NCBI GenBank assembly: GCA_001567355.1
Contig: JYNZ01000003.1
Coordinates: 179,991-243,990 of the forward strand
DNA from: a candidate division WS6 bacterium OLB20
GTDB lineage: Bacteria > Patescibacteriota > Dojkabacteria > B142 > OLB20
Reading direction: 5' to 3'
Length of the DNA stretch: 64,000 bases
Shown here: piece after piece, positions 1-64,000 of the stretch
Numbering within the stretch: the stretch's first letter is position 1
Layout of the letters: every line of letters begins with the position of its first letter
Made by a program: the position numbers and the translations under genes
Notes under the pieces: generated by a model
What the model was told of the DNA's origin: nothing
The model's input: only the letters and a program-made list of their open reading frames with translations
Database searches by the model: none

Positions 1-409
1 TGATCAAGCAGAGTGTCGAGTCCTGCAGCTCTCAGTTTAAGTTCCTGATAGTCAGCTCCCCCGTGGGTCAGAACAGTAACGGTAGCATGTCTGTCCTTCA
101 GCCGCCTGATAACCGGCAGTGTGTCTGGATAGGCGATCACTTCAGATCGCATGGCTTCTTCAGTCAGCAGGCCGATTCTTCGTGTCAGTGCATCAGTTTG
201 CTCAATCCGATATTCATGGGCGAGTTGTTTAATGAAACCGCTAATCGAAAAGGCACCACCGTGCTGTTCCAGGTAACGGGGCAGGGCAGCGGATACATTC
301 GGGTGAGCGATACCAGTTTGCTGTGAGATAATACCCAGCATATGGGCATCAAGATGCTGTTCTACTTTGACTGCAGTTGAGTCCAGATCGAGTACGTATA
401 ATCGTGCCA
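1..409 (-). CDS. HAD-superfamily hydrolase, partial (3' end cut by window edge)
   Basis: Minus-strand ATG at 409..407 gives MARLYVLDLDSTAVKVEQHLD... The DLDST matches HAD motif I (DxDx[TV]). The reading frame stays open to position 1. The track ORF 63..326(+) is its antisense. Confidence 0.45.
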
Positions 410-450
410 TAACAAGGCGGTAACGATATATCTATTATACAATAATATGA

Positions 451-1140
451 TTATTCGAACAAAATGGGTAGAATATTCTGCTCTGTGGTAAACGCCTCGG
501 CGTAGAGGCCTTCTTTCTTACGCAAGTGATAGCCTCTGACTGCTGCTGTTCCTTTAAGAAGATCTATATCTCTTTGTGCTGCCTGCGAAGCGTAGATTCT
601 GAACAGATCTTCTTTTTTCTGATACGTATCAGTGATGTCGACAAGAACATGGGGCATAACCGGGAGAGTTCCCTCACAAAAGAGTACAATATTTGTACGG
701 TGTGGCTCTCCTAATTCGGGTCTGAAAGATTTTGCCGCCCAGCGGAACGCTTCTTTTGCGAGATGTGCTGCTGCCTGATGATCGGGATGCACGTCAGTCA
801 GATTCATGGTAAGTGCAATCTCCGGTCGAACCTTGCGGATGATACCGACCAGCTCATGCATCAGCTCTTTTGAGTACTGCAGATTCTGATCCTCCTGACC
901 AAGAGAGAATGTCTGAGCAGTACCGATAAAGGCACTCGCTTCATCAAACTCAGATGAGCGCATGGCAGCCGTACCCGCCCGATCTGCTTTACCTGCCGAA
1001 CGCTGATCAACACCTTCGCCGCTATCGGTGAGAATAGCTTCATTGTACTCATACCCCCTGGCCAGAAGTTTAAAGATAGTGCCTGCAAACACCACATGGT
1101 CGTCTGCGTGGGCTGTTACAGCGAGGATGCTCTTGTTCAT
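451..1140 (-). CDS. PIG-L/LmbE-family N-acetylglucosaminyl deacetylase
   Basis: Within track ORF 451..1212 the internal ATG at 1140 gives MNKSILAVTAHADDHVVFAGT, the AHxDD zinc-binding signature of LmbE/PIG-L. There is a later HPDH motif. The 24-codon extension upstream lacks any such motif. Confidence 0.6.
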   Translation of the reverse strand: MNKSILAVTAHADDHVVFAGTIFKLLARGYEYNEAILTDSGEGVDQRSAGKADRAGTAAMRSSEFDEASAFIGTAQTFSLGQEDQNLQYSKELMHELVGIIRKVRPEIALTMNLTDVHPDHQAAAHLAKEAFRWAAKSFRPELGEPHRTNIVLFCEGTLPVMPHVLVDITDTYQKKEDLFRIYASQAAQRDIDLLKGTAAVRGYHLRKKEGLYAEAFTTEQNILPILFE

Positions 1141-1150
1141 AGTGGCTGTA

Positions 1151-2056
1151 CTATAACGCAGAGGAGTGATTTTGTCCATGCAGAAAGCGGATGAAGGATT
1201 CCGGACCACCACCTAGATGGGTGACACCTTCAGGCAGGAGTTGAGGAGCTTCAGATACATCATAGAAATCAGCACCTGAAAGTTCGGGAATCATGATAAA
1301 CCCGTCACTGCCGGTAATCCCTTCTGCCAGCTGTGAAAACTCATCACCGAAAACTGCAACCTCGTGAGATTTGACGCCTGCCTGCGCAAGACGTTCCCAG
1401 ATGATCCTTGTATTATCAGTTTTGCTTCCCAGACCAGCTTCAAAGTATTTTGCATCAGTACTTATTCGAACCGTACTGTCCATACCTGCTGTGCGGATTT
1501 CATTCCTCAGCCTTTCAAACAGCTCAGGTACAGTCTCATGCACCCCATGCTCGTGCAGACTATCATTCAGCATCTGCATCTCACCGCTCGAGATAAACAT
1601 TCTGTCACCCCGATGTAACCCTGGAAGCATATCTATTTTGCAGTAATTTGGGCGTGTAAAGACGATATCGGTCTCGTATCCGTATTTCTCAAGAAGCCAG
1701 AGATGAAAATTGAATACACCGGTATGCAGCTGCACAAGCTCGTCTTTATCAGGGACCAATTCGGCAAGAGTAACTCTTTCTCCTGTTGAATCGAACGTGA
1801 ATGTATAAGCACCGCGGGCAAGTCCGAAGTAAAGATTACTCCTGAGTGCCGGGGGTATTTTCTCAACCAGCGAGGGTCCGATGTTCTCATATGAAGTACC
1901 GCTGATGACGGCAAGAAAAACCCCCTGTTCCAGCAGGGGGATTAAAGCATCTGCAACTTCTGTCGAATCAGCATACCTGTCTGCGACAGCCGTTCCATCC
2001 CAGTCAAACAGGACTGCTTTATAGTATTTGTTGTGACTCTTTCTCACAGTAAACAA
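1151..2056 (-). CDS. HAD-superfamily (Cof/IIB-like) phosphatase
   Basis: N-terminal LFDWDGT is the DxDGT HAD motif I. The protein is about 300 aa, consistent with a cap domain. Confidence 0.55.
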   Translation of the reverse strand: MFTVRKSHNKYYKAVLFDWDGTAVADRYADSTEVADALIPLLEQGVFLAVISGTSYENIGPSLVEKIPPALRSNLYFGLARGAYTFTFDSTGERVTLAELVPDKDELVQLHTGVFNFHLWLLEKYGYETDIVFTRPNYCKIDMLPGLHRGDRMFISSGEMQMLNDSLHEHGVHETVPELFERLRNEIRTAGMDSTVRISTDAKYFEAGLGSKTDNTRIIWERLAQAGVKSHEVAVFGDEFSQLAEGITGSDGFIMIPELSGADFYDVSEAPQLLPEGVTHLGGGPESFIRFLHGQNHSSAL

Positions 2057-2080
2057 GGGAATATAGTAGTATGATTATAC

Positions 2081-2926
2081 ATGAACAGCAGCCGGACGTA
2101 CCTAACGTTTGATATCGGTGCAACAAACACCCGCATGATCCTTTGGGACGGTGATACTGTGGTTACTCAGGAGAAGTATGCCACACCGGTTTCTGACCAG
2201 CAGGGGATCCATACGCTACTCACAAAAGCAAAGGCAATACTGGAAGGCAGGTTACCTTCAGGTATCGGCATTGGTGTCTGCGGTCAGGTCAAAGACGGCT
2301 CAATCGATGGTGTTCCACCAAACCTTCCCTACTGGGAGAATACTCCTATCCAATCTGTTGTTGCAGAGACCTTTGGCGGATCAGAGATACTCGTAGCGCA
2401 GGATGGCATCTGTTCCGCATGGGCCGAGGGCGAACTGCAGCCTGCAGGAAAAACCTACCTGCTGTCAATCGGCACGGGCGTGGGGGGTGCATTCATAGAC
2501 ACATCTGTCTCACCCTGGTACACAATCGCCGCAGAACCCGGCCATATGATCGTCGATATGCGGACTGATGAGCACATAGGACTGACAGCGGGATCACTGA
2601 CCGAATATCTCGCCGGGGGCAAGGCAGAACATATGTATGGCAGAAGTTTTGACCTGTTTACAGAAAAATCGCCCGAATGGGAGCTGTTTGCCTATGCAGC
2701 TGCCTGCGGCATCAGTACCATAGCATCGTTATTCAATCCCGACAGGGTAATACTCTCAGGAGGTGTGATAGAACGTCAGAACCATCTTCTAGCAAAGATA
2801 ATCAGCAGCTTTCAGGACACCCTTCAGATATTTGATGCCGACAGGATCCGTATCAGTCTAAGCAACATACCTTCAGACATAATAGTCGGCCAGGGCCTGG
2901 CCACAATGCTACGGCAGTTACAATAG
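2081..2926 (+). CDS. ROK-family sugar kinase (glucokinase-like)
   Basis: N-terminal FDIGATNTR ATP-binding loop and Gly-rich core (GIGIGVCG, GTGVGGAF) typical of the ROK/BadF kinase fold. Confidence 0.55.
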   Translation: MNSSRTYLTFDIGATNTRMILWDGDTVVTQEKYATPVSDQQGIHTLLTKAKAILEGRLPSGIGIGVCGQVKDGSIDGVPPNLPYWENTPIQSVVAETFGGSEILVAQDGICSAWAEGELQPAGKTYLLSIGTGVGGAFIDTSVSPWYTIAAEPGHMIVDMRTDEHIGLTAGSLTEYLAGGKAEHMYGRSFDLFTEKSPEWELFAYAAACGISTIASLFNPDRVILSGGVIERQNHLLAKIISSFQDTLQIFDADRIRISLSNIPSDIIVGQGLATMLRQLQ

Positions 2927-3007
2927 AGTCATCCCTGATCTCCAACTACACAGTATATAGATGTGATATAATCACACTCAGTCTTATTCTGACGTCGGGC
3001 ACAGATT

Positions 3008-3838
3008 ATGCCGATAATAAACCGAATAAAATCCAGATCGGATGGTATACCCCATAGTGATTCACGCACAGAGGTAGTCTACCTTGCTGCAGGACAGGGC
3101 AGCAGGATGGCAGACTCTCTTGGACTCGGGAAATCGATACCGAAGTACCTGCTCAGGATATCACATATATCTCACCTGATCCGCCCTGTTGAAAAGGGTA
3201 ATATCGGATCACACCTGACTGCACTGGATCTGCAGGTAACTCACTTCGCCGGTCTGGGCCTGAGATCACAGACAATCGTCACTCAACCCTGGTATGCGGA
3301 TCTGACCCAGCAGCATGCAGACTTTTATAACCGTGAACTGGGGCTGAATCTTAAAGTGCGGACAGCATTACCCGTAGATACTCAAAATCTGCTGGAGCTC
3401 ATCAGCTACACCCGGCAGGAGGCACTTTTGTACGGCTGTGACACTGTCTGGGCCATGGCCGATACTGTTCCGGTACTAAAGCCCAGTGACAGGGGATTGT
3501 TTTTTCCGACTGATGTGTCTGCTGGCTATATGATGACCAATCTCTACTCATCACACCGGATGTACGCGATGTTTACCGTCCCGGACAGCAGCGATCCCAA
3601 TGACATGTGGATGGATCTGGATCTTCCGGTGAAGGTTACAAATCTTAACGAGGCCCAGGATATCCAGGCTTTAGCCGGTTATCTTCGCAGCCTGAACCGC
3701 GGTGACATCAGAGCAGATGAGGGTTACGGTTTTGACTGGTACCGCAAGACACGACTTAATCTGTATCATGAAAACCGTCTTTTGCGTGAGGGTCATTCCA
3801 CGACTCCCGAACTCAGAAGCGGCGGAGCAGAGAACTGA
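3008..3838 (+). CDS. hypothetical protein, possibly a nucleotidyltransferase
   Basis: The only motif is VVYLAAGQGSRM, which resembles the GxGxR(M/L) loop of sugar-nucleotidyl / MobA-like transferases. The start codon is uncertain. Confidence 0.3.
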   Translation: MPIINRIKSRSDGIPHSDSRTEVVYLAAGQGSRMADSLGLGKSIPKYLLRISHISHLIRPVEKGNIGSHLTALDLQVTHFAGLGLRSQTIVTQPWYADLTQQHADFYNRELGLNLKVRTALPVDTQNLLELISYTRQEALLYGCDTVWAMADTVPVLKPSDRGLFFPTDVSAGYMMTNLYSSHRMYAMFTVPDSSDPNDMWMDLDLPVKVTNLNEAQDIQALAGYLRSLNRGDIRADEGYGFDWYRKTRLNLYHENRLLREGHSTTPELRSGGAEN

Positions 3839-3919
3839 TCAGTTCACTGTAGTCCTCACTACCTGCTGCGTTAATACCCGCGTTATTGAAAACTCATGGG
3901 GAGTCTGGTGCGTGAGTTC

Positions 3920-5152
3920 TCAGTCTCCGGCAGCAGGTACAATCATCATAAACGGATTAACCCTGTTTTCGCTTGTGCGGATGACTGTCAGGTTGCCTGC
4001 CTGTGTGGGTGTTACGGGCTGCCCCATCACAACATCAGCCTGGTTACCTTCGTCATCCGCCACGGCACAGTTTCCATCAGGATTTGTCAGTGTGTACCCG
4101 GCAGACATAAAAAACGCAGCGCCATCGTCACTCTGCTGATTACCGCGCACGGCCATAAGATAATCACCATGCGAACCGCTGCAGACCGCCATGATCCCGG
4201 ACTGTTTGAATACTGCTCCAGCATTAAAGTTACGATCAGCTGTAAACTCCTCACCCTCGTAGAGGTTAAAAGGGGAGGTCATCATAAATCCACCGTTTGC
4301 AGCGATATCGTCATGCAGATCCTGTGTAAACGGGCCAACATGATAGTCGCCATCGGACAAAGTAAAGGTAAGGGTTGTGTAGCTGTCGTCTGACTTGAGC
4401 GTATCGAGGGTCAGATTACCATACACCCATGTACCCGGGGTTGAATCCTGAATCCAGGGCAGGTATGGCCACTTGAAAAAGTCATTGCTGTAGTCCTCTT
4501 CGGCTGCAGACGCCATCACAGATACACCTCCGACAATGTCCTGCCTGCATTCAGTATCTGCGACACACGAATCAAACTCATCAGGAGAAACAAGCCTTGC
4601 GGCAGTTCCGTCGAGATTGACGATAGTACCAATCAGTTCATTATTGCGACTGTATTCTGCCCAGATCACACCATCACGGGTCATAACTGTCCTGTCAAAC
4701 CCGGCCAGGTCCGGAAATCCATCTGTCATTTCTGCAGTGACATCAATCTCTGCTTCTGTAACACCTGTCAGGCCGTACATGCAGGCGTCCCTGTTGTTGA
4801 AGGCATATCCCGCAAGAGAACTGGGTATGTCAAAAACCGATCCTGCACCCATATTATCACCCTGCAGAACCTGCTCGAGTGTCTGTCGGATGGCCTGCTG
4901 ACAGACCGGATCACGACCACTTTCGGCGACAAGATACTTTGCCCAGTCACGTGCGGACTCATCACCCTGCAGCACAGCTCCGGTCATCTGGATAAATCGT
5001 GCCGGATCCGTAAGAGCCGCATTACCCATGCCGCTTGCTGCTGCAATACCTCCAAAGCTGATCGCGGCTGTTGCTGCCAGTGCAACCAGTGCCCGGCGCA
5101 GTCGTCTGCGTCTGGCAGGTTGGATTGTTTCAGGACGTATCTGCTCATTCAT
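3920..5152 (-). CDS. hypothetical secreted or membrane-anchored protein
   Basis: 410-aa ORF. The N-terminus has an Arg-run followed by a hydrophobic helix (ARRRRLRRALVALAATAAISFGGIAAASG), i.e. a signal-peptide or Tat-like leader. No catalytic motif recognised. Confidence 0.45.
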   Translation of the reverse strand: MNEQIRPETIQPARRRRLRRALVALAATAAISFGGIAAASGMGNAALTDPARFIQMTGAVLQGDESARDWAKYLVAESGRDPVCQQAIRQTLEQVLQGDNMGAGSVFDIPSSLAGYAFNNRDACMYGLTGVTEAEIDVTAEMTDGFPDLAGFDRTVMTRDGVIWAEYSRNNELIGTIVNLDGTAARLVSPDEFDSCVADTECRQDIVGGVSVMASAAEEDYSNDFFKWPYLPWIQDSTPGTWVYGNLTLDTLKSDDSYTTLTFTLSDGDYHVGPFTQDLHDDIAANGGFMMTSPFNLYEGEEFTADRNFNAGAVFKQSGIMAVCSGSHGDYLMAVRGNQQSDDGAAFFMSAGYTLTNPDGNCAVADDEGNQADVVMGQPVTPTQAGNLTVIRTSENRVNPFMMIVPAAGD

Positions 5153-5249
5153 ATATATTTAGTATATCATGATTTCGAGATAGGATGAAACGTGCAGATA
5201 GCATAGAAAGCATTGACAGACAAGCCTTATCGGTCGCGTTTATCACATA

Positions 5250-5606
5250 TCAGACTCTTCGCTCAGATACCCTGTGCCTGATCAGTCTGGTAATCAGATC
5301 GCGGGGTAGCGGCTGTCCAAGATCAAAACGCAGGGTTCCGCGTGCATGGCGGTAGGGAGCAAGCTCATCCTTAAACTTTTCAAGTCCCGAGGTGATCCCG
5401 TACAGTCCAAGGTGCGACTTGTTGCCGGAAATATAGACCAGATAGGTGCCATCGAGGTTAAAGGCAGGCATGCCGTAAGCGATGGACTCTGTCAGTCCCG
5501 GCTCGGCCTGCATAATCAGTGCGCGCAACTCGCGCAGTCTTTCCTGTGTAGCCTCGGGAAACTGTATGCAGTAGTCAGCAAAATCAACAGGTGTCGGGTT
5601 TGGCAT
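5250..5606 (-). CDS. DUF1801 (YdhG-like) domain protein
   Basis: Internal ATG at 5606 (MPNPTPVDFADY...). ...ESIAYGMPAFNLDGTYLVYISGNKSHLGLYG...GTLRF matches the DUF1801 pattern. The longest ORF (to 5774) adds 56 Arg/Cys-rich residues that look non-native. Confidence 0.5.
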   Translation of the reverse strand: MPNPTPVDFADYCIQFPEATQERLRELRALIMQAEPGLTESIAYGMPAFNLDGTYLVYISGNKSHLGLYGITSGLEKFKDELAPYRHARGTLRFDLGQPLPRDLITRLIRHRVSERRV

Positions 5607-5610
5607 GGAA

Positions 5611-5988
5611 TTAATTTTGAAATCCGGGATCAGGGCTTGTACCCCAGCCGTCAAACAGGCAGTCAAATCGGTAGCCGGTCTTATACATCTCTTTGGACCA
5701 CTCGTTGACCGAATCCTGATCCATCCTGACCGGGTACGACTTGCCGTAAATCTCGTACACCTCGCTGTCCTCAAGGTAGTCCACAGCGTTCTCGATCCCC
5801 AGGTTTTTCAGTTCCTGACTCAGCTCCTGCGCTTTATCCTTTGTGTCCGTGATAAATGCAAAGTCGAGTATGAGTTCGCTGTCGGCTGTCACGTCAAGCT
5901 CGCGGAGTTTTTCGAGTACCTCACTGTTTGCGTGCTCATGACTGAGCAGACCTGCGTCAAATTCCTCCTCCGTAATAAAGCGTTGCAT
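5611..5988 (-). CDS. RraB-like acidic protein (regulator of ribonuclease activity B family)
   Basis: Highly acidic 125-aa protein. The C-terminus FDCLFDGWGTSPDP matches the RraB ...EYDGWGT... motif. Confidence 0.45.
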   Translation of the reverse strand: MQRFITEEEFDAGLLSHEHANSEVLEKLRELDVTADSELILDFAFITDTKDKAQELSQELKNLGIENAVDYLEDSEVYEIYGKSYPVRMDQDSVNEWSKEMYKTGYRFDCLFDGWGTSPDPGFQN

Positions 5989-6050
5989 GGTTTTAGTCCC
6001 TTAATATCAGGAGTATAGCAGGGGAGAATGCGGCTGTCTTTAACCTTGGC

Positions 6051-6773
6051 TTAATCCCTGTCTGGCAGCCAGGCATGAGTTTCCGCAAACAACTGTGTAC
6101 TGATACCCGGCTCGACAAAGGTGTGTGATGCTCCCTCGATCACAACATGCTGGTGTTCAGCCCTGATTGCTTCAAGATGGTCCTTCCACTGATCATACAT
6201 ATTGTAATTACCTGCGAATATGATTTTCACGGGCACCTTCAGGCTTCTATCTGATTTTCGATCCGTGTATTCATCCACTGCTCAATCAGCTGTCTGCCGA
6301 ACAGAGTATCCATCCGGTAGCTGCACAGATATGCATCAAGCCCACTGATAAAAGTCATCTGTTTGGAGGCAGGATCATCAAAACCGGTACTGGGATCCCA
6401 GAGTACAACACGTTCTACCATTGACTGATCAGCAAAGCAGACGACAACTGCACCCAGGCTGTGACCTGTCAGGTACAGATGTTCAAACTGATTCGAAAAA
6501 TATTCCAGCACCTTGTTTGTATCGTAAATGTGATCATCAAGACTGACCATAGAAGACTTGCGTGCATCCGCAGGACGGTCGTAGAGGTTAAACCTGACTA
6601 CCGAGATGCCACGTTCTGTAAAAATAGGGGACAGCGTCTCTGTACTGGTGCTCGTTCAGGCTGCCTGTAAAGCCATGTACAAACACGATTGCCTTATCAC
6701 TATTATCTGCTCTATCAAGCAATCCGTATATCTTTTTGCCGTCAGCTATCGGGATGGCGAACTGGGTTTGCAT
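6051..6773 (-). pseudogene. alpha/beta-hydrolase gene split by two frameshifts
   Basis: Three consecutive minus-strand ORFs lie in three different frames. 6588..6773 carries the oxyanion region VFVHGFTGS. 6239..6550 carries the nucleophile elbow GHSLGA. 6051..6278 carries the catalytic His GASHTF. Collinear order equals one hydrolase of about 240 aa. Confidence 0.55.
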
Positions 6774-6916
6774 GAGCAGAGTATAGCATTTTGAGATTAC
6801 AAAGCTCTTAGGGGATCAATGAAAATAGAGGAGGCGATGAAAACGTTCGTATAACGAAGGTTAACTGATTGCACACTCGTATTTGTGACTTTTCGTCTTC
6901 GACTCAAAGGCAAATA

Positions 6917-7004
6917 CGGAGAGGAAGGGATTCGAACCCTTGAGGACGTTGCCGCCCTGCCGGTTTTCAAGACCAGTGCATTCGACCACTCTGCCACCTC
7001 TCCG
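6917..7004 (-). tRNA. tRNA-Ser (anticodon UGA)
   Basis: The reverse complement is GGAGAGGTGGCAGAGTGGTCGAATGCACTGGTCTTGAAAACCGGCAGGGCGGCAACGTCCTCAAGGGTTCGAATCCCTTCCTCTCCG. It has a 7-bp acceptor stem, anticodon loop CTTGAAA (TGA), a long variable arm and a GGTTCGAATCC T-loop. No CCA is encoded. Confidence 0.85.
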
Positions 7005-7212
7005 TGTTGCGTGGTGCAGGTAATTATAGCAGATAACCATACCCCCCTTGCCAGCAGATGACTGATTAATTGATGGATGTGTAGGCGCAGCGAAGGGCAC
7101 GACGCATGAAAACAACCGCGCATCAATCTGCCGGAGAGTAGTGTGCGTGCGCTAAAGACTCACGCATCAATCACTCAGTGATACCATCCGGCATTCTCTG
7201 CTACAATATCCT

Positions 7213-7518
7213 ATGGCAATCTCAGGCGGAACAGCCCACACAATACCATCCGATCTTAAACAGACACTCAGCAAGGACAAGCAGGCGCTTGAGCTGTGGG
7301 AGGACCTCACACCACTGGCGCGCAACGAATGGATCTGCTGGGTGATCTCACCCAAAAAGCAGGAGACGCGTGACGAGCATCTGGAGCGTGTCATCAGCGA
7401 GCTGAAAGACGGAATGCGCAGACCGTGTTGCTGGATGGGATGCATTCACCGCAAGGACAAAAAGGTGAGTCCCTCAGTTAAGGCGATACTGGATAAGCGT
7501 AAAACCGCAAAGACGTAA
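7213..7518 (+). CDS. YdeI/OmpD-associated family protein
   Basis: 101 aa. ...LELWEDLTPLARNEWICWVISPKKQETRDEHLERVI... fits the W..LTP..R..W..W...AK..ETR core of the YdeI/OmpD-associated (bacteriocin-protection) domain. Confidence 0.45.
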   Translation: MAISGGTAHTIPSDLKQTLSKDKQALELWEDLTPLARNEWICWVISPKKQETRDEHLERVISELKDGMRRPCCWMGCIHRKDKKVSPSVKAILDKRKTAKT

Positions 7519-7550
7519 TGAGTGCATAGCAGATCACATGTCCGGCATGA

Positions 7551-8483
7551 TTACGTTCGTTGCCAGCCCGTTACGGCATGCACGATCTCCGGGTAGATAT
7601 CACTCACCAGTTCATGAAAGGGGCATCCTGCTGTAACGTCACTGTTCTCGACCTCGGAAGCACGTATCATAAACGTGCCAAGCGAGCGAAACCTCCCTGA
7701 TTCCACTTCAAGGTTAAAGATAGCTTCCCAGTCCGGCATGAGTAATGTCTTTACACGACCTTTTGCCTTCACCTGTCGCTCATAAACCACAGCCGGATTG
7801 AGACTTGGTATCATCTGCCCGTCACGCGGAACATCAACGTACATATCCACCTCGGGTCTGAGCAGTCTCCCGAATAAATCCTGATTGATCTCCATAAACG
7901 GAGAAATGATCGTACCGTAACTGAACGTCAGCAGATCTGAGAGTTCGCGGTTGGAACATTCCGCATGTGAAAGCACGGCATGGTTTACAACTGCTGCTAT
8001 GTGCCGGCGTGCAGAATTTTTACCCCGTGTAGTCGCATCATCAAAACTGTCATGATTGCCGCGGATATTCTCATCCATGTAATAACTGCGCATATACCTG
8101 CCCGGGAGAGAATCAGGACGACTGATGTAGTGGGCATAGACAAGATCACGATGGTGACCAAGTACAGATGCAACCGTATCAGAGTAGTCTCTTACCACGA
8201 CCGGCTTCTCCCTCTGGGATAACAGTCCGGATTCTGCACGGTGCGGCCTGTGCAGTCGTGCAAGTGCGTGCATCAGCACATCCTGAAAGAGCCAGGGTCG
8301 TGTACGCACCTCCTGTGGATCAGGATTCACTGCCTCGTGTGCTACTGCCTGCATCAGTGCATGCTTCAGGACTTTGCGGCTGTGAGTACCCATATCGACG
8401 GCATTATCCTGGGACAGGATTCTGCGTGCCAGCTTTGTCACCATACGCCGTGCTTTGTTGTCTGGGTGTTCAGGGCCTGACAT
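7551..8483 (-). CDS. hypothetical protein, possible metallophosphoesterase
   Basis: Track ORF 7551..8609. I prefer the internal start at 8483 (MSGPEHPD...), because the longer form would overlap the divergent mazG-like start and the GTATAC palindromes. Contains IRGNHDSF (GNH[DE] motif) and several His clusters. Weak assignment. Confidence 0.3.
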   Translation of the reverse strand: MSGPEHPDNKARRMVTKLARRILSQDNAVDMGTHSRKVLKHALMQAVAHEAVNPDPQEVRTRPWLFQDVLMHALARLHRPHRAESGLLSQREKPVVVRDYSDTVASVLGHHRDLVYAHYISRPDSLPGRYMRSYYMDENIRGNHDSFDDATTRGKNSARRHIAAVVNHAVLSHAECSNRELSDLLTFSYGTIISPFMEINQDLFGRLLRPEVDMYVDVPRDGQMIPSLNPAVVYERQVKAKGRVKTLLMPDWEAIFNLEVESGRFRSLGTFMIRASEVENSDVTAGCPFHELVSDIYPEIVHAVTGWQRT

Positions 8484-8602
8484 GCAGCGATTATACGGCA
8501 CCTGCAGCAGCAAGCAAAACACTCGCATAGCAGTGGAAAAAACAGGTATACACCCGGAGACAAAAATATGTATACTCTGTATACCGGTTACCCTTACACA
8601 GT

Positions 8603-8977
8603 ATGCCAAAATCTATTCAGGACCTTACCGACATTGTCTGCGCATTTGCAGACGAACGCGGATGGGCCAATAATGACCCGAATCAGCTTATCAGCTCTAT
8701 TCTCATCGAACTTGGCGAGCTGGCTGAACACTACCAGTGGAAGAGCCGGTTTCCGGAATTTGATAAGCAGAAGAAGCTGGAAGTGGGGTATGAATTTGTC
8801 GATATTCTGTTTTACCTTCTCCAGCTCGCTGCAAAGTCCGGCATTGACATTGAGGCGGCGTTTGACAGCAAACTGCCTAAATTGCACGCCAAATTTCCTG
8901 TTGGCCAGACCGATGAGGAGTTTGAGAGAACCAAAGAGGAGTACCGTCGTACAGGCAAAAACAAGCTTTATTCCTGA
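8603..8977 (+). CDS. MazG-like nucleotide pyrophosphohydrolase domain protein
   Basis: ELGELAEHYQWK...EFVDILFYLLQLAAKSGIDIEAAF is the EExxE/D...D metal-binding helix pair of the MazG NTP-PPase domain. 124 aa. Confidence 0.55.
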   Translation: MPKSIQDLTDIVCAFADERGWANNDPNQLISSILIELGELAEHYQWKSRFPEFDKQKKLEVGYEFVDILFYLLQLAAKSGIDIEAAFDSKLPKLHAKFPVGQTDEEFERTKEEYRRTGKNKLYS

Positions 8978-9048
8978 AGTGCAGTCAAGCAGCCATGCTA
9001 CAATATAAAGGCTCCTGAGGCCACGTTTATATTGCAGATTCAGAACAT

Positions 9049-9714
9049 ATGCCGTATAATTATGACCCAGACTTATATACGGAATATATCGTGTCACGAC
9101 TTTTTCCAAAAGGAGAAAACTGGTACGAAGCAAGGTCAATCTGTTTCTACGCAGAAGAAAACCTCAACGCGCTCACTGCACCTGACGTGGAATACAGCGA
9201 ACATCTCACTCCGGAACTGCAGTCCCGGGGTTTTATCGGAATGTTTACCCACCCCGAGTACGGCGTGATGGCTGCATACTGCAAAACAAGTCAGGGCACA
9301 TTTCTGATCAAAAACCCCCTCGAAGATCCGGATTCGCACAGCGGCAAGACCAATGCCATGCGCTACGATATAGACGGACATCCTCATCTGTACTATCACC
9401 GCAAGGGGAACGAATGGGTGTACGGCCGGCCGCTCAAGCATTCTTACGAACAGGGCGAGGAGGATGTGGAGGTTCTCGACCTGCCGGAGGACTTTCCGGG
9501 TCGCAAGTACATCACTCCGATATCAATCAGGGATCTGACACTTGATGGAATCATCGTCGAGCTTAACAACCTTGGATTTGACGTGCCGTGCGGTGCATCG
9601 CTCATGGACGTTCTCCGGCTAGACCTCAACGAAGCAGCTTTCAGTAGCAGCCGAGTATCTCAGATCCTTTCCCGGCTGGGTGATCTCTACTCCCAAATGT
9701 ATGCCGGCGTCTAA
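9049..9714 (+). CDS. hypothetical protein
   Basis: 221-aa ORF with good start context and no recognisable motif. Confidence 0.4.
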   Translation: MPYNYDPDLYTEYIVSRLFPKGENWYEARSICFYAEENLNALTAPDVEYSEHLTPELQSRGFIGMFTHPEYGVMAAYCKTSQGTFLIKNPLEDPDSHSGKTNAMRYDIDGHPHLYYHRKGNEWVYGRPLKHSYEQGEEDVEVLDLPEDFPGRKYITPISIRDLTLDGIIVELNNLGFDVPCGASLMDVLRLDLNEAAFSSSRVSQILSRLGDLYSQMYAGV

Positions 9715-9797
9715 AAAACCTGTTACGGCTGCTGCTTCAACTGCGTAATAACTGGTACACATTTCCAATACTGCCGCAAACGCGCAATAATATTCCT

Positions 9798-10664
9798 ATG
9801 GGTATAACACGTAGCCGGCTCACACAGCCTGAAAACACAGTCGTATCCGGTCTGGTTTGCCTAATAGTCATAGCAATCGGAGTAACAGGGCTGTCAAACC
9901 GGTCGTCGACAGCAACCCGGACGGATATATCAGATGCTGCTGCAGTCATGGTCCAGGGGACCGAGCTCCAGGCCACAGAGGTTAACACACTGACAGCAAT
10001 GCTTACACCGCCTGTCCGGACGGCTGACCCCCAGCCGGAAGTAGCCTCATTTCAGTCCGCACGGCCTTCAGGCCCTGTAGCGGCACCTTCCACGACCCCG
10101 ACAGAAGTATTCAGAATACTCCCGTATCCCACCATAAACCTTGGCGTATGTCCTCGGACAATGCAGGAATGCATCCCCTGTAACAAGGGTGAGCAGTACT
10201 GCCGCCACCATGATGATGCACTGACAGGTTTTCTCGGGTGGGCATGCCAGAACAATAATCCCGGCAACATCCGTTATTCCCAGTTCAGGATAGATCTGAT
10301 AACGCAGTTTGGCGGACCGGCACCATGCGGCAGCGCAGGTCCCAATGAGAGCTCGCAGTACATGGTATTTGGTGATTACCTCGAAGGCAGATCTGCTCTT
10401 GGAGTGTACCTCGAAGCAATCGCAGGTGGCGGGCACCCGTCGTATCTTCCGGTGTGCGCAAATGGAGGCTGTACACTGCGTCAGTTTTTCAGTATCTACG
10501 CGCCAGCCGGCGACCAGAACAATCCGAACAGCTACTCAAATTATGTGGCGGCGTATATCGGGGTCAATGCGGATGTACATACACTCAGATGGATCCTGGA
10601 CAACAAAAAGGAACTGATGATCAACGCCATCCAGCAGCACGAAGGCTGGTTTGTGCAGGAGTGA
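9798..10664 (+). CDS. hypothetical membrane-anchored Cys-rich extracellular protein
   Basis: N-terminal hydrophobic helix (VVSGLVCLIVIAIGVTGL), then a Pro/Thr/Ala-rich linker and a Cys-rich C-terminal domain. Confidence 0.4.
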   Translation: MGITRSRLTQPENTVVSGLVCLIVIAIGVTGLSNRSSTATRTDISDAAAVMVQGTELQATEVNTLTAMLTPPVRTADPQPEVASFQSARPSGPVAAPSTTPTEVFRILPYPTINLGVCPRTMQECIPCNKGEQYCRHHDDALTGFLGWACQNNNPGNIRYSQFRIDLITQFGGPAPCGSAGPNESSQYMVFGDYLEGRSALGVYLEAIAGGGHPSYLPVCANGGCTLRQFFSIYAPAGDQNNPNSYSNYVAAYIGVNADVHTLRWILDNKKELMINAIQQHEGWFVQE

Positions 10665-10679
10665 TTTGCGCTTTGTGGC

Positions 10680-11603
10680 TTGTTTCCTGTACAGTTTACT
10701 ACTGTCCCCGTACGTCTTATTCTCAACAACCTGGATACTGCAACCCGTCTGGTACAGACCAACAGACTTCTTACATCGATCCTTGATGCACTGCCGTATG
10801 CGGTGATGATCCGGTCAAAAGGAGGCACGGTTCTGTTTAAAAACAGATCCTGCGGCGACGTCGCCCCGGAACACAGCATGACGCTTGATGGCATTCCCGA
10901 ACTTGAGCTTTGCACCTCACAGACCGGCAGTGAACGTGAACTGCTGCAGATACTGGCACATCAGCTGCGCACACCAGTCACAGGAGTCATCTGGAACGCT
11001 GAACTTGCAGCGGATGCCAGCGGCGAACAGCTGACAGACCTGCTCAGTAATATCCGCGAAAGCGGGGACAAACTGAACCGCACCGTAAAGGATCTGATAC
11101 TGGCGCTTGAACTTCAGCATGACCTTTCTGCGCATGCACCCGTAAGAGTTGACCTGATCACACTTCTGCGCGAGACTGCTGCAGCACTCGACCTCAGAGA
11201 CCGGACTGTCAATATTTCTGTCACCCGTAACCGGTCAGACGATCTGACTGTGTCTGCAGACCAGGAACTGCTGCGGTCCGCATTTCTGCATATCATGCAA
11301 AACAGCATCGATTATACGCAGGACAATACAACAGATATCCGAATCAGCCTCACACGGGACAGCAACAAAGTGGCAGTAAGCTTTAGCGATGACGGGCCGG
11401 GCATGGGTGAAGAGAGCAGCAGGGTAACAGAACGTTTTTACCGCGGCAGCATGTCAAGAAAAACAAAACCAGACGGAAACGGTCTTGGGCTGTATATCGC
11501 CGACCAGGTTGCAAAACGCCACAAAGGCAAGCTGACCGTCGATTCGAGTCCCTCAGGGACAACTGTATCCGTCGAAATTCCGACAGATGTTGCAGATTCG
11601 TAA
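10680..11603 (+). CDS. sensor histidine kinase (PAS-like + HisKA + HATPase_c), apparently cytoplasmic
   Basis: H-box ILAHQLRTPVTGV. N/G boxes DDGPGMG...GNGLGLYIADQVAKRHKG. No transmembrane segment upstream. Confidence 0.65.
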   Translation: MFPVQFTTVPVRLILNNLDTATRLVQTNRLLTSILDALPYAVMIRSKGGTVLFKNRSCGDVAPEHSMTLDGIPELELCTSQTGSERELLQILAHQLRTPVTGVIWNAELAADASGEQLTDLLSNIRESGDKLNRTVKDLILALELQHDLSAHAPVRVDLITLLRETAAALDLRDRTVNISVTRNRSDDLTVSADQELLRSAFLHIMQNSIDYTQDNTTDIRISLTRDSNKVAVSFSDDGPGMGEESSRVTERFYRGSMSRKTKPDGNGLGLYIADQVAKRHKGKLTVDSSPSGTTVSVEIPTDVADS

Positions 11604-11639
11604 TACAGGCGCTATTATGGTGTAAAGTACTTTCCTACC

Positions 11640-12026
11640 ATGACTAAACACACCGTCCTGATCGTCGAAGATGAAGGCCCTCTGCTGCAAGCCCTTACTA
11701 CACAATTTGCAGGTAAGGAATTTGATGTTTTTCAGGCCCACAACGGGAGTGAAGGGCTGGAGCAGGCAGCAAAAAACAAGCCAGAAATCATTCTTCTTGA
11801 CCTGAATATGCCCAAAATGGACGGTGCCACGTTCATGGAGCATCTGCGCCAGGACGAATGGGGCAAGGATGTTCCTGTAATCATTCTCACAAACCTGCAG
11901 CCTGACGATACAATAATCAACTCTCTCGCACGTACCAATCCGGCATACTACCTGATCAAGGCCGAGTGGGACCTGGCAGGGATAGTTGATAAGGTGATGG
12001 AAGTTCTGCAATCCCATCCTGCCTGA
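11640..12026 (+). CDS. single-domain response regulator (REC only, CheY-like)
   Basis: VLIVEDE...ILLDLNMPKMDG...VIILT is the receiver-domain acidic pocket with a phospho-acceptor Asp. 128 aa with no output domain. Confidence 0.65.
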   Translation: MTKHTVLIVEDEGPLLQALTTQFAGKEFDVFQAHNGSEGLEQAAKNKPEIILLDLNMPKMDGATFMEHLRQDEWGKDVPVIILTNLQPDDTIINSLARTNPAYYLIKAEWDLAGIVDKVMEVLQSHPA

Positions 12027-12170
12027 GTACCATAAACATATCATAACCCGTGCCCATACGCGTGTAAGATATTCTCCACAGTAGCGTTTGTTTGTACAAT
12101 CTGCTCGAAAAGCCTGCCATGGGTCTTTGTTTAACTCATGGTATAATTATTGATATATAACAGGTATTGA

Positions 12171-14003
12171 ATGGAGTTTGTATCCGGCACACAAAACGGA
12201 GGCGTTATTGAGGAGTTGATGCAGGTGACTGCAGAACGCGCCGAGCAGCACAAGCGCCTGAGCGGCTCACGCCGTGTCCATGGCGAACGCATGAATCAGA
12301 TACTCACGGGTGATCCCACCTTCCGGCTCAACAGGGCACATCTGCTTGCCGTTACTATCCATGACATGATTACCAAGGGCAGCCGAACCAGCGAACAACT
12401 GGACATGGACTTTATTGGAGACTACGTGGAGATTCTCAGCAGTCCCGGTGCAAGCTATACAGACCAGACAGAGGGTCTGTATGCACTTGGCCTGGCACTT
12501 GCAAAACACCGTCTGGAGCACCGTCTCGAGGAATGGCGTGCACGCTTCACACTCGACAGGTCAGATGCAGATCCGCTGTCTGCCGAGGAGGATGAATTTC
12601 TTAACAGTGTTATCGCCGGATCTCTGCAGACGCGGGGGATCCCGGACAGCCCCGAAATGGTCGGATCAGTTAGGGCACAGATATCCCAGGCGCTGTTTGA
12701 CGGAGGTGCAGCGGTTACACCCGAGATGCGAGCATTCCGGCTGCCGCTGGATCTGTTGCATCTGATTGAAACCATGCAGGAGACGGATCTTGATGCGATA
12801 CGACTCTACGGTGCCGAGCAGCTTGATAATCTCAACTTTCCAAATCCGGACAGACCGGCATCAACCTGGCGCGACTCAATGGAATCATTGTGGCTCGCAG
12901 CGATGCTCCAGATCATTACAGACGACCGGCTGGCAAGTGCGCTCCGCTCGGCATCATATCGCTACCTTAATGCTGACTCTCCGTTTATGCAGCGTGCGGT
13001 TATCATTCATAATGACGGCGAGGAATATGTTGCCAGAAACACGGCACGTATCGAGGACATCATGCAGGATGCGTACACGGAGACCTGTATACTGCACGGC
13101 GTGGTGCCCGGGATTGCAGAGCAGTCACACCGGGTAAAGAAGATCGGATCGATCCTGGAAAAACTCAGCAGGAACAGGGCTGATGCTCAGGAGGGAACAG
13201 TTGCCGATGGTATAGGTTATCTGGCAAAAGTACCCGACCTGCCGCCACATATCAACAAGCCGCTGTTTATGTTTGAAATGGGTGTCCAGCTTGCTAAAGA
13301 CCTGCAGAAAGCCAACCTGAATCTGCGCATCGGGCACACACGGGAACAGGATCATACAGTGGAAATCAATTACGGCTCACCCGAGGAGGTACACAGGGCC
13401 ATAGAGCAGATTCAGAAGCGGCACGACTTTCTGGAAATGGAGCAGGACGGTGACATCTATACGGTCAAAATCCACATCAGCAAGCGTAATTCCCCGGACG
13501 GTCAGACGGGACGTGCATTTCATGTTGTACTTGGACCAGCAAGAAAACCACGCTTTGCCGATAACGGACAGCCCGGTTATCAGGGAGTACATGTCAGTGC
13601 GGTCTACGAACGTCCGCACTCAGCCCATGACGGGGGAACATCCAGAAACGGTGCAGAGTTCAGAATTGTTGAGGAGACAGCAAAAGAGAACAATGATATC
13701 GGATATGCTGCAGACTTTCTCTACCGTGCCGAGAATGCGATGGGGCTTCTGGGCGAACTTGTCAGAGCAGAGGAATACACCCTGGCAAGCAATCTGGTTA
13801 CAGAACAGCTCGCCAAGATCAAACGGATCCATACCCGTTCAGCGTTGCTTCGCACGGGTACACATCTGTGGCTGCACCCGATTACACTGAATCAGCTGAT
13901 AGTACTGGGGAATCAATTACCCAAGCTGCAGACGCTTGTAGCGAGGCACTACAACGATCTGTATCCTGCAGATTATCAGGATATCCTTCGCGATCTACTA
14001 TAA
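12171..14003 (+). CDS. hypothetical 610-aa protein
   Basis: Long ORF with no TM and no motif I can assign. Sits between the two-component genes and the surface-protein operon. Confidence 0.45.
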   Translation: MEFVSGTQNGGVIEELMQVTAERAEQHKRLSGSRRVHGERMNQILTGDPTFRLNRAHLLAVTIHDMITKGSRTSEQLDMDFIGDYVEILSSPGASYTDQTEGLYALGLALAKHRLEHRLEEWRARFTLDRSDADPLSAEEDEFLNSVIAGSLQTRGIPDSPEMVGSVRAQISQALFDGGAAVTPEMRAFRLPLDLLHLIETMQETDLDAIRLYGAEQLDNLNFPNPDRPASTWRDSMESLWLAAMLQIITDDRLASALRSASYRYLNADSPFMQRAVIIHNDGEEYVARNTARIEDIMQDAYTETCILHGVVPGIAEQSHRVKKIGSILEKLSRNRADAQEGTVADGIGYLAKVPDLPPHINKPLFMFEMGVQLAKDLQKANLNLRIGHTREQDHTVEINYGSPEEVHRAIEQIQKRHDFLEMEQDGDIYTVKIHISKRNSPDGQTGRAFHVVLGPARKPRFADNGQPGYQGVHVSAVYERPHSAHDGGTSRNGAEFRIVEETAKENNDIGYAADFLYRAENAMGLLGELVRAEEYTLASNLVTEQLAKIKRIHTRSALLRTGTHLWLHPITLNQLIVLGNQLPKLQTLVARHYNDLYPADYQDILRDLL

Positions 14004-14106
14004 GTTGACACGCACCGATCCGCGATATAAGCCCATAGTTACAAACCGGATGCTTGTCGTTTATTGCAGGAGGCAGTATGCTAAATAGCATAGAACGTTT
14101 TGCTAA

Positions 14107-15348
14107 ATGAAGCATTCATCTCTACTGACTGTACCGGTTGTTATTCTGCTTGCGACATTTGCGACACTCCATGTGCACGCGCAAAACCTTGACTCCGGCA
14201 GTTATACAATACTGGACGCAACAGTTGATAACGGCGGGGGAACTGTAACCGGCACGAATTATGACGGGATCATCTCAATTGGCAATCCTACCGCCGATGC
14301 ACGACTGACCAGCGGTAGCTACGAACTGAAGTCGGGCTTTCCTAACGGTCTGCTCGCCAATGTTCCTCTATTAAACTGTTTTGAGACCGATACGACATCA
14401 GGCAACACCGACTGTACCTATTTTCCTAATGCAAACGGCGCCCAGGGAGAATGCGGTACACCGGGATGCTACGACCGTGCCAAACTAGAAATTGACGATG
14501 CCGGTAATCCTGTTGATGCGGTCTACCTCGTCAGGATTGAAGATCTGACTAATGCAGTAACGTATTATCTGCAGAGCGACCATACCCTCGATACCGGATA
14601 TGACCTTAATGACTTTATGACCCAGTGTGAACTTGAGGGTATAGATCCCGATGACACGACCTGTGATGATTCGGGAGACGGGGCGTGGAGCGAGTCACTT
14701 CAGTCTGCAAACATTCTCGGGCTGACACCAGACACAACATTTGAAGTCTCAGTTAGTGCCCTGAGCGGCGATTTTACCGGTACTCGTTTCAGCGAAGCTT
14801 TAACCGAAACGACCCTCTCACCGACTATCAGTTTTGACATTGATGTCGCGTCTACCGATACAGAATCATCAGCACCGTACGAACTGGAGATCGGCGAACT
14901 CATTTATGTTGCAGTAACAACCGCTGCGGACACTATCTGGCTGGATCTCGGCACAAACGCAGTCAATGGCGCGAACGTGTACGTCCGCGACACTGCCGGC
15001 CAGCTTGAATCAACTCTGACGGGAGAGACCGTTCCGTCAGAAAGCGAAGACCTGGCGTCAGACCCGAATAACAACGGTGGCTATGGCATCAAGATAGCCT
15101 CCACAACACAAAGCACTCTCGGTCCTCTGCAGACATCTGCGACCTATGATACGGCAGGAGCGCATGAGGTCGGCGCACTTAGCGGGACAAACGCGCTTCT
15201 GGTGTATACTGATACGACTGGCGGCAACCTTGGTCCGGTTTCGGGAGGCAGGGCTGGCATCAGTGTCAAGGCACGTTCTGCAGTCACAGATATTGCAGCC
15301 GGTGACCTGACAGATGATATTACCTTTATCTGTGTAGGAAACTTCTGA
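14107..15348 (+). CDS. secreted protein (signal peptide), Asp/Thr/Gly-rich
   Basis: MKHSSLLTVPVVILLATFATLHVHAQ is a signal peptide. 413 aa, acidic. First gene of the operon 14107..21839. Confidence 0.5.
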   Translation: MKHSSLLTVPVVILLATFATLHVHAQNLDSGSYTILDATVDNGGGTVTGTNYDGIISIGNPTADARLTSGSYELKSGFPNGLLANVPLLNCFETDTTSGNTDCTYFPNANGAQGECGTPGCYDRAKLEIDDAGNPVDAVYLVRIEDLTNAVTYYLQSDHTLDTGYDLNDFMTQCELEGIDPDDTTCDDSGDGAWSESLQSANILGLTPDTTFEVSVSALSGDFTGTRFSEALTETTLSPTISFDIDVASTDTESSAPYELEIGELIYVAVTTAADTIWLDLGTNAVNGANVYVRDTAGQLESTLTGETVPSESEDLASDPNNNGGYGIKIASTTQSTLGPLQTSATYDTAGAHEVGALSGTNALLVYTDTTGGNLGPVSGGRAGISVKARSAVTDIAAGDLTDDITFICVGNF

Positions 15349-15354
15349 TCTGAC

Positions 15355-16239
15355 ATGAGACGTATATTGCTTACAACAGCGGCGCTGTTTTTTTTAACTG
15401 CTTTTGCTGCAGCACCCGTGGCAGCTCAGGATACTAACGCATCTCTTTCTCTGTCACCTGCAATTCAGATTGTTGAAGAAGACGACCTCGGCAAAACCTT
15501 CACCATCAAACTGACTAATAACACCGGCAGCGATGTGACCATCACCCCGGAACTGACAGGCGTCGTAAGAGGAGAGGACGGCAAGACAGTACCTGCGGAA
15601 TCAGTACCCGAGGACAGTATCGACTTTGCAACCGAACCGTTTACTGTTCCTGCCGGCCAGACATATGACTTTCCTGTGCGTGTGCGACTTACACTCAGCG
15701 AAGTCGACACCTTTCCCGCTGTATCATTTACCGCGGCAAGTGGAGAAGAGCAGGTTGCCCTTAACACAAGTCTTGTCAGTATCTTTCTGGTGCAGAATGT
15801 AGCCGGGAGCCTGGGTATCGACTCGGATCTCGCAGTCAACCCCGGTGTAGTGGCCTTACAGCCCGATTTTTCGATCTCAGGATCAGTTCTCAATACCGGT
15901 GGAAAGTTTTACAATCCATCAGGCTCAATCAGGATCAGCAGGGATGGTCAGGTGCTCCATGAGGAGGAGATTACAACACAGATCCAGGGACTTCTGTTTC
16001 CGGAGGAGAGCAGAACATTTGCATCAATGTGGCGACTTGATCAAAACTTCCCTGAGAGTATCGGTACCTATGAGATCGAGGTGCGCATTACCCCCAACCC
16101 GTTTGAACAGACCCATGTGGCCCGTATTCAGGTGTTCTATCTGCCGCTGGAGGTTCTTGTTGTTGGAGTTCCCGTGTTTATTGTGATCCTGTCGCTGACA
16201 GGGTACATTTTTCTCCGTAAAAACAAGGCTGCAAGATAG
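15355..16239 (+). CDS. cell-surface protein with signal peptide and C-terminal membrane anchor
   Basis: N-terminal signal (AAPVAAQ). C-terminal VVGVPVFIVILSLTGYIFLRKNKAAR is a TM helix plus basic tail. This architecture resembles the DUF916/DUF3324 proteins of WxL-type surface loci. Confidence 0.5.
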   Translation: MRRILLTTAALFFLTAFAAAPVAAQDTNASLSLSPAIQIVEEDDLGKTFTIKLTNNTGSDVTITPELTGVVRGEDGKTVPAESVPEDSIDFATEPFTVPAGQTYDFPVRVRLTLSEVDTFPAVSFTAASGEEQVALNTSLVSIFLVQNVAGSLGIDSDLAVNPGVVALQPDFSISGSVLNTGGKFYNPSGSIRISRDGQVLHEEEITTQIQGLLFPEESRTFASMWRLDQNFPESIGTYEIEVRITPNPFEQTHVARIQVFYLPLEVLVVGVPVFIVILSLTGYIFLRKNKAAR

Positions 16240-16374
16240 TATACACCTTGACCGCACCCTCTGAATTGACTACACTTTTTTCAGCACTAGTACTGTTACA
16301 AAAGCCTTTTGTACAAACAAAATTCTGCCTACACGTATGCGACCCGTACATTCGCATGTACGGCAAGCATTATC

Positions 16375-17664
16375 ATGGGACTCATGTTCCTTACTTCTGT
16401 TGTATCCGCACAGGTTAACATTAACTCCAAGACCGAAGATTCCGATTCCCAGTTTTTTGAACTAAGTGATACTGACCAGCTGGTATCTAATACCGGTGGC
16501 GAATTCACACCCGGCGATACAACACCGACCCCCACGACTCCGCCGATTAATCAGCTGCCTGACACAGGTACCCAGGTTGATTCAAACATACCTGTTGTCA
16601 GGACGTTTCAGGAACAGATAGTGACGATAGAAGAACGTCTGATCAACAGCGAGACGACACCAGAATTCATCAAGAACATAGTTACAACGCTGGGGCTGCC
16701 GACAGCAACCGCTGTAGGGTTTTCCCTGGCTTTTCTGCCCGCAATTCTTACCCTGATACCACTGATACTGTCGCCGCAACTGCTGTTTCTGCTGCTCGGC
16801 GCTGTCTTTGGCGAGCAGAAGAATGTATGGGGTATCGTCATGGACTCCAAAACTAAAAAAGCTGTACCGTTTGCGGTTGTCAGACTGTTTGAGCAGAACA
16901 GCACTGCACAGATCACCCAGAAAGTCAGCGATCTTGAGGGGCGGTACGGTTTTGTACTGTCTGAGGGTAAATACAGAATCGAAGTCAGCCAGAGCGGCTA
17001 TACAACCTTTAAAAAGGACATTACGATTGCCAGCGATGAAGAACTGTTTACAGAGGACATTATGCTGGAAAAGGAGACATACGACAGCCCGCTCAAAGCG
17101 ATCACAAGAGCTTTCAGCGATATCAAGGCGTTGACGTTTAAATATAGTATCTATCTTGTCATCATAGGGTTTGTCTTCTCTGTACTGTCGCTCATTATTC
17201 AGTCAAGCTTCATCTCACAGCTGTTATTCCTATTCTACCTTGGGACACTTCTACTTTACGTATACATTCGCTTTCGCAAGAATAGAACCTGGGGAGTCAT
17301 TCTTGATTCTCAGACGGGACTCCGGATTTCCGGGGCCACTATCAGACTGTTTGACCCCCAGAACAGCCTTGCCGATACTCAGCTGTCTGATACACAGGGC
17401 AGGTTTGGCTTTCTTGCAGACCCCGGACAGTACTCATTATTAGTGTCTGCTTCGGGATATTCATTCCCGTCACAAAAGCAGAAAGACCTGCACAAGAATG
17501 ACGACAACAAGAAACTGCTCGATGTACACGTAAAGAAACCAAAATGGCTAAACCTTGCCATCCTGCTGGACCCGGGAGAGTCCGACAGCGATGCTGAACA
17601 ACCGGCAGCGTCTGTAAAGGCGCCGTCACAACCGTCTAATCTTTTATCACCGTTTGCAGGATGA
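16375..17664 (+). CDS. polytopic membrane protein with two carboxypeptidase-regulatory-like (CarbopepD_reg-like) domains
   Basis: Start at internal ATG 16375 (MGLMFLTSVVSAQ signal; track ORF begins 16309). Two repeats of GIVMDSKTKKAVPFAVVRLF...GRYGF / GVILDSQTGLRISGATIRLF...GRFGF are separated by hydrophobic segments. An LPDTG motif sits near the N-terminus. Confidence 0.5.
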   Translation: MGLMFLTSVVSAQVNINSKTEDSDSQFFELSDTDQLVSNTGGEFTPGDTTPTPTTPPINQLPDTGTQVDSNIPVVRTFQEQIVTIEERLINSETTPEFIKNIVTTLGLPTATAVGFSLAFLPAILTLIPLILSPQLLFLLLGAVFGEQKNVWGIVMDSKTKKAVPFAVVRLFEQNSTAQITQKVSDLEGRYGFVLSEGKYRIEVSQSGYTTFKKDITIASDEELFTEDIMLEKETYDSPLKAITRAFSDIKALTFKYSIYLVIIGFVFSVLSLIIQSSFISQLLFLFYLGTLLLYVYIRFRKNRTWGVILDSQTGLRISGATIRLFDPQNSLADTQLSDTQGRFGFLADPGQYSLLVSASGYSFPSQKQKDLHKNDDNKKLLDVHVKKPKWLNLAILLDPGESDSDAEQPAASVKAPSQPSNLLSPFAG

Positions 17665-20600
17665 AGCACACCATTCCGGGCATACTGAGAACTGCTGCAG
17701 CAATGCTGCTGTTCTTTGCAGTTGCGGCCGGCGGGGTTTATGCCCAGAACGCCCCCACGCGCGACACATACGAGTTTAAAAACAGGATCGTTGATGAGGA
17801 CGGTCAGGCCATACCTGACGGAACATACAACATGAAGTTTATCCTGTTTAATCAGGCTGGAGGGGGAACCGAGCTCTGGAGCGAGGCTAGGACGGTAGCC
17901 ACGCGCCGCGGCAACTTCAGTGTTGACCTGGGCTCTCTCAATCCGCTTCCCAAAAATGTGCTCGGCGAGACTGCTAATCTGTATCTTCATATCTGTCTCG
18001 ACTTCAACGGTGCCGACGGTGACGGCAGCGGTATCTGCGCAACACGGTATGAGGAAAACTTCCGTTCACGCAAGCGGATCACATCCGTGCCCTGGGCGCT
18101 GCGTTCATTTGCTCTGGGACCGGTATCGATCAACGAAGGAGGAGTCGGTTTTCCCATCAATGTTACAGGTGGCAACGGTACAATTACCTCATTCCGCTAC
18201 CTTGGAGGTGACAGACTGTCGATCGGCACAGACGGTACAACAACGTTTTCCAACGGAACTAACTCATTTAATATCAATCCCGGCTCACAGCGGATTAATC
18301 TGACCGGGGGGGCCGACATCTTTTTTGGTTCGTCTTCTCTTAAAAGCACTGGCGCTGGAGTTTCCGGTGCCACCATCATCGGTGTCAATCAGGCTAACTT
18401 TACAAATATCAGCGGTGCCAATGTACAGCAGGTTCTGGACTCTATCGATGATGCCATCGGTGGCGGAGGCGGTGGAGGAGGTCCGGAGACAGACCCTGTC
18501 TGGATTGCAGAAAAGGCTTCAGCCACATCTATAACCGGTGCATGGACATTTTCAGCTGCGCCGACATTCTCACAGGGGGTTGTCCTCGGCAATAACTCCG
18601 GAACAGCTGCAGGTACAATCAGATACACAGGCACGGACTTTGAAGGGTATAACGGCTCAAGCTGGCTTTCACTGACCGGCGGCGGAGGAGGAGGACCCGA
18701 AAGTGACCCTGTATGGAGCGCAGATCGTGATTCAGACCCGACAACGGTTGGTGCAGACTGGACATTCATTAGTCCGCTGACAACAGATGATCTGATTCCT
18801 GCATCAGATGATTCAGCAGTGATAGGTCAGGACGGCAGCCGCTACTCCGAGGGCCGGTTCAGCAACTTTGTCGGTATCGGTACCGATGCAAATTTTGCCG
18901 GTGACGCAGCTTTGCATATTGATTCCCGGGGGACAGCAGCTGTCTCCGGAGGCAACAACTATCCGGTCAGAATCAGTACAGAATATGACCCGACCGGTCT
19001 TGCCGGTACAGAAAACTTTAACAACATCTACATTACAAGTACGGTCAATGCAGGTGACGGGACGACGCTCAACCGCCAGCGTGGAGTGCGGACCGAACTG
19101 ACAAACAACAGCACAGGACCTCTGAACGGAATCTACAGCTCTTCCCATTCTGCCTGGAATAACGGTCCCATCAATGGCAGCCTGTACTCATACAGTGGCT
19201 TTGTTCAGAACAATGACAGTGTTACAGGATTTATCAATTCCGTCGGTACCACCGTCGAAAATAACGGCACCGCAGTAAATCTGCGATCCTTTGAATCGCT
19301 CATGAATAATAATGGCGACAACAGCTCTGCAATAGGATTACATATTATCGCTAACAACACGGGCAGCAATGCCGGAGGATTTTCCGGAGAGATCCTTACC
19401 ATCAATAATCAGGCCAGCGGCATAACCAACAACCTCTACGGGGAGGGAATAACAGTTACAAATAACGGAGAGGTAACCGGCCGGGGTCATGTCGGATGGT
19501 ACGGTTTTCACAACCATGGGACATTTTCGGATGTAGATCACGTCTTCTACGAATTCAATGCAGTTAACCATGCGACAGGATCATTGCCGCAATGGTACGG
19601 CTGGAGTAACATCCAGCGTAACGACGGCGAGGCTCGCGGCGGCTGGCTCAACATGCGCAACCAGATCTGGGTCGGTTCAACCGGAACGCACAGCGGTGGC
19701 ATTGATGTTCTTGGAAACATGGTACTGAACGAGGGATCCATCACTGGAGATGTGTTTACAGTGAACAACACAACGGCTTTTGGTTCAACCTCAGGCAACG
19801 TTTACGGCACAAGGAATACAGTAGGCTCCAACCACCTGCTCGAGAGTTTTCCGCATGCAGCGACAAATGTGTACGGAACGGTCAATGAGGTAATCGCTTC
19901 TGGTGGACAGGAGATCACAGCCAGTAACACCCTTACCGGACTGCGTAACGAAATCTACGGTCCGGTCAGCGCCGGGACGACCATGTACGGTATCTACAAC
20001 AATATCATCCCTGACGGCACAGCGTCCGAGTTTGCAGGTATTTACAACTTCATCGATCCATCCGCTGCCGGTGATCCGTCAGACTACTACGGAATGTATT
20101 CCAGCAATGGTATTTCTGAAGTATGGCTTAACTACCAGGGTACACCGGGCACCAATTACTCGATCTTTGGAGGACCTGCATACTTTGAGACAGTTGACAT
20201 AAACGGTGAAGAGAACAGACTGGCAAATACACCAGGATCTGCTGCTACAGCTGATCTTTACTACGGAAATGATCTGCTTTGCGATGTCAGCGAACCCAAC
20301 TGCGGTTCAGGCGGTGGCGGTGGTGGAAGCCTCTGGACAGATGACGGTTTCGGCAATATCTACTACGACACCGGAGGCGTTGGAATCGGCGCTCAGTCCC
20401 CGTACGGTGAAGGACTGTACATCGAAGGTGATGGTAATATCGGTCTCTCAGTATACAACGGCAGCGTCGGACTTGAAGGCCCTGTCGGCATCGGATCTAC
20501 AACATACAACGGCTTTAACAACGAAATGCTCTATATCGAGCGCCCGAACTCCAGCGCCCACATCCGCTTCCAGGATGGTGGCTGGGGTGACCCGTTCTCA

Positions 20601-21839
20601 CCTGATGAGGGTTCATTGTGGTGGAACGGCTCCGAGCTGAACTTCTACGATGGATCTACAACAACTGACCTGCTCGCTGGCGGTGGTGGTGGAGGAGGCT
20701 TCTGGACCGAAAGCTGCTGCGGTGATATCTACTACGAAAGCGGCTATGTCTCGATCGGAACCAGTTCAACCAATGAACTCTTCACACTGAGTGGCGGATT
20801 CTACCAGGGAGGCGACTCGGTTGCATTTCTTGATGAGGACATATATCTCCTAGACTACGACGGATTCTACTTCGGTCAGAACAGCCAGACGGACAGTTAC
20901 TTCTATGGAAACATGTATCTCAACAACACCTATTTTGAGTGGGACTTCGGTGATGTCTACTTTGATTCAGGCAATGAGCTTGTTTTCGGTAACAATGGTA
21001 CACCGAGCTATTTCTACGGCACAGTAGAGCACTACGGTCAGACGTACTTCTATGACGGTATTAACCTGTCAACGGGTGATATGTATGTGAGCAGCGGTAA
21101 CCTCTCTGTCGAAAACGGATATCTCTGTGTGGACGACGGTACGTACTCCTGCCCGGCATCAACTGCAGGAACAATCTACGGACAGTACGCATATTCTGAA
21201 TTTGATATCGCAGAGAATATCCATGCCAGACAGGGTGTCGAAGCAGGCGACATCGTTATGCCTGACAGCGATTCCCCCGAAAGTGTCCGCAAGAGCGACC
21301 GTGCATATGCACATAATGTACTTGGCGTTATCAGCACAGACCCGGGAGTACGCGGAGGCGTCAATCTGGAAGAGAAATCAGGCTACAGCGTCCAGCCGAT
21401 ATCCCTGGCCGGACGCGTTCCTGTAAAGGTCAACAATCAGAACGGCAGCATCGCCATTGGTGACCCGATCACCACTTCAGACACTCCGGGTGTGGGTATG
21501 AAGGCGACAAACAGCGGACGCATCATCGGATTTGCACTTGAGGCTTTTGATGGCAGCGAGGGACAGATCATTGTGTTCCTTAACGCAACACATTATGCGG
21601 CCGAAAATGACAACAATGGCACACGGGCTGTTGCAGGAAAAGCGATACTGAATGCCGGAGAGATCGCAGTAACAATCGAAGATACGAACGTTAGAGCTGA
21701 CAGCGTTATCATACTGACACCGACCAGCTCGACACAGGGACAGTTCCCCTACGTACTGTCACAGACAGATGGCAGCTTCACCGTCAGAATTGACAGCGCT
21801 GTAGAGCGCGACATCTCCATGAACTACATGGTTAACTGA
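17661..21839 (+). CDS. giant (1392 aa) secreted fibrous surface protein with poly-Gly tracts
   Basis: ATGA overlap with the upstream gene. Signal peptide present. Four Gly6-8 tracts, each followed by PETDPVW / PESDPVW / SLWTDDGFGNIYYD / FWTESCCGDIYYE. Two copies of (I/L)(R/W)(Y/W)-x-G-x-x-(F/L)-x-(G/F)Y(N/D)GS(S/T) (IRYTGTDFEGYNGSSW, LWWNGSELNFYDGSTT). Strong terminator follows. Confidence 0.6.
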   Translation: MKHTIPGILRTAAAMLLFFAVAAGGVYAQNAPTRDTYEFKNRIVDEDGQAIPDGTYNMKFILFNQAGGGTELWSEARTVATRRGNFSVDLGSLNPLPKNVLGETANLYLHICLDFNGADGDGSGICATRYEENFRSRKRITSVPWALRSFALGPVSINEGGVGFPINVTGGNGTITSFRYLGGDRLSIGTDGTTTFSNGTNSFNINPGSQRINLTGGADIFFGSSSLKSTGAGVSGATIIGVNQANFTNISGANVQQVLDSIDDAIGGGGGGGGPETDPVWIAEKASATSITGAWTFSAAPTFSQGVVLGNNSGTAAGTIRYTGTDFEGYNGSSWLSLTGGGGGGPESDPVWSADRDSDPTTVGADWTFISPLTTDDLIPASDDSAVIGQDGSRYSEGRFSNFVGIGTDANFAGDAALHIDSRGTAAVSGGNNYPVRISTEYDPTGLAGTENFNNIYITSTVNAGDGTTLNRQRGVRTELTNNSTGPLNGIYSSSHSAWNNGPINGSLYSYSGFVQNNDSVTGFINSVGTTVENNGTAVNLRSFESLMNNNGDNSSAIGLHIIANNTGSNAGGFSGEILTINNQASGITNNLYGEGITVTNNGEVTGRGHVGWYGFHNHGTFSDVDHVFYEFNAVNHATGSLPQWYGWSNIQRNDGEARGGWLNMRNQIWVGSTGTHSGGIDVLGNMVLNEGSITGDVFTVNNTTAFGSTSGNVYGTRNTVGSNHLLESFPHAATNVYGTVNEVIASGGQEITASNTLTGLRNEIYGPVSAGTTMYGIYNNIIPDGTASEFAGIYNFIDPSAAGDPSDYYGMYSSNGISEVWLNYQGTPGTNYSIFGGPAYFETVDINGEENRLANTPGSAATADLYYGNDLLCDVSEPNCGSGGGGGGSLWTDDGFGNIYYDTGGVGIGAQSPYGEGLYIEGDGNIGLSVYNGSVGLEGPVGIGSTTYNGFNNEMLYIERPNSSAHIRFQDGGWGDPFSPDEGSLWWNGSELNFYDGSTTTDLLAGGGGGGGFWTESCCGDIYYESGYVSIGTSSTNELFTLSGGFYQGGDSVAFLDEDIYLLDYDGFYFGQNSQTDSYFYGNMYLNNTYFEWDFGDVYFDSGNELVFGNNGTPSYFYGTVEHYGQTYFYDGINLSTGDMYVSSGNLSVENGYLCVDDGTYSCPASTAGTIYGQYAYSEFDIAENIHARQGVEAGDIVMPDSDSPESVRKSDRAYAHNVLGVISTDPGVRGGVNLEEKSGYSVQPISLAGRVPVKVNNQNGSIAIGDPITTSDTPGVGMKATNSGRIIGFALEAFDGSEGQIIVFLNATHYAAENDNNGTRAVAGKAILNAGEIAVTIEDTNVRADSVIILTPTSSTQGQFPYVLSQTDGSFTVRIDSAVERDISMNYMVN

Positions 21840-21846
21840 CACATTA

Positions 21847-21868
21847 AGCGGGGAGGGTAACCTCCCCG
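21847..21868 (+). terminator. intrinsic terminator after the giant surface-protein gene
   Basis: GCGGGGAGG-gtaa-CCTCCCCGC forms a 9-bp GC-rich stem with a 4-nt loop 8 nt after the stop. It is followed by atcgtttc (weak U-tract). Confidence 0.5.
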
Positions 21869-22120
21869 CATCGTTTCGGCAGATATTCGGTACCGCTCCT
21901 TTGTACAATTATTCCTGAGTCTCTGTGGATAAGATCCGGCAAAATATCTTTTTTGACCCAGCTGAGAGACTATTGCGCATAACAGCTGCATAACAGTTTA
22001 AGAATCACCCAGAACAAGACTCCGGATCTGTGAAACAGCTGCGGCTTAAGGAAATTGACCATAAACAGAGTGTACTCCTTGCATGAGTACTGAAGCTGTG
22101 TTTAAATCAGTACATATTCC

Positions 22121-24114
22121 ATGGATAGCTCACGAAGATTTATAACCGAACCAGAGCTGTACGAGCTTTTCCCTGATGCGCGCATAGGCATCCTGTATCT
22201 GCACGGACTGAAACAGCGTGAAGGAGCTGAAAAACCCGCTGCTAACCTGCGTGAGAATGTTTCCGAGCGCCTTTCAGCACGTTCGATACCATACAACAGG
22301 ACCGAAAACCATGCTGCATGGTCCGCAGTATTTTCCGCGCTTGGTATAGGCGACAAGCAAACACTGGCTTCACATCTCGCCCTGTTAAAACGGTTCCAGA
22401 GCAGCAGTCAATTGCCTCAAATTCATCCTCTCGTCGACGCATACAACCACATATCTGCTCTGCGGGAGCTTCCCGTTGGAGGACATGATGTGTCAGGGAT
22501 AACAGAGGTTACTGTCGGAAAAACAACCGGCGAGGAGACATTCAGAACGATGAACAGTGACACCGAAGAAACTGTTGAGACAGGAGAATGGGCCTATCTG
22601 GATCGCACCGGTAAACGCGTTTTAACCCGAAACCTTGTCTGGCGTCAGAGTGAGTACTCAAAGATTTCTGGAACACCCGAGGCTGTGATGCTTCCTCTTG
22701 ACGATTTTACCGGTTCCTTCTCCGACAGTGAACTTGCTGGTATTGCTGAAGAGCTGGTCAGTGTTCTGGCTGGCATCTACGACTTCACCTGGGACTTTGG
22801 TGTAGTGAGTCGCTACAACAACGTAAAGACTCTCAATCCAGGCAATTCAAGCAATTCTATCAAAACAAGCATTCTTCTGCTAACGAGACCCGAAACCGAT
22901 ACAACCCCCGAATCCATTGACCGGTTCTTTGATCATAAGATTGATCAGGTATACCCGTCTGCAGATGCACTGCGCAAAGCACTTGCTTCGGGCAGAAGGC
23001 TAAGCTTTTATATCGGCGCTGATGCGACAGGGCCGCGGCTTCACCTTGGACACCTGATCCCGGTGCTGAAACTGAGACAACTCCAGCAGATGGGTCACCG
23101 GCTGATATTTCTCATTGGTGACTTTACCGCAAGGATAGGTGACCCCACCGATAAGACAGCTGCCCGTGTGATGCTGAGTCAGGATGACGTAGAACGTAAT
23201 GCAGAGCGGTTCAGAAACCAGATCGCCCGCTACATCGATTTTGATGATGATCAGAATCCTGCGGAGCTTGTTTTCAACTCCGACTGGAACAAGGCTCTTA
23301 CCATGCTGATGTAATCAGCCTCGGATCACGCTTCACTGTTCAGCAGATGCTTGAACGTGATATGTTCCAGGTGCGCATGCAGGAGAATAAACCAATTTAT
23401 CTGCACGAGTTCTTTTACCCACTGCTTCAGGGATACGACTCGGTGCACATGGAGGTGAGCGGAGAATTTGGCGGCAGAGACCAGACATTTAACATGCTTG
23501 CCGGAAGGGATCTAGAAAAAAGCATGAAGGGTATTGATAAATTCGTGATCACAACACATTTCCTTCTTGCCGCCGACGGTAACAATAAAATGAGCAAGAG
23601 CATAGGTAACTGTATATTTATCGAAGACACGCCAGAGGACAAATACGGAAAGGTTATGTCCATACCGGACCAACTCATCAGACATTATTATGAGTTCGCA
23701 ACGCTCCTGACCAGAGAAGAAATTGACACAGTATTAGCTCAACAGACAGATCCGCTGGAACAGAAAAAACAGCTCGCATTTGAGGTGACCAGACTCAACG
23801 ATGGCGAAGAAGCAGCGCTGAATGCACAAACTCACTTTGAAAAGACGGTTCAGCAGAAAGAGATGCCCGAAGACGTGAGGACAGTTGCCCGAAGAGAAAT
23901 ACGCGAGATTGCAGCGACAGATAGCATTCAAATCAAATCTCTGCTAACAATTCTTGAATTAGCCGAAAGCAATTCTGATGCAAAGCGACTTGTCGTAGCT
24001 GGCGGCGTGGAGGTTGATGGCGAACGCCTCACCGACCCAAACCATGAGATCAGTCTGTCTGCTGTATCGACAATTCGTGCGGGCAAGAGAAACTGGGTTC
24101 AGTTTACAGATTAA
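22121..24114 (+). CDS. tyrS: tyrosyl-tRNA synthetase with an N-terminal B3/4-like domain; reading frame broken by an apparent 1-nt deletion near 23306
   Basis: Residues ~1-250 give HPLVDAYNHISALRELPVGGHD...GEETF...GEWAYLD, a B3/4 (PheT-type tRNA-binding/editing) pattern. Then YIGADATGPRLHLGHL (HIGH) follows. After the frame shift, the second ORF 23347..24114 carries KMSKSIGN and an S4-like C-terminus. The frame -1 translation upstream of 23347 (DVISLGSRFTVQQML) continues the TyrRS alignment, so ctg-atg was probably ctgG-atg. Confidence 0.7.
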
Positions 24115-24123
24115 CCAACCACC

Positions 24124-24240
24124 ATGAGAATTCTAAAACGACTCTGGAAACGCAATAAGAAACTGCTGCAATGGGTCCTTGTAGCGACCGCAATCATTGC
24201 ACTCGTTGCTTTGCCAGCGCTATCAGCATTTATTTTCTAA
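24124..24240 (+). CDS. possible 38-aa small membrane protein
   Basis: MRILKRLWKRNKKLLQWVLVATAIIALVALPALSAFIF has a basic N-terminus and one TM helix. It overlaps the long (TTG) version of the recG start. Speculative. Confidence 0.2.
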   Translation: MRILKRLWKRNKKLLQWVLVATAIIALVALPALSAFIF

Positions 24241-24244
24241 CCAC

Positions 24245-26203
24245 GTGCTGCTTACAGATCCGGTTACCAGCCTTGCATACATAAAAGATGCGTCAGCTGA
24301 AAAGCTGCGCGTTCTGGGAATAGAAACTGTCCGGGACCTTCTAAACCACATTCCCCGCTACTACAGCGATTCGAGAGAGCTTAGCAGACTCGAGGAGTTT
24401 TCAAAGACCCTGCCACATACTGCCGAAGTGACTCTGACCGGCTTCAGGTCTGTCAGAATCCGGGGCGGGCGGACACTGCAGCAGGCAACGGTCGAAGACG
24501 AATCAGCAAGTCTTACTGTTGTCTGGTTTAATCAGAAGTATCTGTCGCGGGTATTACAGCCGGGGGACAGATTACTGATTTCGGGCAAACTCAATCCCAA
24601 ATCAGACCGTCCACAGCTGTCTTCGCCCACATTTGAGAAAATCATTCCCTCAGGAGACGCACTCCACCTCGGAGGATTAATCCCTGTATACAGCCTGACA
24701 GCAGGGGTCTCGCAAAAGTGGCTGCGCAGAAGGATTTTCGAACTGATACGTAAGATTGACGCAATCGAAGACCTTTCTGACCCGCTTCCTGCTTCTATGC
24801 GCAAGCGATATAACCTGCTTATGCTGAAAGAGGCGTATCGTTTGATTCACAAACCGTCATCAACTGCTGATATCATGGCGGCCCGCAGGCGACTCGGGTT
24901 TGACGAACTGTTAGAAATACAGCGCAGATTTATTGCCGGTCGTGCTAAACGCAAACAGTTCAAATCTGTAAGCCTGACTGCAGACACAAAACTACTCATG
25001 CCGGTAATTGAACAGTTTCCTTTTCGCTTAAGCGACTCACAGTCTGCTGCTTTGAAAAAGATAATGCGTTCACTCGCATCAACCGAGCCCATGCGAACAC
25101 TGCTGCAGGGTGATGTGGGCAGTGGAAAAACAGCTGTCGCAGCACTGGCAGCTTATGTCGCAGTGACAGCTGGTAGCAGAACAGCCGTCCTGGCACCGAC
25201 GGTGATCCTTGCCAGGCAGTTGTACGATTCATTCCGCCGGTTTCTTCCGGCTGCTGTCGATATCGCATTTATCAGCGCAGCAAGCAAACCGGCCGAACAG
25301 GAACTCAGACAGACAGATATCGTTATTGGTACACACGCGCTACTCAACAAGTCGGACGCACTCGATAATCTTGGTCTGCTGATCATTGATGAACAGCACC
25401 GTTTTGGTGTTGCACAACGGAAAAAACTGCAAACCGTATTTGATGACAGAAAGGTCAGACCTCATACACTGCAGCTGACAGCCACCCCCATTCCGCGAAC
25501 AGTAGCCCAGACGCTATTTGGGGATGTAGACGTGATCAGGCTCGCGTCCCATAAGGAACGTGACAACATTCATACGAGTATTGTCCCCGAAGACAAGCGA
25601 GACCAGTGTATTTCATGGATCCAGAACCGGCTTGCTGCCGGCGACAGGGTGTTCTGGGTTGTTCCGTCGATCGAGGATGCCGGCGAGGAGCTCGCATCGA
25701 TAAAAAGTACGCAACGCACACTTACAAAAGCCTTCGGGAAAAATACAGTGACAATCATGCACGGCGAACTCAAAGAGAATGAAAAACTTGCAGCCCTTGA
25801 ACTCTTCAGTACAGGTAAACGCCCACTCATGCTCTCAACAACTGTAATTGAAGTGGGAATAAACGTACCTCTGGCGTCAGTCATGGTAATCGAATCTGCA
25901 GAACGTTTTGGACTGGCACAGCTGCATCAGCTGCGTGGGCGGGTAGGGCGTGCTGGACAGGAGGCGTGGTGCATGATGTTTACCTCCAATCCCGCTTCTC
26001 CACGTCTTGATGCATTTACCCGTCTTACCGATGGAGATTCTCTGGCAGAATTTGATCTGAAAGACAGGGGTCCTGGAGAAGTATATGGTACCGTGCAGTC
26101 AGGCATCCCCTCGCTAAAAATCGCCAGTTTTAGTAATATCGAACTTATGCAGCAGGCGCTTGAAGCTGCACAATCACTCTATAACTCAACACCCGTAATA
26201 TGA
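24245..26203 (+). CDS. recG: ATP-dependent DNA helicase RecG
   Basis: GDVGSGKTAVAALAA (Walker A), IIDEQHRFGV (DEQH), and the N-terminal wedge region ...LGIETVRDLLNHIPRYYSD. GTG at 24245 is preferred over the track's TTG at 24197. Confidence 0.7.
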   Translation: MLLTDPVTSLAYIKDASAEKLRVLGIETVRDLLNHIPRYYSDSRELSRLEEFSKTLPHTAEVTLTGFRSVRIRGGRTLQQATVEDESASLTVVWFNQKYLSRVLQPGDRLLISGKLNPKSDRPQLSSPTFEKIIPSGDALHLGGLIPVYSLTAGVSQKWLRRRIFELIRKIDAIEDLSDPLPASMRKRYNLLMLKEAYRLIHKPSSTADIMAARRRLGFDELLEIQRRFIAGRAKRKQFKSVSLTADTKLLMPVIEQFPFRLSDSQSAALKKIMRSLASTEPMRTLLQGDVGSGKTAVAALAAYVAVTAGSRTAVLAPTVILARQLYDSFRRFLPAAVDIAFISAASKPAEQELRQTDIVIGTHALLNKSDALDNLGLLIIDEQHRFGVAQRKKLQTVFDDRKVRPHTLQLTATPIPRTVAQTLFGDVDVIRLASHKERDNIHTSIVPEDKRDQCISWIQNRLAAGDRVFWVVPSIEDAGEELASIKSTQRTLTKAFGKNTVTIMHGELKENEKLAALELFSTGKRPLMLSTTVIEVGINVPLASVMVIESAERFGLAQLHQLRGRVGRAGQEAWCMMFTSNPASPRLDAFTRLTDGDSLAEFDLKDRGPGEVYGTVQSGIPSLKIASFSNIELMQQALEAAQSLYNSTPVI

Positions 26204-26994
26204 CAGTCATCCAGGCAGTTATTCTCGGAATAATTCAGGGAGTTACAGAATTCCTTCCGATATCAAGTTCGGGACATCTCGCTATCGTGCCGTATCTGTC
26301 GGGGTGGGAGCAGCAGTCTCTGGACTTCGACATCATTGTTCACGGAGCAACACTTCTGGCCATCCTCATCTTCTACAGGCAGCGCCTGAGCAGTATCATC
26401 ACTACTACATTCTCCAAAGACCCCGTATCTCGCAAGACGAGCATGCGACTTATCAGAAACATCGTCCTGACATCTGTCCCTGCAACACTGATAGCCCTGT
26501 TGCTCAAAGATACAATCGAGAGCAATTCTGACAACATCCCGGTTATTGCCACAGCACTTATCAGTGTCGGTATAGTCCTGGTGTACCTCGAGCGTATGTT
26601 TAAAAATACACGTCGACTTGAGCGCATTCAGCCCGGCGAAGCACTCTTTATCGGTTCCATGCAGGGGCTGGCATTGATACGAGGGGTCTCCAGATCGGGT
26701 ATTACCATTATTGGCGGAGCCCTTGCAGGTCTATCCCGAAAAGAAGCGGTCGACTACGCGTTCCTTGCTTCCATCCCCGTACTGACCGGCAGCGTTGTTC
26801 TTACAGCTGCGGATATTGCAGCCAGCGGACTTACAGAAGAGCCGCACGTTCTGCTTGCCGGATTTGCTGCAGCATTTATAAGCGGTTACGCAGCGATCAG
26901 CTTTCTGATCAATTATGTTAAGAAGCATGATTTTGCCGTCTTTGGCTGGTACCGTATAATCCTCGGCATACTTCTTCTGATAATTGCATTATGA
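26200..26994 (+). CDS. uppP: undecaprenyl-diphosphate phosphatase (BacA/UppP)
   Basis: MTVIQAVILGIIQGVTEFLPISSSGHL is the UppP N-terminal signature. Eight hydrophobic segments. ATGA overlap with recG. Confidence 0.8.
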   Translation: MTVIQAVILGIIQGVTEFLPISSSGHLAIVPYLSGWEQQSLDFDIIVHGATLLAILIFYRQRLSSIITTTFSKDPVSRKTSMRLIRNIVLTSVPATLIALLLKDTIESNSDNIPVIATALISVGIVLVYLERMFKNTRRLERIQPGEALFIGSMQGLALIRGVSRSGITIIGGALAGLSRKEAVDYAFLASIPVLTGSVVLTAADIAASGLTEEPHVLLAGFAAAFISGYAAISFLINYVKKHDFAVFGWYRIILGILLLIIAL

Positions 26995-27479
26995 GTCAGC
27001 GCAAGGTGATTGTGATTCTGGAAGATATCCGGTCAGCACTTAATGTGGGTGCGATGTTCCGGACTGCAGATGGAGCAGGTGTTACCGAGCTTGTGCTTGC
27101 AGGCATCACTCCATATCCGCCACACAACCGCATCCCCAAAACTGCACTTGGAGCGGTTGAGCATGTCAGCTGGAAGCATTACCGCGATAAACGCGAAGCA
27201 CTTGACTATGTGACACAGGACCAGGGACTGCCGCTGATTGCAGTTGAAACAGGAGACAATGCAATTTATCATACAGAGTATGAGTATCCTGAGGAGGTAG
27301 CACTGATTTTCGGTAACGAGATCGGCGGTGTGTCAGATGAGGCGTTGCACCGGGCACAGGCACGGGTCATGATCCCGATGCTCGGCTTTAAAGAGTCGCT
27401 GAATGTGGCCACCAGTTTTGGAATAATTGTATATGAGATAGCCAGACAGCATGCTGCGTATCATAGCGGGAAAGCATAA
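26991..27479 (+). CDS. SpoU/TrmH-family (TrmL-like) RNA 2'-O-methyltransferase
   Basis: 162 aa. NVGAMFRTADGAGV...IFGNEIGGVSDEAL...IPMLGFKESLNVATSFGIIVYE are the SPOUT knot motifs. Confidence 0.55.
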   Translation: MSQRKVIVILEDIRSALNVGAMFRTADGAGVTELVLAGITPYPPHNRIPKTALGAVEHVSWKHYRDKREALDYVTQDQGLPLIAVETGDNAIYHTEYEYPEEVALIFGNEIGGVSDEALHRAQARVMIPMLGFKESLNVATSFGIIVYEIARQHAAYHSGKA

Positions 27480-28017
27480 AGGAATATTACTGGAGACACC
27501 GGATAGATCTGCACGTCCCTTAACGGACAGAATCCGGACATCACTGTTTGACACTCTGCAGCAGTACGTCGAGGGTGCAGTTATTCTGGACATTTTTGCC
27601 GGCAGCGGTTCGTTCGGTTTTGAAGCACTCAGCAGGGGAGCAGAATCGGTTACCTTTGTAGACTCATCAGAAGACAGCATCAATACACTCTATGCCAATC
27701 AGAAAAAACTGGAGGAGCGCAACGTGCGTATAATAAGAGCACATGCAGACAGGTTTCTGCGCCGGGATAACAGTCAGTACACAATCATTTTTACTGACCC
27801 GCCGTTTCCTATGTCTGAGGATGAAGTAAACCATCTGCTGACCTTAATGGTGCCGCGTCTGGACCCTGAGGACGGTATTCTTGTTGTCAGGCTGCCGGAG
27901 CAGAAAGAACTGCCGCAGGATATCACCGGTTCGGGCGTTCCGGCGGAATGCATCTACAGCAAACAGTATGGAAAAAGTATTGTCGGCTTTTACCGTCCGG
28001 CACTTTCACAGGATTGA
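27451..28017 (+). CDS. rsmD: 16S rRNA (guanine966-N2)-methyltransferase RsmD
   Basis: MLRIIAGKHKG..L..P.....RPLTDRIRTSLFDTL ... DIFAGSGSFGFEAL ... FTDPPF is the RsmD signature. Confidence 0.7.
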   Translation: MLRIIAGKHKGILLETPDRSARPLTDRIRTSLFDTLQQYVEGAVILDIFAGSGSFGFEALSRGAESVTFVDSSEDSINTLYANQKKLEERNVRIIRAHADRFLRRDNSQYTIIFTDPPFPMSEDEVNHLLTLMVPRLDPEDGILVVRLPEQKELPQDITGSGVPAECIYSKQYGKSIVGFYRPALSQD

Positions 28018-28024
28018 CTGACTG

Positions 28025-28033
28025 TGGTACAAT
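28025..28033 (+). promoter_or_regulatory. extended -10 element TGGTACAAT upstream of rpmF
   Basis: TGgTACAAT lies 34 nt upstream of the rpmF ATG. The identical 9-mer recurs upstream of rpsP. Confidence 0.3.
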
Positions 28034-28066
28034 CGCACGTACATTTCTCTTTTTTGAGGCGTAATC

Positions 28067-28243
28067 ATGGGTGCACTACCTAAGCGAAAAATTTCAAAAC
28101 AACGGAAGGGCAATCGACGCTCACATCATGCACTTGCAGCACCAGCACTGACTGTCTGCAAAGAATGCAAAGCAACAGCACTTGCTCACCATGTGTGTGC
28201 AAACTGCGGATCCTACAAGGGTGTTCAGGTTATTGCTGTCTGA
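28067..28243 (+). CDS. rpmF: 50S ribosomal protein L32
   Basis: Not in the ORF track because it is only 58 aa. MGALPKRKISKQRKGNRRSHHALAAPALTVCKECKATALAHHVCANCGSYKGVQVIAV has the L32 RRSH...C..CG..Y motif with four Cys. Confidence 0.75.
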   Translation: MGALPKRKISKQRKGNRRSHHALAAPALTVCKECKATALAHHVCANCGSYKGVQVIAV

Positions 28244-28245
28244 CG

Positions 28246-28689
28246 ATGGCACAGAATGATCCCCGCCATAACGCACGGATCATAGTCCTGCAAAAACTCT
28301 TTGAACGGTCATTCCACCACAGTGATATCAGCGATGACTCCAGTCAGGAGTTCTCTGACGACTCGCTCGTTGAAATCAACGAGCTTGAAGCTGTTGATAA
28401 CGAGATGGTTACAGTGCTGTTTAACGGAGTCCTCGAGCACCGTGACAGGATAGATACAATAATCGCCAAACTGGCACCACAATGGCCGCTTGGGCAGATC
28501 GCCAAATCGGACCTGCAGATTCTACGTATAGCAGTCTATGAAGGGTTTATCGGGAAAATTACTCCCGAGAAGGTCGCCATAGACGAAGCAATTGAGCTAT
28601 CCAAGGAATTTGCCGGCGAGCAGAGCCGTAAATTTATTAACGGTGTCCTGGGTAACTTAATTGTTAACAAATCCGACTTTGATCTCTGA
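28246..28689 (+). CDS. nusB: transcription antitermination factor NusB
   Basis: Internal ATG at 28246, 3 nt after the rpmF stop. ARIIVLQKL...LRIAVYE...FINGVLGNL is the NusB fold signature. The track ORF start 28165 overlaps rpmF. Confidence 0.65.
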   Translation: MAQNDPRHNARIIVLQKLFERSFHHSDISDDSSQEFSDDSLVEINELEAVDNEMVTVLFNGVLEHRDRIDTIIAKLAPQWPLGQIAKSDLQILRIAVYEGFIGKITPEKVAIDEAIELSKEFAGEQSRKFINGVLGNLIVNKSDFDL

Positions 28690-29407
28690 AGACGATAAGG
28701 TAAAACTGCATAATCTTGAACGCCGTATCAGGGTAAAGTTCAACTCGCTGGACACCCTTAAACAGGCACTTATTCACAGGAGCTACATCAATGAGGCCCG
28801 CGAGTCAGACCTTGAGCATAACGAGAAACTGGAGTTTCTTGGTGACGCGGTACTTGAGCTTCTTGTTACCCAGAAGTTATATGATGACTACCCGGAACGG
28901 AATGAGGGTGAGCTGACCAGCTTTAGGGCTGCAACGGTTCGCACTGAGAGCCTTGCTGAAACAGCTGCTGAGATTGACCTTGGCGATTACATCTACATGA
29001 GCAACGGCGAAGAGGCCACAGGCGGGCGATCCCGGCCATACATCCTCGCCAACACGTTTGAGGCACTTATCGGTGCCATGTATCTCGACCTGGGGCTGGA
29101 ACAAACGAACACATTTTTAGCACAATTCCTGTTTACCAAGATTCAGGTAATTGTGGAAAACCGGCTTGATATAGACAATAAATCAAAACTTCAGGAGGTC
29201 TCACAGGAACGGCTGAACATTACACCTGTATATGAGTTTGTATCCGCTACAGGACCTGATCACAACAAGACATTTGAGATGGCAATCATGATCGGGGACC
29301 ATTCATTCGGAACCGGCCGGGGCAAAAGTAAGCAGGAGGCGGAACAGAATGCAGCCGAAGAGGCTCTGAAACACTGGGATGCACTGGTAAAAAAACATTT
29401 CAGTTAA
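28661..29407 (+). CDS. rnc: ribonuclease III
   Basis: NEKLEFLGDAVLELLV is the RNase III signature box. C-terminal dsRBD (GPDHNKTFEMAIMIGD..GTGRGKSKQEAEQNAAEEAL). Confidence 0.8.
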   Translation: MLTNPTLISEDDKVKLHNLERRIRVKFNSLDTLKQALIHRSYINEARESDLEHNEKLEFLGDAVLELLVTQKLYDDYPERNEGELTSFRAATVRTESLAETAAEIDLGDYIYMSNGEEATGGRSRPYILANTFEALIGAMYLDLGLEQTNTFLAQFLFTKIQVIVENRLDIDNKSKLQEVSQERLNITPVYEFVSATGPDHNKTFEMAIMIGDHSFGTGRGKSKQEAEQNAAEEALKHWDALVKKHFS

Positions 29408-29423
29408 CATTTAGCCGGTTATC

Positions 29424-29432
29424 TGGTACAAT
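29424..29432 (+). promoter_or_regulatory. extended -10 element TGGTACAAT upstream of rpsP
   Basis: Same 9-mer as upstream of rpmF, 40 nt before the rpsP ATG. An AAGGA RBS follows. Confidence 0.3.
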
Positions 29433-29472
29433 TATCAACGTTATTTATCTATTGTGATTTATTGAGTTAAGG

Positions 29473-29829
29473 ATGGTTAAACTACGATTAACCCGGACAG
29501 GTAAGAAGCATGCCCCGCAGTACCGTATCATTGCTATCAGCGCACGCACCAAGCGTGACGGGAAGGCACTTGAAATTCTGGGACACTACAATCCGATGAC
29601 AAAGCCGAGCACGATTGTCATCAACAAGGATCGCGTTAAATACTGGCTCGAAAACGGCGCACAGCCTACAGACACTGTTGCCAATATGCTGGTGAAAGAG
29701 GGCATTCTTCCAAAGCCTGCAGACAAGAAACAGTTCAGCAAGCAGCCGGGACGCAAAAAACAGGAACGTGAACAGGCAAAAGCAGCTGCAGCCAAGACAG
29801 AACAACCTGCCGAAGCAGCAGCCGAGTAA
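29473..29829 (+). CDS. rpsP: 30S ribosomal protein S16 with Lys/Ala-rich C-terminal tail
   Basis: MVKLRLTRTGKKHAPQYRIIAISARTKRDGKALEILGHYNP is the canonical S16 N-terminus. Confidence 0.85.
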   Translation: MVKLRLTRTGKKHAPQYRIIAISARTKRDGKALEILGHYNPMTKPSTIVINKDRVKYWLENGAQPTDTVANMLVKEGILPKPADKKQFSKQPGRKKQEREQAKAAAAKTEQPAEAAAE

Positions 29830-29863
29830 ACCTGCGACATAAGTTTACAACCAACAACGATCC

Positions 29864-30094
29864 ATGAAAGAACTTCTGTACTACCTGCTGTCCAATATGG
29901 TTGCAGATCCTGCAACGATTGAGATTTCTGAAGAATCAGACGGTGAGAATGTAACGCTGACGGTTGACATGCCCGAAGAAGAAAAAGGTATGGTGATTGG
30001 AAAGGGCGGCATGAACATCAAATCAATCCGCAATCTTGTGTCGATTATCGCCCGCCGTGACGGCAAAAAGGTCTACGTTAAGATCGCCGACTGA
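29864..30094 (+). CDS. khpA: KH-domain RNA-binding protein KhpA
   Basis: 76 aa. VIGKGGMNIKSIRNLV is a GxxG KH loop. Conserved position directly after rpsP. Confidence 0.65.
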   Translation: MKELLYYLLSNMVADPATIEISEESDGENVTLTVDMPEEEKGMVIGKGGMNIKSIRNLVSIIARRDGKKVYVKIAD

Positions 30095-30108
30095 GAATCC
30101 CAGAGTAA

Positions 30109-31017
30109 CTACTGTAACACCTCGTCTTCGGGGAAGCTTACCGGTGTGCCGGTAATAGTTGGCTGGGTGAAGTCCAGATCTGACGAGTCCCCGTCAAAAA
30201 ACGAACCTCCATTAAGAAATCTGTTCTCAAGGAAATCAATCACAAACTGGTTAGGCACCACCTGCTCAGAAATTCGGGTATAGATACCGTCCAGATCAAC
30301 ACCCTCGTCAACAAAAAACTGGTACTTAACGAGATCCAGCTGTGCACCCCATGATGAACTGCCATCATCCTCTTCGATAAGATTAAGGCTCATCTCACGA
30401 ACAATAAAAAAGTCCTCACCCTGGTAGAGATCGTTCAGAAATGAACGGAAACCATCGAAAGTACCACTGAATCCGAATTCCGACGGTATCTCGATCAGAA
30501 TAAGTCCTTCCGTGACTTCTGCTTCATTCGGATTCTGGTCAATCAGATCCTCTCCCAGCAGCGACGAATCAAGATTCACAGCCCTGAACTCTGCAGTATC
30601 AATAACACGCTGTCGGAATGCAACCACCTCGGATGTACCGGTTGGCACTATCTCATTAATCTTGCTGATGATCTGCTGACGCGTCAGCTGCTCAGCACGC
30701 AGCGCAATCAGACGCTCGATCCGTTCATTGACAGCCTCATCCTCCTCACGCAGAACATTTATCTCATCAATTGTTGTAAAGATACGCTGGATGTTAGGAA
30801 TTACAGTAAACAGGATCAAACCCACAAAGACCACAAAACTGATAAGTGGCAGGGCATAAAACCTGATTGCCTTCCAGGTTTCGGACCAGTCAACAGATGT
30901 GGCATCCTCATCAAAGGAGATCTCAACAAACTCTGTCTGTGACTCACCGCTCAGCACACCCGGTGCTGATTGTGTCTGCTGTTCGTCTGTTGCGGGTGTT
31001 TGTGGTTCTGCTGCCAT
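30109..31017 (-). CDS. pilO: type IV pilus assembly protein PilO-like
   Basis: Single TM (ALPLISFVVFVGLILFTVI), then a coiled coil and a periplasmic domain. Start/stop coupled to pilN. Confidence 0.55.
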   Translation of the reverse strand: MAAEPQTPATDEQQTQSAPGVLSGESQTEFVEISFDEDATSVDWSETWKAIRFYALPLISFVVFVGLILFTVIPNIQRIFTTIDEINVLREEDEAVNERIERLIALRAEQLTRQQIISKINEIVPTGTSEVVAFRQRVIDTAEFRAVNLDSSLLGEDLIDQNPNEAEVTEGLILIEIPSEFGFSGTFDGFRSFLNDLYQGEDFFIVREMSLNLIEEDDGSSSWGAQLDLVKYQFFVDEGVDLDGIYTRISEQVVPNQFVIDFLENRFLNGGSFFDGDSSDLDFTQPTITGTPVSFPEDEVLQ

Positions 31018-31644
31018 TACTGCTGGATAAGATCATTAACTGCGACATCGTCATCAATCTCAACAAAGTTGAAGCTGATGCGCCCCTCAACACGCCTGTC
31101 TGCCTCAAGATCAGTCAGAGGTGCTGACCCTTCATCCGATGATACCTGGGCATTATTAAGCAACACATCCTGGATACCGTCGTATGAGGTAAACCGCCTT
31201 GTGATTTCTGCCATCTGCCGGTACGAAGCTGTAGTTACTGTTACATTGTACTTACCATCCCGGTCGCGGCCGTATCCTTTGATTACAACGCCATCCACAG
31301 GTACCGGAAACAAAGTCTCAGTAAGCTGAAAAACCCGCTCCGGAGCGATATCAAGACCAATAACGTTTGAAAGTGCATTGGTTTTGTGCACCAGCTCTCC
31401 GTTAAGGCGGAGGACATCACTGTATTCATTCTCAATAATAGCTTCCTTATTGGCAATCGAGACCTCCCAGTTAAGTTTGTGCCGGTCCATGACAAGGGTA
31501 TTAAACAGAATGAGAGCAAACCAGAGACAGACAGCAAACAGAGGCAGGACCGCTGTAAACACCGAACTGCGGTCTCGTTCTTCCTCCTTTTGTACCTCCT
31601 CATCAGATTTCTGCGGGAGAAGGTTAAACGTAAAAGGTCTTCAT
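31017..31644 (-). CDS. pilN: type IV pilus assembly protein PilN (5' frameshift)
   Basis: Track ORF 31017..31562 starts at GTG inside the TM helix. The same frame upstream reads RPFTFNLLPQKSDEE..., and NLLP is the PilN N-terminal signature. ATG at 31644 (MKTFYV*) is in another frame. Removing one T from CCTTTTACG gives MKTFTFNLLPQK.... Confidence 0.6.
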
Positions 31645-31645
31645 A

Positions 31646-32686
31646 TTACTGCGTTTTCAGAGCAAGACCCACACTGACGGTAAATCCGACAGTCGAGAGC
31701 TGGGCGACATCCGATTTGATCTTTCCTGCGATCTTAAGCCCTGCGACCGGATCGGTAACCTCAGCCTGGATTCCCAGGTTCGTAGACAGATACTGTGCAA
31801 GTCCCGGCAGCTTGGCACCATCCCCGACAACATAAATCTGCTTGGGTGTGCTTTCCTGCAGGTGGGCGCGGAAGTAGTTGAGTGTTTTGTTTATCTCGTT
31901 AATAATGATCTGCATTACCGGTGCCAGCGCTGCAGCTATCTTTCCGTCAGCCTGATCAGGCACAAGACCATAGGCACGTTTATACTGCTCAGCCTGACTG
32001 TACTGCAGACCGAATTCAGCTGAAATTGCCTTTGTCAGCTCATCACTCCCGGTCCCGAGACTTTGCGAGAAGATCGGAAACTTACCTTTGATTACGCTGA
32101 GATCAGTACCATTCGCTCCAAAATCAATAACCAGCACACTGTCAGAACCGGGGCGGTTAAATGTGATCGAACGCGCTGTCGCCATTGTTTCTGTCTCCAG
32201 TGCTATCAGCTCAAGTCCGGCTTTGCTGATAATTTCCATGTACTTATTAACTACGGTTTTCGGAGCTGCCACCAGCAGAGCCTGGATGAGATTGCGACCC
32301 TCAACGTTTTTTCTGGCGATAGGGATGTAATCAAGCTGCACATCTGACGGTGGGATCGGCAGATACTGCTTGGCTTCGTAGAAAAGTGACTGCTCAAGCT
32401 GGTCTTCCGGAAGATCAGGCAGCAGAATCAGACGGGTGAAGATAGAGGCCTCCGGCATTGCTGCGACCACGTACTTACTGCTGATGCGTGCCGCATCACG
32501 GATCTGTTTGATCTTGTCTGCAAGAATCTGTTTTGAGTTGTCATCCTCTGCCGCAACGGCACTGAACTCAGTGTCGATGCTTCCGATAGCCTCGAGTACA
32601 GCATCATCTGGTCCTTTAACAGATGTCCTCGCCACCTTTATGGTGTGGTTGCCAATATCCAGTCCAAAGAATTCGGGTAGGTTCAT
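31646..32686 (-). CDS. pilM: type IV pilus assembly protein PilM (actin-like ATPase fold)
   Basis: FGLDIGNHTIKVA...VLVIDFGANGTDLSVI...IYVVGDGAKLPGL are the PilM/FtsA phosphate-binding motifs. Confidence 0.75.
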   Translation of the reverse strand: MNLPEFFGLDIGNHTIKVARTSVKGPDDAVLEAIGSIDTEFSAVAAEDDNSKQILADKIKQIRDAARISSKYVVAAMPEASIFTRLILLPDLPEDQLEQSLFYEAKQYLPIPPSDVQLDYIPIARKNVEGRNLIQALLVAAPKTVVNKYMEIISKAGLELIALETETMATARSITFNRPGSDSVLVIDFGANGTDLSVIKGKFPIFSQSLGTGSDELTKAISAEFGLQYSQAEQYKRAYGLVPDQADGKIAAALAPVMQIIINEINKTLNYFRAHLQESTPKQIYVVGDGAKLPGLAQYLSTNLGIQAEVTDPVAGLKIAGKIKSDVAQLSTVGFTVSVGLALKTQ

Positions 32687-32801
32687 GAGCAGTTACGAAT
32701 ATTCATACACTATTCTATGGTGTGTGGTTTGAAGAATCAAGCCGCTTTGTGGGTACAAAAATCTTGCAGCGGTGTATTGATTGAGCAATAATGTCTGTTA
32801 G

Positions 32802-33080
32802 ATGACCAAGTCAACTGTCCCTACAGTGTTATTGTTACTTGCGGTAATCACCCTTATTGCCGGTGGTTTTTTCTATCTGTTCGCACGCGAGCAGCGGCAG
32901 GCGTCGCAGGCAGCGGCAGATCTTGATCAGGATCTGTATGGTTATCCATTTGAGACGCCGACCGATTCGACGTTCACCGAGATTACCCGCGGGACTGTGC
33001 AATCAGTTTCAACATCTGTTGATCTCCGCGACAGACCACGTAATCCAGAGTCTCCAGCTCAGGCGCGATCCCGTCAGTAA
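32802..33080 (+). CDS. small membrane-anchored protein
   Basis: N-terminal TM VPTVLLLLAVITLIAGGFFYLF. 92 aa. Confidence 0.35.
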   Translation: MTKSTVPTVLLLLAVITLIAGGFFYLFAREQRQASQAAADLDQDLYGYPFETPTDSTFTEITRGTVQSVSTSVDLRDRPRNPESPAQARSRQ

Positions 33081-33130
33081 CACTTCGCAGCAACGGCAGC
33101 GATTTCGAATACCGTTTCGATGAGAGTGCT

Positions 33131-33367
33131 GTGCCGGTTCCGGTTGTTGTCCGCGACTGCAGTAAGGCAGAGGAGGGCAACTGTCCTGATTTTGATGTCT
33201 ATCTTACTGCAAGTGACAGCCAGAAGGCGGAAATGATAACAGGAACATTTGCCGGACTTAGCATCACACAGCTGGGGTTTCTTAAAGCCGGTGATGAAGT
33301 CATGATTCTCTCCGAACAGAATAACAGCAACTCAGTTACCTATACTGTTTTTACCGAGAAGCAATGA
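33131..33367 (+). CDS. small hypothetical protein
   Basis: 78-aa ORF with a GTG start. Its end overlaps the next gene start (ATGA). Weak. Confidence 0.3.
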   Translation: MPVPVVVRDCSKAEEGNCPDFDVYLTASDSQKAEMITGTFAGLSITQLGFLKAGDEVMILSEQNNSNSVTYTVFTEKQ

Positions 33368-33909
33368 AACAGGCAGCATCAATCACACTCGCAATCGTTC
33401 TGCTCACCGGTGCGGCAGTGTTGTTTTACCTTGGCTGGCAGGAACTGCAGCAGATCCCTTCGGTCACTCCCGGCACAACGTCAGAATTTAAGCTACCGGA
33501 TGGTTTTTGCATACCCGAGTCAGACAGCTGTGTGATCACACACCATGCTGAGGCCCGGCTTGCCGGCAGTATGCTCAAAAGCGCCGAAGGAGACGTTGTA
33601 AATCTCCTGCCGACTGCTGATCCATTCAGATTCTCGGCAGGGTCAGATGTGACCGGGATGCTGACACTTATCGAAGGAGAAGGCGATGAATCGGTGGCTG
33701 TCCCTGTAAGCTATGACGAGTTAATCAGTCTGTCTGCCGAACGCTGTGTCCGGATGCAGATCAGTTATCTGTACCGTGTCGCATCAGCTGTCACAGTTGA
33801 TACAACCGAACTGACACTTCGAGATTCGCTGCTGAAAATGCGACCATGCGCAACCGAGACAGCCACCGGAACAGACCCGCAATTGATTTTTGAACTGCTT
33901 AACAGATGA
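33364..33909 (+). CDS. membrane-anchored extracytoplasmic protein (first gene of T4P-adjacent operon)
   Basis: Signal-anchor ITLAIVLLTGAAVLFYLGW. ATGA overlaps on both sides. Confidence 0.5.
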   Translation: MKQAASITLAIVLLTGAAVLFYLGWQELQQIPSVTPGTTSEFKLPDGFCIPESDSCVITHHAEARLAGSMLKSAEGDVVNLLPTADPFRFSAGSDVTGMLTLIEGEGDESVAVPVSYDELISLSAERCVRMQISYLYRVASAVTVDTTELTLRDSLLKMRPCATETATGTDPQLIFELLNR

Positions 33910-36496
33910 AACCGAATATTCTGCTTACAATTGTTTTCTCTGCCCTGATAAGCGCAGCTTTCGGATTATTTGCGGCTTCACCTGCCGATGCAGCCATCTC
34001 GTACGCCGGCGGCTGGTATACAAACCTGTGCGGTAACAGCACGGCTGATGCCTACAACTGCCCGGCTAATTGCAACCCTTATAACGGCAGTTGCAGCGGC
34101 AGCTACGTCTACAAATTCACCTGCAACGGACAGACGAATGAGTGTGTTTCAAACGGCACCGGCCCCAGTACGTTTCAGAGTTTTGACACAGGTATCTGCA
34201 ATCAGACACAGCAGATCGATGTCTTTAACCAGAACTGCGGACCGGTCAGCAACTGGCAATGTCCAGGCACAAGTGCTCTGACGGGATTCATGGTGTGGTA
34301 CAAACCATCGTGCTGTCAGAACACATGCCAGGGGGCCCGAGACCCCGAAAAACCGGGCAACCCGTATCCGCATAATGTCACACTCAACAGTTACACAGTC
34401 AACTTCAGCTGGAGTCACAATGATTTCGGCAGCTGCGGAGGCAACACCTGCAACAACACCTGCAACTCCCCGGTCCCCGGCAGTAACAGGTACTCACTGT
34501 ATGTTGATGGTGTCAGAGTATACAGAGGTAATAATAAATCATTCACATACACGGTCACCGGACAGAACCATACATGGTATGTCGTTGCTCACAGCAACTG
34601 CCGCCAGCGCCAGTCAAATACATGGAGCTTCACTGTCAACAGACCCCCGACTGCAGCTGCTCAGATAACCAGTAACGCACTCTGTAATGCCAATCCGGCA
34701 TCACAGGGATGGAGTGGCGTACACCCGCTTAGGGCAGGTTCAGGAAGTGCAGGGATCAACAATCCGCTACAGGTCCGGGCGACATACACTGATCCTGATG
34801 CTCCGCCAATCTGACTCTTCTGCGTGTCTGGTTTGCCGGCACATCACGACCACCATCAAGTGTGTCCAACACTCAGTTTGCAGCCAGCGGTACGGTCCAG
34901 ATGTACAGAACGCCGCAGGGTGTAGAGACATATTATATGTTTGTTGATGCAAACACTTACGAACAGATCACACCCGGCAATGGGAGGGGCATGTGCACTG
35001 TCGCAGGCAACAACCGTGTTCAGTTCTGTAATGTAACGGCACCTCCTTCAAACGCAGTGGCTTTTGCCTATCCTGCCAGCTTCCAGCGCAGCGGTAACAG
35101 TGTGATCGTTAACTGGCAGCTGGGTCTGCTCGGAGCTTCGACGTTTCCGCGTGATAATCAGGTACATGTCCACGCAAGCGACATACCCGGGGCAAACTCA
35201 GGCTGGATTGCAGATGATCTCTGGAAGGTGGATCTTAATCCTCCAGTAGTTGGGGCGACCCTGAATCTGCTCAGTGAGACTTCGTTTAACGTTACATACA
35301 GTGCAAACGACAGCTTAAGTGGTGTACTGGCAACAGCAAAATCATGCAGCTCAAACCTGCAGGGCAACGAATCAATCGTACTGATGCAGGATGCCCCCGC
35401 TGTAAATCCCAACAGCCAGAACTTCACCGGGAGCCAGACGCGGCAGACATGTTTTGACAACGCAACAGGGCAGACCCGTTACTCTGTAAGCAACACCCCT
35501 CGTGACGGATCGTTTTCTTTTGACTGGAATGCAACTGACTATGCCTGTAACCGTGCACCATCAGTAACAGCTCAGTTGCGACTTAAAAAACCCTGGCTCA
35601 TGACAGTCGATGGTGATCTGTTCTCCAGGCTGGGGATAAGTCAGACAACAATTGCAGATATCGAACGTATTCAGAGTCTTTTTCTGACAGACCAGCACAA
35701 CAGGGTACCGTACCTATCAGATTACAACTTCATGAGCGGGCAGAACTCGCTGCCTGCTAGAGACTCTGAACTCGACTTTGCAGTAAGATCCTACCTTGAT
35801 GCAAACGGAAAACCCAGGGACGAACTGGCGTACGAGAGCTGGTACGACCTTGCTGATGCCCAGCTCGAATCAAGACTGCAGGCGTCACAGCAGCTGACTG
35901 CTCAGGGACCGGTAACGTTTGCTGATGTTACGACGCACCAGATCGCGCAGACTCTTGGATCGGCATCTATCCAGCCCGATGGTTTTCCGGCTTCAGAACC
36001 TCAGGATCGCCTGAATGTAATCAGGGTGCAGGGCGACCTGCGTCTTAACAGGGTTACCTGCAACACAAAAACTGTCTTCCTTGTCAGCGGAAACCTTACG
36101 CTTGAGCCAGAGATAGGTCTGCAGGATAATCCCGCTGCTGATATTGTTAACGGCTGTCTGTTCCTGGTTAAAGAGACAACAACCATCCTTCCCGGTCAGT
36201 CTGCGGGAACACCCGGCGACACGACACCAGACTTTGACACTGTTGCAGGATTTATTGTCACCAGGTCCATTCAGATCCCTCCAGATCCTCAGTTCAACGC
36301 ATTGCGTGTAACAGGCTCCATTATCGCCAGCGAAAATAATACGTTCGACAGGGATGCAGGTGTTGTACTTAACCAGCTGTCACCGTCAGAGATCATCTAC
36401 TACGATGGGGGACGGTATATGCATCTGTTTGGCGAAGTACTTTCAATGCCGGTCAGTTTTAACATCGTTGAGAAACCGTTTCTTGATTCGTTCTGA
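33906..36496 (+). CDS. giant Cys-rich secreted protein, paralog A (~860 aa), with an apparent 1-nt deletion near 34803
   Basis: Track ORFs 33906..34814 and 34862..36496. The frame -1 translation bridging them (ANLTLLRVWFAGTSRPPSS) aligns with paralog B (ADLNRLEVWLGDNNSPAPG). Signal peptide, about 30 Cys, an FN3-like segment, and a conserved C-terminal module ending NIVEKPFLDSF. Confidence 0.6.
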
Positions 36497-37011
36497 TGCC
36501 AGCTAAATTATCCGTATTCATCCGATTCTATGTCATCGCAGTGCTGTTGCTGGCGCTGGCCGTATATCTGTCATCAGGAACACAACCGGCAAGACAAGCC
36601 TACACGGGCAGCATTGCTGTCGATCCACAAGCAGGTGAACGGTTTATCACGCACTCAGTCAGTACAGGAACGTTTGTATCGCTAACACGCCCGGAGAGAG
36701 AAAATGATTTTTTTATACTGACACTTACAAGCCCGGAAGGAGAGCAGCAACACAGCTTTGGATCCGGGGAATTCAACTTTGATGCAGTTGTACTGCGTAC
36801 CTGCGCAAATGAGTGTCCTGACTTTCAGACATATATCAACAGCGAAGAGTATCAGTCGCGCCGCCCGCTTGAACCGTTTACGCTGATTACACTCGATGAC
36901 CTGAGAGATGGTGATACAGTCTCACTGGTCAGATCTGCTGCAGGTTCGGTTGCGCAGTCGTATATTCAGGAACAGTCAGAAGTTAAGCTATTTGTAACTC
37001 GCTCACGATGA
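36496..37011 (+). CDS. small membrane-anchored paralog family protein 1
   Basis: N-terminal TM. TLTSPEGEQQHSF...LRTCANECPDF...LFVTRS. Paralogous to 37503..38081. ATGA overlap. Confidence 0.5.
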   Translation: MPAKLSVFIRFYVIAVLLLALAVYLSSGTQPARQAYTGSIAVDPQAGERFITHSVSTGTFVSLTRPERENDFFILTLTSPEGEQQHSFGSGEFNFDAVVLRTCANECPDFQTYINSEEYQSRRPLEPFTLITLDDLRDGDTVSLVRSAAGSVAQSYIQEQSEVKLFVTRSR

Positions 37012-37502
37012 AGACCCAACTGCTCACAGCTGCAATTGCAACAGTCTGCGCATTCTTTCTGCTTGTTGCCTCACAGCCTGCAGCGCCTGAACCCGTTGAT
37101 CTGTCTGTCATTGCCGAAGACACAGGACTCTGTGATAACTCGGACCTGTGCTTCATCGAGTACCAGACAAGGGGTGAATTCACCCGGGGCATGATCGAAA
37201 CCAGGCACCACAGCATTGACCCCGGGGGAGAGGCGGGCTTTGATGTTCAGATCCTCAAGCGCAACAGACAGGACGGGGCGTCTGTATATGAGATCATGCA
37301 ACAGGAGAGTACGGGTAGTGATCCGTTGTGTCTTGATATTCTGCAGGTGGAATATCTTAAAATCCCTGAGGGACAGATCAGTAATGACGATGGAATATTT
37401 GAGCAGGGTATGACCGATGTCTTTGCATATGAGTGCTTTATTGACGGCGAAGAGAGAAGTGATTATCTTGATAATACTATCTTGCTTCAACTGCTCGATT
37501 AA
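37008..37502 (+). CDS. small membrane-anchored family protein 2
   Basis: Signal/anchor LLTAAIATVCAFFLLVASQPA. Cys pairs. ATGA overlap. Confidence 0.45.
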   Translation: MKTQLLTAAIATVCAFFLLVASQPAAPEPVDLSVIAEDTGLCDNSDLCFIEYQTRGEFTRGMIETRHHSIDPGGEAGFDVQILKRNRQDGASVYEIMQQESTGSDPLCLDILQVEYLKIPEGQISNDDGIFEQGMTDVFAYECFIDGEERSDYLDNTILLQLLD

Positions 37503-38081
37503 ATGAAACTGCAAACCGGCACTGTGCTGTTTGTCGTAGCGCTGCTGTTCTTTATCGGCGCAGTTCTGTTTTACGCTGTCCGATCATCAGGCAGCGAACC
37601 GATTGTTACCGAGACTGCTGTATCAGCAGCAGGCTTTCTGTTTGCACCCGAAGAGATGTACTCGCCGCAGGGCGGATTTCAAGGTCCGGCGGGAACACTT
37701 GCTGTATCACAGGAGGTCTTATCGGGCACAATCACCCAGGCAGTATTCAGTTCCAACAAATTCGCCCGCTTCAGTGAGGACTACGCCAGCAACGCCTTCC
37801 TGACACTCACCGTCAGGGGTCCCGAAGGTGACGAGACCAGTCTGACCCTTGAAGACCCCGGCGAGACACTGTTCAGGGTCTGCACGGATGAGGCATCCTG
37901 TCCTGGATTCGCTGATTATTTTGGAGGGCTTGCTGATGCTGAGTTCCGCTATGGTCTGGCAGGAGAAATCCTGCTGGGTGACGAGGTGGTGATTTTCCAT
38001 AGCGTATTTGTCGGATCCGAGCAGGATGCCGCAGCAATCAGCAGCGATTATGATATTTATGTCACACGATATGAACCGTAA
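37503..38081 (+). CDS. small membrane-anchored paralog family protein 3
   Basis: LTLTVRGPEGDETSLTL...FRVCTDEASCPGF...IYVTRY parallels protein 1. Confidence 0.5.
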   Translation: MKLQTGTVLFVVALLFFIGAVLFYAVRSSGSEPIVTETAVSAAGFLFAPEEMYSPQGGFQGPAGTLAVSQEVLSGTITQAVFSSNKFARFSEDYASNAFLTLTVRGPEGDETSLTLEDPGETLFRVCTDEASCPGFADYFGGLADAEFRYGLAGEILLGDEVVIFHSVFVGSEQDAAAISSDYDIYVTRYEP

Positions 38082-38652
38082 TTCTCAGACACTGATAATC
38101 ACAGCAGCAGCACTCATCCTGTTTATCTCCGGTGGAGTGTTTGCAGTTATGGGGCTATCATCCTCAGCATCAGGAAACGATCCTGCTGTGACACTGCTGG
38201 ACAGCATCGGCAGTGAAAATCAGTATCGGGCCTGTTCAGGAAGCGCTGCCGAGGTATGCTTCAGCTGGCAGTATCTGACAGGCAGCTTCGCAGACAACAC
38301 GCTCACCGTGGGCGATGCAAGTCTCACGCTGTCCGGCAGGTACAACCGTGAGACAGATATTGAAGAGATTTCGCGCGATCTTAATGTGATCTATTACAGC
38401 AGGCCCGAGGGTGATCAGCTGACCGGATACCTGCAGACCGATAAGGATACGTTTGTGACTGGATCGACCGGATCCTGTGTTGAGGGTGCTTTCTTCTATT
38501 TTGACAGATTTCCGGCAGGGCTGGACCTGCTGAAGCTGCCTGTAGACGATGGTCACAGAGGCTTTCTGGAGCTGTATCCGTGTGACAGTAACCCGGCACA
38601 GGAACAGTTTTTCAGCTATACTAGACTTGAGCGCCAGCTGATTGATTTATGA
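38071..38652 (+). CDS. small membrane-anchored family protein 4
   Basis: ATG at 38071 overlaps the upstream stop (ATGAACCGTAA). TM IITAAALILFISGGVFAVMG. The track ORF starts earlier at 38008. Confidence 0.45.
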   Translation: MNRNSQTLIITAAALILFISGGVFAVMGLSSSASGNDPAVTLLDSIGSENQYRACSGSAAEVCFSWQYLTGSFADNTLTVGDASLTLSGRYNRETDIEEISRDLNVIYYSRPEGDQLTGYLQTDKDTFVTGSTGSCVEGAFFYFDRFPAGLDLLKLPVDDGHRGFLELYPCDSNPAQEQFFSYTRLERQLIDL

Positions 38653-41600
38653 AGACAAACCGCGCAAATCTGCTGTTCCTGATCTTCGGCATACTAGTTG
38701 CTGTCACGTTTGTAACGGCCAAATCAAATAATGCAGACGCACTCTCAATGGGTGTCGGCTGCTGGACACGCTGGAAGCAGCAGTACAGCATGGGATGGCA
38801 CTGCGACGGTTCCGCATCTGTTCGCAACAGGCCCTATGATGTATGGGTCTGGCACTGTCAGCAGGCAAATCTGAGCTGGTGTGATGCCAACAACGGCGGA
38901 GTGCTTATCACGAAACAGTCGTTCGGTGGGCCTGTGCCGGTTGAATTCACTTCTTCCGCAAGTGGTTACGGAAACTGCGGAAGCGTTCAGATGGACATCG
39001 GTCTTCCCGGTGCTTCTGACCACGGTGTAGCTGGAGGCGCAATTTACTCCAACGGCACAAGCTGCTCAAGTCCGCCACAACCGACAACACCTCCAAGTCA
39101 GTGCGGTAACTGGAACGATACACAGTTCTGGACCGGCTGCTGGGGCGAACCATACCCCGGCTGCGGGGGTCTTGGTGGATGGATCAGCGGTAACGACGTG
39201 ACCAGCCGCAACCCGAGCAGACCGTTTCCGCTTGATATCAACTGCTTTACCAACCTGGGATCTGCATGGACATCTGCGACTGTATCACTTGTTTACAATG
39301 GAAGCACAATCGGAAATTACAACACCTGGGCACCGCGAAACATCAATATCAGCTCACCGGGAACATACGAGGCGTTGTGCCGGGACCGTGTAGCACCAAA
39401 CTGTTACGACATTGACCGCTTCACCGTGCAGTGCGTCAATACCTGCGGCAGTGCCAGAGACCCCAATGCACCCACACTCAGCTCGCCGTCGAACGGTGCA
39501 ACACTGACAAACAGGAATGTGACGCTGACATGGTCTCACAGCGGATTTGGACGCTGCGGCGGCAACAGCTGCTCGGGCGGTTGTAACAGTACAAATCCGA
39601 CGAGCCTGAGTGTAACCCTTAACGGTCCTGGTGGAGGTACGGTCGTACTGCCCGGCGGCTCAACATCATATACATTTACAAATCTGACAGGCAAAAACTA
39701 TACCTGGTATGTTACGGCCCGCAACGGCTGCAATCTGACTGAACAGTCTGTTGTCAGATCGTTTGTCATCAACTCACCACCGACATTTAACGGATCAGTC
39801 ACAAGCAACCAGATATGTACAGCGGGTGGAGTAACCACAGGCGGATCAGCGCAATGGAGCGGCATCCACGCCAACTCAGTCATCGGAAACGGGACCAGCG
39901 GCATCAACAATCCTCTGACTGTGCGTGTGACCTACGATGATCCGGATGGAAGAGCTGATCTGAACCGTCTGGAGGTCTGGCTTGGCGATAATAACAGCCC
40001 GGCGCCGGGTGCAACAGCTGTCTCGACTTCGGCAAGCGCGTCCCTTGCATATGGCGGAGGATCAAATCATACACTCTATGCAGCAGGAGGAAGCAGTCGA
40101 TCAATAGACAGTAACAACTCCGGAAACCAGGCAGTACTCACATCAGGATCAAATACACAATCAATTGTTGCTGTTTCAGGTTCAACAACCGGCACAGCAT
40201 ATGCGCTGCCCAGGATTGTCTCAACCACAGCAACTTCAGTTGTTGTTGACTGGCAGCTTGGTCTGTTTAACTCTTCAGCGTTTGACGGTGACGTCCGGAT
40301 CTATGCACGCGCAGTTGACCAGTCCGGTGTAGCAGCAGGGTGGAGTATTATTGACACCTGGAGGGTCGACCTTCGCTATCCCAACCCCGTTGCCAACCTT
40401 ACTCTGCGTAACCAGACAGCATTTGATGTTACGTACTCTGCTAATGACGCCACCAGTCCGGTACTTTCATATTCCAAGACCTGTACCTCGAGTCTTGCAG
40501 CCAGCGAGTCGATCACACTCAACCAGGTCGCGCCTGGCGCATCACCAAACAGCCGGACGTTTACCGGCAACCAGAATCAGAATCCGTGTTTTGATAATCT
40601 TGCAGGCACGACCTACTACACTGTCAATAACACACCCCGGGATGGAACGCTGCGGTTTAACTGGACAGCCAAGGACTCCGCCTGTAACACCGCACCCTCG
40701 ACCTCAGCCGATCTTCGCCTGAAACCGCCATGGATGATGACTGTCGACGGTGATACATTTACCAGTCAGGGTATCAGGCAGACATCAATCAATGACATTA
40801 ACACCATTAACAACCCGAACCTGCCGGACCAGCACAACCGTGTACCGTATCTATCCGACTACAACTTCATGCTTGAGACGGGCTCGCTGCCTGCCAAGGA
40901 TACCGAGCGAGACCTTGCCGTTGACGATTACGATGACCTCAACGGAAAGCCAAGGGCCGAGTTCGGTTTTCCGGACTGGTTCAGTTTTGTCGATGCCCGG
41001 ATTCTCCGCAATCTGCCGGCAAATCAGATCGCAACAGTTAACGGTCCGCAGACATTCAGCGATGTAACATCACAGCAGGTGGCACAGGCACTCGGCATGA
41101 CGGGTGTAGAGATCAACGGATTTGCGGGCACAGGTGATGCGAAAGTAAATGTCATCAAAGTGATCGGCAATCTGACCTTAAACAGGGTCAGCTGCAACAC
41201 AAAGACTATCTTTCTGGTAACGGGCAACCTAACAATCAACCCCGAATCGCGAATATCAGACGACCCGCGCAACGATGTAATCAACGGGTGCATGTATGTT
41301 GTGGCAGGCAGGACAACGGTACTGCCCGGACAGAATGCCGATGTTCTTGGAGCTGCAACCGAGCGGGCGAGGGTGCTTGGCACCAGCGCTCAGGTTCTGG
41401 CTGCATCATTTGAGACTGCAGCCACAACTGCTGCCAGAAACAACAACGGGCAGTGTGTCGTCGGTATCCTGACAAACCATGCGGATGTCTATAATTCAAA
41501 TTATGATACCGGTTATGGCGTCGGCCGGGCAGAGATTCAGGCCCTGGTGCCGCAAGGCTATGTTGACCAGGTGAAACTGCTAACACAGATCTCACCGGCA

Positions 41601-42998
41601 ACCGAGTACAACAACATCGATCTGCTGTTTGTTAATGAGGCAAACCTGACCAACCTTCCTCAGGGTGGAGACCCGAATAATGCGCTTTCCTATCAGTGCG
41701 GCGTAGCCGGATATGTCCGTGCTGAAAACCCCAACCTCTATCCGGGCATGATCAATGCTGTATACGCTAACTGGTTGAATGGTATGAATATCATCATGTC
41801 AGCGGACAACGGAATCTCATCACAACGACTTGGCAGCACCAGCACATGTTTTGATTTTGCCAACTCCCTGACCGGTCCTCTGAATAATGCCATAATGAGC
41901 AATCACAGCAATGCGTTTAATTTCCTTTCTGTCGGGGATGCAAGCACAAACAGGCTGGTTGCCGGACAATACGACCCGACCGACAACGGAGGAGTGGACA
42001 CGAGAGTAATCTCAAGTGGTCCGGCTATGCTGAGCGGCGCATTTCAGGATTACAGAGGTGGCAGGGATACTCCAGGAAATATAGTCCATAACGGTGCAGG
42101 CGGAATAAACGCTCAGTGTCTCTCGACGGTGGTGCTTCAGGACAGGGTGGACTGGCCGACGATAAACCGCTTTAACGCATGTACGCTCGCATACGTTCCT
42201 CCCACCTCAACCCGCGGGTACTATGTCATCGATTCTAATGCAGCAACTGCAGTAAGATCCAAATGGGGCAGCATGCTGACCGAGATACCCGACTGCAATC
42301 CACCCACCCCGACACCCACTGCGGTGACAACCCCGGTAACGACTCCTCCAGCAAATGCGCCCACACTTAACAGCGTCAGCGCAACCTGCACCGGTACTGG
42401 TAACAACTACAACATCAGTGCTTCATGGACCGGAGGAGGGACGGGCACATTCTGGTTTGATATTGATGATCAGAATCCACACGCAGTCACCTGGTTTAAC
42501 CATGATAACGGTAACAACCGGAGCATGAACGTCAATCAGAACAACTTCCAGCAGTATACGGAGGCCGGTAATTCCAGAAACAGTGGAGTCCGTCTGGCTC
42601 TGACTCCAGGTGCAACCTACTACGCTAAGGTTTATGATGCACAGCGTGCTGTTGCTTCAAACTACAGGAGCTTTACGGCCCCGGTATGCTCAACACCTAC
42701 CCCGACACCGCCGCCGATTGATACCAACGCTGATTACGATACGCTGGATGGCTTTATCCTGACAAATTCGTTTGAAAGCCCGTTTGATTCACAGTATGAT
42801 GGACTAAGGATCGTCGGTGCAGTCATTGCAATGGAGAACAACAACTTCAACCGGGATTTCGGAGTTGTTCTCAACCAGCTGACACCATCAGAGATCATTT
42901 ATTACGACGGGGGACGCTATATGTACCTGTTTGGCAGAATACTGTCAATGCCCAACAGTTTTAATATCGTCGAGAAACCTTTTATTGATTCGTTCTAA
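38649..42998 (+). CDS. giant Cys-rich secreted protein, paralog B (1449 aa)
   Basis: Signal peptide. Cys-rich N-terminal region. An FN3-like block (PSNGATLTNRNVTLTWSH...YTWYVTARNGC). Pro/Thr linkers (PPTPTPT, TPTPTPPP). C-terminal module ending NIVEKPFIDSF. Roughly 450 aa are collinear with paralog A. Confidence 0.6.
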   Translation: MKTNRANLLFLIFGILVAVTFVTAKSNNADALSMGVGCWTRWKQQYSMGWHCDGSASVRNRPYDVWVWHCQQANLSWCDANNGGVLITKQSFGGPVPVEFTSSASGYGNCGSVQMDIGLPGASDHGVAGGAIYSNGTSCSSPPQPTTPPSQCGNWNDTQFWTGCWGEPYPGCGGLGGWISGNDVTSRNPSRPFPLDINCFTNLGSAWTSATVSLVYNGSTIGNYNTWAPRNINISSPGTYEALCRDRVAPNCYDIDRFTVQCVNTCGSARDPNAPTLSSPSNGATLTNRNVTLTWSHSGFGRCGGNSCSGGCNSTNPTSLSVTLNGPGGGTVVLPGGSTSYTFTNLTGKNYTWYVTARNGCNLTEQSVVRSFVINSPPTFNGSVTSNQICTAGGVTTGGSAQWSGIHANSVIGNGTSGINNPLTVRVTYDDPDGRADLNRLEVWLGDNNSPAPGATAVSTSASASLAYGGGSNHTLYAAGGSSRSIDSNNSGNQAVLTSGSNTQSIVAVSGSTTGTAYALPRIVSTTATSVVVDWQLGLFNSSAFDGDVRIYARAVDQSGVAAGWSIIDTWRVDLRYPNPVANLTLRNQTAFDVTYSANDATSPVLSYSKTCTSSLAASESITLNQVAPGASPNSRTFTGNQNQNPCFDNLAGTTYYTVNNTPRDGTLRFNWTAKDSACNTAPSTSADLRLKPPWMMTVDGDTFTSQGIRQTSINDINTINNPNLPDQHNRVPYLSDYNFMLETGSLPAKDTERDLAVDDYDDLNGKPRAEFGFPDWFSFVDARILRNLPANQIATVNGPQTFSDVTSQQVAQALGMTGVEINGFAGTGDAKVNVIKVIGNLTLNRVSCNTKTIFLVTGNLTINPESRISDDPRNDVINGCMYVVAGRTTVLPGQNADVLGAATERARVLGTSAQVLAASFETAATTAARNNNGQCVVGILTNHADVYNSNYDTGYGVGRAEIQALVPQGYVDQVKLLTQISPATEYNNIDLLFVNEANLTNLPQGGDPNNALSYQCGVAGYVRAENPNLYPGMINAVYANWLNGMNIIMSADNGISSQRLGSTSTCFDFANSLTGPLNNAIMSNHSNAFNFLSVGDASTNRLVAGQYDPTDNGGVDTRVISSGPAMLSGAFQDYRGGRDTPGNIVHNGAGGINAQCLSTVVLQDRVDWPTINRFNACTLAYVPPTSTRGYYVIDSNAATAVRSKWGSMLTEIPDCNPPTPTPTAVTTPVTTPPANAPTLNSVSATCTGTGNNYNISASWTGGGTGTFWFDIDDQNPHAVTWFNHDNGNNRSMNVNQNNFQQYTEAGNSRNSGVRLALTPGATYYAKVYDAQRAVASNYRSFTAPVCSTPTPTPPPIDTNADYDTLDGFILTNSFESPFDSQYDGLRIVGAVIAMENNNFNRDFGVVLNQLTPSEIIYYDGGRYMYLFGRILSMPNSFNIVEKPFIDSF

Positions 42999-43003
42999 CT
43001 GCC

Positions 43004-43936
43004 ATGATAAATAAGCGCTATCCGGGTCAGATTCTTGTTATCGTTCTGCTTGTGCTGTCTATCCTGGGTATCTTTGTAGTCTCAATCGCCACCAGTACAC
43101 AACGGGACGTTGAAGAACGTGTCCGCAACGAAAAGTATGAACAGTACTATTCTCTGACAGAACGCAGGCTTTTGCAGCTGATCCAGGAGACAAATCTTGA
43201 TTCTACTCTCACGGGACTTGAAAATGATCTGACAAACTGTACACGTGTGGGCAACACGGGACGATACAACTGCACATACACAGATGTCTCGGAGACCGAC
43301 TCACTTGACCAGGTAAGCATAGATGTGACACTTGAAGACACCAACGAAGTCCGCCAGCTTCAGCTGCAGAAGGATCAGACATTTATGATGAACCTGCAGA
43401 ATGGCGGCAGCGGATACCGTGGTGTAATTCAGATGCAGTGGACAGGGCCCCAGGTTGCATGGGTAGTATCAATGGACTACCGTGACCTTAATGACGGCAG
43501 GTACAAGGTGATCAAGGGTGTCTATGACGGCAACCCGACCGGCTCACGTGTCTACGAGCAGGCGATTCCCAACAATAATACATTCACCTTTGAACCGCTT
43601 GTACTGAGCGGTGTCACACAGCCAGCTGCAAATGCCATGCAGTTTAATATCTCCAGCGTCGATCTGACCGGCAGCAACTGGAGACCGCTGTACCTGCGTG
43701 TTAAGCCGATTATCGCCAGCGGCGAGCTGCTGACCGAGCTTACCGTTACAGGCGGAACAGGTTTTCCCAACCAGGTGCGCACGTATCTTGGTGAAGGGAT
43801 CTCAGCAGAAGAAAGCAACACCGGAGATGACTCACCAACGGCCATTCTTGAGGTTCAGCTGCCGTTGCACCCGGCCCCGGCTGAGTTCTTTGACTACGTT
43901 CTGAGAAGCGAGAACGACGTCGTTAAACCCCGCTAG
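43004..43936 (+). CDS. membrane-anchored extracytoplasmic protein (last gene of operon)
   Basis: N-terminal hydrophobic helix QILVIVLLVLSILGIFVVSIA without a G-F-x-x-x-E prepilin motif. 310 aa. Confidence 0.45.
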   Translation: MINKRYPGQILVIVLLVLSILGIFVVSIATSTQRDVEERVRNEKYEQYYSLTERRLLQLIQETNLDSTLTGLENDLTNCTRVGNTGRYNCTYTDVSETDSLDQVSIDVTLEDTNEVRQLQLQKDQTFMMNLQNGGSGYRGVIQMQWTGPQVAWVVSMDYRDLNDGRYKVIKGVYDGNPTGSRVYEQAIPNNNTFTFEPLVLSGVTQPAANAMQFNISSVDLTGSNWRPLYLRVKPIIASGELLTELTVTGGTGFPNQVRTYLGEGISAEESNTGDDSPTAILEVQLPLHPAPAEFFDYVLRSENDVVKPR

Positions 43937-44038
43937 AGCGTCAAAATTTGATTACCACGGCTGCCCGTTTGCGGACATTAAGCCTTTATGCCAAAAGCAC
44001 ACAGATTCTGTTTATCGACTACTGATGATGAATAACAC

Positions 44039-45721
44039 TCAGCGTGTGCAGGGACATGGTGCGTACAGTCTGCTTGCCATTGAAGTGGAGCAGCTGTTAC
44101 GTCCGTCGGTCTGCTGATAAATGATGTAGCGGTTCTGACTTGCATAATAGGTCATCAGTGGTCCGCCACCGTAGAACCCCTGACAGGTGTACTGTGACCC
44201 TGGCGCGAGGAAGCGGGACATGATATCGCAGTTACCGTACGCCGCCATTTCCTGATATCCCTGAGGATAGCATTGTCCGCCTGCCATTGCACATATCTGA
44301 TTACAGCTTGCGTCACCTGCATCACCGTTAAGCAGCACCAGACTGCCTGATGTTGTCAGATTGGGGCAGGGACTTTGCGAGCATCCGGCTGCGTACTGAC
44401 CGACATTCTGTGGAAATGTGAAGTTTGTCGGCAACTGTCCGGTCCCGGATACGCCGCAGGTAACATTCAGAGTATCTGTGCAGTTGCCGGTTCCGTTTGT
44501 ATTTGTCGCTTTACCGACCACCGTATATGTCCCTGGCGTTGACATGGTGAAGGCAGCACCACCGGCACCGGAGGATCCAGTCAGAGTCACGTTCTGACCG
44601 TTCGGGTTTGTGACGGTTATGGCAACGTCTGTTGCCCGGGTCCCCGGGAACGTAACTGGCTGAGAGGGGGGGGCATTGTGTGTAGCATAAATTTCCACAA
44701 AGGTTCCCTGACAGCTGCTGTGCTGTGCATCCTGAGGTGACCAGAACTCGGTAAATTGTGACTTCTGTAGCAGAGTTGTGAAGTTAAACGGGCACTGTGA
44801 CTGAGGATCATTCGCACAGGTAACAGAGACAGTATCCTGACAGGCAGAACCTGCGTATCCAGGGACGTTCCCTGAAAAATTATATGTCCCTGGTGTATCA
44901 AGTTGCACAGTAGTTACTGACATCTGTTGTGTCGCCTGCTGACCTGGCATTTGAACATAAAACGTGACGTCGTTTGCCTGTGCACTGCCATGCTGCGCTG
45001 CAATACGGACTGTTCTGCCGCAAGGTATTTGACCGTTAATTGCACTGATTGCACCGGTAGTTGTGTCTGTCCAGTAGAGCGTAGTGCCGGTATGAGGACA
45101 GCTCACCTGAGTCGGAGCGGCAGCTGTAGGAACTGCGGTCGGTGTGGCACCGACAAAAAAGTCACCAAGAGTAAAATTTCTGGTTGAGACTGCAATCTGA
45201 CGAACCTGGTTGGATATCTCGAAGTTGGGGTTTGTTGCTGACGCCCGCAGAGTCATCAGGATAGTGGATTTTGTCCCGTCTTCTCCGGTAGAAAGGTTAA
45301 TGTCAAAACTGAAGTCCTCAATAGTGATAAGATCCGAGGTCTCAAACAGGAGCTGATTGCCGGGTACAGAGATTTTGCAGATACGGTTGATTGCAGCAGT
45401 GTCACCGGGACAGTTGTCGGTCCAGGTAAACTCTTCGGCATGAGAGATTGTACAGCGGCTGACTGTTTCGCTCCCGTCACGAAACTCGCCGCATTCCTTG
45501 ACTATGCGGGCATTCCTGATATCGCGCTGTACAAGTGTTGTCAGTTCCGCCAGCTCTTCACGAACCTGTGTCCTGACATAGACTTTGCGGCTGACCTCAA
45601 GGTTGATAAGAATCACCTGACTGATCATGGCAATCATAATGCCGAAGATGGCAAGCGTGATCAGCGTCTCAACCAGTGAGAATCCCTGCAACCGTTTTGT
45701 CGGCAGTTTCTTCATCATCAT
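44039..45721 (-). CDS. modular minor pilin: type IV prepilin N-terminus fused to a ~500-aa Cys-rich domain
   Basis: KRLQGFSLVETLITLAIFGIMIAMI is a class III signal (G|FSLVE, Glu at +5). Large Thr/Gly/Cys-rich C-terminal domain. Overlaps the next pseudopilin gene by 4 nt. Confidence 0.6.
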   Translation of the reverse strand: MMMKKLPTKRLQGFSLVETLITLAIFGIMIAMISQVILINLEVSRKVYVRTQVREELAELTTLVQRDIRNARIVKECGEFRDGSETVSRCTISHAEEFTWTDNCPGDTAAINRICKISVPGNQLLFETSDLITIEDFSFDINLSTGEDGTKSTILMTLRASATNPNFEISNQVRQIAVSTRNFTLGDFFVGATPTAVPTAAAPTQVSCPHTGTTLYWTDTTTGAISAINGQIPCGRTVRIAAQHGSAQANDVTFYVQMPGQQATQQMSVTTVQLDTPGTYNFSGNVPGYAGSACQDTVSVTCANDPQSQCPFNFTTLLQKSQFTEFWSPQDAQHSSCQGTFVEIYATHNAPPSQPVTFPGTRATDVAITVTNPNGQNVTLTGSSGAGGAAFTMSTPGTYTVVGKATNTNGTGNCTDTLNVTCGVSGTGQLPTNFTFPQNVGQYAAGCSQSPCPNLTTSGSLVLLNGDAGDASCNQICAMAGGQCYPQGYQEMAAYGNCDIMSRFLAPGSQYTCQGFYGGGPLMTYYASQNRYIIYQQTDGRNSCSTSMASRLYAPCPCTR

Positions 45722-46254
45722 GTTGATCCTCCTGAAGTGTTGCGAAATCCAAGCAGCTCAGTGCGCTGCATGCCGTTTCTGGATGAGAAGAAGACGACAA
45801 TGGATCGCAGTTCAAATACACCGGGATCGGTCTGATTGACAAGGATCTGATTGCACATAATAAAGTTTGGCAGCTCAGACAGCCGCACCCTGAACTCGGA
45901 GTTTGAATCGCAGGTGGTGATCGGCGTCCTGCTGGTTGTCTGAACAATCTGCAGCTGACATCCGGTTGAACCGGTACAGTTTGACGGATTGACCTCACCG
46001 GTTACCCGGAATGCAAAATCACGCTGACCTGTTGGAAGATTGGTTAACAGCGGAACGACAGCAGGGGATTTCATGTACTCCATCGAGCCGATCATGACAG
46101 AATTTGCGGTATCAGCCAGCTCGTTGTCCTGAACAGTTCTCAGAGAGCTGATCGCAATGGCCACTGTTGCAATCATCGCTGTTCCAAAGATCGCTATCGC
46201 AATGATGATCTCTACAAGTCCGAATGCCTTTTTTGTTACTGCGCGTTTTGTCAT
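45718..46254 (-). CDS. pseudopilin / minor pilin
   Basis: KKAFGLVEIIIAIAIFGTAMIA is prepilin-like (Phe+1 ... Glu+5). Confidence 0.5.
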   Translation of the reverse strand: MTKRAVTKKAFGLVEIIIAIAIFGTAMIATVAIAISSLRTVQDNELADTANSVMIGSMEYMKSPAVVPLLTNLPTGQRDFAFRVTGEVNPSNCTGSTGCQLQIVQTTSRTPITTCDSNSEFRVRLSELPNFIMCNQILVNQTDPGVFELRSIVVFFSSRNGMQRTELLGFRNTSGGST

Positions 46255-46820
46255 TTTGGTGTATACGTGTTGCGCACCGAATTAATCTCGATCGGTCGTA
46301 CCGCTCCAGTCAGCTTATGCCTTACACTGAAGAGGCATGTTACCTCAGAGTAGCTGATCCGGTTACCGGTTGTTGCCTGTGTGCTGGCCTTCATGTCACC
46401 GGTGAGACTCTCAAACAGTACATCATAGCAGCCTCCGCCTGAGAGTACATACTCGATGTCACCGTAGATACTTGACTTGAGCTGCTCTGCTGTTGATGGT
46501 TCACAGGTCCATGAGGTATCGGTTGCTCCGATAGTCCGGTAGCAGAGACTTCTGGTCAGCTGGTTGTTTCTGAAACTGAGATTATAAGCATACACACGTG
46601 TCTGCGTGTTGGTGGTATTCAGGACGATATCCTTTGGAAGCGTATTGCTTTTGGCAAGGTTTCGGGTCTCTTTGATCACGCTCAGCACCTCATTTACCGA
46701 CTGGCTGAATGTAACGGTGCGCTGAAATGACACGAAACCGAAGATTGCGAGGGTTGCAGTCAGTCCGATGATTGCCATGACGATCAGGAGTTCAAAAAGA
46801 CTGAATGCGGGTAGCTTCAC
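46251..46820 (-). CDS. pseudopilin / minor pilin
   Basis: LPAFSLFELLIVMAIIGLTATLAIFGF is a prepilin-type N-terminus. Confidence 0.5.
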   Translation of the reverse strand: MKLPAFSLFELLIVMAIIGLTATLAIFGFVSFQRTVTFSQSVNEVLSVIKETRNLAKSNTLPKDIVLNTTNTQTRVYAYNLSFRNNQLTRSLCYRTIGATDTSWTCEPSTAEQLKSSIYGDIEYVLSGGGCYDVLFESLTGDMKASTQATTGNRISYSEVTCLFSVRHKLTGAVRPIEINSVRNTYTPK

Positions 46821-46876
46821 AGTGTGGACAGTAACTAATTATTCAAATAGTAGGTTGAACGGATACTCCTGTCAAA

Positions 46877-47671
46877 TCAGAAAATAACAGGAATCACTAT
46901 CTGCCCGGCTATGAGCCAGAGCAAAGATCCGGCAGCAAGCACCGTGGCGTAAGGGACCTGGACACGAGGATCTCTTTTTCGTATGAGCAGCACAATGCCT
47001 GCTACTGATCCCGCCAGAGAGCCGAAAAGAACGGCCCAGAACATTCCTGCAAAACCAAGATACGCAGCAGTTGCAGCGGTCAGTACGACGTCCCTGACCG
47101 TAAGCCCGCTGCGGGGTATAAACCGGATGAGCCCGATCAGTAGTGCGAACAGTCCTGAACCGGCTATTGATGAGATCAGATCAGACGCAGTACGAAATCC
47201 ACTCAGGTATTCTGCAGAGACAATCAGCAGAGTCAGCAGAGAAAAAATAACCACTTCCTTTTTGGGCAGTGACATGTACTGATAATCATAGGATGCAAAA
47301 AATATCATCCCTGTCACAAACACTAATGCTCCGGCAAGGGGAAGTACAAACAGCTGCTGCGCGGGATTGTAGAACAGGACAAAAACAAACAGCACAATTA
47401 CAGCTGCTGCCAATTCAATAGCAGGATAGAGGAGAGGAAGACGTTCACCACTGGTTTTGCTTCTGCCGCCGGAAAGAATATAGGAAAACACCGGTATCAG
47501 ATCTGTGCCGGTAAGCACCTCTCCCGTACCGTCTGCAAAAGACCTGCCGCCCAGCGGCATGTTTCTGTAGACACGGTATGTCAGCATATTAACAAAACTG
47601 CCCAGCGCCGCGCCGAGGATCAGCCCCAGAACGTAAGTTATCCCGAACAGCAGCAGTGTTGCTCCTTCCAT
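46877..47671 (-). CDS. pilD: prepilin peptidase (A24 family) PilD
   Basis: Polytopic. FVNMLTYRVY..IPVFSYIL..G.....ERLPLLYPAIELAAA matches the A24 peptidase core. The Cys-box zinc motif appears absent. Confidence 0.6.
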   Translation of the reverse strand: MEGATLLLFGITYVLGLILGAALGSFVNMLTYRVYRNMPLGGRSFADGTGEVLTGTDLIPVFSYILSGGRSKTSGERLPLLYPAIELAAAVIVLFVFVLFYNPAQQLFVLPLAGALVFVTGMIFFASYDYQYMSLPKKEVVIFSLLTLLIVSAEYLSGFRTASDLISSIAGSGLFALLIGLIRFIPRSGLTVRDVVLTAATAAYLGFAGMFWAVLFGSLAGSVAGIVLLIRKRDPRVQVPYATVLAAGSLLWLIAGQIVIPVIF

Positions 47672-48144
47672 CAGATCGAACAGGGTGTTGTAGAAGTACC
47701 GGCCTGAAAATCGTCTCCTGATTCAAGTCTGACCGCGAGTGAATACCCGTCTGTCCGGGAAGCAAAGCAGTATGCGCTTGTATTCGTGGACGTCGTACCG
47801 ACGACCTGAACTCCGTTGGCACCTCCTGGTCCTGCATCATCAGTCTTTGCCGCACCATCAAGCGGAACCAGCACACATTTGTTTTGTGCTGTGCAACTGG
47901 TGACGGGATAATTTGCTGCAATCTCAACATTTTCACCGGCAAACCGGATTCTTGAAGGAAACCTGCCGTCAAGTGTCAGAAAATCGGCGATCCCGGCGTT
48001 AATATCCTGCAGCGCAGCCTTGCGGGCAGTGTCACGGGCGTTTCGCTGAGCAGCGGCAATACCGAACAGCGATAAACCGATCAGAAGACCGATTATCGCC
48101 ATGGCAACAAGCAGCTCGACAAGGGTAAATCCGTGTTTACGCAT
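47671..48144 (-). CDS. type IV major pilin (PilA-like), copy 2
   Basis: MRKHGFTLVELLVAMAIIGLLIGLSLFGIAAAQRNARDTARKAAL is a canonical class III signal and alpha1 helix. C-terminal Cys pair. Confidence 0.75.
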   Translation of the reverse strand: MRKHGFTLVELLVAMAIIGLLIGLSLFGIAAAQRNARDTARKAALQDINAGIADFLTLDGRFPSRIRFAGENVEIAANYPVTSCTAQNKCVLVPLDGAAKTDDAGPGGANGVQVVGTTSTNTSAYCFASRTDGYSLAVRLESGDDFQAGTSTTPCSI

Positions 48145-48181
48145 TGTAATGTATCAAATCCGTTATCAGATTAAACAAATA

Positions 48182-48204
48182 CTGCCGGGTAATCAACCCG
48201 GCAG
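48182..48204 (-). terminator. intrinsic terminator between the tandem pilin genes
   Basis: CTGCCGGG-taatcaa-CCCGGCAG forms an 8-bp stem. On the minus strand it is followed by TATTTGTTT. Confidence 0.5.
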
Positions 48205-48230
48205 TCTTGTGTCTATCAAATCCCGAAAGC

Positions 48231-48743
48231 TTATGGAAGAGCTGGGGGATCACAGCTGGTGTTTGATGTACCACCATCTGCTTTGTCACCGTTCTCAAGG
48301 CGGACAGCCAGTGAGTAACCGTCGCTTCTCGTAGAGAAGCAGAAGGCGCTGGTATTGGTGGATGTCTGACCGACAACAAGGACACTGTTGTTCTGACCGC
48401 CAGTCTGATCCACGCCTGAACCAACTACAGCTGCACCATCAAGCGGAACAGCAACGCACTTGTTCTGTGCGGTACAGTTGGTTGCAGTTACGCTCGCCGG
48501 GTTACGGGCAATGAATACCGTGTCATTGGCAAACCTGAGACGGTCAGGGAATGCTCCCTCCAGGGTCAGGTAATCAGCGATACCTGCGTTGATGTCCTGC
48601 ATTGCTGCTCTGCGAGCAGTATCTCGAGCGTTACGCTGGGCAGCGGCAATACCGAACAGCGACAGACCGATCAGAAGACCGATAATCGCCATGGCGACAA
48701 GCAGCTCCACCAGTGTAAATGCTTTACGTTGTTGCATGAGCAC
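48231..48743 (-). CDS. type IV major pilin (PilA-like), copy 1
   Basis: QQRKAFTLVELLVAMAIIGLLIGLSLFGIAAAQRNARDTARRAAMQDINAGIADYL is near-identical to copy 2 over the first ~60 aa and diverges in the C-terminal globular part. Confidence 0.75.
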   Translation of the reverse strand: MLMQQRKAFTLVELLVAMAIIGLLIGLSLFGIAAAQRNARDTARRAAMQDINAGIADYLTLEGAFPDRLRFANDTVFIARNPASVTATNCTAQNKCVAVPLDGAAVVGSGVDQTGGQNNSVLVVGQTSTNTSAFCFSTRSDGYSLAVRLENGDKADGGTSNTSCDPPALP

Positions 48744-48762
48744 CGTGCATAATAAATAAAAA

Positions 48763-49986
48763 TTAGACGATGTTGGCTACGTTGTAGATGGGCAAATAGA
48801 CTGCTACTGCCAGCAATGCAACGAGACCACCAACTATTAAAAGAATAAGAGGTTCCATAAGCTTTGTCAAATTAGACGTTATCTCCTCGACCTGGTCTTC
48901 GTAAAATCTGGCAAGATCTCCCAGGATCTTTTCAAGTGCTCCTGTTTCTTCTCCGGTGGCAATCATTTTGATCACAATCAATGGCACTACCTTGTTTTTG
49001 GCAAGCGGTCCGGCTATCTGCTGTCCCTTTGCCACCTCCTGAGCGGCATAAAACAGTGCCAGTTTAAAATGAACATTACCCATCGATCTGCCGGTAGCCT
49101 TGAGTGCATCAATAATCGGAATACCGCTTTTGATAAGCATCTGCAGCAGTCGGGTCATCTGCAGTACCTGAGATTTTGCCTGCAGATCACCGAAGACCGG
49201 AAGCCTCAGCAGCAGCTTGTCGACGAATTTTCTTCCGGAATCAGTATTGTAGTAGGTGCGAAAGCCCACAATCGAGGCAACGACGACAAAAATGGTGACC
49301 CCCAGACCCAGCGGGTTTGTAAAGAAGTCGCTGATGGTGACCAGCGCCTGTGTGATGAGCGGCAGTTCAGCTTCTCCATTACTGAGGTCGTTATACAGAT
49401 CCTCAACAGCCGGAATCATAAATACGACAAGCACGATGATCACGATGATGATTGCCAGCAGGATCACAGCAGGGTAGATCATCGCACCTCGAACACGTCC
49501 CCGCAGTTGCGAACTTTTCTGCATGTCCTCTGCAATCTGTGTAATGATCTCTACAAGGTTGCCGGATTTTTCTCCGGCCTCGATCAGACTTAACTGCAGC
49601 TCGTCAAAGATCGCCTTGTGTTTTCCAAACGATGAAGCAAGGGGCAGTCCGCTCTGCACATCTTTGTAAACCTCGGTCAGCTGTTTTTTGAGACCCGAAA
49701 ATTTTGTCTGCTCGACAAGAATCTCGAGTGCCGAGGCAACCGGCAGACCTGCACCAAGCATCGTTGCCAGCTGACGGGTGAAAATAACTTTTTCGGTCAG
49801 AGGAACTCCGCCGATCTGGATGTCACCGAGATTGTCAAAACTGAAACCGATTTTCTGTTCGATCGAGATGACGATCAGCCCCTGCTCATGAAGCATGGAG
49901 ATAATCTCTTCGCGAGTTTCAGCCTGGCGCTCGCCGGCTACCTGTTCACCCGTCGGTTTTGTTGCTCGATAACTGAAGAGCGGCAT
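48763..49986 (-). CDS. pilC: type IV pilus platform protein PilC (GspF family)
   Basis: Duplicated GspF domains, three TM blocks, MPLFSYRATKPTGEQVAGE N-terminus. Confidence 0.75.
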   Translation of the reverse strand: MPLFSYRATKPTGEQVAGERQAETREEIISMLHEQGLIVISIEQKIGFSFDNLGDIQIGGVPLTEKVIFTRQLATMLGAGLPVASALEILVEQTKFSGLKKQLTEVYKDVQSGLPLASSFGKHKAIFDELQLSLIEAGEKSGNLVEIITQIAEDMQKSSQLRGRVRGAMIYPAVILLAIIIVIIVLVVFMIPAVEDLYNDLSNGEAELPLITQALVTISDFFTNPLGLGVTIFVVVASIVGFRTYYNTDSGRKFVDKLLLRLPVFGDLQAKSQVLQMTRLLQMLIKSGIPIIDALKATGRSMGNVHFKLALFYAAQEVAKGQQIAGPLAKNKVVPLIVIKMIATGEETGALEKILGDLARFYEDQVEEITSNLTKLMEPLILLIVGGLVALLAVAVYLPIYNVANIV

Positions 49987-51785
49987 CAGGCAGTATTACT
50001 TTTCATCAGCTGAAGTAATTCATCAGGCTTGGTTGTGTAGGTCTGTGCCTCCTCTATAGTCAGGTCGCCGGAACGCACCAGCTTGATCAGCGATTTTTCG
50101 AGGGGGATCATGCCAAGCTCGGCACTTGTCTGGATCATGTTATCAATCTGGTAGGTCTTTCCTTCCCGGATGGCGTTTTTGATGGCAGCATTGGCGATCA
50201 TTATCTCAAGAACAGCCTTGCGGCCACCACCCTGGATGGGCACAAGCCTCTGAGCGACTACTGCGGCAATCACGTTAGCGAGCTGTGCCCGGATCTGTGC
50301 TTGCTGCTGCTCGGGGAATACGTCTATCATACGGTCGATACTCTGGGCAGCCGAGTTTGTGTGCAGGGTCGAGAATACAAGATGGCCTGTTTCAGCAACG
50401 GTAATGGCTGATGCGATTGTCTCGAAGTCACGCATTTCTCCAACCAGTACTACATCCGGATCCTCACGCAGGGCAGCTCGGAGAGCGCGGGTGAAACTGG
50501 TCACGTCTGTGCCGACCTCACGCTGATCAACAAGGGATTTGGCCCGGGGAAATACGTACTCGATCGGATCTTCAATCGTGATAATGTGCTGTGCCTCAGT
50601 AACATTGATCTCCTGAATGATTGAGGCCAGCGTCGTGCTCTTACCGTGACCGGTCGGACCCGTGACAAGCACAAGCCCGTGCGGAAGTTTTGCGAACTCG
50701 TACATTACCTCTGGCAGTCCAAGCTCGGCAATCGTTCTGATACGTGAAGGGATAAGGCGGAAGGCGCCGGCAAGCTGTCCCTTTTTGTGGAACATATTGA
50801 CCCTGAATCGTGTTCCGCTCTGAATACTGTGCGAGAAGTCGATATCCAGATCGGTTTCCAGTGACTTTTTCTGTTCATCAGAGATGATGGAGTAGAGGAG
50901 TGTCTGCACGCGCTCAAACTGCAGTATCTGACTGCCGATCGGCATCAGTTTGCCGTCTACACGCAGCATCGGCGGGTAGCCTGTGGACATGTGAAGGTCA
51001 GAAGCGCCGCGTTCTTCAGCAAGTGCCAGAAAATCATCCATGCTGGCACGCTGTGCATAATAATCCTCACTTGCATCTTTTGGCTTTAGCCCCACAGTAT
51101 CCGACTGCTGAACCGATTTCTGCTTCTGCTTTGTTTCTGTCAGCTGATCAGCTTTCTGCAGAATCTGTGCCACCTGATCCTCTTTGCCCTGCGCACTGCC
51201 GGACAGCTCAACTTTTTGTGACTGAGTACCGTTATCAGGCAGCGGTGGCAGAGATGTACTGGCTGACTGTGCTGACGGCTGCGGCTGCAATTCCGGCTCG
51301 GGAACCATAGCTGCCGCCGGTGTTGTGACATCAGCAGGCGCTGCTTCATTTACGGCTGCTGCCGGTGCCTGCAGGGGTGCTGCCGGTGCAGAAGCCTGGG
51401 CTGTATTGTCAACTGTCATAACGGATTCTGCCGGTGTCTGCTGCGTCGCAATCTGCATACCGTCATCCGGAACCAAAGCGGCTTCGGGCATCTGCGGAAC
51501 AACAGGCTGTGCAGCCGGTTCAGGCTGTTGTGACTGCTGCGCAAGCTCTGGCTGCGGCATATCTGTGACAGGTTCGGGTGCATTTGCAGGCTGCTGCATC
51601 TGTTGTGGAGGTTGCTGTTCATCTGTCGCTCCCATGGCAAGCGGATCTGATATCGGCTCTGGTGCCTGCTGTGCAGGCGCAGACTGTGTCTGCTGCTGGT
51701 CAACAGCGGGCTGTGCAGTCACAGGCTGCTGAGCGACTGATGGATCAGATGTTTGTGCGGGACTGCTAAGGTCAATAAAGGGCAT
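49986..51785 (-). CDS. pilT: twitching-motility retraction ATPase PilT with a ~240-aa Pro/Gln/Ala-rich N-terminal extension
   Basis: The core from MDDFLALAEERGASDLHM onward shows LVLVTGPTGHGKSTT (Walker A), ITIEDPIEYV, VVLVGEMRD and His-box TLHTNSAA. The 240 residues before it are low-complexity and stop-free. Confidence 0.75.
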   Translation of the reverse strand: MPFIDLSSPAQTSDPSVAQQPVTAQPAVDQQQTQSAPAQQAPEPISDPLAMGATDEQQPPQQMQQPANAPEPVTDMPQPELAQQSQQPEPAAQPVVPQMPEAALVPDDGMQIATQQTPAESVMTVDNTAQASAPAAPLQAPAAAVNEAAPADVTTPAAAMVPEPELQPQPSAQSASTSLPPLPDNGTQSQKVELSGSAQGKEDQVAQILQKADQLTETKQKQKSVQQSDTVGLKPKDASEDYYAQRASMDDFLALAEERGASDLHMSTGYPPMLRVDGKLMPIGSQILQFERVQTLLYSIISDEQKKSLETDLDIDFSHSIQSGTRFRVNMFHKKGQLAGAFRLIPSRIRTIAELGLPEVMYEFAKLPHGLVLVTGPTGHGKSTTLASIIQEINVTEAQHIITIEDPIEYVFPRAKSLVDQREVGTDVTSFTRALRAALREDPDVVLVGEMRDFETIASAITVAETGHLVFSTLHTNSAAQSIDRMIDVFPEQQQAQIRAQLANVIAAVVAQRLVPIQGGGRKAVLEIMIANAAIKNAIREGKTYQIDNMIQTSAELGMIPLEKSLIKLVRSGDLTIEEAQTYTTKPDELLQLMKSNTA

Positions 51786-51820
51786 GGTTGTATCGGACTA
51801 AGCAAAAACTAATTCAACTG

Positions 51821-53650
51821 TTAACTGACAACACGCATAACTTCTTCAAGTGTCGTGATGCCTTCCAGCGATTTAAGGAAACCGTCCTGCATCATCGTGA
51901 TCATTCCCTCCTTGATAGCTTCTTTTTCAATCTCCTGTGCAGAACTTGTCGAAATGGTAAGGTTGCTGAGCGTCTCTGTCATCTTCATTACTTCAAAAAT
52001 ACCGATCCGGCCTTTATACCCCGAATCTCCGCATTGCGGACAGCCTTCACCCTTGTACAGATTTATCTTACCACCATTTTTTTGCAAGAGCGAGTCAAAG
52101 CTGAATCCTGCAATAGGATCAAGAACCTCGCGCAACTTTGCGAGCTGCTCCTCGTTGGCGATATATGATGTTGTACAGTGTTCGCAGATTTTCCGGACAA
52201 GACGCTGTCCGGCAGCAAGTTCAAGTGTTGAGGCCAGCAGAAACGATTCGATACCCATATCCTTAAGACGGGGGATAGCGCCAGCGGCACTGTTGGTGTG
52301 CAAAGTGGCAAGCACGAGATGACCGGTCAGTGAGGCCTGAACGGCAAGCTCTGCTGTTTCCATGTCACGGATTTCTCCGACGAGGATGACATCAGGATCC
52401 TGCCGCAGAAACGCACGCAGCCCCTTGGCAAAGGTAAGACCGACATCAGCGTTTACCTGCACCTGCGTGATGCCGTCAATCCGGATCTCAACCGGATCCT
52501 CAAGTGTCATAATGTTGATTTCGGGTTTATTAATGATCTTGAGAGCAGAGGCGAGCGTCTGGGTTTTACCGGAACCCGTCGGACCGGTTACCAGCAGAAT
52601 TCCCTGCGACTGTCTGATCGCCTCATCAAACATCTGGAAGTTCTTTCCACGCAGTCCTGTCTGGTCAAGTGTAAGCGTTCCGCCTCCTTTTGCCAGCAGA
52701 CGGATCACCACTTTTTCTCCATACACCGAGGGCATGATCGAGACACGCAGATCAATCAGATCGGCGTCCACTTTTATCTGAAAACGTCCGTCCTGCGGAA
52801 CGCGGTGTTCATCAATCTTAAGATTACTCAGAATCTTGATACGCGACACAATAGGTCCGGCAAGCTTGGGCGGTAGTGTGAGTTTTTCCTGCAAAACGCC
52901 ACTGATACGGTAGCGGACAACGACCCTGGTTTCGCGCGGTTCAATGTGTACGTCAGATGCCTTGTACTTGGCGGCATATTCCAGAATCATATTCACAATC
53001 CTGGAAACAGGGGCTGATGTGATACCACCCTGCACATCGGATCCTATCGTACCGGAGACTTCAACGACCTCACCCACATCTTCGAGCGCCTCAGTGACAG
53101 AGGTCCCGATCTGGGCACCATACTTGGTATCAATAATTCCCTTGATAGTTGTCGGGTCACCAAACGCGGGTTCGACCCGCTTGCCGATCATGGTGCTTAA
53201 AAACCGCACCTTCTGCAGATCAAGCGGATCCACCATTGCGACCTTGAGCCCGTTACTGGTTTTTTCGTACGCTACGGCCTGATTGCGCTGGGCGACATCC
53301 TGGGGGATCTCGTTGAGGACCTCGATATCAATCCTCATGGCACTCAGATCGACAAAGGGCATGTTATAGACCTCGGCCTTTGTCTGGTAGATATCTTTTT
53401 CAGAAACATATCCGCCACCGACGACTACCTGTTCTACAGGTTTTCCGGTATTAATCGCCTCAAACTTGACCTTTTTCAGGGTGTCGGCATCAATCTTACC
53501 CTTGTTGAAGAGAATGTCGGCGATGTTCTGTCCGACTGCCGCAGAGGCAGATCCCTGGACGGGAGGTTGCACAGGCTGACCTGGATTATTTACGGGAAGC
53601 CCCGCTTGCGGTAAACTGGAGTCAGTATTCCCGCTGTTTGCGCTTGCCAT
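51821..53650 (-). CDS. pilB: type IV pilus extension ATPase PilB (GspE family)
   Basis: N-terminal GspE_N region. ILLVTGPTGSGKTQTL (Walker A), ILVGEIRD, TLHTNSAAGA, and tetracysteine CEHC...CPQCGDSGY. Confidence 0.8.
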   Translation of the reverse strand: MASANSGNTDSSLPQAGLPVNNPGQPVQPPVQGSASAAVGQNIADILFNKGKIDADTLKKVKFEAINTGKPVEQVVVGGGYVSEKDIYQTKAEVYNMPFVDLSAMRIDIEVLNEIPQDVAQRNQAVAYEKTSNGLKVAMVDPLDLQKVRFLSTMIGKRVEPAFGDPTTIKGIIDTKYGAQIGTSVTEALEDVGEVVEVSGTIGSDVQGGITSAPVSRIVNMILEYAAKYKASDVHIEPRETRVVVRYRISGVLQEKLTLPPKLAGPIVSRIKILSNLKIDEHRVPQDGRFQIKVDADLIDLRVSIMPSVYGEKVVIRLLAKGGGTLTLDQTGLRGKNFQMFDEAIRQSQGILLVTGPTGSGKTQTLASALKIINKPEINIMTLEDPVEIRIDGITQVQVNADVGLTFAKGLRAFLRQDPDVILVGEIRDMETAELAVQASLTGHLVLATLHTNSAAGAIPRLKDMGIESFLLASTLELAAGQRLVRKICEHCTTSYIANEEQLAKLREVLDPIAGFSFDSLLQKNGGKINLYKGEGCPQCGDSGYKGRIGIFEVMKMTETLSNLTISTSSAQEIEKEAIKEGMITMMQDGFLKSLEGITTLEEVMRVVS

Positions 53651-53712
53651 TTGGACAGTTAAGCAGTGTTTGGATTACCCTCATACTATGTAAAAGGATA
53701 TCCATTGTCAAC

Positions 53713-54375
53713 ATGGGCAGATCGTACCTGATACACTCAAATGACCGCGCTTTCGCGCAGAAAGAGCTCGAACGACTCTATACCGAACTGGGTGTAAAAC
53801 CAGGCTCGGACAATGATGTCCTTTCGATCCATCCCGCCGCAGACAAGAAGTCTATCGGCGTCAAAGAGATAGAAGAGCTGATTCACTGGAGTTCGCTCAA
53901 GCCGCACACTGCACCACAGAAACTTGGCGAAATCCATTCAGCAGAGCTGCTGACAACCGAAGCACAGAACAAGCTGCTCAAAACACTCGAAGAGCCAAGT
54001 GAACACACATCTCTTGTGCTGATAAGCGCTCATGCCGGCAGCCTGCTCGAGACAATCAGGTCGCGCTGCATTACATTCGAGTACCTGCGGGCAGTAACAT
54101 CTGGGACAGAAGACTCATTCCTCTCCAGACCGTTCTCTGTCCAGCTCAAGACAATCGACGAGATCGGCGCGATCAGGGATAGAGCAGAGCAGCGTCTGGC
54201 ACTTGAAGAACTTCTTCTCAACCTGTCAAAGGAACAGCGCAGGCTTCTGCACGGACCCGACAGCAAAAAAGCCCTGCGTAACATTGCAACTATTCAGAAA
54301 ACAGCTACAATGCTTACTAGAAACGTCTCACTCAAGCTCGCCTTAGAAAACCTTATTATTCAATTGCAACCATGA
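53713..54375 (+). CDS. DNA polymerase III delta'-like subunit (HolB-like), short form
   Basis: AQNKLLKTLEEPSEHTSLVLIS...LLETIRSRC is the clamp-loader delta'/tau sensor motif. No P-loop. Internal ATG at 53713. Confidence 0.5.
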   Translation: MGRSYLIHSNDRAFAQKELERLYTELGVKPGSDNDVLSIHPAADKKSIGVKEIEELIHWSSLKPHTAPQKLGEIHSAELLTTEAQNKLLKTLEEPSEHTSLVLISAHAGSLLETIRSRCITFEYLRAVTSGTEDSFLSRPFSVQLKTIDEIGAIRDRAEQRLALEELLLNLSKEQRRLLHGPDSKKALRNIATIQKTATMLTRNVSLKLALENLIIQLQP

Positions 54376-54884
54376 TGTCGCAACGAGTATTCATTTTGTA
54401 CACCTGGCTCACAGCCGCTGCCTGGTATGGGTTTATTCTGCTTCTGTCCATGGTCCCCGACCTGGATGTCACCGGCACACAGACTGACTGGCTGGTACGA
54501 AGCCTGGGGTATGCGCTTATGTACGGGCTTCTGTTCCTGCTGTTGTTCAGAGCACTTCTCGGAACAGTCCGCATGAGGATCGAGCGTCTGCGCTACTACA
54601 AGTCACGGCGCGAACGTGCCGAAGATAATGAATTTGCCTATCTTACCGAGTTTCTTCTGTTCATCATTGCTGTTCTGTTCACGCTCTTGCTCTCAGGTCT
54701 GGACGAATACCTGCAGACGGGAGTCAGGGGCAGGGTGGGGGCGGTAATTGATGTTATTGTCAATCTGCTCGGCATCATTGTCACTGCCGTAATCGCCTTT
54801 AAAGTCCCGGTTGTTACCGAGCTTGAAGAACTTTTGTTTAAGAACGAAACAGAAGCCAGACGAACACGATCAAAGAAGTCCTGA
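54372..54884 (+). CDS. hypothetical polytopic membrane protein (VanZ-like?)
   Basis: Four predicted TM helices. ATGA overlap with the upstream gene. Confidence 0.4.
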   Translation: MMSQRVFILYTWLTAAAWYGFILLLSMVPDLDVTGTQTDWLVRSLGYALMYGLLFLLLFRALLGTVRMRIERLRYYKSRRERAEDNEFAYLTEFLLFIIAVLFTLLLSGLDEYLQTGVRGRVGAVIDVIVNLLGIIVTAVIAFKVPVVTELEELLFKNETEARRTRSKKS

Positions 54885-54958
54885 AGCCCCCGCTTTTGTT
54901 TGACCGTGTTTTTTTATGCTAGAATTGAATGCATTTTCCATATCATAGCTGAATCCAT

Positions 54959-56896
54959 ATGAGTAAAGGTAATTACGACGCCTCTTCGATTACGGTACTT
55001 GAAGGTCTTGAAGCAGTCCGAAAACGCCCGGCGATGTACATCGGTGATTCTGATATTACCGGTCTGCACCATCTGATCTACGAAGTAGTGGACAACGGCA
55101 TTGATGAGGCCCTCGCAGGCTATGCTTCCGAGGTCAGCATCACGCTTAACGATGACGGCTCTGTCAGTATCGAAGACAACGGACGCGGTATTCCTGTAGA
55201 TATTCATCCCACCAAAAAGGTCAGCGCACTCGAGATTGCTGCAACAATTCTGCATGCCGGAGGCAAGTTCGGCGGTGACGGCTACAAGGTATCGTCCGGT
55301 CTGCACGGAGTGGGTCTGTCAGTTGTTAATGCACTGTCAGAATGGATGCGCGCCGAAGTCTTCCGGGACGGCAAACACTGGATACAGGAATACGACCGCG
55401 GTGTTCCGCGCTCGAAGGTAAAAGATATCGGCGAAACAGAAAAGCGGGGTACAAGGATCACCTTCAAACCGGACCCTGAGATATTTTCAACCACACACTA
55501 TATTCTCAAGCGTTTGCATACCCGCTTCCGCCAGCAGACCTATCTCACTGCAGGACTGCGGATCAACGTGAACGACCTGCGAAAAGAGGATGAGCGCGGT
55601 GACAGCAAAACGCTGTCGCGACACTATACGTTCTACTTTGCCGGAGGTGTGCGTTCGTATGTAAAACAGCTGAACACCTCGTTCAAGCCCGTAAATAAAC
55701 GGGTATTCTACGTCAAAAAAGAGGAGGACGGTGCCGAAGTCGAGGTTGCGTTTCAATATACAAACGATATTCAGGAACGTACACAGGCATTTGCCAATAA
55801 CGTTCACAACCCTGAAGGAGGTACACATCTCACAGGATTTCGTATGGCCCTGACTAAAAGTCTTAATGATTATCTGACCAAAGAGGGTGGTGAAAAAGAA
55901 AAAGAGATCAAACTGACCGGAGACGATACCAAGGAAGGTCTGACAGCTATCGTATCCATCAAGGTGACCGAGGCACAGTTTGAAGGACAGACAAAGATCA
56001 AGCTGAATAACCCCGAAGCAACACAGATCGTCAGAAAAGTCGTCTCCGAGGCGCTTGACGAGTTTCTAGAAGAAAATCCGCGCGAAGCCAAAGCTATCAT
56101 GAGCAGGGTAGTAATTGCCCACAAGGCGCGCAAGGCTGCCAAAGCTGCTCGTGAGGCGGTTGTGCGCAAGGGCGCGCTCGAAGGCGGTACACTGCCTGGA
56201 AAACTGGCAGACTGTTCTTCCCGCAAGCCCGAAAACTCAGAGCTGTTTATTGTTGAGGGAGACTCCGCCGGCGGTTCGGCCAAACAGGCACGCGACCGCG
56301 GGACACAGGCGATTTTTCCGCTGCGCGGAAAACCGCTCAACTCTGAAAAATACCGCCTCGACAAAGTTGTCGAGAACAAGGAGCTGAAGGAACTGGTAAT
56401 TGCGCTTGGTACCGGAATAGGCGAGACGCTGGACCTGGATAAGCTGCGCTATCACAAGATCATCCTGATGAACGATGCGGATGTGGATGGAGAGCATATC
56501 ACAACCCTTGTCCTGACCCTGTTTTTCAGATATCTCAAACCAATTATCGATCAGGGCTATCTGTATGTTGCCCAGCCACCGCTCTACAAGGTAGAGGTCA
56601 GCAAAACCGAGTCGTACTGGGTCGGTTCTGACGAAGAAAAGGAACAGCTGCTTGCCAGGCTTAAAAGCGAAGGCAAGGAGACAAAAAACATTCAGCGCTT
56701 CAAAGGTCTTGGAGAAATGAATCCTGAACAGCTCTGGGAGACAACGATGGACCCCGAGAGCCGCGTTCTCAAAAAGATAAGTATCGAGGATATCGAGGAG
56801 GCAGAAAAGACATTTGAGATGCTGATGGGCAGCGAAGTTGCCCCCCGCAAAAAGTTTATTCAGACACACAGCCAGGAGGCTGAACTGGACATCTAA
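54959..56896 (+). CDS. gyrB: DNA gyrase subunit B
   Basis: LEGLEAVRKRPAMYIGD..GLHHLIYEVVDNGIDEALAGY (GHKL ATPase). TOPRIM EGDSAGGSAKQARDR. PLRGKPLN. Confidence 0.9.
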   Translation: MSKGNYDASSITVLEGLEAVRKRPAMYIGDSDITGLHHLIYEVVDNGIDEALAGYASEVSITLNDDGSVSIEDNGRGIPVDIHPTKKVSALEIAATILHAGGKFGGDGYKVSSGLHGVGLSVVNALSEWMRAEVFRDGKHWIQEYDRGVPRSKVKDIGETEKRGTRITFKPDPEIFSTTHYILKRLHTRFRQQTYLTAGLRINVNDLRKEDERGDSKTLSRHYTFYFAGGVRSYVKQLNTSFKPVNKRVFYVKKEEDGAEVEVAFQYTNDIQERTQAFANNVHNPEGGTHLTGFRMALTKSLNDYLTKEGGEKEKEIKLTGDDTKEGLTAIVSIKVTEAQFEGQTKIKLNNPEATQIVRKVVSEALDEFLEENPREAKAIMSRVVIAHKARKAAKAAREAVVRKGALEGGTLPGKLADCSSRKPENSELFIVEGDSAGGSAKQARDRGTQAIFPLRGKPLNSEKYRLDKVVENKELKELVIALGTGIGETLDLDKLRYHKIILMNDADVDGEHITTLVLTLFFRYLKPIIDQGYLYVAQPPLYKVEVSKTESYWVGSDEEKEQLLARLKSEGKETKNIQRFKGLGEMNPEQLWETTMDPESRVLKKISIEDIEEAEKTFEMLMGSEVAPRKKFIQTHSQEAELDI

Positions 56897-56921
56897 ATTT
56901 ACGTTTATTATCGCGCTCACC

Positions 56922-57791
56922 ATGGCAGACGAAGCACAAAAAGTTAAAAAGATAGAGAAATCAGAGTTTGTCGATGAAACACAAAAAGGGTCAAAAGGTA
57001 TCAGCTATAACACGATCGGCACCACACTCCAGGCACTGAGTGTCCAGCTTGACGAAGGAGAGACTATTCAGTCAGAGGCGGGCAAGATGTCATGGATGAC
57101 AAGCAACGTAAAAATGAAGACGCGCGGCCAGGGACTCGGCAAAATAGTATCACGCGTAATCGGCGGAGAATCATTCTTCATTAATGAGTTTACCAGTGAG
57201 TCAGGTACCGGTATCGTTACATTTTCAACAGATCAGGCAGGCAAGATCATTCCTGTTGAACTTAACTCTGACAAGCCTGGTGTCGTGTTTCAGCGTGGTT
57301 CGTACCTGTGCTCTGAGCCCGGAATTGAGCGCAGCACAGTACTGATCAAACGCATAACTGCCGGATTTTTCGGTGGAAAGGGTTTTATCCTGCAGAAAGT
57401 TACCGGTCAGGGACGCGCCCATCTGATCGCTGACGGCGAAGTAGTCATGTACGAACTTTCGGATGGAGAGCAGATGCTTGTTGACCAGGGCAACCTGGTG
57501 GCTTTTGATGATTCAGTTGATTACGACATTCAGACCGTTAAAGGCGGCATGATGAATATGTTCTTCGGTGGAGAAGGCATCTTTCTGGGATCACTTAAGG
57601 GCCCCGGACGTGTCTGGATGCAGACACGTAAACTGTCGGTCAACGCTGCTGCAGCTGCATCAGCTCAATATTCACAGTCAGGTGGCGGTTTTGCAAACAA
57701 CCCGCTTGGATGTCTCATCGGCGGAGTGTTCTCGCTGCTGATTTTTGCCTGTTTCTTTATTCTTGCCCTTGCCGGAGCGTTTGCCTCCTGA
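56922..57791 (+). CDS. AIM24/TIGR00266-family protein with C-terminal membrane anchor
   Basis: Internal ATG at 56922 (MADEAQKV...). GESFFINEFT...GFFGGKGFILQKVTGQGRAHL...MMNMFFGGEGIFLGSLKGPGRVWMQT is the AIM24 double-psi fold signature. Confidence 0.5.
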   Translation: MADEAQKVKKIEKSEFVDETQKGSKGISYNTIGTTLQALSVQLDEGETIQSEAGKMSWMTSNVKMKTRGQGLGKIVSRVIGGESFFINEFTSESGTGIVTFSTDQAGKIIPVELNSDKPGVVFQRGSYLCSEPGIERSTVLIKRITAGFFGGKGFILQKVTGQGRAHLIADGEVVMYELSDGEQMLVDQGNLVAFDDSVDYDIQTVKGGMMNMFFGGEGIFLGSLKGPGRVWMQTRKLSVNAAAAASAQYSQSGGGFANNPLGCLIGGVFSLLIFACFFILALAGAFAS

Positions 57792-57803
57792 GCAGAACTA
57801 ACT

Positions 57804-57970
57804 ATGGAATTTGATGCACTGGTTGCGCTGTGTATTTGCGGAGGCGGAGTCATTCTTGCTATCGTCTCTGTACCGTTTATTATCATAGTGGCAGTGCTGA
57901 AAAGTGACACCGACAAAAACGTCGACACTAAGAAACCATTTACATTAGACAGACAGAAGGAGATTACATA
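57804..57970 (+). CDS. possible 55-aa small membrane protein
   Basis: [35 protein letters not shown]... has one TM helix. Not in the track (<60 aa). Confidence 0.25.
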
Positions 57971-60574
57971 ATGGCAGACGATACACAGATCACCATGGGA
58001 CGGGACCGTGTCCGTGAACAAAGCATTACTCATGAGATGCGATCCAGCTATATCAACTACGCGATGAGCGTTATTGTCGCCCGTGCTCTGCCTGATGTTC
58101 GTGACGGACTCAAGCCCGTACAGCGCCGTATTCTGTACGCCATGTACCGTCAGCAGTTCCTGCCCAACGGTTCATACAAAAAATCAGCCCGAACGGTCGG
58201 AGAGGTTATCGGTAAGTATCACCCGCACGGAGACACCGCAGTCTACGATGCCATGGTCCGTATGGCACAGGAGTTCAGCTACCGCTATATGCTGGTAGAC
58301 GGTCAGGGTAACTTCGGATCAATAGACGGTGACAGTGCCGCAGCCATGAGGTATACCGAGTCACGACTTCATAAGAATGCCATGCGCATTCTGCGTGATC
58401 TCGAAAAGAACACGGTAGACTTCAGCCCGACATATGACGGCACCCATATGGAGCCGAATATCCTGCCGTCACTGCTGCCGAACCTGCTGCTTAATGGTGC
58501 AGAAGGTATTGCTGTGGGTATGGCAACAAAGATCCCTCCTCATAACCTCGGTGAGCTTGCTGACGCTATGATCGATATGCTTGGCCGTGGAAACAGCGCA
58601 GAAAATGTCGCGATCGACTACAGCTATCTCGACAGTATTAAGACACAGGCGGACCTGGATACACTTACTGATGAGCGTCTGCCGTCATTCAACTCTGACA
58701 TCGAGATCGCTGAGCTGTTAAAACATGTTCCGGGTCCCGACTTCCCCACAGGGGCAGAAATTTATGACCAGGAGGAGATTAAAAAAGCCTATGCAACCGG
58801 CCGCGGACGTATCCTGATGCGGGCAGTCGCCAGCATTGAAGAACTAAAAGGCGGCAAATTCCAGATCATCATTACCGAGCTGCCATACCAGGTAAACAAA
58901 GCTAATCTTGTTCTCAAAATAGCCGATCTGGTTAAAGACAAACGCATAGAGGGTATCTCGGACATCCGCGACGAATCCAACAAGCTTGGCATCCGGATCG
59001 TTATTGATCTGAAGCGTGATGCAAAGCCCAAAACACTCCTCAACAAACTGTACAAATATACCGAAATGCAGAAGGCATTTAATGCCAATATGCTGGCGCT
59101 TGTTGATGGTGAGCCGAAACTGCTTAACCTTAAGCGTATTCTTGAACTGTTTATTGAACACAGGCAGGAGATCATCATCCGCAGAAGCGAGTATGATCTG
59201 GCAAAGGCCCGCGAACGTGAGCATATCCTGGAAGGACTCATGATTGCGCTGGACAATCTTGATGATGTCATCCAGACAATCCGTGATTCTGCAGATGCTG
59301 ACGTTGCCAAGGCAAACCTGATGTCCAAATTCAAGCTGTCAGAGATCCAGGCCCAGGCGATTCTGGACATGCAGCTCCGCAGGCTTGCTGCTCTTGAGCG
59401 TCAGAAGATAGAAGAGGAGTACAAACAGATCAAACAGACAATCGCAGAACTGCTTGCCCTTATCAGCTCACCGGAGCAGATCCTCATAACAATCAGCACA
59501 GAGCTCGCAGAACTAAAGGAGAAATATTCAGATGCCCGCCGGACAAAGGTATTTAAGGGTAAAGTGGGCGAGATCAGCGAAGAAGATCTGGTCGCCAGCG
59601 AGGATGTGATTATCACGATCAGCGAGCAGGGCTATATCAAACGCATGAAGCAGGATGTTTACACTGTTCAGAAGCGTGGGGGCAAAGGTAAGAAGGGTGC
59701 CACCATGAAAGAGGATGACGGTGTCATGCATATACTCAGCTGCAATACCCACGATGACATCCTGTTCTTTACAAGCCAGGGACGCGTATTCACTCTCAAG
59801 GTCTATGATATCCCTGAGTTTGGACGGCAGGCAAGGGGACAGGCAATCGTTAACCTGATCAATACCGAGCAGGGCGAGACTATTCAAAGCGTCCTGACGA
59901 AAAGCGCAGAAGGAAAGATTTTCGATGAGGATGTGACGCAGGAAAACGAGGAGAAAACAGAGAAAAAAGAATACAAGTTTCTGTTTATGGCGACCCGCCA
60001 GGGTATTGTAAAAAAGACAGAGCTCGAAGAGTTTAACAATATCCGTGCTAACGGTCTGATCGCAATCAAACTCGGAGATGGTGACGAACTCGCCTGGGTC
60101 AAACCGACAACAGGTCACAACGAGGTTGTTCTGATCACTAAGAAAGCACGCTCGATCCGCTTCCACGAAGAGGATGTCCGCCCCACAGGACGGGCAACGA
60201 TGGGAGTCAAAGGTATTAACTTCAAGTTTAAGGGTGACGAGGTTATCGTGATGGATGTTGTGCGCCGCAACGAGGACCTGATACTCACTGTCTCAGAAAA
60301 CGGCTTTGGAAAAGTAACTGCACTCAGCGACTTTCCGACACAGAACCGCGGCGGTATGGGGGTATTTGGAGCCCGTGTTAACAGCAAGACCGGCGACCTG
60401 GCTACCGCACGCATCCTTGATCATCCTGAACTCGAGCTCCTGATCATGAGTGCTGACGGACAGGCTGTGCGTATCCCGACAAATGATCTTCCGCAGCGAA
60501 ACAGACAGACGTCAGGTGTACGGTTAATGAAACTGCCTGCTAAAGACAGGGTTACAGCTGTTGCAATTATCTGA
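57971..60574 (+). CDS. gyrA: DNA gyrase subunit A
   Basis: [34 protein letters not shown], the active-site Tyr region [10 protein letters not shown], and C-terminal beta-pinwheel repeats. By my base count the ATG sits at 57969..57971, so the track start may be off by 2 nt. Confidence 0.9.
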
Positions 60575-60720
60575 CCGGATGGTGTAACATAGGGACGTCT
60601 GATTCGTTAATCTATATAGTGAGAGCTAGTATATAACATGCAAAACACGCATCTCTGCAAGATGGTCATTAAGGCAACTTCCGGCTAACGAGGGAGAGAT
60701 GTTTGATTAGTGCTTACAAA

Positions 60721-60746
60721 CCTCTCTCACACGAGAGGTTTTTTAC
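60721..60746 (+). terminator. intrinsic terminator downstream of gyrA
   Basis: CCTCTC-tcacac-GAGAGG hairpin followed by TTTTTT. Confidence 0.4.
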
Positions 60747-60763
60747 TTTTTATTACTTTAATT

Positions 60764-61207
60764 ATGCAAGAGAACTCAAGACGAAAACGCATCATCGGCA
60801 AAATCGATGAGATTAAGCGCCAGATCGTTGATCTTGGTACTCAAATCGAACAGGAGCGCAATGAGAACAGCGAAGAGGATTCTGCTATCCGGCAGGAACT
60901 CCTCGACAAGCGCGAGATCCTCGAGCAGCAGATTTCCGAATTGCAGGTATCTCTTGCACTGACAGACAAGGCAGGAGACTTACCGGAAGGAATAGGCAAG
61001 ACGTTTACAATCGAAATGGGCGGTCATCCACGTGATCTGACAGTTGTGCTTCCTGATGAGGCGAACCCCTCGAAAGGCCAGATCTCAATCGACTCACCCC
61101 TGGCCCAGGCTTTAATCGGCAAAGCGGCAGGGGACACGATTACGGTGGAAACACCTGTAGGAGAGCAGCAATATAAGATCCATGATGTGGTACTGGCAAC
61201 CATCTAA
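60764..61207 (+). CDS. greA: GreA-family transcription elongation factor
   Basis: N-terminal coiled coil. C-terminal ISIDSPLAQALIGKAAGDTITVETPVGEQQYKI matches the GreA/GreB FKBP-like domain signature. Start at the ATG after the terminator (track start 60710 lies upstream of it). Confidence 0.55.
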   Translation: MQENSRRKRIIGKIDEIKRQIVDLGTQIEQERNENSEEDSAIRQELLDKREILEQQISELQVSLALTDKAGDLPEGIGKTFTIEMGGHPRDLTVVLPDEANPSKGQISIDSPLAQALIGKAAGDTITVETPVGEQQYKIHDVVLATI

Positions 61208-61278
61208 GCGGCAAATAGTCTTAAACGTTGAAGGAGCAGGGGATCCCCTGCTCCTTTCTTTTGCCCTCTGTCAGAACA

Positions 61279-62388
61279 CTAGTCGCGTGTTCGGTTTTTT
61301 AACGGGTGAAACTGCTTGTGAGTTTTCTCAGCCACTTTGTCGCTGGCGTGAACGTATTTACTGGTCGTAGACAGCGATGCATGTCCAAGCAGACGCTGAA
61401 TGATTGCCGGGTTGGCACCATTTTCTGCAATGTATGTTGCGAATCCGTGACGAAGGCTGTGAGCGCTGGTAGGCACCACAATCCCGAGATGAACTCTGTA
61501 CTGTTTGATCTTGGATTGTAGATAGTTTGTAGAAATCCTTACAACATACGGGTCCTTTGTCCCACTGCGGGAGCCTCTGTACGGGATGAATAATGCCGGA
61601 TAATCATCTTTACGGATAGACAGGTAGCGTTCCAGATAAAATGTGCAGCGTTCTGTAAGATAGACAAACCGCTGTTTACGACCTTTACCAAGGATGTATA
61701 TCTTGGAGTCGCCAAGGCCGCCGCTGTCCTCAATTTTCAGGTCTTCCAGATCCAGGTTGATAAGCTCCGAGATACGCATACCTGTCGAAAACAGCATCTC
61801 CAGCATTGCACGGTTTCTAAAGCGAACATTTCGTTTCTTTTCAAGTTCCTCCGGGGCCTCAACCAGTCTGATAAGCTCTTCAAGTTCGGCAACCTGGGTT
61901 TCTTTCTTTTCAGTTTTAATCAGCTTGATAGCGTCAGGAGGAACTGGAACATTCTGGTCACTGTCGATCAGAAATCTCAGATATGAGCGCAAGGCGGATA
62001 ACATGCGATTTACACTACGACTACTGAGTCTACCCGAATACATCGAACGCCTTCTAGAGCCCTTAGAGCTCGATTTTTGCTTATCGCTTGAGCCAGAAGA
62101 CTTTTCGGGTCCAATGTCTCCCCGTATGCGTTTGTACACCGGTAAATACGCTCCGGTTCGTAAAAATTCGACAAATCTGCTGAGATCCAGTTTATTCAGA
62201 TCATCAAATCTGATTGTCCGTTCAATCAGAAACGCAGCAAAGATCTCAAGGTCACGGCGGTAATTGTCTACGGTCTCCTGACTGTAGTTGGTATTGACGA
62301 GATCCAAAAAGAACTCCTCAATCAGTGGTAAATGGTCACTGAGATCAAAATCCTGTGTCAAACTGTCGTTGGAAGTAGTCTTATCCAT
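61279..62388 (-). CDS. xerD: tyrosine recombinase (XerD/XerC-like) with a Ser/Lys-rich insertion
   Basis: HSLRHGFATYIAENGANPAIIQRLLGHASLSTTSKYVHA is the R-H-R-Y catalytic box II. An N-terminal SAM-like core-binding domain. An about 35-aa low-complexity insert (SSGSSDKQKSSSKGSRRRS). Confidence 0.65.
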   Translation of the reverse strand: MDKTTSNDSLTQDFDLSDHLPLIEEFFLDLVNTNYSQETVDNYRRDLEIFAAFLIERTIRFDDLNKLDLSRFVEFLRTGAYLPVYKRIRGDIGPEKSSGSSDKQKSSSKGSRRRSMYSGRLSSRSVNRMLSALRSYLRFLIDSDQNVPVPPDAIKLIKTEKKETQVAELEELIRLVEAPEELEKKRNVRFRNRAMLEMLFSTGMRISELINLDLEDLKIEDSGGLGDSKIYILGKGRKQRFVYLTERCTFYLERYLSIRKDDYPALFIPYRGSRSGTKDPYVVRISTNYLQSKIKQYRVHLGIVVPTSAHSLRHGFATYIAENGANPAIIQRLLGHASLSTTSKYVHASDKVAEKTHKQFHPLKNRTRD

Positions 62389-63043
62389 TGTGCTGCAAGG
62401 ACTTTGGATGTTTAACATCTAAATAGCAGAAGTACAGGGGAGTAGCAGAGCGTAAAATCAGCAAATCCGTGATCTGAGCTTGCTGCAGGATGGTGATCCG
62501 GATTTTTGCTGTAATATTCATCGTAATTATTGTTTAATCAGGCGACATGTTCAGATTAACAGAAAATGCTGCAGGAGAGCCACTCACCCGTACTTCACTA
62601 TTGGAAACTGCATATAAGGGTGATTATACTCAGTTTATACTATCATTGTTGGGGTCTTGTTTCAAGCAAAGGAGCACTGTTCTCTTTGTACCTGCACAGT
62701 ATCTGCAGAACTCTATCAGACAGCTTTCCCTGTCAGTGAATTCTCGAGGGAGCTGCTGGAGAAGACACCGGGGGTTTGCTGATGTATACCTGACAGTACA
62801 CACCATCGATGCATATATCGATGTCTGCATATGTCAGTAAAATTTACTCAGTTTATCCACATCAATCGTAACATTATCGTATCTCAATCCTGGTAATGTC
62901 TCATAGTTTTAGGTTTCACAAAACTATAAGTCCCCTCCTCTGCCTTATGCCTGCAAAGTTTTCCTGCTCCGGTTTAATACTGCAGATAAGCAGCTACTGA
63001 AAGATACGCGGGGTGTGGAGATAATTCGAAGCTAGCAGGATGG

Positions 63044-63870
63044 CTAGACAAATGTACCGTTGATCCCCCACTCGGCCACGAGGATAAGCATAAGTACAAT
63101 CAGGACAAACAGCGAGAGATACTCAATCCAGATCCAGCGGCTGATGATATCCCGGATCTCCAGAGCAATGCCAAGGCAGATATACAGCACAAGGCTTAAT
63201 ACCAGGCCAGATACGGCGCTGCTACCGGCCACACAGAGAGAACGGCCGCTGCAAATATCAGAAGAACTCCAATGGCCAGACTGACGGTAAGCCGCTGATA
63301 AAAGTAAAAGTCGATACTCCAGAGAGCGATATACACGACCAGCGCACCTACAATATGAATCCCCGCAAGCCTGAACAGAAGAAAGATATCATTACTGAAA
63401 AACAGGAAGAAGAAGAAATACGAGATAATCAGAGTAAGTACAAACTGCGCCGCCCTGGCCGCCTGTCCCAGCGGGATGTCCTGCATATATGCCGCATTAA
63501 GGATGTTAACGGTCAGGAGCATCACGTAAGTGAAAAACCAGAAGAAGACAGCTGAAACAATCAGAAGACTTAACTGGCCGAGTTCTGAGAAAACAGTGAG
63601 AATCGCCAGCTCTGCAAACAGACTCACTGCAAACACGCCGATCGCCGGGAACATCAGTACCGTGATGAAGCGTTCTCCCGAGATCTTGAAGAAAAGCGCC
63701 CAGTAGGTTCCCAGATACACGAGCAGCGCAAGCACAAGCGGCTTGACAGGATCAAAGCTGAATTCGAAGTCGAGCAACAGCCGGAAGTCGGTCTGCTGCA
63801 GGATAATATACGCAACAGTCAGCAAACTTGTGACAATAGCGATTCTGGTTCTGGTGTTAATTCTGGGCAT
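63044..63870 (-). CDS. polytopic membrane protein, possibly frameshifted near 63225
   Basis: ORF 63196..63870 ([17 protein letters not shown]..., 6+ TM) ends ...[13 protein letters not shown]. The overlapping ORF 63044..63232 in another frame continues as hydrophobic helices ([25 protein letters not shown]...). Confidence 0.35.
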
Positions 63871-64000
63871 CGTGATTCTGATAATACCGCATTCCTTTTT
63901 CGGTAACTACCCTGCCCCTCGGGGTCCGGGCGATAAAGCCGGCCTGCAGCAGAAACGGCTCATATACATCCTGCAACGTTGTCAGATCCTCAGACAGACC
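63857..64000 (-). CDS. ruvB: Holliday-junction helicase RuvB, C-terminal fragment (5' end outside window)
   Basis: Minus-strand translation reads ...[37 protein letters not shown], the RuvB winged-helix C-terminus. The TAA stop overlaps the downstream ATG by 14 nt. Confidence 0.65.

What the first reader, a model, noticed from the sequence alone, without database searches (positions are those of the whole stretch)
18458..20700. Recurring module in the giant protein: poly-Gly tract followed by PE(T/S)DPVW or aromatic motif, plus two copies of a (I/L)(R/W)(Y/W)-x-G-x-x-(F/L)-x-(G/F)Y(N/D)GS(S/T) motif
Gly6-8 runs occur four times in the protein (nt ~18458, 18671, 20308, 20675). The runs are GGGGGGGGPETDPVW, GGGGGGPESDPVW, SGGGGGGSLWTDDGFGNIYYD and AGGGGGGGFWTESCCGDIYYE. 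IRYTGTDFEGYNGSSWLSL and LWWNGSELNFYDGSTT resemble a short repeat I associate with phage tail-fibre and fibrous surface proteins, but that is from memory and unverified. At the DNA level these are GGN-rich simple-sequence tracts that could be slippage-prone and alter fibre length.
Basis: partly seen in the sequence, partly recalled or inferred. Interest (0 to 1): 0.5.

Follow-up and report, generated by a model that had tools for sequence, protein, structure and literature searches.

The report
Glycine hinges in a tail-fibre-like adhesin
The four glycine runs are most likely flexible joints between the rigid building blocks of a long, phage-tail-fibre-like surface fibre made by a tiny WS6 (candidate phyla radiation) bacterium; the design is widespread and already known from phages and from the predator Bdellovibrio.

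Summary
ORF 17661-21839 (1392 aa, signal peptide) has Gly8, Gly6, Gly6 and Gly7 runs, against 0.014 expected by chance. Each run sits at a module boundary. Three of them follow a beta-hairpin motif (IRYxGxDFEGYxGxxWxSLT, or the LWWN or degenerate variant). Each is followed by a module start, either PE(T/S)DPVW or xWTxxGxIYYxxGxVxIGT.

This junction is common. A profile of aa 860-1062 matches 18,575 protein-cluster representatives, and 43 of the top 147 end in the S74 tail-fibre chaperone. In most relatives the linker is mixed G/S/A. The best solved matches are Bdellovibrio MAT fibres (Bd2133, E 8e-7). The same hairpin followed by GGGG occurs in phage CBA120 TSP4, where the four glycines are a documented flexible linker.

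The slippage idea is weak. Codons are mixed, with at most four identical in a row, and any change would be in frame. Length differs among orthologues mainly by whole-module duplication.

Verdict: an ordinary feature, and a new member of a known kind of trimeric fibre adhesin.

The parts
17661..21839 (+). Gene for the 1392-aa secreted fibre protein (TR69_WS6001000563 of candidate division WS6 bacterium OLB20)
   Evidence: ORF listing and translation. 100% identical database entry. It is the only ORF in the window that carries the fibre modules.
17661..17747 (+). Signal peptide (aa 1-29: MKHTIPGILRTAAAMLLFFAVAAGGVYAQ)
   Evidence: Read directly from the translation: a hydrophobic core followed by VYA-Q. 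No signal-peptide predictor was run.
17748..18140 (+). Conserved N-terminal domain (aa 30-160), the presumed cell-proximal anchor; equivalent to the MAT N-terminal domain
   Evidence: Conserved in all five orthologues. The profile finds 246 proteins, many from Patescibacteria. It also matches the N-terminus of Bd2133-like ORFs from two Bdellovibrio genomes (24.4 and 23.7 bits; E about 6e-7 to 1e-6 for a set of 447 sequences).
18414..18458 (+). Short helix GANVQQVLDSIDDAI (aa 252-266) immediately before Gly tract 1
   Evidence: AlphaFold model places a helix at model residues 13-27. The sequence is conserved in the orthologues.
18459..18482 (+). Gly tract 1 (G8, aa 267-274): linker from the N-terminal region to module A
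   Evidence: pLDDT below 50. Orthologues have GTGGGIQN, GTGGGGGG or GGGGGG at this site.
18483..18677 (+). Module A (aa 275-339): PETDPVW ... WTFS ... ending in beta-hairpin 1, IRYTGTDFEGYNGSSWLSLT (aa 320-339, nt 18618-18677)
   Evidence: Hairpin region has pLDDT 82-84 with strands VVL/IRY/FEGY/WLS. Phage-derived profile scores 23.2 bits. Copy number is 0, 1 or 2 in orthologues. In OLB21 the module is a 210-nt tandem duplication.
18678..18695 (+). Gly tract 2 (G6, aa 340-345): linker after hairpin 1
   Evidence: Replaced by SGSIA, TAPVS or SGTGA in homologues.
18696..18860 (+). Module A' (aa 346-400): PESDPVW ... WTFI ... DLIPASDDSAVIGQDGSRYSEGRF. This is a truncated A copy that leads into the shaft.
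   Evidence: DNA direct repeat 18464-18522 vs 18677-18735, 75% identity, spacing 213 nt.
18918..20237 (+). Asn/Gly-rich repetitive shaft (aa 420-859), presumed beta-solenoid or beta-helix
   Evidence: Sequence periodicity seen in the translation and the orthologue alignment. The fold is inferred; it was not modelled.
20250..20309 (+). Degenerate hairpin 3, ADLYYGNDLLCDVSEPNCGS (aa 864-883), with two Cys
   Evidence: Aligns column for column with DVRYTGSDFEGFFGGSWHSFTS of P0003 and SIRFNGTDFEGYNGSTWVPF of P0005.
20310..20327 (+). Gly tract 3 (G6, aa 884-889)
   Evidence: Orthologues have G6, G5, G8 or SGGGSS at this site.
20328..20678 (+). Module B (aa 890-1006): SLWTDDGFGNIYYDTGGVGIGAQSP... 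(W-start plus capping-loop motif) ending in hairpin 2, LWWNGSELNFYDGSTTTDLLA (aa 986-1006, nt 20616-20678)
   Evidence: The aa 860-1062 profile (A4), which contains module B, finds 18,575 cluster representatives. Separately, the 64-position junction profile (A5) has Bdellovibrio MAT fibres as its top PDB hits, matched through the capping loop.
20679..20699 (+). Gly tract 4 (G7, aa 1007-1013)
   Evidence: Orthologues have SGGGGG, GGGGGG or ASGSS at this site.
20700..20795 (+). Start of module B' (aa 1014-1045): FWTESCCGDIYYESGYVSIGTSSTNELFTLSG
   Evidence: DNA direct repeat 20310-20374 vs 20679-20743, 77% identity, spacing 369 nt.
21204..21620 (+). C-terminal phi29 gp12 D4-like autochaperone domain (aa 1182 to about 1320), starting at DIAEN. 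The predicted self-cleavage site is F1181|D1182.
21627..21818 (+). Terminal beta-sandwich (aa 1323-1386) resembling the C-terminal domain of K1-lyase-type tailspikes
12171..17664 (+). Four upstream ORFs (610, 413, 294 and 451 aa; the last has two CarboxypepD_reg domains and overlaps the fibre start codon by 4 nt). Together with the fibre gene they form a conserved cluster.
   Evidence: Pfam. The same gene order occurs in OLB21 and in a third Dojkabacteria genome. A functional link is inferred from synteny only.

Best explanation
ORF 17661-21839 most likely encodes a secreted, homotrimeric, phage-tail-fibre-like surface fibre. It is of the MAT (mosaic adhesive trimer) kind, made by a WS6/Dojkabacteria (candidate phyla radiation) bacterium.

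The fibre is a chain of rigid modules. Many modules end in a conserved beta-hairpin (G.IR[YF].G.DFEGY.G..W.SLT, or its LW[YW]N...FYDG variant). In phage CBA120 TSP4 this motif lies in the three-stranded sheet that builds a trimeric beta-prism. The next module begins with a conserved Trp segment, either PE(T/S)DPVW or .W.D.G..IYY..G.VGIGT. The VGIGT..P...L part is the 'capping loop' of trimeric beta-helices.

The four poly-Gly runs are the flexible, length-tolerant hinges between these modules. They let successive three-fold-symmetric folds reset their register, and they let the fibre bend.

The C-terminal domain resembles the phi29 gp12 autochaperone. It would nucleate trimerisation and probably cleave itself off at F1181|D1182.

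What is shown:
- the motifs and where they sit;
- their conservation and spread;
- the fold of the C-terminal domain (as a prediction);
- the chromosomal context.

What is inferred:
- the trimeric state;
- hinge flexibility in this particular protein;
- self-cleavage;
- a role as an adhesin.
For: Position of the tracts:
- All four tracts lie at module boundaries, and three lie directly after a hairpin.
- At the same sites, orthologues carry linkers of other lengths and compositions: SGSIA, TAPVS, GTGGGIQN, SGGGSS, ASGSS, and G5 to G8.

Spread of the junction:
- The junction hairpin, then a 4-11 residue G/S/A linker, then W..G..IYY..GNVGIGT recurs in many unrelated giant proteins.
- Poly-G occurs at this junction in other family members too: 12 of 27 G5+ runs are followed within 6 residues by W.
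- The aa 860-1062 profile matches 18,575 cluster representatives, 2,866 of them at E<=1e-10, with up to 42 matched stretches per protein.
- Four of 10 sampled hits carry Pfam Peptidase_S74, and 43 of 147 match a local S74 profile at their C-terminus.

Links to solved structures:
- The junction profile's top four PDB hits are Bdellovibrio MAT fibres: Bd2133 8OND (E 8.1e-7), Bd2439, Bd3182 and Bd1334. PMC10769870 describes the capping-loop motif and the trimeric beta-helix.
- CBA120 TSP4 has VRYNPDSDEFEGYYENGGWLSL followed by GGGG. PMC8825819 states that residues 43-75 form the three-stranded sheet of a beta-prism II and that Gly76-79 is a flexible linker with raised B-factors.

Links to phage proteins:
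- A profile built only from phage segments hits hairpin 1 at 23.2 bits, against a shuffle maximum of 7.1.
- hhalign of WS6-family against phage hairpins gives 97.6% probability.

Models:
- In the AlphaFold model the hairpin strands are confident (pLDDT 82-84) and the Gly tracts are about 50 or lower.

Domain architecture and context:
- The N-terminal domain is shared with Bdellovibrio Bd2133-like proteins.
- The WS6-type C-terminal domain and S74 occupy the same terminal position on the same chassis in other phyla.
- The neighbours are housekeeping genes, and synteny holds in three genomes.
Against: - No curated model recognises the modules (Pfam, PHROGs, NCBIfam).
- Direct tblastn of the modules against phage genomes found nothing.
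- The TSP4 match is not significant as a database hit: E 0.63 by profile and Foldseek E 4.5.
- The phage hairpin set was gathered with a motif-seeded query that was partly written from memory. The 97.6% hhalign figure is therefore not an unbiased search statistic.
- Hairpin 2 is marginal against the phage profile (5.7 bits; the 99.9th percentile of shuffles is 6.5).
- The monomer AlphaFold model of the A region is poor overall (pLDDT 59).
- The N-domain link to Bdellovibrio is modest (24 bits).
- Trimerisation, flexibility, cleavage and surface display are all untested.
Confidence: 0.8

Rival explanations
1. First reader's idea. The GGN tracts are slippage-prone simple-sequence repeats. They would act as contingency loci that vary tract length, and so fibre length or expression, within a population.
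For: Tract lengths differ among orthologues at the same sites: site 1 has 8, 3, 6 or 6 Gly; site 3 has 6, 6, 5 or 8; site 4 has 7, 5, 6 or 0. Some orthologues have five identical codons in a row, GGA x5 or GGT x5. Tandem Repeats Finder detects a weak 12-nt x2 array in tract 1.
Against: In this genome the tracts are interrupted mixtures of GGT, GGC and GGA. The longest same-codon runs are 2, 4, 2 and 3, and no mononucleotide run exceeds 2. Triplet slippage is in frame, so it cannot switch expression, and it changes length by about one residue in a 1392-aa fibre. At the same sites other lineages use non-repetitive G/S/A linkers, so the conserved property is a small flexible linker, not a repeat. 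The larger length differences come from whole-module copy number.
Confidence: 0.08
2. The Gly tract together with its conserved flanking motif mainly serves as a recombination joint. These 59-65-nt similar segments at module starts would promote unequal crossing-over, which duplicates, deletes or swaps whole cassettes and so tunes fibre length and tips. This is compatible with the hinge role, as an added function.
For: In-frame direct repeats lie exactly at the module starts: 75% identity over 59 nt at 213-nt spacing, and 77% over 65 nt at 369-nt spacing. Module A is present 0, 1 or 2 times in orthologues. In OLB21 it is an exact 210-nt head-to-tail duplication at 82% identity. The MAT paper proposes 'tip swapping' between fibres (PMC10769870).
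Against: Repeat identity of 75-82% is low for efficient homologous recombination today. The similarity is equally explained by protein-level constraint on the junction motifs. No recent event (near-identical copies) was seen in this genome.
Confidence: 0.25
3. The gene is a real phage or prophage tail-fibre gene, that is, a virion component rather than a cellular protein.
For: The hairpin motif is shared with cyanophage and Kuttervirus virion proteins. The C-terminal domains match phi29 gp12 and K1-lyase tailspikes.
Against: The protein has an N-terminal signal peptide. The flanking genes are histidine kinase, TyrRS, RecG, BacA and other housekeeping genes. The same gene order is kept in three Dojkabacteria genomes. 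No PHROGs hit. No other phage-like gene was seen nearby.
Confidence: 0.03

Closest known systems
Bdellovibrio bacteriovorus MAT (mosaic adhesive trimer) fibres: Bd2133, Bd2439, Bd3182, Bd1334 (Caulton et al. 2024, PMC10769870; PDB 8OND, 8OL4, 8OJN, 8OML)
   Same: - A signal peptide followed by a conserved N-terminal domain.
- A long shaft carrying repeated VGIG(T/N)..P...L capping-loop motifs.
- Small-residue linkers before the next domain; Bd2133 has GGIKFPDGSVQTTAA-SGAAT-W.
- A variable or chaperone-type C-terminus.
- These fibres are the top four PDB hits of the junction profile, and the N-domain profile hits Bd2133-like ORFs.
   Different: - The organism is a candidate phyla radiation bacterium, not a predator.
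- The linkers are homopolymeric Gly.
- The shaft contains an Asn/Gly-rich repeat region and lineage-specific PETDPVW modules, which are almost absent from the top 147 hits.
- The C-terminus is phi29 gp12 D4-like. That terminus is not among the ones solved for MATs (S74, beta-sandwich, TNF-like, C-type lectin).
Phage CBA120 tailspike TSP4 anchor domain and its tetraglycine linker (PDB 7RFV, 7RFO, 7REJ; PMC8825819)
   Same: The motif VRYNPDSDEFEGYYENGGWLSL is followed directly by GGGG and then a new domain, the same order as IRYTGTDFEGYNGSSWLSLT-GGGGGG here. The paper describes a beta-prism II built from three-stranded sheets and a flexible Gly76-79 linker.
   Different: The similarity covers only about 28 residues and is not significant as a database hit (E 0.63). 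TSP4 is a virion baseplate-anchored tailspike with gp10-like XD domains, which are absent here.
phi29 gp12 (pre-neck appendage or tailspike) C-terminal D4 autochaperone (PDB 3GQH, 3SUC; MEROPS G2)
   Different: There is no Pfam Peptidase_G2 hit and only a weak sequence E-value (0.5). An extra K1-lyase_C-like beta-sandwich follows the domain. Self-cleavage and ATP-dependent release are unknown for this protein.
S74 (intramolecular chaperone) terminated tail fibres and endosialidases (K1F, T5 pb1) and their bacterial homologues
   Same: They share the shaft grammar (W..G..IYY..GNVGIGT..P...L.V.G). Among the top 147 profile hits, 43 end in S74, and 4 of 10 sampled hits do so by Pfam.
   Different: This protein has no S74 domain. 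A different chaperone-like domain occupies that position.
T4-like cyanophage virion and tail proteins with N-terminal GTTAQRP..G.(I/L)RYN....FEGY.G..W modules (S-RIM12, P-SSM4, ACG-2014j, S-CAM4)
   Same: The hairpin motif is followed by a G/S-rich stretch. The profile-profile match is 97.6%. A bacterial intermediate, P0157, links both sides.
   Different: The WS6 hairpin lacks the GTTAQRP lead-in and has a turn that is two residues shorter. The phage proteins are short, have globular C-terminal domains and lack a signal peptide.

Membership tests
MAT-type trimeric fibre adhesins (Caulton et al. 2024) | A signal peptide followed by a conserved beta-rich N-terminal domain of about 130 aa | tested here: met
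   The signal peptide was read. The N-domain profile (A8) matches aa 52-187 of a Bd2133-like ORF in Bdellovibrio sp. HCB-110 (24.4 bits, E 5.8e-7 for 447 sequences) and a second Bdellovibrio MAG (23.7 bits). The score is modest, and B. bacteriovorus HD100 itself was not retrieved.
MAT-type trimeric fibre adhesins (Caulton et al. 2024) | A shaft with repeated capping-loop motifs (V-G-I-G/N-T-x-x-P-x-x-x-L) of a trimeric beta-helix | tested here: met
   GVGIGAQSP..L, PVGIGSTT and YVSIGTSSTNELF occur in aa 905-1040. The junction profile's top PDB hits are Bd2133 (E 8.1e-7), Bd2439, Bd3182 and Bd1334, all matched through this motif.
MAT-type trimeric fibre adhesins (Caulton et al. 2024) | An intertwined homotrimer displayed on the cell surface | not testable with these tools
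   Only monomer AlphaFold was available. The trimeric state is inferred from homology to the trimerisation chaperone gp12 D4.
Peptidase_S74 (intramolecular chaperone) tail fibres | A C-terminal S74 domain with the SDxxxK motif | tested here: not met
   No Pfam hit at E<=1. No hit with a local S74 profile anywhere in the window.
phi29 gp12 D4-type autochaperone (MEROPS G2) | A tandem beta-tulip fold at the C-terminus of a spike or fibre | tested here: met
phi29 gp12 D4-type autochaperone (MEROPS G2) | A conserved acidic motif at the cleavage boundary (the released gp12 fragment starts DFAE) | tested here: met
   DxAE is conserved across the 15-sequence family alignment. It aligns to residues 1-4 of the 3GQH chain. 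The sequence E-value is only 0.5.
phi29 gp12 D4-type autochaperone (MEROPS G2) | Recognition by the curated family model (Pfam Peptidase_G2), and demonstrated self-cleavage | tested here: not met
   No Pfam hit other than sub-threshold K1-lyase_C. Self-cleavage cannot be tested computationally.
Phage virion tail fibre (a gene of a phage or prophage) | Location among phage structural genes, or a match to phage protein families | tested here: not met
   The neighbours are housekeeping genes. Synteny is conserved in three genomes. No PHROGs hit. No tblastn hit in 50,697 phage records.
Simple-sequence contingency locus | A long uninterrupted repeat tract whose unit number changes switch or alter the product | tested here: not met
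   The longest identical-codon runs are 2, 4, 2 and 3. Tandem Repeats Finder reports only a 12-nt x2 array. Any change is in frame. Within-population variation was not testable.
Collagen-like triple helix | G-X-Y triplet periodicity | tested here: not met
   The tracts are homopolymeric Gly of 6-8 residues with no G-X-Y repeats.

The most novel reading that the evidence does not exclude
Candidate phyla radiation bacteria such as WS6/Dojkabacteria are thought to live attached to other microbes. On this reading they use phage-derived, self-chaperoning trimeric fibres of the MAT kind as their host-recognition adhesins.

The fibre has a gp12-type autochaperone that is cleaved off to expose the tip. 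It is built and anchored together with the four co-transcribed secreted proteins upstream. Its reach is tuned over evolutionary time by duplication or loss of whole modules at the Gly-linker joints.

This would extend the predator's prey-recognition fibre system to episymbionts, and it would name a concrete candidate for host attachment besides type IV pili.
Probability: 0.3. Interest if true: 0.55.

Novelty: new member of a known kind. Interest (0 to 1): 0.3.

Why it matters
It turns an odd-looking low-complexity feature into a readable domain map. The giant WS6 protein can now be annotated module by module as a tail-fibre-like trimeric surface fibre with a predicted self-cleaving chaperone.

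The hairpin-linker-Trp junction is a simple sequence signature for segmenting thousands of unannotated giant fibre proteins that Pfam and PHROGs do not recognise.

For the biology of candidate phyla radiation bacteria it gives one concrete, testable candidate for cell-to-cell attachment. The gene lies in a conserved five-gene cluster, and the same window also carries a type IV pilus locus.

It does not reveal a new mechanism.

Tried and rejected
- Pfam, PHROGs and NCBIfam scans of the whole protein found nothing above threshold. phmmer against PDB sequences found nothing.
- tblastn of the A region and the B region against 50,697 phage records gave no match at E<=0.01.
- A word-indexed search with the 44-aa hairpin profile collected only 13 candidates and was uninformative, so one capped search was wasted.
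- The monomer AlphaFold model of aa 240-425 was poor (pLDDT 59). Foldseek with it gave nothing significant; TSP4 was rank 2 at E 4.5.
- The N-domain search returned mostly short fragments and no Bdellovibrio names. The Bdellovibrio link was instead obtained by fetching Bd2133-like loci.
- Collagen-like repeats were considered and rejected because there is no G-X-Y periodicity.
- RTX-type or other Gly-rich repeats were considered and rejected because the tracts are homopolymeric and lie only at junctions.
- A prophage origin was rejected because of the conserved housekeeping synteny.
- One search used a query whose first 14 residues came from my memory of the motif. Its hits served only to collect phage examples, not as statistics.

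Full report
**What is there**

The finding lies inside one ORF, window 17661-21839 (+), 1392 aa. The protein starts with a typical signal peptide and is rich in Gly, Ser, Asn and Thr.

| Gly run | aa | nt |
|---|---|---|
| G8 | 267-274 | 18459-18482 |
| G6 | 340-345 | 18678-18695 |
| G6 | 884-889 | 20310-20327 |
| G7 | 1007-1013 | 20679-20699 |

With 15.2% Gly, 0.014 runs of six or more are expected. In 20,000 composition-preserving shuffles the maximum was two.

The protein is 100% identical to hypothetical protein TR69_WS6001000563 of candidate division WS6 bacterium OLB20. Only a handful of full-length relatives exist, all in WS6/Dojkabacteria.

**Module grammar**

Aligning the five orthologues and listing every motif copy shows what the recurring unit is. 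A module ends in a beta-hairpin motif, a short small-residue linker follows, and the next module opens with a conserved Trp segment.

The order in OLB20 is:

1. N-terminal domain and a short helix (aa 252-266)
2. G8
3. Module A (PETDPVW...WTFS...IRYTGTDFEGYNGSSWLSLT)
4. G6
5. Truncated A' (PESDPVW...)
6. Asn/Gly-rich repetitive shaft
7. ADLYYGNDLLCDVSEPNCGS
8. G6
9. Module B (SLWTDDGFGNIYYDTGGVGIG...LWWNGSELNFYDGSTTTDLLA)
10. G7
11. B' (FWTESCCGDIYYESGYVSIGT...)
12. C-terminal domains

The segment ADLYYGNDLLC... aligns column for column with genuine hairpins (DVRYTGSDFEGFFGGSWHSFTS and SIRFNGTDFEGYNGSTWVPF) in two homologues. It is therefore a third, degenerate hairpin. Tracts 2, 3 and 4 all follow a hairpin.

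At the DNA level the paired module starts appear as in-frame diverged direct repeats:

- 18464-18522 vs 18677-18735, 75% identity, 213 nt apart.
- 20310-20374 vs 20679-20743, 77% identity, 369 nt apart.

**The linkers vary; the junction does not**

At the same alignment positions the orthologues carry GTGGGIQN, GTGGGGGG, GGGGGG, SGSIA, TAPVS, SGTGA, SGGGSS, ASGSS, and G5 or G8.

Module A is present 0, 1 or 2 times in orthologues. In OLB21 it is an exact 210-nt tandem duplication at 82% nucleotide identity.

**How widespread it is**

An exhaustive HMMER search used a profile of aa 860-1062: degenerate hairpin, G tract 3, module B, G tract 4 and the start of B', from four orthologues.

- It found 18,575 cluster representatives at E<=0.001 and 2,866 at E<=1e-10.
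- Many are giant proteins with up to 42 matched stretches.
- Among the best 147, 145 carry VGIGT..P...L-type motifs.
- 106 carry the W...IYY..GNVGIGT start.

Many show the full junction, for example:

- IRYNTTLGKFEAYEGTGW-TNMISVGSGGGSSQ-WTTSGSDIHYNSGNVGVGT
- GKLYYDGSELRFYDGSSWGDI-GGGG-LWTQSGSDIYYNSGGVGVG

The linker is 4-11 residues long and rich in G, S and A. Homopolymeric Gly is the minority form, but it recurs at this very junction: 12 of 27 G5+ runs are followed within six residues by Trp.

Pfam finds Peptidase_S74, the tail-fibre or endosialidase intramolecular chaperone, at the C-terminus of 4 of 10 sampled hits. A local S74 profile finds it in 43 of 147.

**Links to solved structures**

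A 30-sequence junction profile searched against all PDB sequences returns the four Bdellovibrio MAT fibres as its top four hits:

- Bd2133 (8OND), E 8.1e-7
- Bd2439 (8OL4), E 0.0037
- Bd3182 (8OJN), E 0.013
- Bd1334 (8OML), E 0.018

All match through the GNVGIGT..P...L.V.G segment. Caulton et al. (PMC10769870) describe this segment as the 'capping loop' on the edges of an intertwined trimeric beta-helix. They note that it is shared with MyRF and with S74 phage fibres (K1F, T5). They also describe a conserved N-terminal domain of about 130 aa after the signal peptide, variable C-terminal tips, and flexible fibres.

For the hairpin, the best motif-level match is phage CBA120 TSP4 (7RFV): VRYNPDSDEFEGYYENGGWLSL followed by GGGG (E 0.63, not significant on its own). 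Translation of the homologous gene in phage EP75 places this at residues 54-79.

The structure paper (PMC8825819) says three things:

- Residues 7-42 form a triple-stranded beta-helix.
- After that, each chain forms a three-stranded antiparallel sheet, and these sheets assemble into a trimeric beta-prism II.
- Gly76-Gly79 is a flexible tetraglycine linker with raised temperature factors, joining this domain to the next.

This is a direct structural precedent for 'hairpin, then poly-Gly, then new domain'.

**Is the phage link real?**

Curated phage models did not detect it, and neither did direct tblastn.

I collected nine hairpin segments from phage virion, tail or tailspike genes (cyanophages S-RIM12, P-SSM4 and ACG-2014j; Kuttervirus EP75; Klebsiella phage KpS110; Dunaliella viridis virus SI2).

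- A profile built only from these scores WS6 hairpin 1 at 23.2 bits, in register. The maximum of 2000 shuffles was 7.1, and the best other segment in the whole six-frame window scored 4.6.
- Hairpin 2 scores only 5.7 bits here, but 8.4 and 10.4 in two orthologues (2.2 in a third, P0003).
- Profile-profile comparison of WS6-family hairpins with the phage set gives 97.6% probability over 32 columns.
- A bacterial intermediate (P0157) matches the WS6 profile strongly, and its hairpin half matches 42 phage genomes at E down to 7e-6.

One caveat applies. The phage set was gathered with a motif-seeded query that was partly written from memory. These figures measure similarity; they are not an unbiased database search.

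**The two ends of the protein**

The N-terminal domain (aa 30-160) is widespread, especially in Patescibacteria.

I fetched loci related to a 51-residue stretch of Bd2133. The WS6 N-domain profile matches the N-terminus of the Bd2133-like ORFs of Bdellovibrio sp. HCB-110 and of a Bdellovibrio MAG (24.4 and 23.7 bits; E about 6e-7 to 1e-6 for 447 sequences).

The 3GQH chain begins DFAEYF, and this aligns with the family-invariant DxAE (D1182-I-A-E here). gp12 D4 is described as an autochaperone required for trimerisation (summarised in bioRxiv 10.1101/216911). The cleavage site S691|D692 is from my memory of Xiang et al. 2009, a paper not held here.

In other phyla the WS6-type C-terminal domain and S74 occupy the same terminal position on the same chassis. 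N-domain plus C-domain occurs in Fibrobacteraceae and Verrucomicrobia ORFs. N-domain plus S74 occurs in Cloacimonadota and Phycisphaerae ORFs.

**Context**

The gene is chromosomal.

- Upstream are a histidine kinase and four ORFs with Ig-like or CarboxypepD_reg domains. The last of these overlaps the fibre start codon.
- Downstream are TyrRS, RecG and BacA.
- The same order is kept in OLB21 and in a third Dojkabacteria genome.
- No other ORF in the window carries the fibre modules.

**Mechanism**

The best-supported reading is a secreted homotrimeric fibre built from rigid three-fold modules (beta-prism hairpins, and beta-helix with capping loops). The modules are joined by short flexible linkers. 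A C-terminal gp12-like autochaperone sets the trimer register and probably removes itself.

The poly-Gly runs are those linkers. The AlphaFold monomer model agrees locally: hairpin strands have pLDDT 82-84 and the Gly tracts about 50 or lower.

Trimer state, flexibility, cleavage and surface display are inferences.

**Slippage**

The tracts are mixtures of GGT, GGC and GGA. They have at most 2, 4, 2 and 3 identical codons in a row, and no mononucleotide run longer than 2. Tandem Repeats Finder sees only one weak 12-nt x2 array.

Changes would be in frame and would add about one residue. Over evolutionary time the tract lengths do drift (5-8 Gly at one site), so occasional slippage is plausible. 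Nothing suggests a contingency locus. Fibre length changes mainly by whole-module gain or loss.

Read-level data were not available.

**Verdict**

The finding is real and is now explained. It is the ordinary junction grammar of a very large family of phage-tail-fibre-like trimeric fibres, a family that curated libraries annotate poorly. This protein is a new member from a candidate phyla radiation bacterium. Its gp12-type rather than S74-type terminal chaperone is a modest variation. No paper in the searched library connects MAT fibres with Patescibacteria. That gives the case some interest as a candidate host-attachment fibre.

Noticed in passing
window 22121-23314 and 23347-24114 (+): Tyrosyl-tRNA synthetase is split into two ORFs in different reading frames. 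The first carries an N-terminal B3_4 domain plus the start of tRNA-synt_1b. The second carries the rest plus the S4 domain. In OLB21 and a third Dojkabacteria genome the same gene is a single ORF of 663-665 aa (B3_4 fused to TyrRS). In OLB20 this therefore looks like a frameshift, either an assembly error or a pseudogene. The B3_4-TyrRS fusion itself is unusual.
   Followed up: partly
window 12171-17664 (+); L089:2662-8000; L090:4399-8004: A conserved gene cluster sits upstream of the fibre gene. It has four ORFs (about 570-610, 412, 295 and 440 aa). The last has two CarboxypepD_reg/transthyretin-like domains, and its stop overlaps the fibre start codon. A histidine kinase and response regulator precede the cluster in the orthologous loci. 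These ORFs may be assembly or anchoring partners of the fibre.
   Followed up: partly
window 44039-53650 (-): A type IV pilus-like locus: a 560-aa protein with an N-terminal methylation (pilin) motif and two T2SSE-family ATPases (599 and 609 aa, the latter with an MshEN domain). Type IV pili are the known attachment organelles of cultivated candidate phyla radiation episymbionts.
   Followed up: no
window 38649-42998 (+): A second giant ORF (1449 aa) has no Pfam hit and none of the fibre modules (N-domain, junction, C-domain or S74 profiles all negative). Its function is unknown.
   Followed up: partly
window 21120-21155 (aa 1154-1165) and 20250-20309 (aa 864-883): There are conserved Cys pairs: YLCVDDGxxSCP just before the autochaperone-like domain, and LLCDVSxPNC in the degenerate hairpin. 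A further CC pair lies in FWTESCCGDIYY and is specific to OLB20. These could form disulfides that stabilise an extracellular fibre.
   Followed up: no
P0055 aa 4186-4735; L088:1488-8735: In some giant relatives the gp12-D4-like domain is not terminal. More shaft and an S74 domain follow it, so two different chaperone-type domains can occur in one fibre protein.
   Followed up: no
L068, L076, L086 (loci): Capping-loop and hairpin segments related to Bd2133 were also retrieved from contigs labelled Bathyarchaeia, Nanoarchaeia and 'uncultured archaeon'. The fibre chassis may therefore extend to archaea. Binning errors were not excluded.
   Followed up: no

Follow-up and report, generated by a model that had tools for sequence, protein, structure and literature searches.

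A CtdA-family domain fused in frame to tyrosyl-tRNA synthetase in Dojkabacteria, a putative cis-editing module

In the WS6/Dojkabacteria MAG OLB20, tyrS encodes an N-terminal B3/4-fold domain of approximately 240 amino acids that is continuous in frame with a bacterial tyrosyl-tRNA synthetase (TyrRS), with neither a stop codon nor an internal start between the two. Judged by its sequence and predicted fold, this domain is a full-length homologue of the free-standing deacylase CtdA, and it is not PheT-like in detail. We put at roughly 0.6 the probability that the locus is a housekeeping tyrS whose CtdA-family N-terminal domain provides a cis post-transfer editing site on an otherwise ordinary TyrRS. 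The window referred to below is the whole 64 000-nucleotide stretch of DNA that was analysed, in which the gene occupies positions 22121–24114 of the forward strand; its features are collected in Table 1. To our knowledge, the classical description of TyrRS, as of ArgRS and LysRS, includes no editing domain, and TyrRS is held to be accurate enough unedited. No TyrRS with an editing domain or a B3/4 fusion was found described in the searchable literature, where matching of the phrase 'B3/4' is limited by its slash. The solved TyrRS structures have no N-terminal deacylase-type domain, and we agree with the first-pass annotation of this DNA that such a domain on a TyrRS is unusual.

The first open reading frame, whose database entry is named 'Tyrosine--tRNA ligase [candidate division WS6 bacterium OLB20]', contains matches to the Pfam families B3_4 (PF03483; residues 67–196, E = 1.4e-11, 44.7 bits against a gathering cut-off of 29.3) and tRNA-synt_1b (residues 291–395, E = 3.7e-27). 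The second frame supplies the rest of tRNA-synt_1b together with S4, and these two are the only Pfam domains besides B3_4 in the whole protein, which comprises 664 residues once one base is restored. The in-frame B3/4–TyrRS fusion claimed by the first-pass annotation is thereby confirmed, and the motifs that it quoted were found, DAYN at 22436–22447, PVGGHD at 22472–22489, VLTRNLVWRQS at 22619–22651 and HLGH at 23042–23053. The Tyr-pocket motif YPLLQGYD lies at 23416–23439 and KMSKS at 23587–23601. Residues 230 to 314 contain neither a stop nor an in-frame ATG, GTG or TTG, the only candidates being GTG at residues 229 and 315, in agreement with the earlier statement that no start codon separates the domains.

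Table 1. Features of the OLB20 tyrS locus (window coordinates).
Feature	Positions	Strand	Basis or remark
ORF1, 397 aa: CtdA-like B3/4 domain, linker and first half of TyrRS catalytic domain	22121..23314	+	Ends at frameshift-made TAA
N-terminal CtdA-like B3/4 deacylase domain (putative), aa 1–240	22121..22840	+	Pfam B3_4, PDB sequence matches, AlphaFold model, Foldseek
Asn109 (CtdA N105)	22445..22447	+	Alignment to CtdA; PMC12449066
Gly120-Gly121-His122 (G120 = CtdA G116; H122 at CtdA E118 position)	22478..22486	+	Alignment to CtdA
Thr169 (position of CtdA specificity residue C166) to Gln176 (CtdA Q173), within VLTRNLVWRQS	22625..22648	+	Alignment to CtdA
Pro192 (position of CtdA pocket residue I189)	22694..22696	+	Alignment to CtdA
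Short linker, aa 241–262, without in-frame start codon	22841..22906	+	Model pLDDT falls to 72 here
TyrRS catalytic domain, first half, aa 263–395, including HLGH (23042–23053)	22907..23305	+	Pfam, homologue alignment
Frameshift site ACC ATG / CT GAT, one base missing between 23305 and 23306	23303..23308	+	Closest intact homologue: ATG AGT GAT
Remaining TyrRS in −1 frame: YPLLQGYD, KMSKS, anticodon-binding and S4-like C-terminal domain	23306..24114	+	
ORF2, 255 aa, in another frame than ORF1; starts at ATG 23347	23347..24114	+	
recG and bacA (uppP), conserved downstream neighbours	24197..26994	+	

The synthetase portion has the features of a bacterial TyrRS. The HIGH signature (as HLGH), KMSKS, the Tyr pocket Y...QGYD and an S4-like C-terminal domain are all present, an intact homologue (P0002) scores 348.9 bits against TIGR00234 (cut-off 113.8) and the C-terminal 400 residues are normal on comparison with T. 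thermophilus TyrRS (1h3e/9sfq; TM-score 0.83, 32% identity). The protein differs from the solved enzymes in its N-terminal appendage, the longest alignment covering 443 of the 664 columns, and in the frameshift that interrupts the OLB20 copy. The conservation of recG and bacA downstream marks the locus as the orthologous housekeeping tyrS.

An orthologue search of the kind suggested earlier showed that the fusion is not peculiar to OLB20. Both homology searches together yielded 46 B3/4–TyrRS proteins, at least 45 of them besides OLB20 and nearly all intact, with lengths of 630–825 residues; the recurrence of this two-domain order in 45 other proteins excludes a chance match. The best 120 TyrRS relatives include approximately 30 intact proteins of 637–703 residues with PF03483 and PF00579, the named ones being Dojkabacteria, and one further relative of 560 residues (P0104) that is an N-terminally truncated copy. 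An intact, syntenic gene of 663 codons stands in the closed Dojkabacteria genome CP129475.1, in the order giant protein, tyrS, recG, bacA. The fusion is not an artefact; a Dojkabacteria subclade conserves it, and it is present in other lineages too. An exhaustive phmmer search was required for the N-terminal 290 residues, with which a word-indexed search matched only the protein itself; a scan of a genome collection with a narrower alignment (one peptide pattern) returned four loci, OLB20 itself not among them, and NCBIfam holds no model for the N-terminal domain. ArgRS and class-I LysRS, too, have fusions with this domain family.

CtdA, discovered in 2023, is a canavanyl-tRNAArg deacylase (S. 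enterica, 9mkl; P. canavaninivorans, 9f7e) and figures in the searchable literature as a single-domain, trans-acting protein with one known substrate (PMC10018355, PMC12449066); the words 'fusion' and 'fused' are absent from the CtdA papers examined. It hydrolyses canavanyl-tRNAArg and spares arginyl-tRNAArg, being specific for the side chain (PMC12449066). The PDB sequence matches of the OLB20 N-terminal domain are 9mkl (E = 4e-10) and 9f7e (E = 5e-8) only, with no PheT chain at E ≤ 10. Its AlphaFold model (pLDDT 95.2) was matched by Foldseek to 9mkl_A (E = 2e-14, TM 0.79/0.86, r.m.s.d. 2.7 Å over 227 columns) and to 9f7e_A (TM 0.78/0.83), the predicted fold agreeing over the whole of approximately 230 residues, including the CtdA-specific helical insert, at a sequence identity of about 20–23% over the structure. 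The CtdA activity residues N105, G116 and Q173 are kept as N109, G120 and Q176. The two proteins differ in that CtdA is free-standing and acts in trans on tRNAArg, whereas the OLB20 domain is covalently joined to TyrRS, and in the canavanine-related pocket, where E118, C166 and I189 are replaced by His, Thr and Pro, so that the OLB20 domain is not expected to be a canavanyl-tRNA deacylase.

The first-pass annotation had taken the domain for a PheT-type B3/4 module; the fold is upheld, but the PheT type is not. A strictly PheT-type site would recognize the Tyr/Phe moiety in the manner of PheRS B3/4 and would either clear Phe-tRNATyr made by TyrRS or act in trans on Tyr-tRNAPhe. It draws support from the shared fold, from the matched Pfam family, which is built largely on PheT, from the PheRS β chains among the weaker fold matches and from the speculation that an ancestral B3/B4-like domain hydrolysed Tyr/mTyr-tRNA (PMC12449066). 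The B3/B4 domain of PheRS β (E. coli 6p26; T. thermophilus 1pys/3hfz) also has the catalytic-site Asn and is alike in kind, serving PheRS itself in cis post-transfer editing and handling aromatic amino acids. However, the fold match to PheRS β is much poorer, at a TM of about 0.48 (E about 1e-5) versus 0.79–0.86 to CtdA, inserts and topology differ, and the setting in which PheT carries the domain (B1/B2, B5 and later domains) is absent from the OLB20 protein. PheRS is a class II enzyme with the domain inside its β subunit, whereas in OLB20 a class I enzyme carries it as an appendage at the N terminus. Among the editing-site residues of E. coli PheRS (R244, N254, Y255, H265, F267, A312, G318 and E334), the Asn N254 alone has a counterpart, N109; mapped indirectly through the published CtdA–PheRS correspondence, H265 falls on G120, F267 on H122, G318 on Q176 and R244 on a Pro (PMC12449066). 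A pocket that accepted tyrosine would also destroy the product of TyrRS itself, and we regard a strictly PheT-type function as very unlikely.

The pocket was compared at six CtdA positions, N105, G116, E118, C166, Q173 and I189, of which N105, G116 and Q173 are required for CtdA activity and C166 is strictly conserved in CtdA-1 (PMC12449066). These positions read NGHTQP in 36 of 44 TyrRS fusions, NGECEV, NGECEL or NGECEI in nine of ten ArgRS fusions, NGDCEY in one class-I LysRS fusion and NGECQI in CtdA itself. Across the 44 TyrRS fusions the activity residues are retained almost throughout (Asn in 43, Gly in all, Gln in 40), and in place of the CtdA-1 specificity residues E118 and C166 stand His and Thr, in 42 fusions each (H122 and T169 in OLB20). 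Invariant residues in 25 TyrRS-fused domains include N109, G120, H122, T169, R175, P192 and D194. In the ArgRS fusions (for example P0250, from Candidatus Shapirobacteria), too, a class I synthetase has a CtdA-family domain at its N terminus; they differ in the partner and in a CtdA-like pocket, NGECEV, that is consistent with canavanine-type editing. A domain tree built without the six pocket columns gave the same groups, and in it TyrRS fusions belonging to different lineages are intermixed with free-standing proteins that have NGHTQP, 26 of which entered the pocket comparison; NGHTQP or NGHTEP is also the reading in each of the 117 additional free-standing relatives of P0135. Thermomicrobia/Chloroflexi B3/4 proteins named 'phenylalanine--tRNA ligase beta subunit-related protein' share NGHTQP with the OLB20 domain and differ from it in being free-standing. 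The free-standing NGHTQP proteins are possibly the CtdA-2 clade of PMC12449066. The genomic contexts of two of their genes (P0129 and P0134) held no tyrosine-related clue. The number of independent fusion events behind the correlation between signature and partner is limited and is not 44.

The same signature bears on a further explanation, that of a domain that proofreads chirality: it would take D-Tyr off tRNATyr in place of a D-aminoacyl-tRNA deacylase (DTD), which the reduced CPR genomes may lack. D-Tyr-tRNATyr is, as is generally known, the classic error of TyrRS (cited in PMC13149037). Yet the signature follows the side chain that the fused synthetase handles, with an acidic residue (Glu/Asp) for the Arg and Lys enzymes and His for Tyr, which argues for recognition of the side chain and not of chirality, as does the specificity of CtdA (PMC12449066). 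Chirality proofreading is highly improbable.

The relation of the domain to the synthetase is illuminated by a pair of nearly identical strains that differ only in having or lacking the module. The TyrRS portions of fused P0031 and unfused P0029 share 97.5% identity, and at their loci both flanks of a 765-bp/19-bp replacement are 96–97% identical, a clean case of presence and absence. The deacylase-like module is therefore an accessory that lies outside the aminoacylation machinery. No TyrRS active-site column separates fused from unfused enzymes, the best being a surface V/K at residue 384, so that there is no sign of a relaxed synthetic-site specificity needing editing. This lack of a difference and the classical accuracy of TyrRS without editing are observations that speak against an editing role. 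The domain could also be a catalytically irrelevant tRNA-binding or folding module, appended to aid the binding of tRNATyr by TyrRS: RNA-binding domains are common appendages of aminoacyl-tRNA synthetases, in one relative (P0125) a tRNA_bind domain accompanies this domain, and the model of the full-length OLB20 protein is compact (pLDDT 90.4, pTM 0.83). However, the invariant residues are pocket or catalytic positions of CtdA (N109, G120, H122, T169, Q176 and P192) and not surface positions alone, no TyrRS column co-varies with the presence of the domain, and a 97.5% identical TyrRS wholly without it indicates that the enzyme does not depend on it. A role confined to tRNA binding or folding is unlikely.

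In OLB20 itself the TyrRS catalytic domain is split by a 1-nt deletion at 23305/23306. The homologues are collinear with it and switch frame exactly there, so the downstream frameshift reported earlier is real. The suspicion that it might be a sequencing error did not hold: the same lesion recurs, with 100% DNA identity, in the assemblies made by Logan from three further sequencing runs, four assemblies in all. The long ORFs nearby are intact, with no other split gene among ten adjacent ORF pairs, and an assembly or sequencing error is unlikely on both grounds. Programmed −1 frameshifting and transcriptional slippage were likewise rejected, the local sequence CTT ACC ATG CTG ATG TAA having neither a slippery heptamer (X XXY YYZ) nor a homopolymer; RNA structure of a stimulatory kind downstream of the shift site was not significant (z = −1.48). 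Being frameshifted, the OLB20 gene may make no full-length protein; the enzyme could work as two pieces or by rare recoding, or be replaced by another copy.

A dead pseudogene, with tyrosylation supplied by another tyrS elsewhere in the genome and the fusion a relic in this organism, would account for a deletion that splits the catalytic domain in four assemblies and for the lack of a slippery site, homopolymer or significant downstream structure. Against it stand the conserved housekeeping locus tyrS–recG–bacA, the otherwise undamaged state of both halves, in which HLGH, the Tyr pocket and KMSKS are intact, and the failure to find a second TyrRS within the 64-kb window; CPR genomes usually have one tyrS. 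Restart at ATG 23347 is moreover not implausible, because most genes here start without a Shine–Dalgarno motif. We consider a pseudogene unlikely.

In the editing reading that we prefer, TyrRS would first charge tRNATyr, at times with a non-cognate, tyrosine-like amino acid. The 3' end bearing that amino acid would be hydrolysed in the B3/4 pocket and Tyr-tRNATyr would be left uncleaved, in parallel with the action of CtdA on canavanyl- versus arginyl-tRNAArg. Candidate substrates are oxidised, halogenated or nitrated tyrosines, L-DOPA, azatyrosine and mimosine. For the NGHTQP group we infer both deacylase activity and tRNATyr specificity, from homology and from the fusion partner, and the TyrRS fusions probably carry a built-in editing module against a tyrosine look-alike. 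A wider scenario is possible, at somewhat less than even odds: the TyrRSs of several lineages would have gained a CtdA-family cis-editing domain, its signature would track the synthetase (NGEC.. with ArgRS, NGDCEY with LysRS and NGHTQP with TyrRS), the free-standing NGHTQP proteins would act on tRNATyr by the Rosetta-stone argument, the target would be a natural tyrosine antimetabolite that these organisms have to keep out of their proteins, and OLB20 would possibly use a TyrRS naturally split into two pieces.

Editing domains decide which synthetases err and which amino acids cells must guard against, and the TyrRS–CtdA-like fusion would be a concrete case of an editing TyrRS that is open to testing. 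The fusion partner points to tRNATyr as a first specificity clue for a large uncharacterised branch of B3/4 deacylases, and the pocket signature could forecast the substrate class across this family. The strain-level presence and absence of the module fits environmental toxin defence rather than a core function, a pattern that would suggest that these habitats contain a tyrosine analogue not yet recognised.

The tyrosyl-tRNA synthetase (TyrRS) gene, tyrS, is divided in OLB20 into two open reading frames, the first of which (ORF1) corresponds in a word-indexed database search to the 'Tyrosine--tRNA ligase' of candidate division WS6 bacterium OLB20, a Dojkabacteria (CPR/Patescibacteria) MAG. Residues 67–196 of ORF1 match the Pfam B3_4 profile (E = 1.4e-11; 44.7 bits, cut-off 29.3) and residues 291–395 match the class I W/Y synthetase catalytic domain. 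Since neither a stop nor an in-frame ATG, GTG or TTG occurs in ORF1 between residues 230 and 314, the two domains should be translated as a single chain. The first-pass annotation had proposed such an in-frame fusion without an internal start, which is confirmed here, and the motifs that it listed lie where it placed them. In comparisons of the model with solved structures, the TyrRS part resembles Thermus thermophilus TyrRS (TM 0.83, 32% identity), and no solved TyrRS was found to cover the N-terminal domain. The model of the full-length repaired protein is confident overall (pLDDT 90.4, pTM 0.83). Rfam and ARAGORN detected a single RNA gene in the window, a tRNA-Ser.

Features of the window, in window coordinates
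Feature	Position	Strand	Description
tRNA-Ser(TGA)	6916–7004	-	Sole RNA gene detected
1392-aa ORF	17661–21839		Giant protein upstream of tyrS; several poly-Gly runs; no Pfam match
ORF1	22121..23314	+	397 aa; Pfam B3_4 and class I W/Y synthetase catalytic domain
ORF2	23347..24114	+	255 aa, frame differs from ORF1; rest of catalytic domain and S4 domain
1449-aa ORF	38649–42998		No Pfam match

Both fused and unfused homologues are collinear with the two ORFs and their alignments change frame exactly at 23305/23306, in agreement with a frameshift previously noted downstream of the fusion junction. The window reads ACC ATG CT GAT where P0002, the closest intact homologue, reads TCG ATG AGT GAT; the missing base would open the codon that follows Met395, and its restoration yields a 664-aa protein. 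The 1-nt deletion is very probably real and fixed in the OLB20 strain, because the same split gene occurs in 100% identical DNA over 7.2 kb in the Logan assemblies of SRR29904083, SRR29904084 and SRR29904086, no intact near-identical protein is found among 5.8 billion clusters, and long ORFs in the neighbourhood (1392, 1449 and 867 aa) are intact, with no other split gene seen. Programmed recoding is unlikely, since the shift site shows no slippery sequence, homopolymer or significant downstream structure. The first start of ORF2, ATG 23347, lies 32 nt past the ORF1 stop, and a two-piece TyrRS made of ORF1 and ORF2 from this ATG would be 14 residues short (ADVISLGSRFTVQQ). A Shine–Dalgarno-like purine-rich motif is almost never present upstream of 20 sampled gene starts in the window (including 2081, 12171, 22121, 26200 and 43004), the only one being at 57971 (aaggag). 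Initiation thus appears to be largely independent of such motifs in this genome, which makes a restart at ATG 23347 conceivable. Despite the split in the TyrRS catalytic domain the strain apparently persists, and it may do so with a natural two-piece TyrRS, by rare recoding or through another tyrS.

An exhaustive phmmer search with the N-terminal domain against 1.8 billion representatives retrieved 956 relatives, the majority of them free-standing proteins of 230–240 aa aligned over query residues 6–220. The only PDB sequence matches at E<=10 are the canavanyl-tRNAArg deacylases CtdA of Salmonella enterica (9mkl, 4e-10) and P. canavaninivorans (9f7e, 5e-8); no PheT chain is among them. The AlphaFold model of residues 1–245 (pLDDT 95.2, pTM 0.91) superimposes on 9mkl_A with E = 2e-14, TM 0.79/0.86 and an r.m.s.d. 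of 2.7 Å over 227 columns, compared with TM ~0.48 and E ~1e-5 for PheRS beta subunits. On the basis of these sequence and fold matches, the domain is a complete CtdA-family unit and not a PheT fragment. The architecture read by the first-pass annotation therefore stands, whereas its PheT-type assignment gives way to the CtdA family. It is not a PheRS editing domain, as it lacks the PheRS domain context and, in a comparison made by way of CtdA, all the PheRS editing residues but the Asn. The domain shares all tested features of the broad CtdA/B3/4 deacylase family, namely fold, sequence and activity residues. Published descriptions present CtdA as a single-domain enzyme that hydrolyses canavanyl-tRNAArg and leaves Arg-tRNAArg intact (PMC10018355; PMC12449066). 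The window domain falls outside CtdA in the strict sense: it has not kept E118 and C166 and, in contrast to CtdA, it is not free-standing.

The CtdA aminoacyl pocket is formed by N105, G116, E118, C166, Q173 and I189 (NGECQI); activity is lost in the mutants N105A, G116H/W and Q173G, and specificity is tuned by C166 (PMC12449066). According to the HMMER pairwise alignment and to 164 domains aligned with MAFFT, the window protein has N109, G120, H122, T169, Q176 and P192 at these positions. This NGHTQP signature is found in 36 of 44 TyrRS fusions, six others being single-position variants (NGHTEP, NGHTLP, NGHTQT, SGHTQP) and two NGYCQR, as well as in 26 free-standing proteins; NGECEV/L/I occurs in nine of ten fusions to arginyl-tRNA synthetase (ArgRS) and NGDCEY in a class-I LysRS fusion (P0266). 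Among 25 TyrRS-fused domains N109, G120, H122, T169, R175, P192 and D194, among others, are invariant, at an overall identity of only 27–45%. The predicted hydrolysis residues are retained, those predicted to contact the side chain are changed yet fixed, and the identity of the latter tracks the fused synthetase. A neighbour-joining domain tree, calculated without the six signature columns and without support values, yields the same groups; TyrRS-fused domains of different lineages are intermixed in it with free-standing NGHTQP proteins, which suggests several fusion or fission events involving TyrRS. All 117 further relatives of P0135, a protein from the homology searches, carry NGHTQP or NGHTEP, and those with names are Thermomicrobium, Nitrolancea or Thermomicrobiaceae. 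CtdA-2, described as a second clade found in Chloroflexi, Bacillota and archaea, lacks C166 and is of unknown specificity (PMC12449066); it may correspond to the NGHTQP group, which includes Thermomicrobia.

The family has further partners. At least ten proteins carry the domain N-terminally on ArgRS (P0131, P0144, P0175, P0177, P0205, P0211, P0250 from Candidatus Shapirobacteria, P0254 and P0257, of 817–1154 aa, and P0229, a 428-aa fragment). Their pocket is CtdA-like (NGECEV), and they look like cis-editing ArgRSs directed against canavanine-type analogues; no published account of this fusion was found in the literature. P0126 (825 aa) combines two editing-type domains, a YbaK-like tRNA_edit and B3/4, with TyrRS, P0125 joins B3/4 to tRNA_bind, and P0146 (NGECEV) and P0183 (NGFTQV) are GNAT acetyltransferase fusions.

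The search for TyrRS orthologues with the same fusion, a check proposed at the first pass, gave 46 B3/4–TyrRS proteins from both protein searches combined, all with the deacylase-type domain upstream. Among the best 120 relatives of the TyrRS part, approximately 30 are intact fusions of 637–703 aa with precomputed PF03483 and PF00579, and one more (P0104, 560 aa) is an N-terminally truncated copy; those with names are 'Candidatus Dojkabacteria'. The linker measures ~25 aa in Dojkabacteria and up to ~100 aa in other groups. P0002 (663 aa, 65% identity in TyrRS) is encoded on a closed 1.17-Mb Dojkabacteria chromosome (CP129475.1) with the same gene order (giant protein, tyrS, recG, bacA, SpoU methylase, RsmD-like methylase), which identifies the window locus as the housekeeping tyrS; the giant protein has a 1525-aa counterpart there. 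A genome scan added three Dojkabacteria MAGs and a 634-aa fusion in a MAG labelled 'uncultured Pseudomonadales' (CAZSJW010000004.1). There (L008, 2207–4902) the fusion gene follows a prephenate-dehydrogenase-like gene, its start lying 4 nt ahead of that gene's stop; the two may form an operon linking tyrosine synthesis to a putative editing TyrRS.

In a tree of 80 Dojkabacteria TyrRSs every fused enzyme falls within one half, where unfused enzymes are nested among the fused ones. Over the TyrRS part, the fused P0031 (656 aa) and the unfused P0029 (407 aa) share 97.5% identity, and the flanks of their loci are 96–97% identical on both sides; a stretch of 765 bp that encodes the entire B3/4 domain (L011, 705–1469) gives way in the unfused strain to 19 bp that supply a new start codon, ATG (L003, 3989–4007), and no remnant of the domain is left. 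The recG gene is broken into three ORFs in L011 (JGI Ga0099933_10258, 2830–4786) and intact in L003; the cause is either erroneous sequencing or decay of the gene in the L011 strain. The P0031/P0029 pair indicates that TyrRS does not need the domain for tyrosylation, which makes a role in structure or tRNA binding less likely; its dispensability fits a conditionally useful protective function, in parallel with that of CtdA against canavanine.

From the CtdA-family fold, the kept hydrolysis residues and the side-chain residues matching the fused synthetase, we infer that the predicted deacylase domain would act in cis as a post-transfer editing site on TyrRS, clearing tRNATyr of a non-cognate amino acid that resembles tyrosine. 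The Tyr-recognition residues of TyrRS are invariant, and no active-site difference was found between fused and unfused enzymes. The architecture is present in precomputed Pfam annotations, and hence known to databases, yet apparently undescribed: no account of a TyrRS that carries an editing domain was found in the literature accessible without subscription, and neither 'fusion' nor 'fused' occurs in the CtdA papers searched. A conserved deacylase domain on TyrRS is likely to surprise specialists, and the fusion partner together with the signature pattern makes the function of an uncharacterized deacylase clade directly testable.

Follow-up and report, generated by a model that had tools for sequence, protein, structure and literature searches.

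The window, i.e., the whole stretch of DNA analyzed here, comprises 64 kb from candidate division WS6 bacterium OLB20. Proteins encoded in it are identical (100% in sequence comparison) to TR69_WS6001000574, _581, and _587 of OLB20, which is a CPR/Dojkabacteria (WS6) bacterium. The closest complete genome is that of a Candidatus Dojkabacteria MAG (CP129475.1), the PilM of which is 77% identical. The genes follow the order nusB-rnc-rpsP-khpA, pilO-pilN-pilM, an accessory operon, the minor pilins with pilD-pilA-pilC-pilT-pilB, and holB-gyrB, and this order is kept in the related loci L001, L003, and L008. A partial contig, L004, agrees with the layout from pilN to the minor pilins, and both L006 and L008 possess the same type IV pilus (T4P) core as the window. 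The preliminary description of this DNA had listed pilM, pilN, pilO, pilB, pilT, pilC, pilD, and pilins, and every one of these genes was found where it had been placed.

Genes of the pilus core

The two motors, the platform protein, and the prepilin peptidase are encoded on the minus strand. The extension ATPase PilB (51821–53650) matches T2SSE (2e-130) and MshEN (7.8e-16), contains a CxxC...CxxC (Zn-finger) motif, and scores 559 bits (9.2e-168) on TIGR02538, which is under the equivalog cut-off of 675.65 bits. A look-up of the exact PilB sequence returned no record; the start-codon choice is probably different. The retraction ATPase PilT (49986–51785), in which the motif AIKNAIRE was read, scores 453.5 bits (4.9e-136) on TIGR01420, compared to a cut-off of 319.1. 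This alignment covers residues 249–589 and is preceded by an N-terminal extension of 248 aa. The extension starts with MPFIDLS, a peptide that L003 and L008 share and that reads MPLISL in L006. An ORF-calling artifact was considered as the source of the extension and rejected, given that three other loci conserve its first residues. The conserved peptide and the disordered linker could represent a new tether of the retraction motor to the machine. The platform protein PilC (48763–49986) contains two T2SSF stretches (4.4e-53) and matches the GspF and PilC models at 1e-86 to 4e-89, under the equivalog cut-offs. The peptidase PilD (46877–47671) matches A24_N_bact (2.1e-15) and, under the cut-off, Peptidase_A24 (9e-4). 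It has six transmembrane (TM) segments, and its catalytic Asp pair, D129 and D194, is invariant across four orthologues.

The pilM, pilN, and pilO genes are also on the minus strand. PilM (31646–32686) is an actin-like ATPase-fold protein, as indicated by matches to PilM_2 (3.9e-46), to TIGR01175 (186 bits; cut-off 133), and to the PDB entries 2ych (1.4e-37) and 3jc8 (1.7e-30). The pilN gene (31017–31644) is interrupted. The T4 run at 31632–31635 contains one extra T, which creates a 1-nt homopolymer frameshift, and the listed ORF (31017–31562) is the 3' part of the gene. When one T is removed, pilN reads MKTFTFNLLPQKSDEEVQKEEERD.., in agreement with the PilN of L001 (MKSFTFNLLPKKTKEEVQKEEERD), an intact orthologue. 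The corrected product carries the N-terminal motif FNLLP, which is also found in the PilN of L006, followed by a single TM segment, and it is encoded after pilM. The NLLP motif of PilN reportedly binds PilM, as described for 2ych and 5eou. PilN showed no significant HMM match and no Pfam match of its own, and a Pfam search with four PilN orthologues at E ≤ 5 gave nothing useful. Sequence searches of the PDB with restored PilN, PilO, and the PilO family profile returned noise. The assignment of 31017–31644 as a putative PilN is supported by its motif, TM topology, and syntenic position.

PilO (30109–31017; 302 aa) is a bitopic protein with one TM segment at residues 49–81. It too showed no Pfam match of its own and no significant HMM match. 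Its AF2 model, of low confidence (pLDDT 53), shows two alpha-beta-beta units after a long helix, and the best Foldseek matches of this pLDDT-53 model are the PilO structures 3jc8_Oa and 2rjz (probability 0.82–0.98, E 0.02–0.07). Weak signals were obtained with the NCBIfam GspM model (0.003), with Pfam PilO in one of seven PilO homologues (0.006), and with PF04350 in the syntenic homologue of L006. The gene is syntenic with pilM-pilN in L001, L003, L004, L006, and L008, and its product exceeds PilN in size, as is the case in monoderm systems. The identification of PilO is supported by the agreement of these signals, none of which is significant alone. At the edge of the locus, rpsP (29473–29829, plus strand; Ribosomal_S16, 3.4e-24) and khpA (29864–30094, plus strand) face pilO convergently; the latter, a KH protein gene, was read in the sequence, and its syntenic orthologues carry PF13083. 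The earlier observation that pilO is followed by these genes rather than by pilP-pilQ was borne out.

Five canonical prepilins with class III signal peptides are encoded between pilC and the accessory region, all on the minus strand. The major pilin paralogue 1 (48231–48743; 170 aa; N_methyl 1.7e-7; leader QQRKA↓FTLVE) matches Geopilin (1.9e-5), Thermus thermophilus PilA (1.2e-3), and Streptococcus sanguinis PilE1 (0.017) in the PDB, and it is 69% identical to paralogue 2 (47671–48144; 157 aa; N_methyl 1.8e-8; leader MRKHG↓FTLVE). Two of the minor pilins have weak N_methyl matches: a 189-aa protein (46251–46820; 0.0062; leader MKLPA↓FSLFE) with orthologues in relatives, and a 178-aa protein (45718–46254; 0.0077; leader KKA↓FGLVE) with orthologues in L001, L003, L004, L006, and L008. 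The third (44039–45721; 560 aa; N_methyl 4.9e-6; leader KRLQG↓FSLVE) is modular, with a pilin part of ~190 aa and a Cys-rich C-terminal module (22 Cys); its residues 9–190 are 67% identical to a 209-aa protein of L001.

A fourth minor pilin and the accessory operon

The three minor pilins claimed in the preliminary description were found to be the canonical ones, and a fourth, non-canonical minor pilin had been overlooked. This protein (43004–43936, plus strand; 310 aa) has a pilin fold and a prepilin-like leader, and its gene occupies the GspK/PilX position. It lacks Glu5 and has an invariant Gln at +1. Its family, with 234 cluster representatives, is distinguished by a conserved leader, [G/A]↓QIL, and by a beta-sandwich add-on, and one homologue bears a ConA/LamG-type lectin module. 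At the sequence level, none of the PilX_N, GspK, and N_methyl models matched the protein. Compared to GspI/GspK of type II secretion systems (T2SS) and PilX of T4P, it differs by the +1 Gln and the extra beta-sandwich domain. In L006, the direct neighbors of the gene are the minor pilins on one side and pilM on the other.

In the window, pilM and the fourth minor pilin gene are separated by a lineage-variable accessory operon (32802–42998, plus strand). Six of its genes encode small, N-terminally anchored proteins (32802–33367, which is frameshifted; 33364–33909; 36496–37011; 37008–37502; 37503–38081; and 38008–38652). Two others encode large, Cys-rich secreted proteins (33906–36496, frameshifted near 34800, and 38649–42998), which are paralogous and share a common C-terminal domain, located at residues ~1350–1449 in the product of the latter. 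N-terminal TM or signal segments were found in all accessory products, and Cys counts mark the two large ones as Cys-rich. None of the operon proteins matched Pfam or NCBIfam models, a Pfam search with five of the small proteins at E ≤ 5 gave nothing useful, and a search of the PDB with the 1449-aa protein found nothing. Queried with orf544, a word-indexed search gave at least two hits. In the OLB20 annotation, PilO, the 310-aa pilin, and one large accessory protein are listed as hypothetical proteins.

The operon had been proposed to provide envelope-spanning or anchoring parts. As its last gene is the fourth minor pilin, the most likely purpose of the operon changes. We consider it unlikely that the operon encodes a conduit through the wall in place of the secretin. 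In Dojkabacteria loci, it always occupies the interval from pilM to the minor pilins, every product carries an N-terminal anchor or a signal peptide, and the passage of monoderm pili across the wall is an open question in the literature (PMC6916266). However, several observations speak against such a role. First, the gene content differs among L001, L003, L004, and L008; L008 retains a single gene of the operon and L006 none, even though both carry the same T4P core, and in L006 the pilin-fold gene is present next to pilM. Second, copy number and length vary widely (836 to 1449 aa), with a 450-aa insertion in one paralogue. Third, the large proteins, with Sec-type signals that can be cleaved, lack a membrane anchor. 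Fourth, the accessory proteins of the window and L003 share ~27–33% identity or none that is detectable, while PilB, PilC, PilM, and PilT are 69–75% identical. This pattern is that of exposed, diversifying proteins and not of a conserved conduit. Judging from genomic context and evolutionary rate, the operon most likely encodes surface-exposed or pilus-associated accessory proteins, such as adhesins or host-recognition factors.

Type and state of the pilus system

Frameshifts of 1 nt were found in pilN, orf92/orf78, and orf302/orf544, and interruption of pilN and two accessory genes would be expected if the locus were a decaying, non-functional pilus system. This explanation is very unlikely: tyrS, an essential gene, has a 1-nt frameshift of the same kind elsewhere in the window, all remaining pilus genes are intact, and L001 has uninterrupted orthologues. 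The frameshift sites in the window are 23305, 31632–31635, ~33040–33130, and ~34800. The OLB20 assembly (BioProject PRJNA274364) was generated from IonTorrent PGM data, and its authors described persistent frameshifts (PMC4821891). The frameshift in pilN is probably an IonTorrent artifact, and the breaks in pilN and tyrS are to be taken as a correction of detail. Stop-codon recoding of the split genes was also considered and rejected, as the breaks are changes of frame and not in-frame stops, and the standard genetic code was verified in the source paper (PMC4821891).

Less probable still is that the locus, instead of a type IVa pilus (T4aP), encodes a T2SS or a competence pseudopilus of the Com type. 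PilB and PilC score almost equally on the GspE and GspF models, and CPR bacteria are thought to take up DNA via pili (PMC6744442). However, a T4aP may itself serve in DNA uptake, which is therefore no argument for a different machine. A PilT-family retraction ATPase scores above the curated cut-off, PilM-PilN-PilO are present, and neither GspC, GspD, nor GspL was found at the locus. Compared to the minimal Com pseudopilus (ComGA/GB/GC-GG and ComC), the locus differs by having PilT and PilM-PilN-PilO, which Com systems lack (PMC6916266), and the ComGA/GB models score far below those of PilB and PilC.

As had been claimed, no secretin-like ORF is encoded in the window: searches with the Secretin and PilP Pfam models at E ≤ 0.01 gave zero matches among non-shadow ORFs of at least 200 aa in the whole 64 kb. 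TsaP and pilotin were likewise not found in the window, neither PilQ nor PilP was seen in loci L001, L003, L004, and L008, and no secretin was called in these or in L006. What comes after pilO, in the window as in the four related loci that cover this region, is either convergent housekeeping genes or the operon's end. A CPR-wide survey that included Dojkabacteria genomes found PilB, PilT, PilC, PilM, PilN, PilO, and PilD and no PilQ (Meheust et al. 2019, PMC6744442), and a second report described the same condition across CPR (PMC7143001). T4P are a hallmark of the phylum and are functional in Saccharibacteria (PMC13293708, PMC11623550), and pili have been observed on other CPR cells (PMC13293708). 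Monoderm T4aP are characterized by the lack of PilP and PilQ, a PilO larger than PilN, and modular minor pilins (PMC6916266). The least probable explanation is that the organism is diderm and encodes PilQ (plus PilP/TsaP) outside the window, since, even though the window represents 64 kb out of a ~1.0–1.4-Mb genome and some diderms carry pilQ apart from pilB/T/C, diderm T4aP loci normally continue from pilMNO directly into pilP-pilQ, which neither this locus nor four related ones do, no PilQ was found in the CPR-wide surveys including Dojkabacteria (PMC6744442), and the size of PilO relative to PilN and the modular pilins follow the monoderm pattern (PMC6916266).

A secretin elsewhere in the OLB20 genome is excluded through the literature on the clade alone, and it is from this literature that the envelope type is taken. 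The earlier inference of an outer-membrane-less, CPR-type cell was right, because the window belongs to WS6 OLB20, a CPR/Dojkabacteria genome. The secretin-less interpretation is correct but not new, because the CPR surveys already report no PilQ. Absence of the secretin is an ordinary, already published condition across CPR and monoderms, and this main claim changes nothing; the useful yield lies in corrections of detail. We conclude with high confidence that the window contains a chromosomal T4aP locus of a WS6/Dojkabacteria CPR bacterium built on a monoderm (single-membrane) plan.

Compared to the T4P of other CPR/Patescibacteria, i.e., those of the same radiation surveyed by Meheust et al. 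and locus 1 of Nanosynbacter lyticus TM7x (Grossman et al.), the locus shows the same co-localized PilB/T/C/M/N/O/D with several pilins and no PilQ (PMC6744442, PMC11623550). It differs in that the OLB20 set lies in one locus, split by a Dojkabacteria-specific accessory operon, and in having two tandem major pilins and the long N-terminal extension of PilT. The monoderm T4aP of S. sanguinis and Clostridia (Pelicic 2019, PMC6916266) also exhibit PilMNO without PilP/PilQ, a PilO that exceeds PilN in size, retraction powered by PilT, two paralogous major pilins, and four core plus large modular minor pilins, and the lectin module on one homologue of the 310-aa pilin is reminiscent of S. sanguinis PilC. 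However, identity to these systems is very low, PilN and PilO of OLB20 are unrecognized by Pfam models, the leader and add-on of the fourth minor pilin family are its own, and the CPR envelope is not a classical Gram-positive wall. The diderm T4aP of Pseudomonas aeruginosa, Myxococcus xanthus, and T. thermophilus (PilMNOPQ) share homologous PilB/T/C/D/M and pilins, the NLLP motif of PilN, and the PilO fold, whereas the OLB20 window is without PilP, PilQ, TsaP, and pilotin and has convergent rpsP/khpA where pilP-pilQ would be expected.

The pilus may work as follows. PilD would cleave the class III leaders of the two major and four minor pilins. The four minor pilins, i.e., the three canonical ones and the 310-aa protein without Glu5, would prime assembly of the filament and form its tip cap, a role that we infer for them. 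PilB would power polymerization on the PilC platform, inside a PilM-PilN-PilO sub-complex of the cytoplasmic membrane, and PilT would power retraction. The PilP linker and the PilQ secretin would be dispensable, since the filament has no outer membrane to traverse.

A possible tip-displayed adhesin system

The [G/A]↓QIL protein may represent a family of fourth minor pilins not described before and lying outside every Pfam and NCBIfam model. In Dojkabacteria, its gene may have recruited an expanding, fast-evolving operon encoding large, Cys-rich secreted proteins and small, membrane-anchored partners. The C-terminal domain shared by the large proteins may serve as a docking domain, and these proteins could act as host-recognition adhesins exposed at the tip of the pilus, i.e., as functional analogues of PilY1 without homology to it. 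Taken together, the new fourth-minor-pilin family and the recruited tip-adhesin operon form a tentative proposal that is more doubtful than probable. If the accessory proteins are indeed adhesins displayed at the tip, they would be candidate determinants of host specificity in an uncultured lineage of episymbionts.

Pilus genes, envelope and the missing secretin

Pfam and NCBIfam scans of all plausible ORFs in the window bore out the pilus genes of the preliminary description at their coordinates. The reverse strand carries pilB (51821-53650; T2SSE at 2e-130 plus MshEN, TIGR02538 at 9e-168), pilT (49986-51785; TIGR01420, 453.5 bits against a cut-off of 319.1), pilC (48763-49986; two T2SSF domains), two major pilins of 69% mutual identity (48231-48743 and 47671-48144; N_methyl), pilD (46877-47671; A24_N_bact at 2e-15, invariant D129 and D194), three minor pilins (46251-46820, 45718-46254 and 44039-45721; N_methyl) and pilM (31646-32686; TIGR01175 above cut-off, PDB 2ych at 1.4e-37). 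As described, the pilO ORF is convergent with rpsP (29473-29829) and a gene for a KhpA-type KH protein (29864-30094). A secretin and PilP had been reported missing, and neither model was matched at E<=0.01 among non-shadow ORFs of at least 200 aa in the 64-kb window.

Three proteins encoded in the window show 100% identity to TR69_WS6001000574, _581 and _587 of candidate division WS6 bacterium OLB20 in NCBI (744,746-bp contig), and the nearest species-representative genome is the complete Candidatus Dojkabacteria MAG CP129475.1 (PilM, 77% identity). This places the window in a CPR/Patescibacteria genome, and the earlier proposal of a CPR-type cell lacking an outer membrane is correct in taxonomy and envelope, yet previously published. 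Across the CPR as a whole, PilB, PilT, PilC, PilO, PilN, PilM and PilD co-localise and PilQ is reported missing (Meheust et al. 2019, PMC6744442), with a matching observation for one complete Microgenomates genome (PMC7143001); a 2026 review treats the type IV pilus (T4P) core set as a phylum hallmark (PMC13293708), and pili have been shown to be functional in Saccharibacteria (PMC11623550). Monoderms have no PilP or PilQ because they have no outer membrane, and PilMNO serve there as assembly components; in these systems PilN is smaller than PilO, and minor pilins are often large and modular (Pelicic 2019, PMC6916266). The window resembles them in having no PilP or PilQ, in a PilO of 302 aa exceeding a PilN of ~208 aa, and in a modular minor pilin of 560 aa. 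Six related loci show neither pilP nor pilQ, and absence of pilQ from the whole genome rests on these loci and the literature. A missing secretin in a CPR pilus locus is unsurprising and already known.

PilD is the least conserved machine part (31-37% identity), and its N-terminal domain, which usually bears a CxxC...CxxC zinc motif, has lost every Cys of that motif in the window and in CP129475.1 and keeps them in the related locus L003. Three of the five canonical prepilins (48231-48743, 46251-46820 and 45718-46254) have Ala in place of Gly at -1, just before the point where PilD is predicted to cleave. At its N-terminus PilT carries a long extension of 248 aa (51042-51785) that is rich in P/Q/A/T and probably disordered. 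The start of this extension, MPFIDLS (MPLISL in L006), is kept in four loci (the window, L003 16055-17734, L006 3954-5327 and L008 14885-16459), and a box 'AQGKE.QVAQILQKADQL' is common to the window and L003. The 560-aa third minor pilin (44039-45721) consists of a pilin part of ~190 aa, which shares 67% identity with a protein of 209 aa in CP129475.1, and a Cys-rich C-terminal module of ~370 aa with two internal repeats, which is absent from CP129475.1 and locus L004 and of other length in L003.

PilN, PilO and probable assembly frameshifts

Neither PilN nor PilO had a Pfam match, and both were therefore examined by other tests. The listed pilN ORF (31017-31562) is missing its N-terminus. 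Read directly, the DNA has an ATG at 31644, right after the pilM stop, and then a T4 run (31632-31635); deleting one T yields MKTFTFNLLPQKSDEEVQKEEERD..., which runs on into the listed ORF and agrees with the intact PilN of CP129475.1, MKSFTFNLLPKK.... In the restored protein the NLLP motif, which is characteristic of PilN, precedes a single TM helix. PilO (30109-31017) also has a single TM helix, and in its AF2 model, which is of low confidence (pLDDT 53), a long helix leads into two alpha-beta-beta units. Its best Foldseek matches among 350,542 PDB chains were PilO structures, 3jc8_Oa from a model of the M. xanthus machine and 2rjz from P. aeruginosa (probability 0.97-0.98), but with E of just 0.02-0.07. 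NCBIfam GspM was matched at 0.003, one of seven PilO homologues matched Pfam PilO at 0.006, and the syntenic L006 orthologue matched PF04350 weakly. These tests, individually non-significant, agree with one another and with gene order on the identity of PilO.

The extra T in pilN is one of four apparent 1-nt frameshifts in the window, all with intact orthologues in CP129475.1. The others lie in tyrS (~23305; 23300-23312), where tblastn with that orthologue changes frame at one nucleotide; in orf92/orf78 (~33040-33130), splitting a gene of ~190 aa; and in orf302/orf544 (~34800; ~34795-34862), which joined equal a single 868-aa gene of CP129475.1. The breaks are treated as artefacts rather than gene decay, because tyrS, an essential gene, is also broken and the OLB20 assembly was built from IonTorrent PGM data, in which frameshifts persist according to the authors of that genome (PMC4821891).

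Elsewhere in the window, 10680-21839 (+) encodes a histidine kinase and response regulator, then a row of large proteins (610, 413, 294, 451 and 1392 aa) that are secreted and mostly lack annotation, with CarboxypepD_reg, SdrD_B and fn3-like domains, and may be a second surface-protein cluster. The tyrosyl-tRNA synthetase (22121-24114, +; 18400-20391, -, in the CP129475.1 locus) has an N-terminal B3_4 domain (Pfam 1.4e-11), which PheRS normally carries in its beta subunit. In the related complete genome the fusion forms one 663-aa ORF. Downstream of gyrA and greA, a tyrosine recombinase (61279-62418, -; Phage_integrase 1e-31, N-terminal SAM-like domain) could be XerC/D-like or mark a mobile-element edge.

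A fourth minor pilin and the accessory operon

The three canonical minor pilins stand as described, and a fourth, encoded at 43004-43936, had been overlooked. First, its 310-aa product shares with nine close homologues an invariant N-terminus, a K/R-rich leader ending in G before QILVIVLLVLSI. Its family has 234 members (profile search of 1.84 billion representatives), and 141 of 156 fetched members have a basic leader, G or A before the cleavage site and then Q-I-[L/M]...; position +5 is Ile or Val instead of Glu, which makes this a GspK/PilX-type class III signal. Second, its AF2 model (pLDDT 78) combines a 56-residue N-terminal helix with a beta domain. Third, the more distant L006 has the order pilB-pilT-pilC-pilA-pilD, three minor pilins, the 310-aa pilin gene and pilM-pilN-pilO, all on one strand. 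On these grounds the protein is a pilin, the fourth core minor pilin.

Within the family, the residue before cleavage is G in 85 members and A in 56. A 540-aa homologue from a JGI contig (P0015) has a C-terminal Laminin_G_3/ConA-like lectin domain (2.1e-21), and some others are as long as 660-1128 aa; adhesion modules thus seem to have been grafted onto this pilin.

The accessory operon between pilM and this pilin gene (32802-42998, +) encodes small proteins with N-terminal anchors as well as one or two that are large, Cys-rich and secreted, the large ones having a C-terminal domain in common. The preliminary description, which counted the pilin gene as the last of the operon, proposed the operon as a candidate source of envelope-spanning or anchoring parts. 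That role is improbable, because the operon is dispensable in relatives, as an obligatory conduit would not be, and evolves faster than the pilins. L006 has no accessory gene and L008 one (579 aa), compared to five to ten in CP129475.1, L003, L004 and the window; between the window and L003, the large proteins share ~30% identity and the small ones are undetectable, against 42-55% for pilins and 69-75% for PilB, PilC, PilM and PilT. Exposed, diversifying, pilus-linked proteins fit these data better than an obligatory envelope conduit.

Judged by homology, prepilins would be processed by PilD, and the two major pilins polymerised by PilB on the PilC platform inside a PilM-N-O sub-complex, with PilT retracting the filament. 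The four minor pilins may prime and cap the filament, by analogy with published T2SS and T4P work, and, from the literature on this clade, the filament would cross only a wall or S-layer; more speculatively, the accessory proteins could act as adhesins.

Follow-up and report, generated by a model that had tools for sequence, protein, structure and literature searches.

Paired families of small membrane-anchored proteins precede giant, presumably secreted proteins in a type IV pilus locus of Dojkabacteria

CPR/Patescibacteria are thought to contact their hosts mainly through type IV pili, which drive host binding in Saccharibacteria (PMC11623550). A row of small proteins stands beside giant ones in a type IV pilus locus of the candidate division WS6/Dojkabacteria bacterium OLB20, which raises the question of what the small proteins are and what they might do for the pilus. 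We analysed the 64-kb window around this locus, where a first-pass annotation had described four tandem paralogs between two giant proteins. Four consecutive ORFs are indeed present on the forward strand, but they are two alternating families, which we call X and Y, and not four paralogs: X1 (protein 1, 36496..37011, 171 aa), Y1 (protein 2, 37008..37502, 164 aa), X2 (protein 3, 37503..38081, 192 aa), and Y2 (protein 4, 38071..38652, 193 aa). The array thus reads (X-Y)(X-Y), and a third X-Y pair that had been overlooked lies upstream (32802-33909), made of a frameshifted X0 (32802..33367) and Y0 (33364..33909, 181 aa). The giant downstream neighbour is confirmed (Big2, 38649..42998, 1449 aa, Cys-rich), whereas the upstream one is the C-terminal 544 aa of a paralog, Big1 (33906..36496), whose gene is interrupted. 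Against two Big genes, OLB20 therefore carries three X-Y pairs, one of the X copies being broken, and no Big belongs to X1-Y1.

The order of the genes is pilM-N-O, then X0-Y0-Big1-X1-Y1-X2-Y2-Big2-D, then minor pilins, PilD, pilins, PilC, and two ATPases, which places the whole block within the pilus locus. From X0 through D (43004..43936, 310 aa), which closes the operon, all neighbouring genes overlap or abut, including the starts of X1, Y1, X2, and Y2 with the stop of the gene before. Divergent from this operon, on the reverse strand, are pilM (31646-32686; PF11104, PilM_2, E 4e-46) and the genes in the PilN position (31017-31644, assigned by position and an FNLLPQ motif) and the PilO position (30109-31017, assigned by position/motif), both without Pfam match. 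Convergent with it, also on the reverse strand, the remaining pilus locus (44039..53650) encodes one 560-aa and two other minor pilins with N_methyl (44039-46820), PilD (46877-47671; A24_N_bact/Peptidase_A24), two pilins with N_methyl (47671-48743), PilC (48763-49986; T2SSF), and two T2SSE ATPases (49986-53650; T2SSE, MshEN). Three genes of the locus are frameshifted. In X0 the change falls near 33040-33077, with the N part read in the frame of 32802 and the C part in the one that ends at 33367; both pieces match the X HMM (E 8e-28 and 6e-23), the frameshift is also in the Logan assembly (L001), and an intact ortholog (P0011, 190 aa) adjoins pilM in contig L007. In Big1, a 1-nt frame change after ..DPDA (~34800) separates a 302-aa ORF from a 544-aa one; the interrupted gene amounts to ~850 aa, and relatives are intact at 868-910 aa. 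The two pieces match Big2 by blastp at 2e-35 and 5e-129. Since pilN is frameshifted as well, the pilus system with X-Y may not be fully functional in OLB20.

X1, Y1, X2, and Y2 are real, previously undescribed genes. Each product has one N-terminal hydrophobic helix (Kyte-Doolittle 19-residue mean 2.1-2.9) and no further TM segment, in agreement with the single TM/signal helix reported earlier; signal anchors and cleaved signal peptides were told apart by eye, and Y1 has a plausible cleavage site after VAS and before Q. The alignment of proteins 1 and 3 holds (26% identity across 146 aa by blastp), with the motifs LT..PEG, RxC..CPxF, and a C-end VTR, and all X members share two invariant Cys in an invariant disulfide loop (RxC-x3-CPxF). 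Proteins 2 and 4 had been credited with analogous Cys: these are conserved, but as the four invariant Cys of a separate family unrelated to X (Cys3-Cys4 spacing 34-35; C42, C48, C108, and C143 in Y1), and the C-terminal tail of Y1 is also conserved (..ERSDYLD..LLD). CPR genomes have genes for MdbA-like extracytoplasmic disulfide oxidoreductases (PMC6744442). The Y2 start is the ATG at 38071, as in the Logan gene call and the L006 ortholog, rather than the TTG at 38008; in both OLB20 and L006, the last 11 nt of X2 are shared with Y2.

Leave-one-out HMMs recovered every member of each family at E <= 1e-4, with or without the TM segment, with values down to 1e-24 for a nominal database of 1e6 sequences (3e-13 for Y1; 1e-8 for Y2, TM removed). 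By this measure, similarity within the families is far above chance. Common descent of X and Y was rejected, because hhalign gave a probability of 29% in the TM region only and cross-family HMM scores were at most 5 bits once the TM was removed. As judged from these profiles, X and Y are two unrelated, lineage-specific families of bitopic membrane-anchored proteins. Searches of Pfam and NCBIfam with all operon proteins and every X/Y member returned nothing consistent; single-member matches to Imm42 (E 0.0016) and WxL (E 0.0013) were treated as noise, and profile searches against the PDB with X/Y and operon proteins gave no match. Structure predictions, built on alignments of 7-8 sequences, give for both families a TM helix, a low-pLDDT tether of ~15-45 residues, and a single small beta domain outside the cell membrane, acidic and stabilised by disulfides; X1 thus has an N-terminal TM anchor, tether, and beta domain, and Y1 (AF2, pLDDT 67.5) a TM anchor or signal helix followed by the same. 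The best fold matches of the X model are OB folds, at marginal scores and 5-18% identity; the OB fold is defined as a closed barrel of five strands with a helix between the third and the fourth. The Y1 model has no significant fold match; a Foldseek search of Y against the PDB gave only kinesin matches, judged spurious.

Both families are rare. When 1.84 billion representative proteins were searched exhaustively with HMMER, no more than nine non-self relatives emerged, so the reach of the families is narrow. Other searches added little: in word-indexed protein searches, X2 alone matched nothing beyond itself, and P0011 was the sole match to a 9-row concatenated X+Y profile, whose candidate list was swamped; a scan of genome contigs gave no confirmed locus with a Big alignment and two loci with PilM, one of them useful (L003); and among metagenome contigs the one match to a 5-sequence Big alignment was a short, unrelated contig (L005) with the C-terminal domain alone in common. 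All relatives with readable context are in Dojkabacteria contigs and in the same place, (X-Y-Big)n-D beside pilM, and on the sequences searched the families are restricted to this lineage. The seven contig sets recovered all place X/Y between pilM and Big/D/minor pilins, and the genes keep their position, at 15-45% identity, in no fewer than six further contigs, as X-Y-Big-Big-D (L003), X-Y-Big-D (L008), X-Y-Big-X-Y-Big-D (L010), X-Y-Big next to pilM (L007), and X1-Y1-X2(-Y2) (L006 and L012). In the relative GCA_046753765, the locus is broken across contig ends (L002, L004) and its X/Y genes are unreadable. Y directly follows X in every case, usually through a 4-nt ATGA overlap.

The pairs are old and evolve fast. 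A DNA repeat search found none among the X/Y copies and only diverged segments between Big1 and Big2, which points to old duplication, not to a recent recombination cassette. Each OLB20 pair has its own orthologs elsewhere, namely P0011 for X0 and P0014 for Y0 (L007, 33% identity), a fragment in L006 for X1, P0012 (L006) and P0015 (L012) for Y1 (31-32%), and P0008 (L006, 45%) for X2, so the paralogs are not only old but individually kept. The distance matrices of X and Y are correlated (Mantel r 0.58, p 0.002), which shows the two duplicating and diverging together. Identity to OLB20 falls from 72-93% for PilM to 47-59% for D, 32-41% for Big, 15-45% for X, and 14-33% for Y. Against L007, dN is 0.06 for PilM and 0.72 for Y0, and non-synonymous change is ~12 times faster in X and Y than in PilM; where dS is measurable, dN/dS is ~0.25-0.3 (X0 versus P0011). 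This gradient is in keeping with X and Y being partners, specific to each module, of a surface protein that evolves fast.

Big2 has an N-terminal hydrophobic, signal-like segment, read from the sequence without a predictor. The last 92 aa of Big1 and Big2 are 68% identical versus ~50% elsewhere, as would be expected of a protein that docks with one end on conserved parts of the pilus. Neither protein has a match in Pfam or the PDB (nor Big2 in NCBIfam), and the PilY1/Neisseria_PilC beta-propeller (PF05567) has no Pfam match in nine Big sequences and no PDB sequence match; nor does Big resemble PilY1 in sequence or match any known adhesin domain. Big shares the gross features of PilY1, i.e., large size, a signal-like N-terminus, a place beside minor pilins, and a conserved C-terminal with a variable N-terminal part, and we presume that Big2 is a pilus-associated adhesin. 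Sets of minor pilins and PilY1, of which a genome can have several, prime T4aP and make up their tips (PMC7541494; PMC8833165). As described there, the sets of Myxococcus xanthus (three) and Pseudomonas (fimU-pilVWXY1E) resemble the present locus in having small membrane-anchored proteins with one large Sec-type protein by the pilus genes, more than one divergent set per genome, and a large protein with a conserved C-terminal part and a variable rest. They differ in that X/Y are not pilins, that the true minor pilins are here on the other strand, and that Big is without a PilY1/PilC domain. A functional parallel may be TfcP, a small accessory protein that is required for PilY1.1 function in M. 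xanthus (PMC8833165). TfcP is extracytoplasmic, small, and no pilin, comes from a PilY1/minor-pilin gene set, and acts on the large tip protein without joining the fibre, which is the role that we propose for X-Y. TfcP is a soluble non-canonical cytochrome c, whereas X/Y are beta proteins anchored by a TM helix; they lack a haem motif and are related to TfcP in neither sequence nor fold.

We propose, tentatively and at a little short of an even chance, that X-Y is a translationally coupled, membrane-tethered pair with the task of retaining, chaperoning, or loading the Big beside it, the presumed PilY1-like pilus adhesin. In this scheme, 1) coupling would yield X and Y in equal amounts, and these would form a membrane-tethered heterodimer; 2) the pair would capture the Big encoded directly downstream; 3) in a cell that lacks a periplasm, it would keep Big at the membrane or act there as its chaperone; 4) Big would be handed to a priming complex of D and minor pilins on the PilMNO/PilC platform; and 5) different X-Y-Big sets would produce pili with different adhesins. 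The first-pass suggestion that small extracytoplasmic, membrane-anchored Cys proteins belong with their giant neighbours and the pilus is borne out by the locus context and by the recurrent X-Y-Big order, even if a strict 1:1 ratio is not kept (one pair for two Big in L003, three for two in OLB20). A bolder extension, which we consider doubtful, is that (X-Y-Big)n is a swappable adhesin cassette of CPR type IV pili, in which a non-pilin X-Y heterodimer replaces the minor-pilin/PilY1 coupling of diderms, picks the adhesin to be mounted, and so sets the host range of these presumed episymbionts. Either way, the locus offers a compact and testable candidate set, with two orphan families, always paired and always ahead of a giant secreted protein, in duplicated, divergent sets that evolve an order of magnitude faster than the pilus machine. 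If X-Y are loading or retention factors, they would form a new class of accessory proteins for pili and would mark adhesin cassettes in Dojkabacteria; failing that, they are a small lineage-restricted pair of surface proteins.

Among other explanations, X/Y could be extra stator or alignment parts that join PilN/PilO to either the wall or the fibre as it emerges and do not serve Big, as analogues of PilP/GspC, whose architecture is an anchor, a disordered linker, and a beta domain of ~100 aa. X/Y share this gross architecture of anchor, flexible linker, and small all-beta domain, X-Y is the first thing encoded beside pilMNO in every locus, and L003 has one pair for two Big genes. The likeness ends at architecture: X/Y have no sequence or fold similarity to the HR domain (PF04351/T2SSC) and no match to PilN/PilO/T2SSM Pfam domains or the INLLP motif, and other genes of the locus already occupy the PilN and PilO positions, the one in the PilN position with FNLLPQ. 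We regard a stator role as improbable. It is quite improbable that X/Y are ordinary fast-evolving surface proteins (e.g., envelope or S-layer-associated) that are co-transcribed without a specific pilus role, given their place in all seven contig sets with overlapping starts and stops and the confinement of the window's copies to the pilus locus.

Could X/Y instead be non-canonical, PilD-independent pilin-like subunits whose TM helices link Big to the tip from within the pilus core? They adjoin minor pilins in a pilus locus, start with one hydrophobic helix each, and contain conserved Cys, and large tip candidates without PilD signal have been proposed in Saccharibacteria (PMC11623550). N_methyl (PF07963) matches five pilins of the same locus, whose N-termini read K(A/G)F(T/S)L(V/F)E.., and no X/Y member. 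Type IV pilins have a class III signal peptide with Gly at -1, a hydrophobic residue at +1, and Glu at +5; a regular-expression scan of 19 X/Y N-termini found no G-x4-E. The lack of a canonical prepilin motif had been recognised from the start, but the accompanying idea of minor-pilin substitutes is unsupported, as the models show small beta domains instead of the alpha-beta roll of pilins, in which a continuous alpha1 helix of ~50 residues packs against a beta sheet, and the pilin-like reading is very unlikely. The suggestion of chaperone/usher-like subunits is not supported: PapD-like chaperones (PF00345/PF02753) and ushers (PF00577) have no Pfam match at E <= 1 in 20 members, the models are single beta domains, and CPR bacteria are reported without outer membrane and secretin (PMC6744442). 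We also give very little credence to X (OB-like) and Y as tethered, ComEA-like receptors for cargo from a retracting pilus, be it host glycans or nucleic acid: the marginal OB matches of X include SSBs and the sugar-binding B subunits of AB5 toxins, and ComEA is reported absent from most CPR genomes, suggesting alternative DNA receptors (PMC6744442), but the acidic ectodomains weigh against DNA, and the likeness of X to OB-fold domains (SSB, aaRS anticodon-binding, AB5-toxin B subunits) is no pointer to common function or ancestry. That the ORFs are not genes and their similarity is chance or low complexity has next to no chance of being true, and is already refuted by conserved order and frame, invariant Cys, the leave-one-out recoveries, and dN/dS, even if database annotation goes no further than "hypothetical protein" (X2 is [quoted passage not shown]).

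D, the last product of the operon, begins with GQILVIVLLVLSI, invariant in five genomes, where a pilin-like helix follows Gly without Glu5. It has no Pfam match, and by inspection only it looks GspK/PilX-like. Separately, a PDB profile search with D picked up a weak HA33-like stretch (E 0.012).

The first-pass annotation had described 36496-38652 as four consecutive, overlapping genes for small paralogous proteins, each with one membrane helix. The open reading frames bear out this gene structure: X1 (36496-37011, 171 aa), Y1 (37008-37502, 164 aa), X2 (37503-38081, 192 aa), and Y2 (38071-38652, 193 aa), all on the forward strand, each encode a single N-terminal hydrophobic helix and no other (19-residue Kyte-Doolittle mean of 2.1-2.9). 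Every start in these and the flanking genes overlaps or abuts the preceding stop. A mechanical list of ORFs placed the start of Y2 at TTG 38008; we used ATG 38071, the choice of an independent gene call, which gives the same 11-nt overlap as in an ortholog. The exact sequence of X2 is that of 'hypothetical protein TR69_WS6001000584' from candidate division WS6 bacterium OLB20. Candidate division WS6 is Dojkabacteria, a lineage of the CPR/Patescibacteria.

The proteins fall into two families, and the idea of four paralogs stands only for X1 and X2, which are 26% identical over 146 aa (blastp) and have in common the motifs that had been quoted for them. In blast searches, Y1 and Y2 showed no similarity to X1/X2 or to one another; a four-Cys pattern is nevertheless common to Y1, Y2, and a third Y gene, Y0 (33364-33909, forward strand). 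Directly ahead of Y0 lies a third X gene, X0 (32802-33367, forward strand), both frameshift halves of which match the X HMM (E-values of 8e-28 and 6e-23); no further X or Y copy was found within the window. The profile-profile match between X and Y had a probability of only 29% and was limited to the TM helix. With the TM segment removed, leave-one-out HMMs recovered every member of each family (E-values of 1e-4 to 1e-24 for a nominal database of 1e6 sequences), and cross-family scores did not exceed 5 bits. X is marked by two invariant Cys in a loop R-x-C-x(3-8)-C-P-x-F, an sGTV strand motif, GD(E), and a C-terminal end ..VTR. Y has four invariant Cys, with G-F-C-x(5-7)-C early in the domain followed by Cys3 and Cys4 (34-35 residues apart in 10/10 members), and ends in L-L-(D/N/Q). 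There are no DNA-level repeats among the X/Y copies, and the duplications are therefore old.

The X/Y block lies centrally in a type IV pilus locus. Left of it, and divergent from it, are pilM (PF11104, E-value of 4e-46), a PilN-position gene with an FNLLPQ motif, and a PilO-position gene assigned from its position; right of it, and convergent, are three minor pilins, the first of them 560 aa long, and, beyond them, PilD, two pilins, PilC, and two T2SSE ATPases. Between these flanks runs a single forward-strand operon, X0 (frameshifted)-Y0-Big1-X1-Y1-X2-Y2-Big2-D. X, Y, Big, and D have no match in Pfam, NCBIfam, or any PDB sequence, and the whole [X-Y-Big]n-D operon is without annotated domain. 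Big1 (33906-36496, forward strand; a frame change of one base splits it into ORFs of 302 and 544 aa) and Big2 (38649-42998, forward strand, 1449 aa) are paralogs, with blastp E-values of 2e-35 and 5e-129 for the Big1 pieces and 68% identity over the last 92 residues. These giant secreted proteins are rich in cysteine (Big2 has 32) and lack any known domain. A conserved C-terminal stretch of ~450 aa, ending in ..PSEIIYYDGGRY..F, recurs in a 477-aa protein of an unrelated 2.9-kb metagenome contig that carries no pilus genes, so this region may be an independent, more widespread module. D (43004-43936, forward strand, 310 aa) ends the operon. Its N-terminus, GQILVIVLLVLSI, is invariant in five genomes and has a pilin-like helix after Gly and no Glu5. 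D looks like a Glu5-less cap pilin of the GspK/PilX type, but has no match in Pfam. Its orthologs occur in L002, L003, L008, and L010 (invariant N-terminus G-QILVIVLLVLSI); the C-terminal ~60 aa are highly conserved, and residues 158-248 have a weak PDB profile match to botulinum HA33 (E-value of 0.012).

A HMMER search with a concatenated X+Y profile against all 1.84 billion representative proteins returned 16 proteins, seven of them from the window (five genes and the two X0 pieces); of the nine non-self relatives, four belong to X and five to Y. Both are previously undescribed orphan families, restricted to a subgroup of Dojkabacteria as far as these representatives show. We compared the contigs of the relatives and one complete Dojkabacteria genome reached via PilM. 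The operon reads X-Y-Big-Big-D in L003 (CP129475), X-Y-Big-D in L008, X-Y-Big-X-Y-Big-D in L010, and X-Y-Big next to pilM in L007, and two contigs (L006 and L012) hold the end of an X1-type gene, a Y1-type gene, and an X2-type gene (and the start of a Y2-type gene). Y directly follows X in all recovered loci, usually with an ATGA overlap, and the pair precedes a giant secreted protein in every locus whose context could be read. Outside OLB20, the closest relatives are P0011 for X0 (41% identity), a fragment in L006 for X1 (39%), P0008 for X2 (45%), P0014 for Y0 (33%), and P0012/P0015 for Y1 (31-32%). Since the closest relatives elsewhere differ from one OLB20 pair to the next, the three pairs predate the split of the organisms and were kept separately. 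The X-X distances correlate with the Y-Y distances (Mantel r of 0.58, p of 0.002), which indicates that the pair was inherited and duplicated as a unit.

X and Y are constrained genes, yet no other part of the locus evolves as fast. Relative to the OLB20 proteins, identity is 72-93% for PilM, 47-59% for D, 32-41% for Big, 15-45% for X, and 14-33% for Y. Between L007 and OLB20, PilM is 93% identical (dN of 0.06), and the orthologs of X0 and Y0 are 41-55% and 33% identical (dN of 0.4-0.7); the dN/dS of X0, where dS is still measurable, is ~0.25-0.3. Across 31680-33970 synonymous sites are saturated (pS of 0.78) even though PilM is 93% identical. The X0/Y0 divergence is thus due to much weaker constraint or to diversifying selection and not to a recent recombination boundary.

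AlphaFold2 models of X1 and Y1, from alignments of 7-8 sequences, are of moderate confidence (pLDDT of 73.6 and pTM of 0.57 for X1; 67.5 and 0.52 for Y1). X1 has a helix at 3-28, a low-confidence segment at 29-45, and strands with two short helices at 49-170; Y1 has a helix at 2-21, low confidence at 26-39, strands at 48-142, and two short C-terminal helices. CPR genomes encode MdbA-like oxidoreductases (PMC6744442), which makes disulphides between the conserved extracytoplasmic Cys plausible; the predicted bonds are Cys103-Cys107 in X, and Cys42-Cys48 and Cys108-Cys143 in Y. The data show a pair of membrane-tethered, disulphide-stabilised beta domains, encoded by overlapping genes and repeated in divergent sets inside a pilus locus. 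From this context, X-Y-Big-D would be lineage-specific type IV pilus accessory genes, organised like an adhesin/minor-pilin set and made of non-pilin parts. We tentatively favour, at somewhat less than even odds, a module-specific anchored pair that would retain, chaperone, or load its Big partner onto a priming complex of D and minor pilins: in a cell without periplasm, a Sec-exported protein would be lost unless held. The two nearest functional precedents are the minor-pilin/PilY1 sets, several in number, by which type IVa pili are primed and tipped (PMC7541494), and TfcP, a small accessory protein required for PilY1.1 function (PMC8833165). The loading reading is weakened by X-Y to Big copy numbers that are not strictly 1:1 (1:2 in L003, 3:2 in OLB20), and the lack of detectable similarity between Big and PilY1 is another weak point.

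Stator parts resembling PilP/GspC would fit the architecture, though not the multiplicity and hypervariability of X-Y, and are an unlikely explanation. Slightly less probable still is that X and Y are unrelated surface proteins; the same X/Y arrangement lies beside pilMNO in each recovered locus. That they are non-canonical pilins is improbable, and the earlier proposal of minor-pilin substitutes failed on every testable feature. First, the prepilin motif is absent from 19/19 X/Y sequences and present in five pilins of the same locus. Second, conservation within X and Y is lowest in the TM helix, in contrast to the invariant N-terminus of D. Third, in the models a tether, and not an alpha1C helix, comes after the N-terminal helix. 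Fourth, comparison of the predicted folds gave no pilin match. Cargo receptors are equally improbable, the acidic ectodomains of X/Y arguing against DNA binding. That the ORFs are non-genes is hardly conceivable: the similarity and the conservation in relatives on which the first-pass proposal depended were both found, and at least two other organisms share the X1-Y1-X2-Y2 order. The suggestion of chaperone/usher-like subunits is excluded because X/Y contain no chaperone-usher domain and CPR are reported to lack an outer membrane and secretin (PMC6744442). The four genes are real, and they offer candidates, open to testing, for the means by which CPR pili obtain large adhesins, within the limits set by the great rarity of both families and the partly frameshifted OLB20 locus.

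Four +/-1 frame interruptions lie inside ~13 kb of the window. They affect 1) tyrS (a B3_4+TyrRS fusion), split into 22121-23314 and 23347-24114 and intact (665 aa) in L010; 2) the PilN-position gene (31600-31660), where no start codon precedes the conserved FNLLPQ motif and one T in a TTTT run puts the ATG at 31644 out of frame; 3) X0, with a frameshift near 33040-33077; and 4) Big1, where at ~34800 a base is missing after ..DPDA (family consensus DPDG). The Logan contig SRR29904086_5790 shows the last three in identical form; it has 0 mismatches over 20,516 nt to 26496-47011, a span outside which the tyrS junction lies. Sequencing error, genuine decay, and phase variation are all possible causes of the interruptions. 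Another cluster of probable surface proteins occupies 12171-21839 (forward strand; 610, 413, 294, 451, and 1392 aa), most without Pfam match; the 294-aa protein is Fn3-like and the 451-aa one has two CarboxypepD_reg domains. After gyrB/gyrA, a tyrosine recombinase/phage integrase gene (61279-62418, reverse strand; PF00589 with a SAM-like N domain) lies near the right end of the window.
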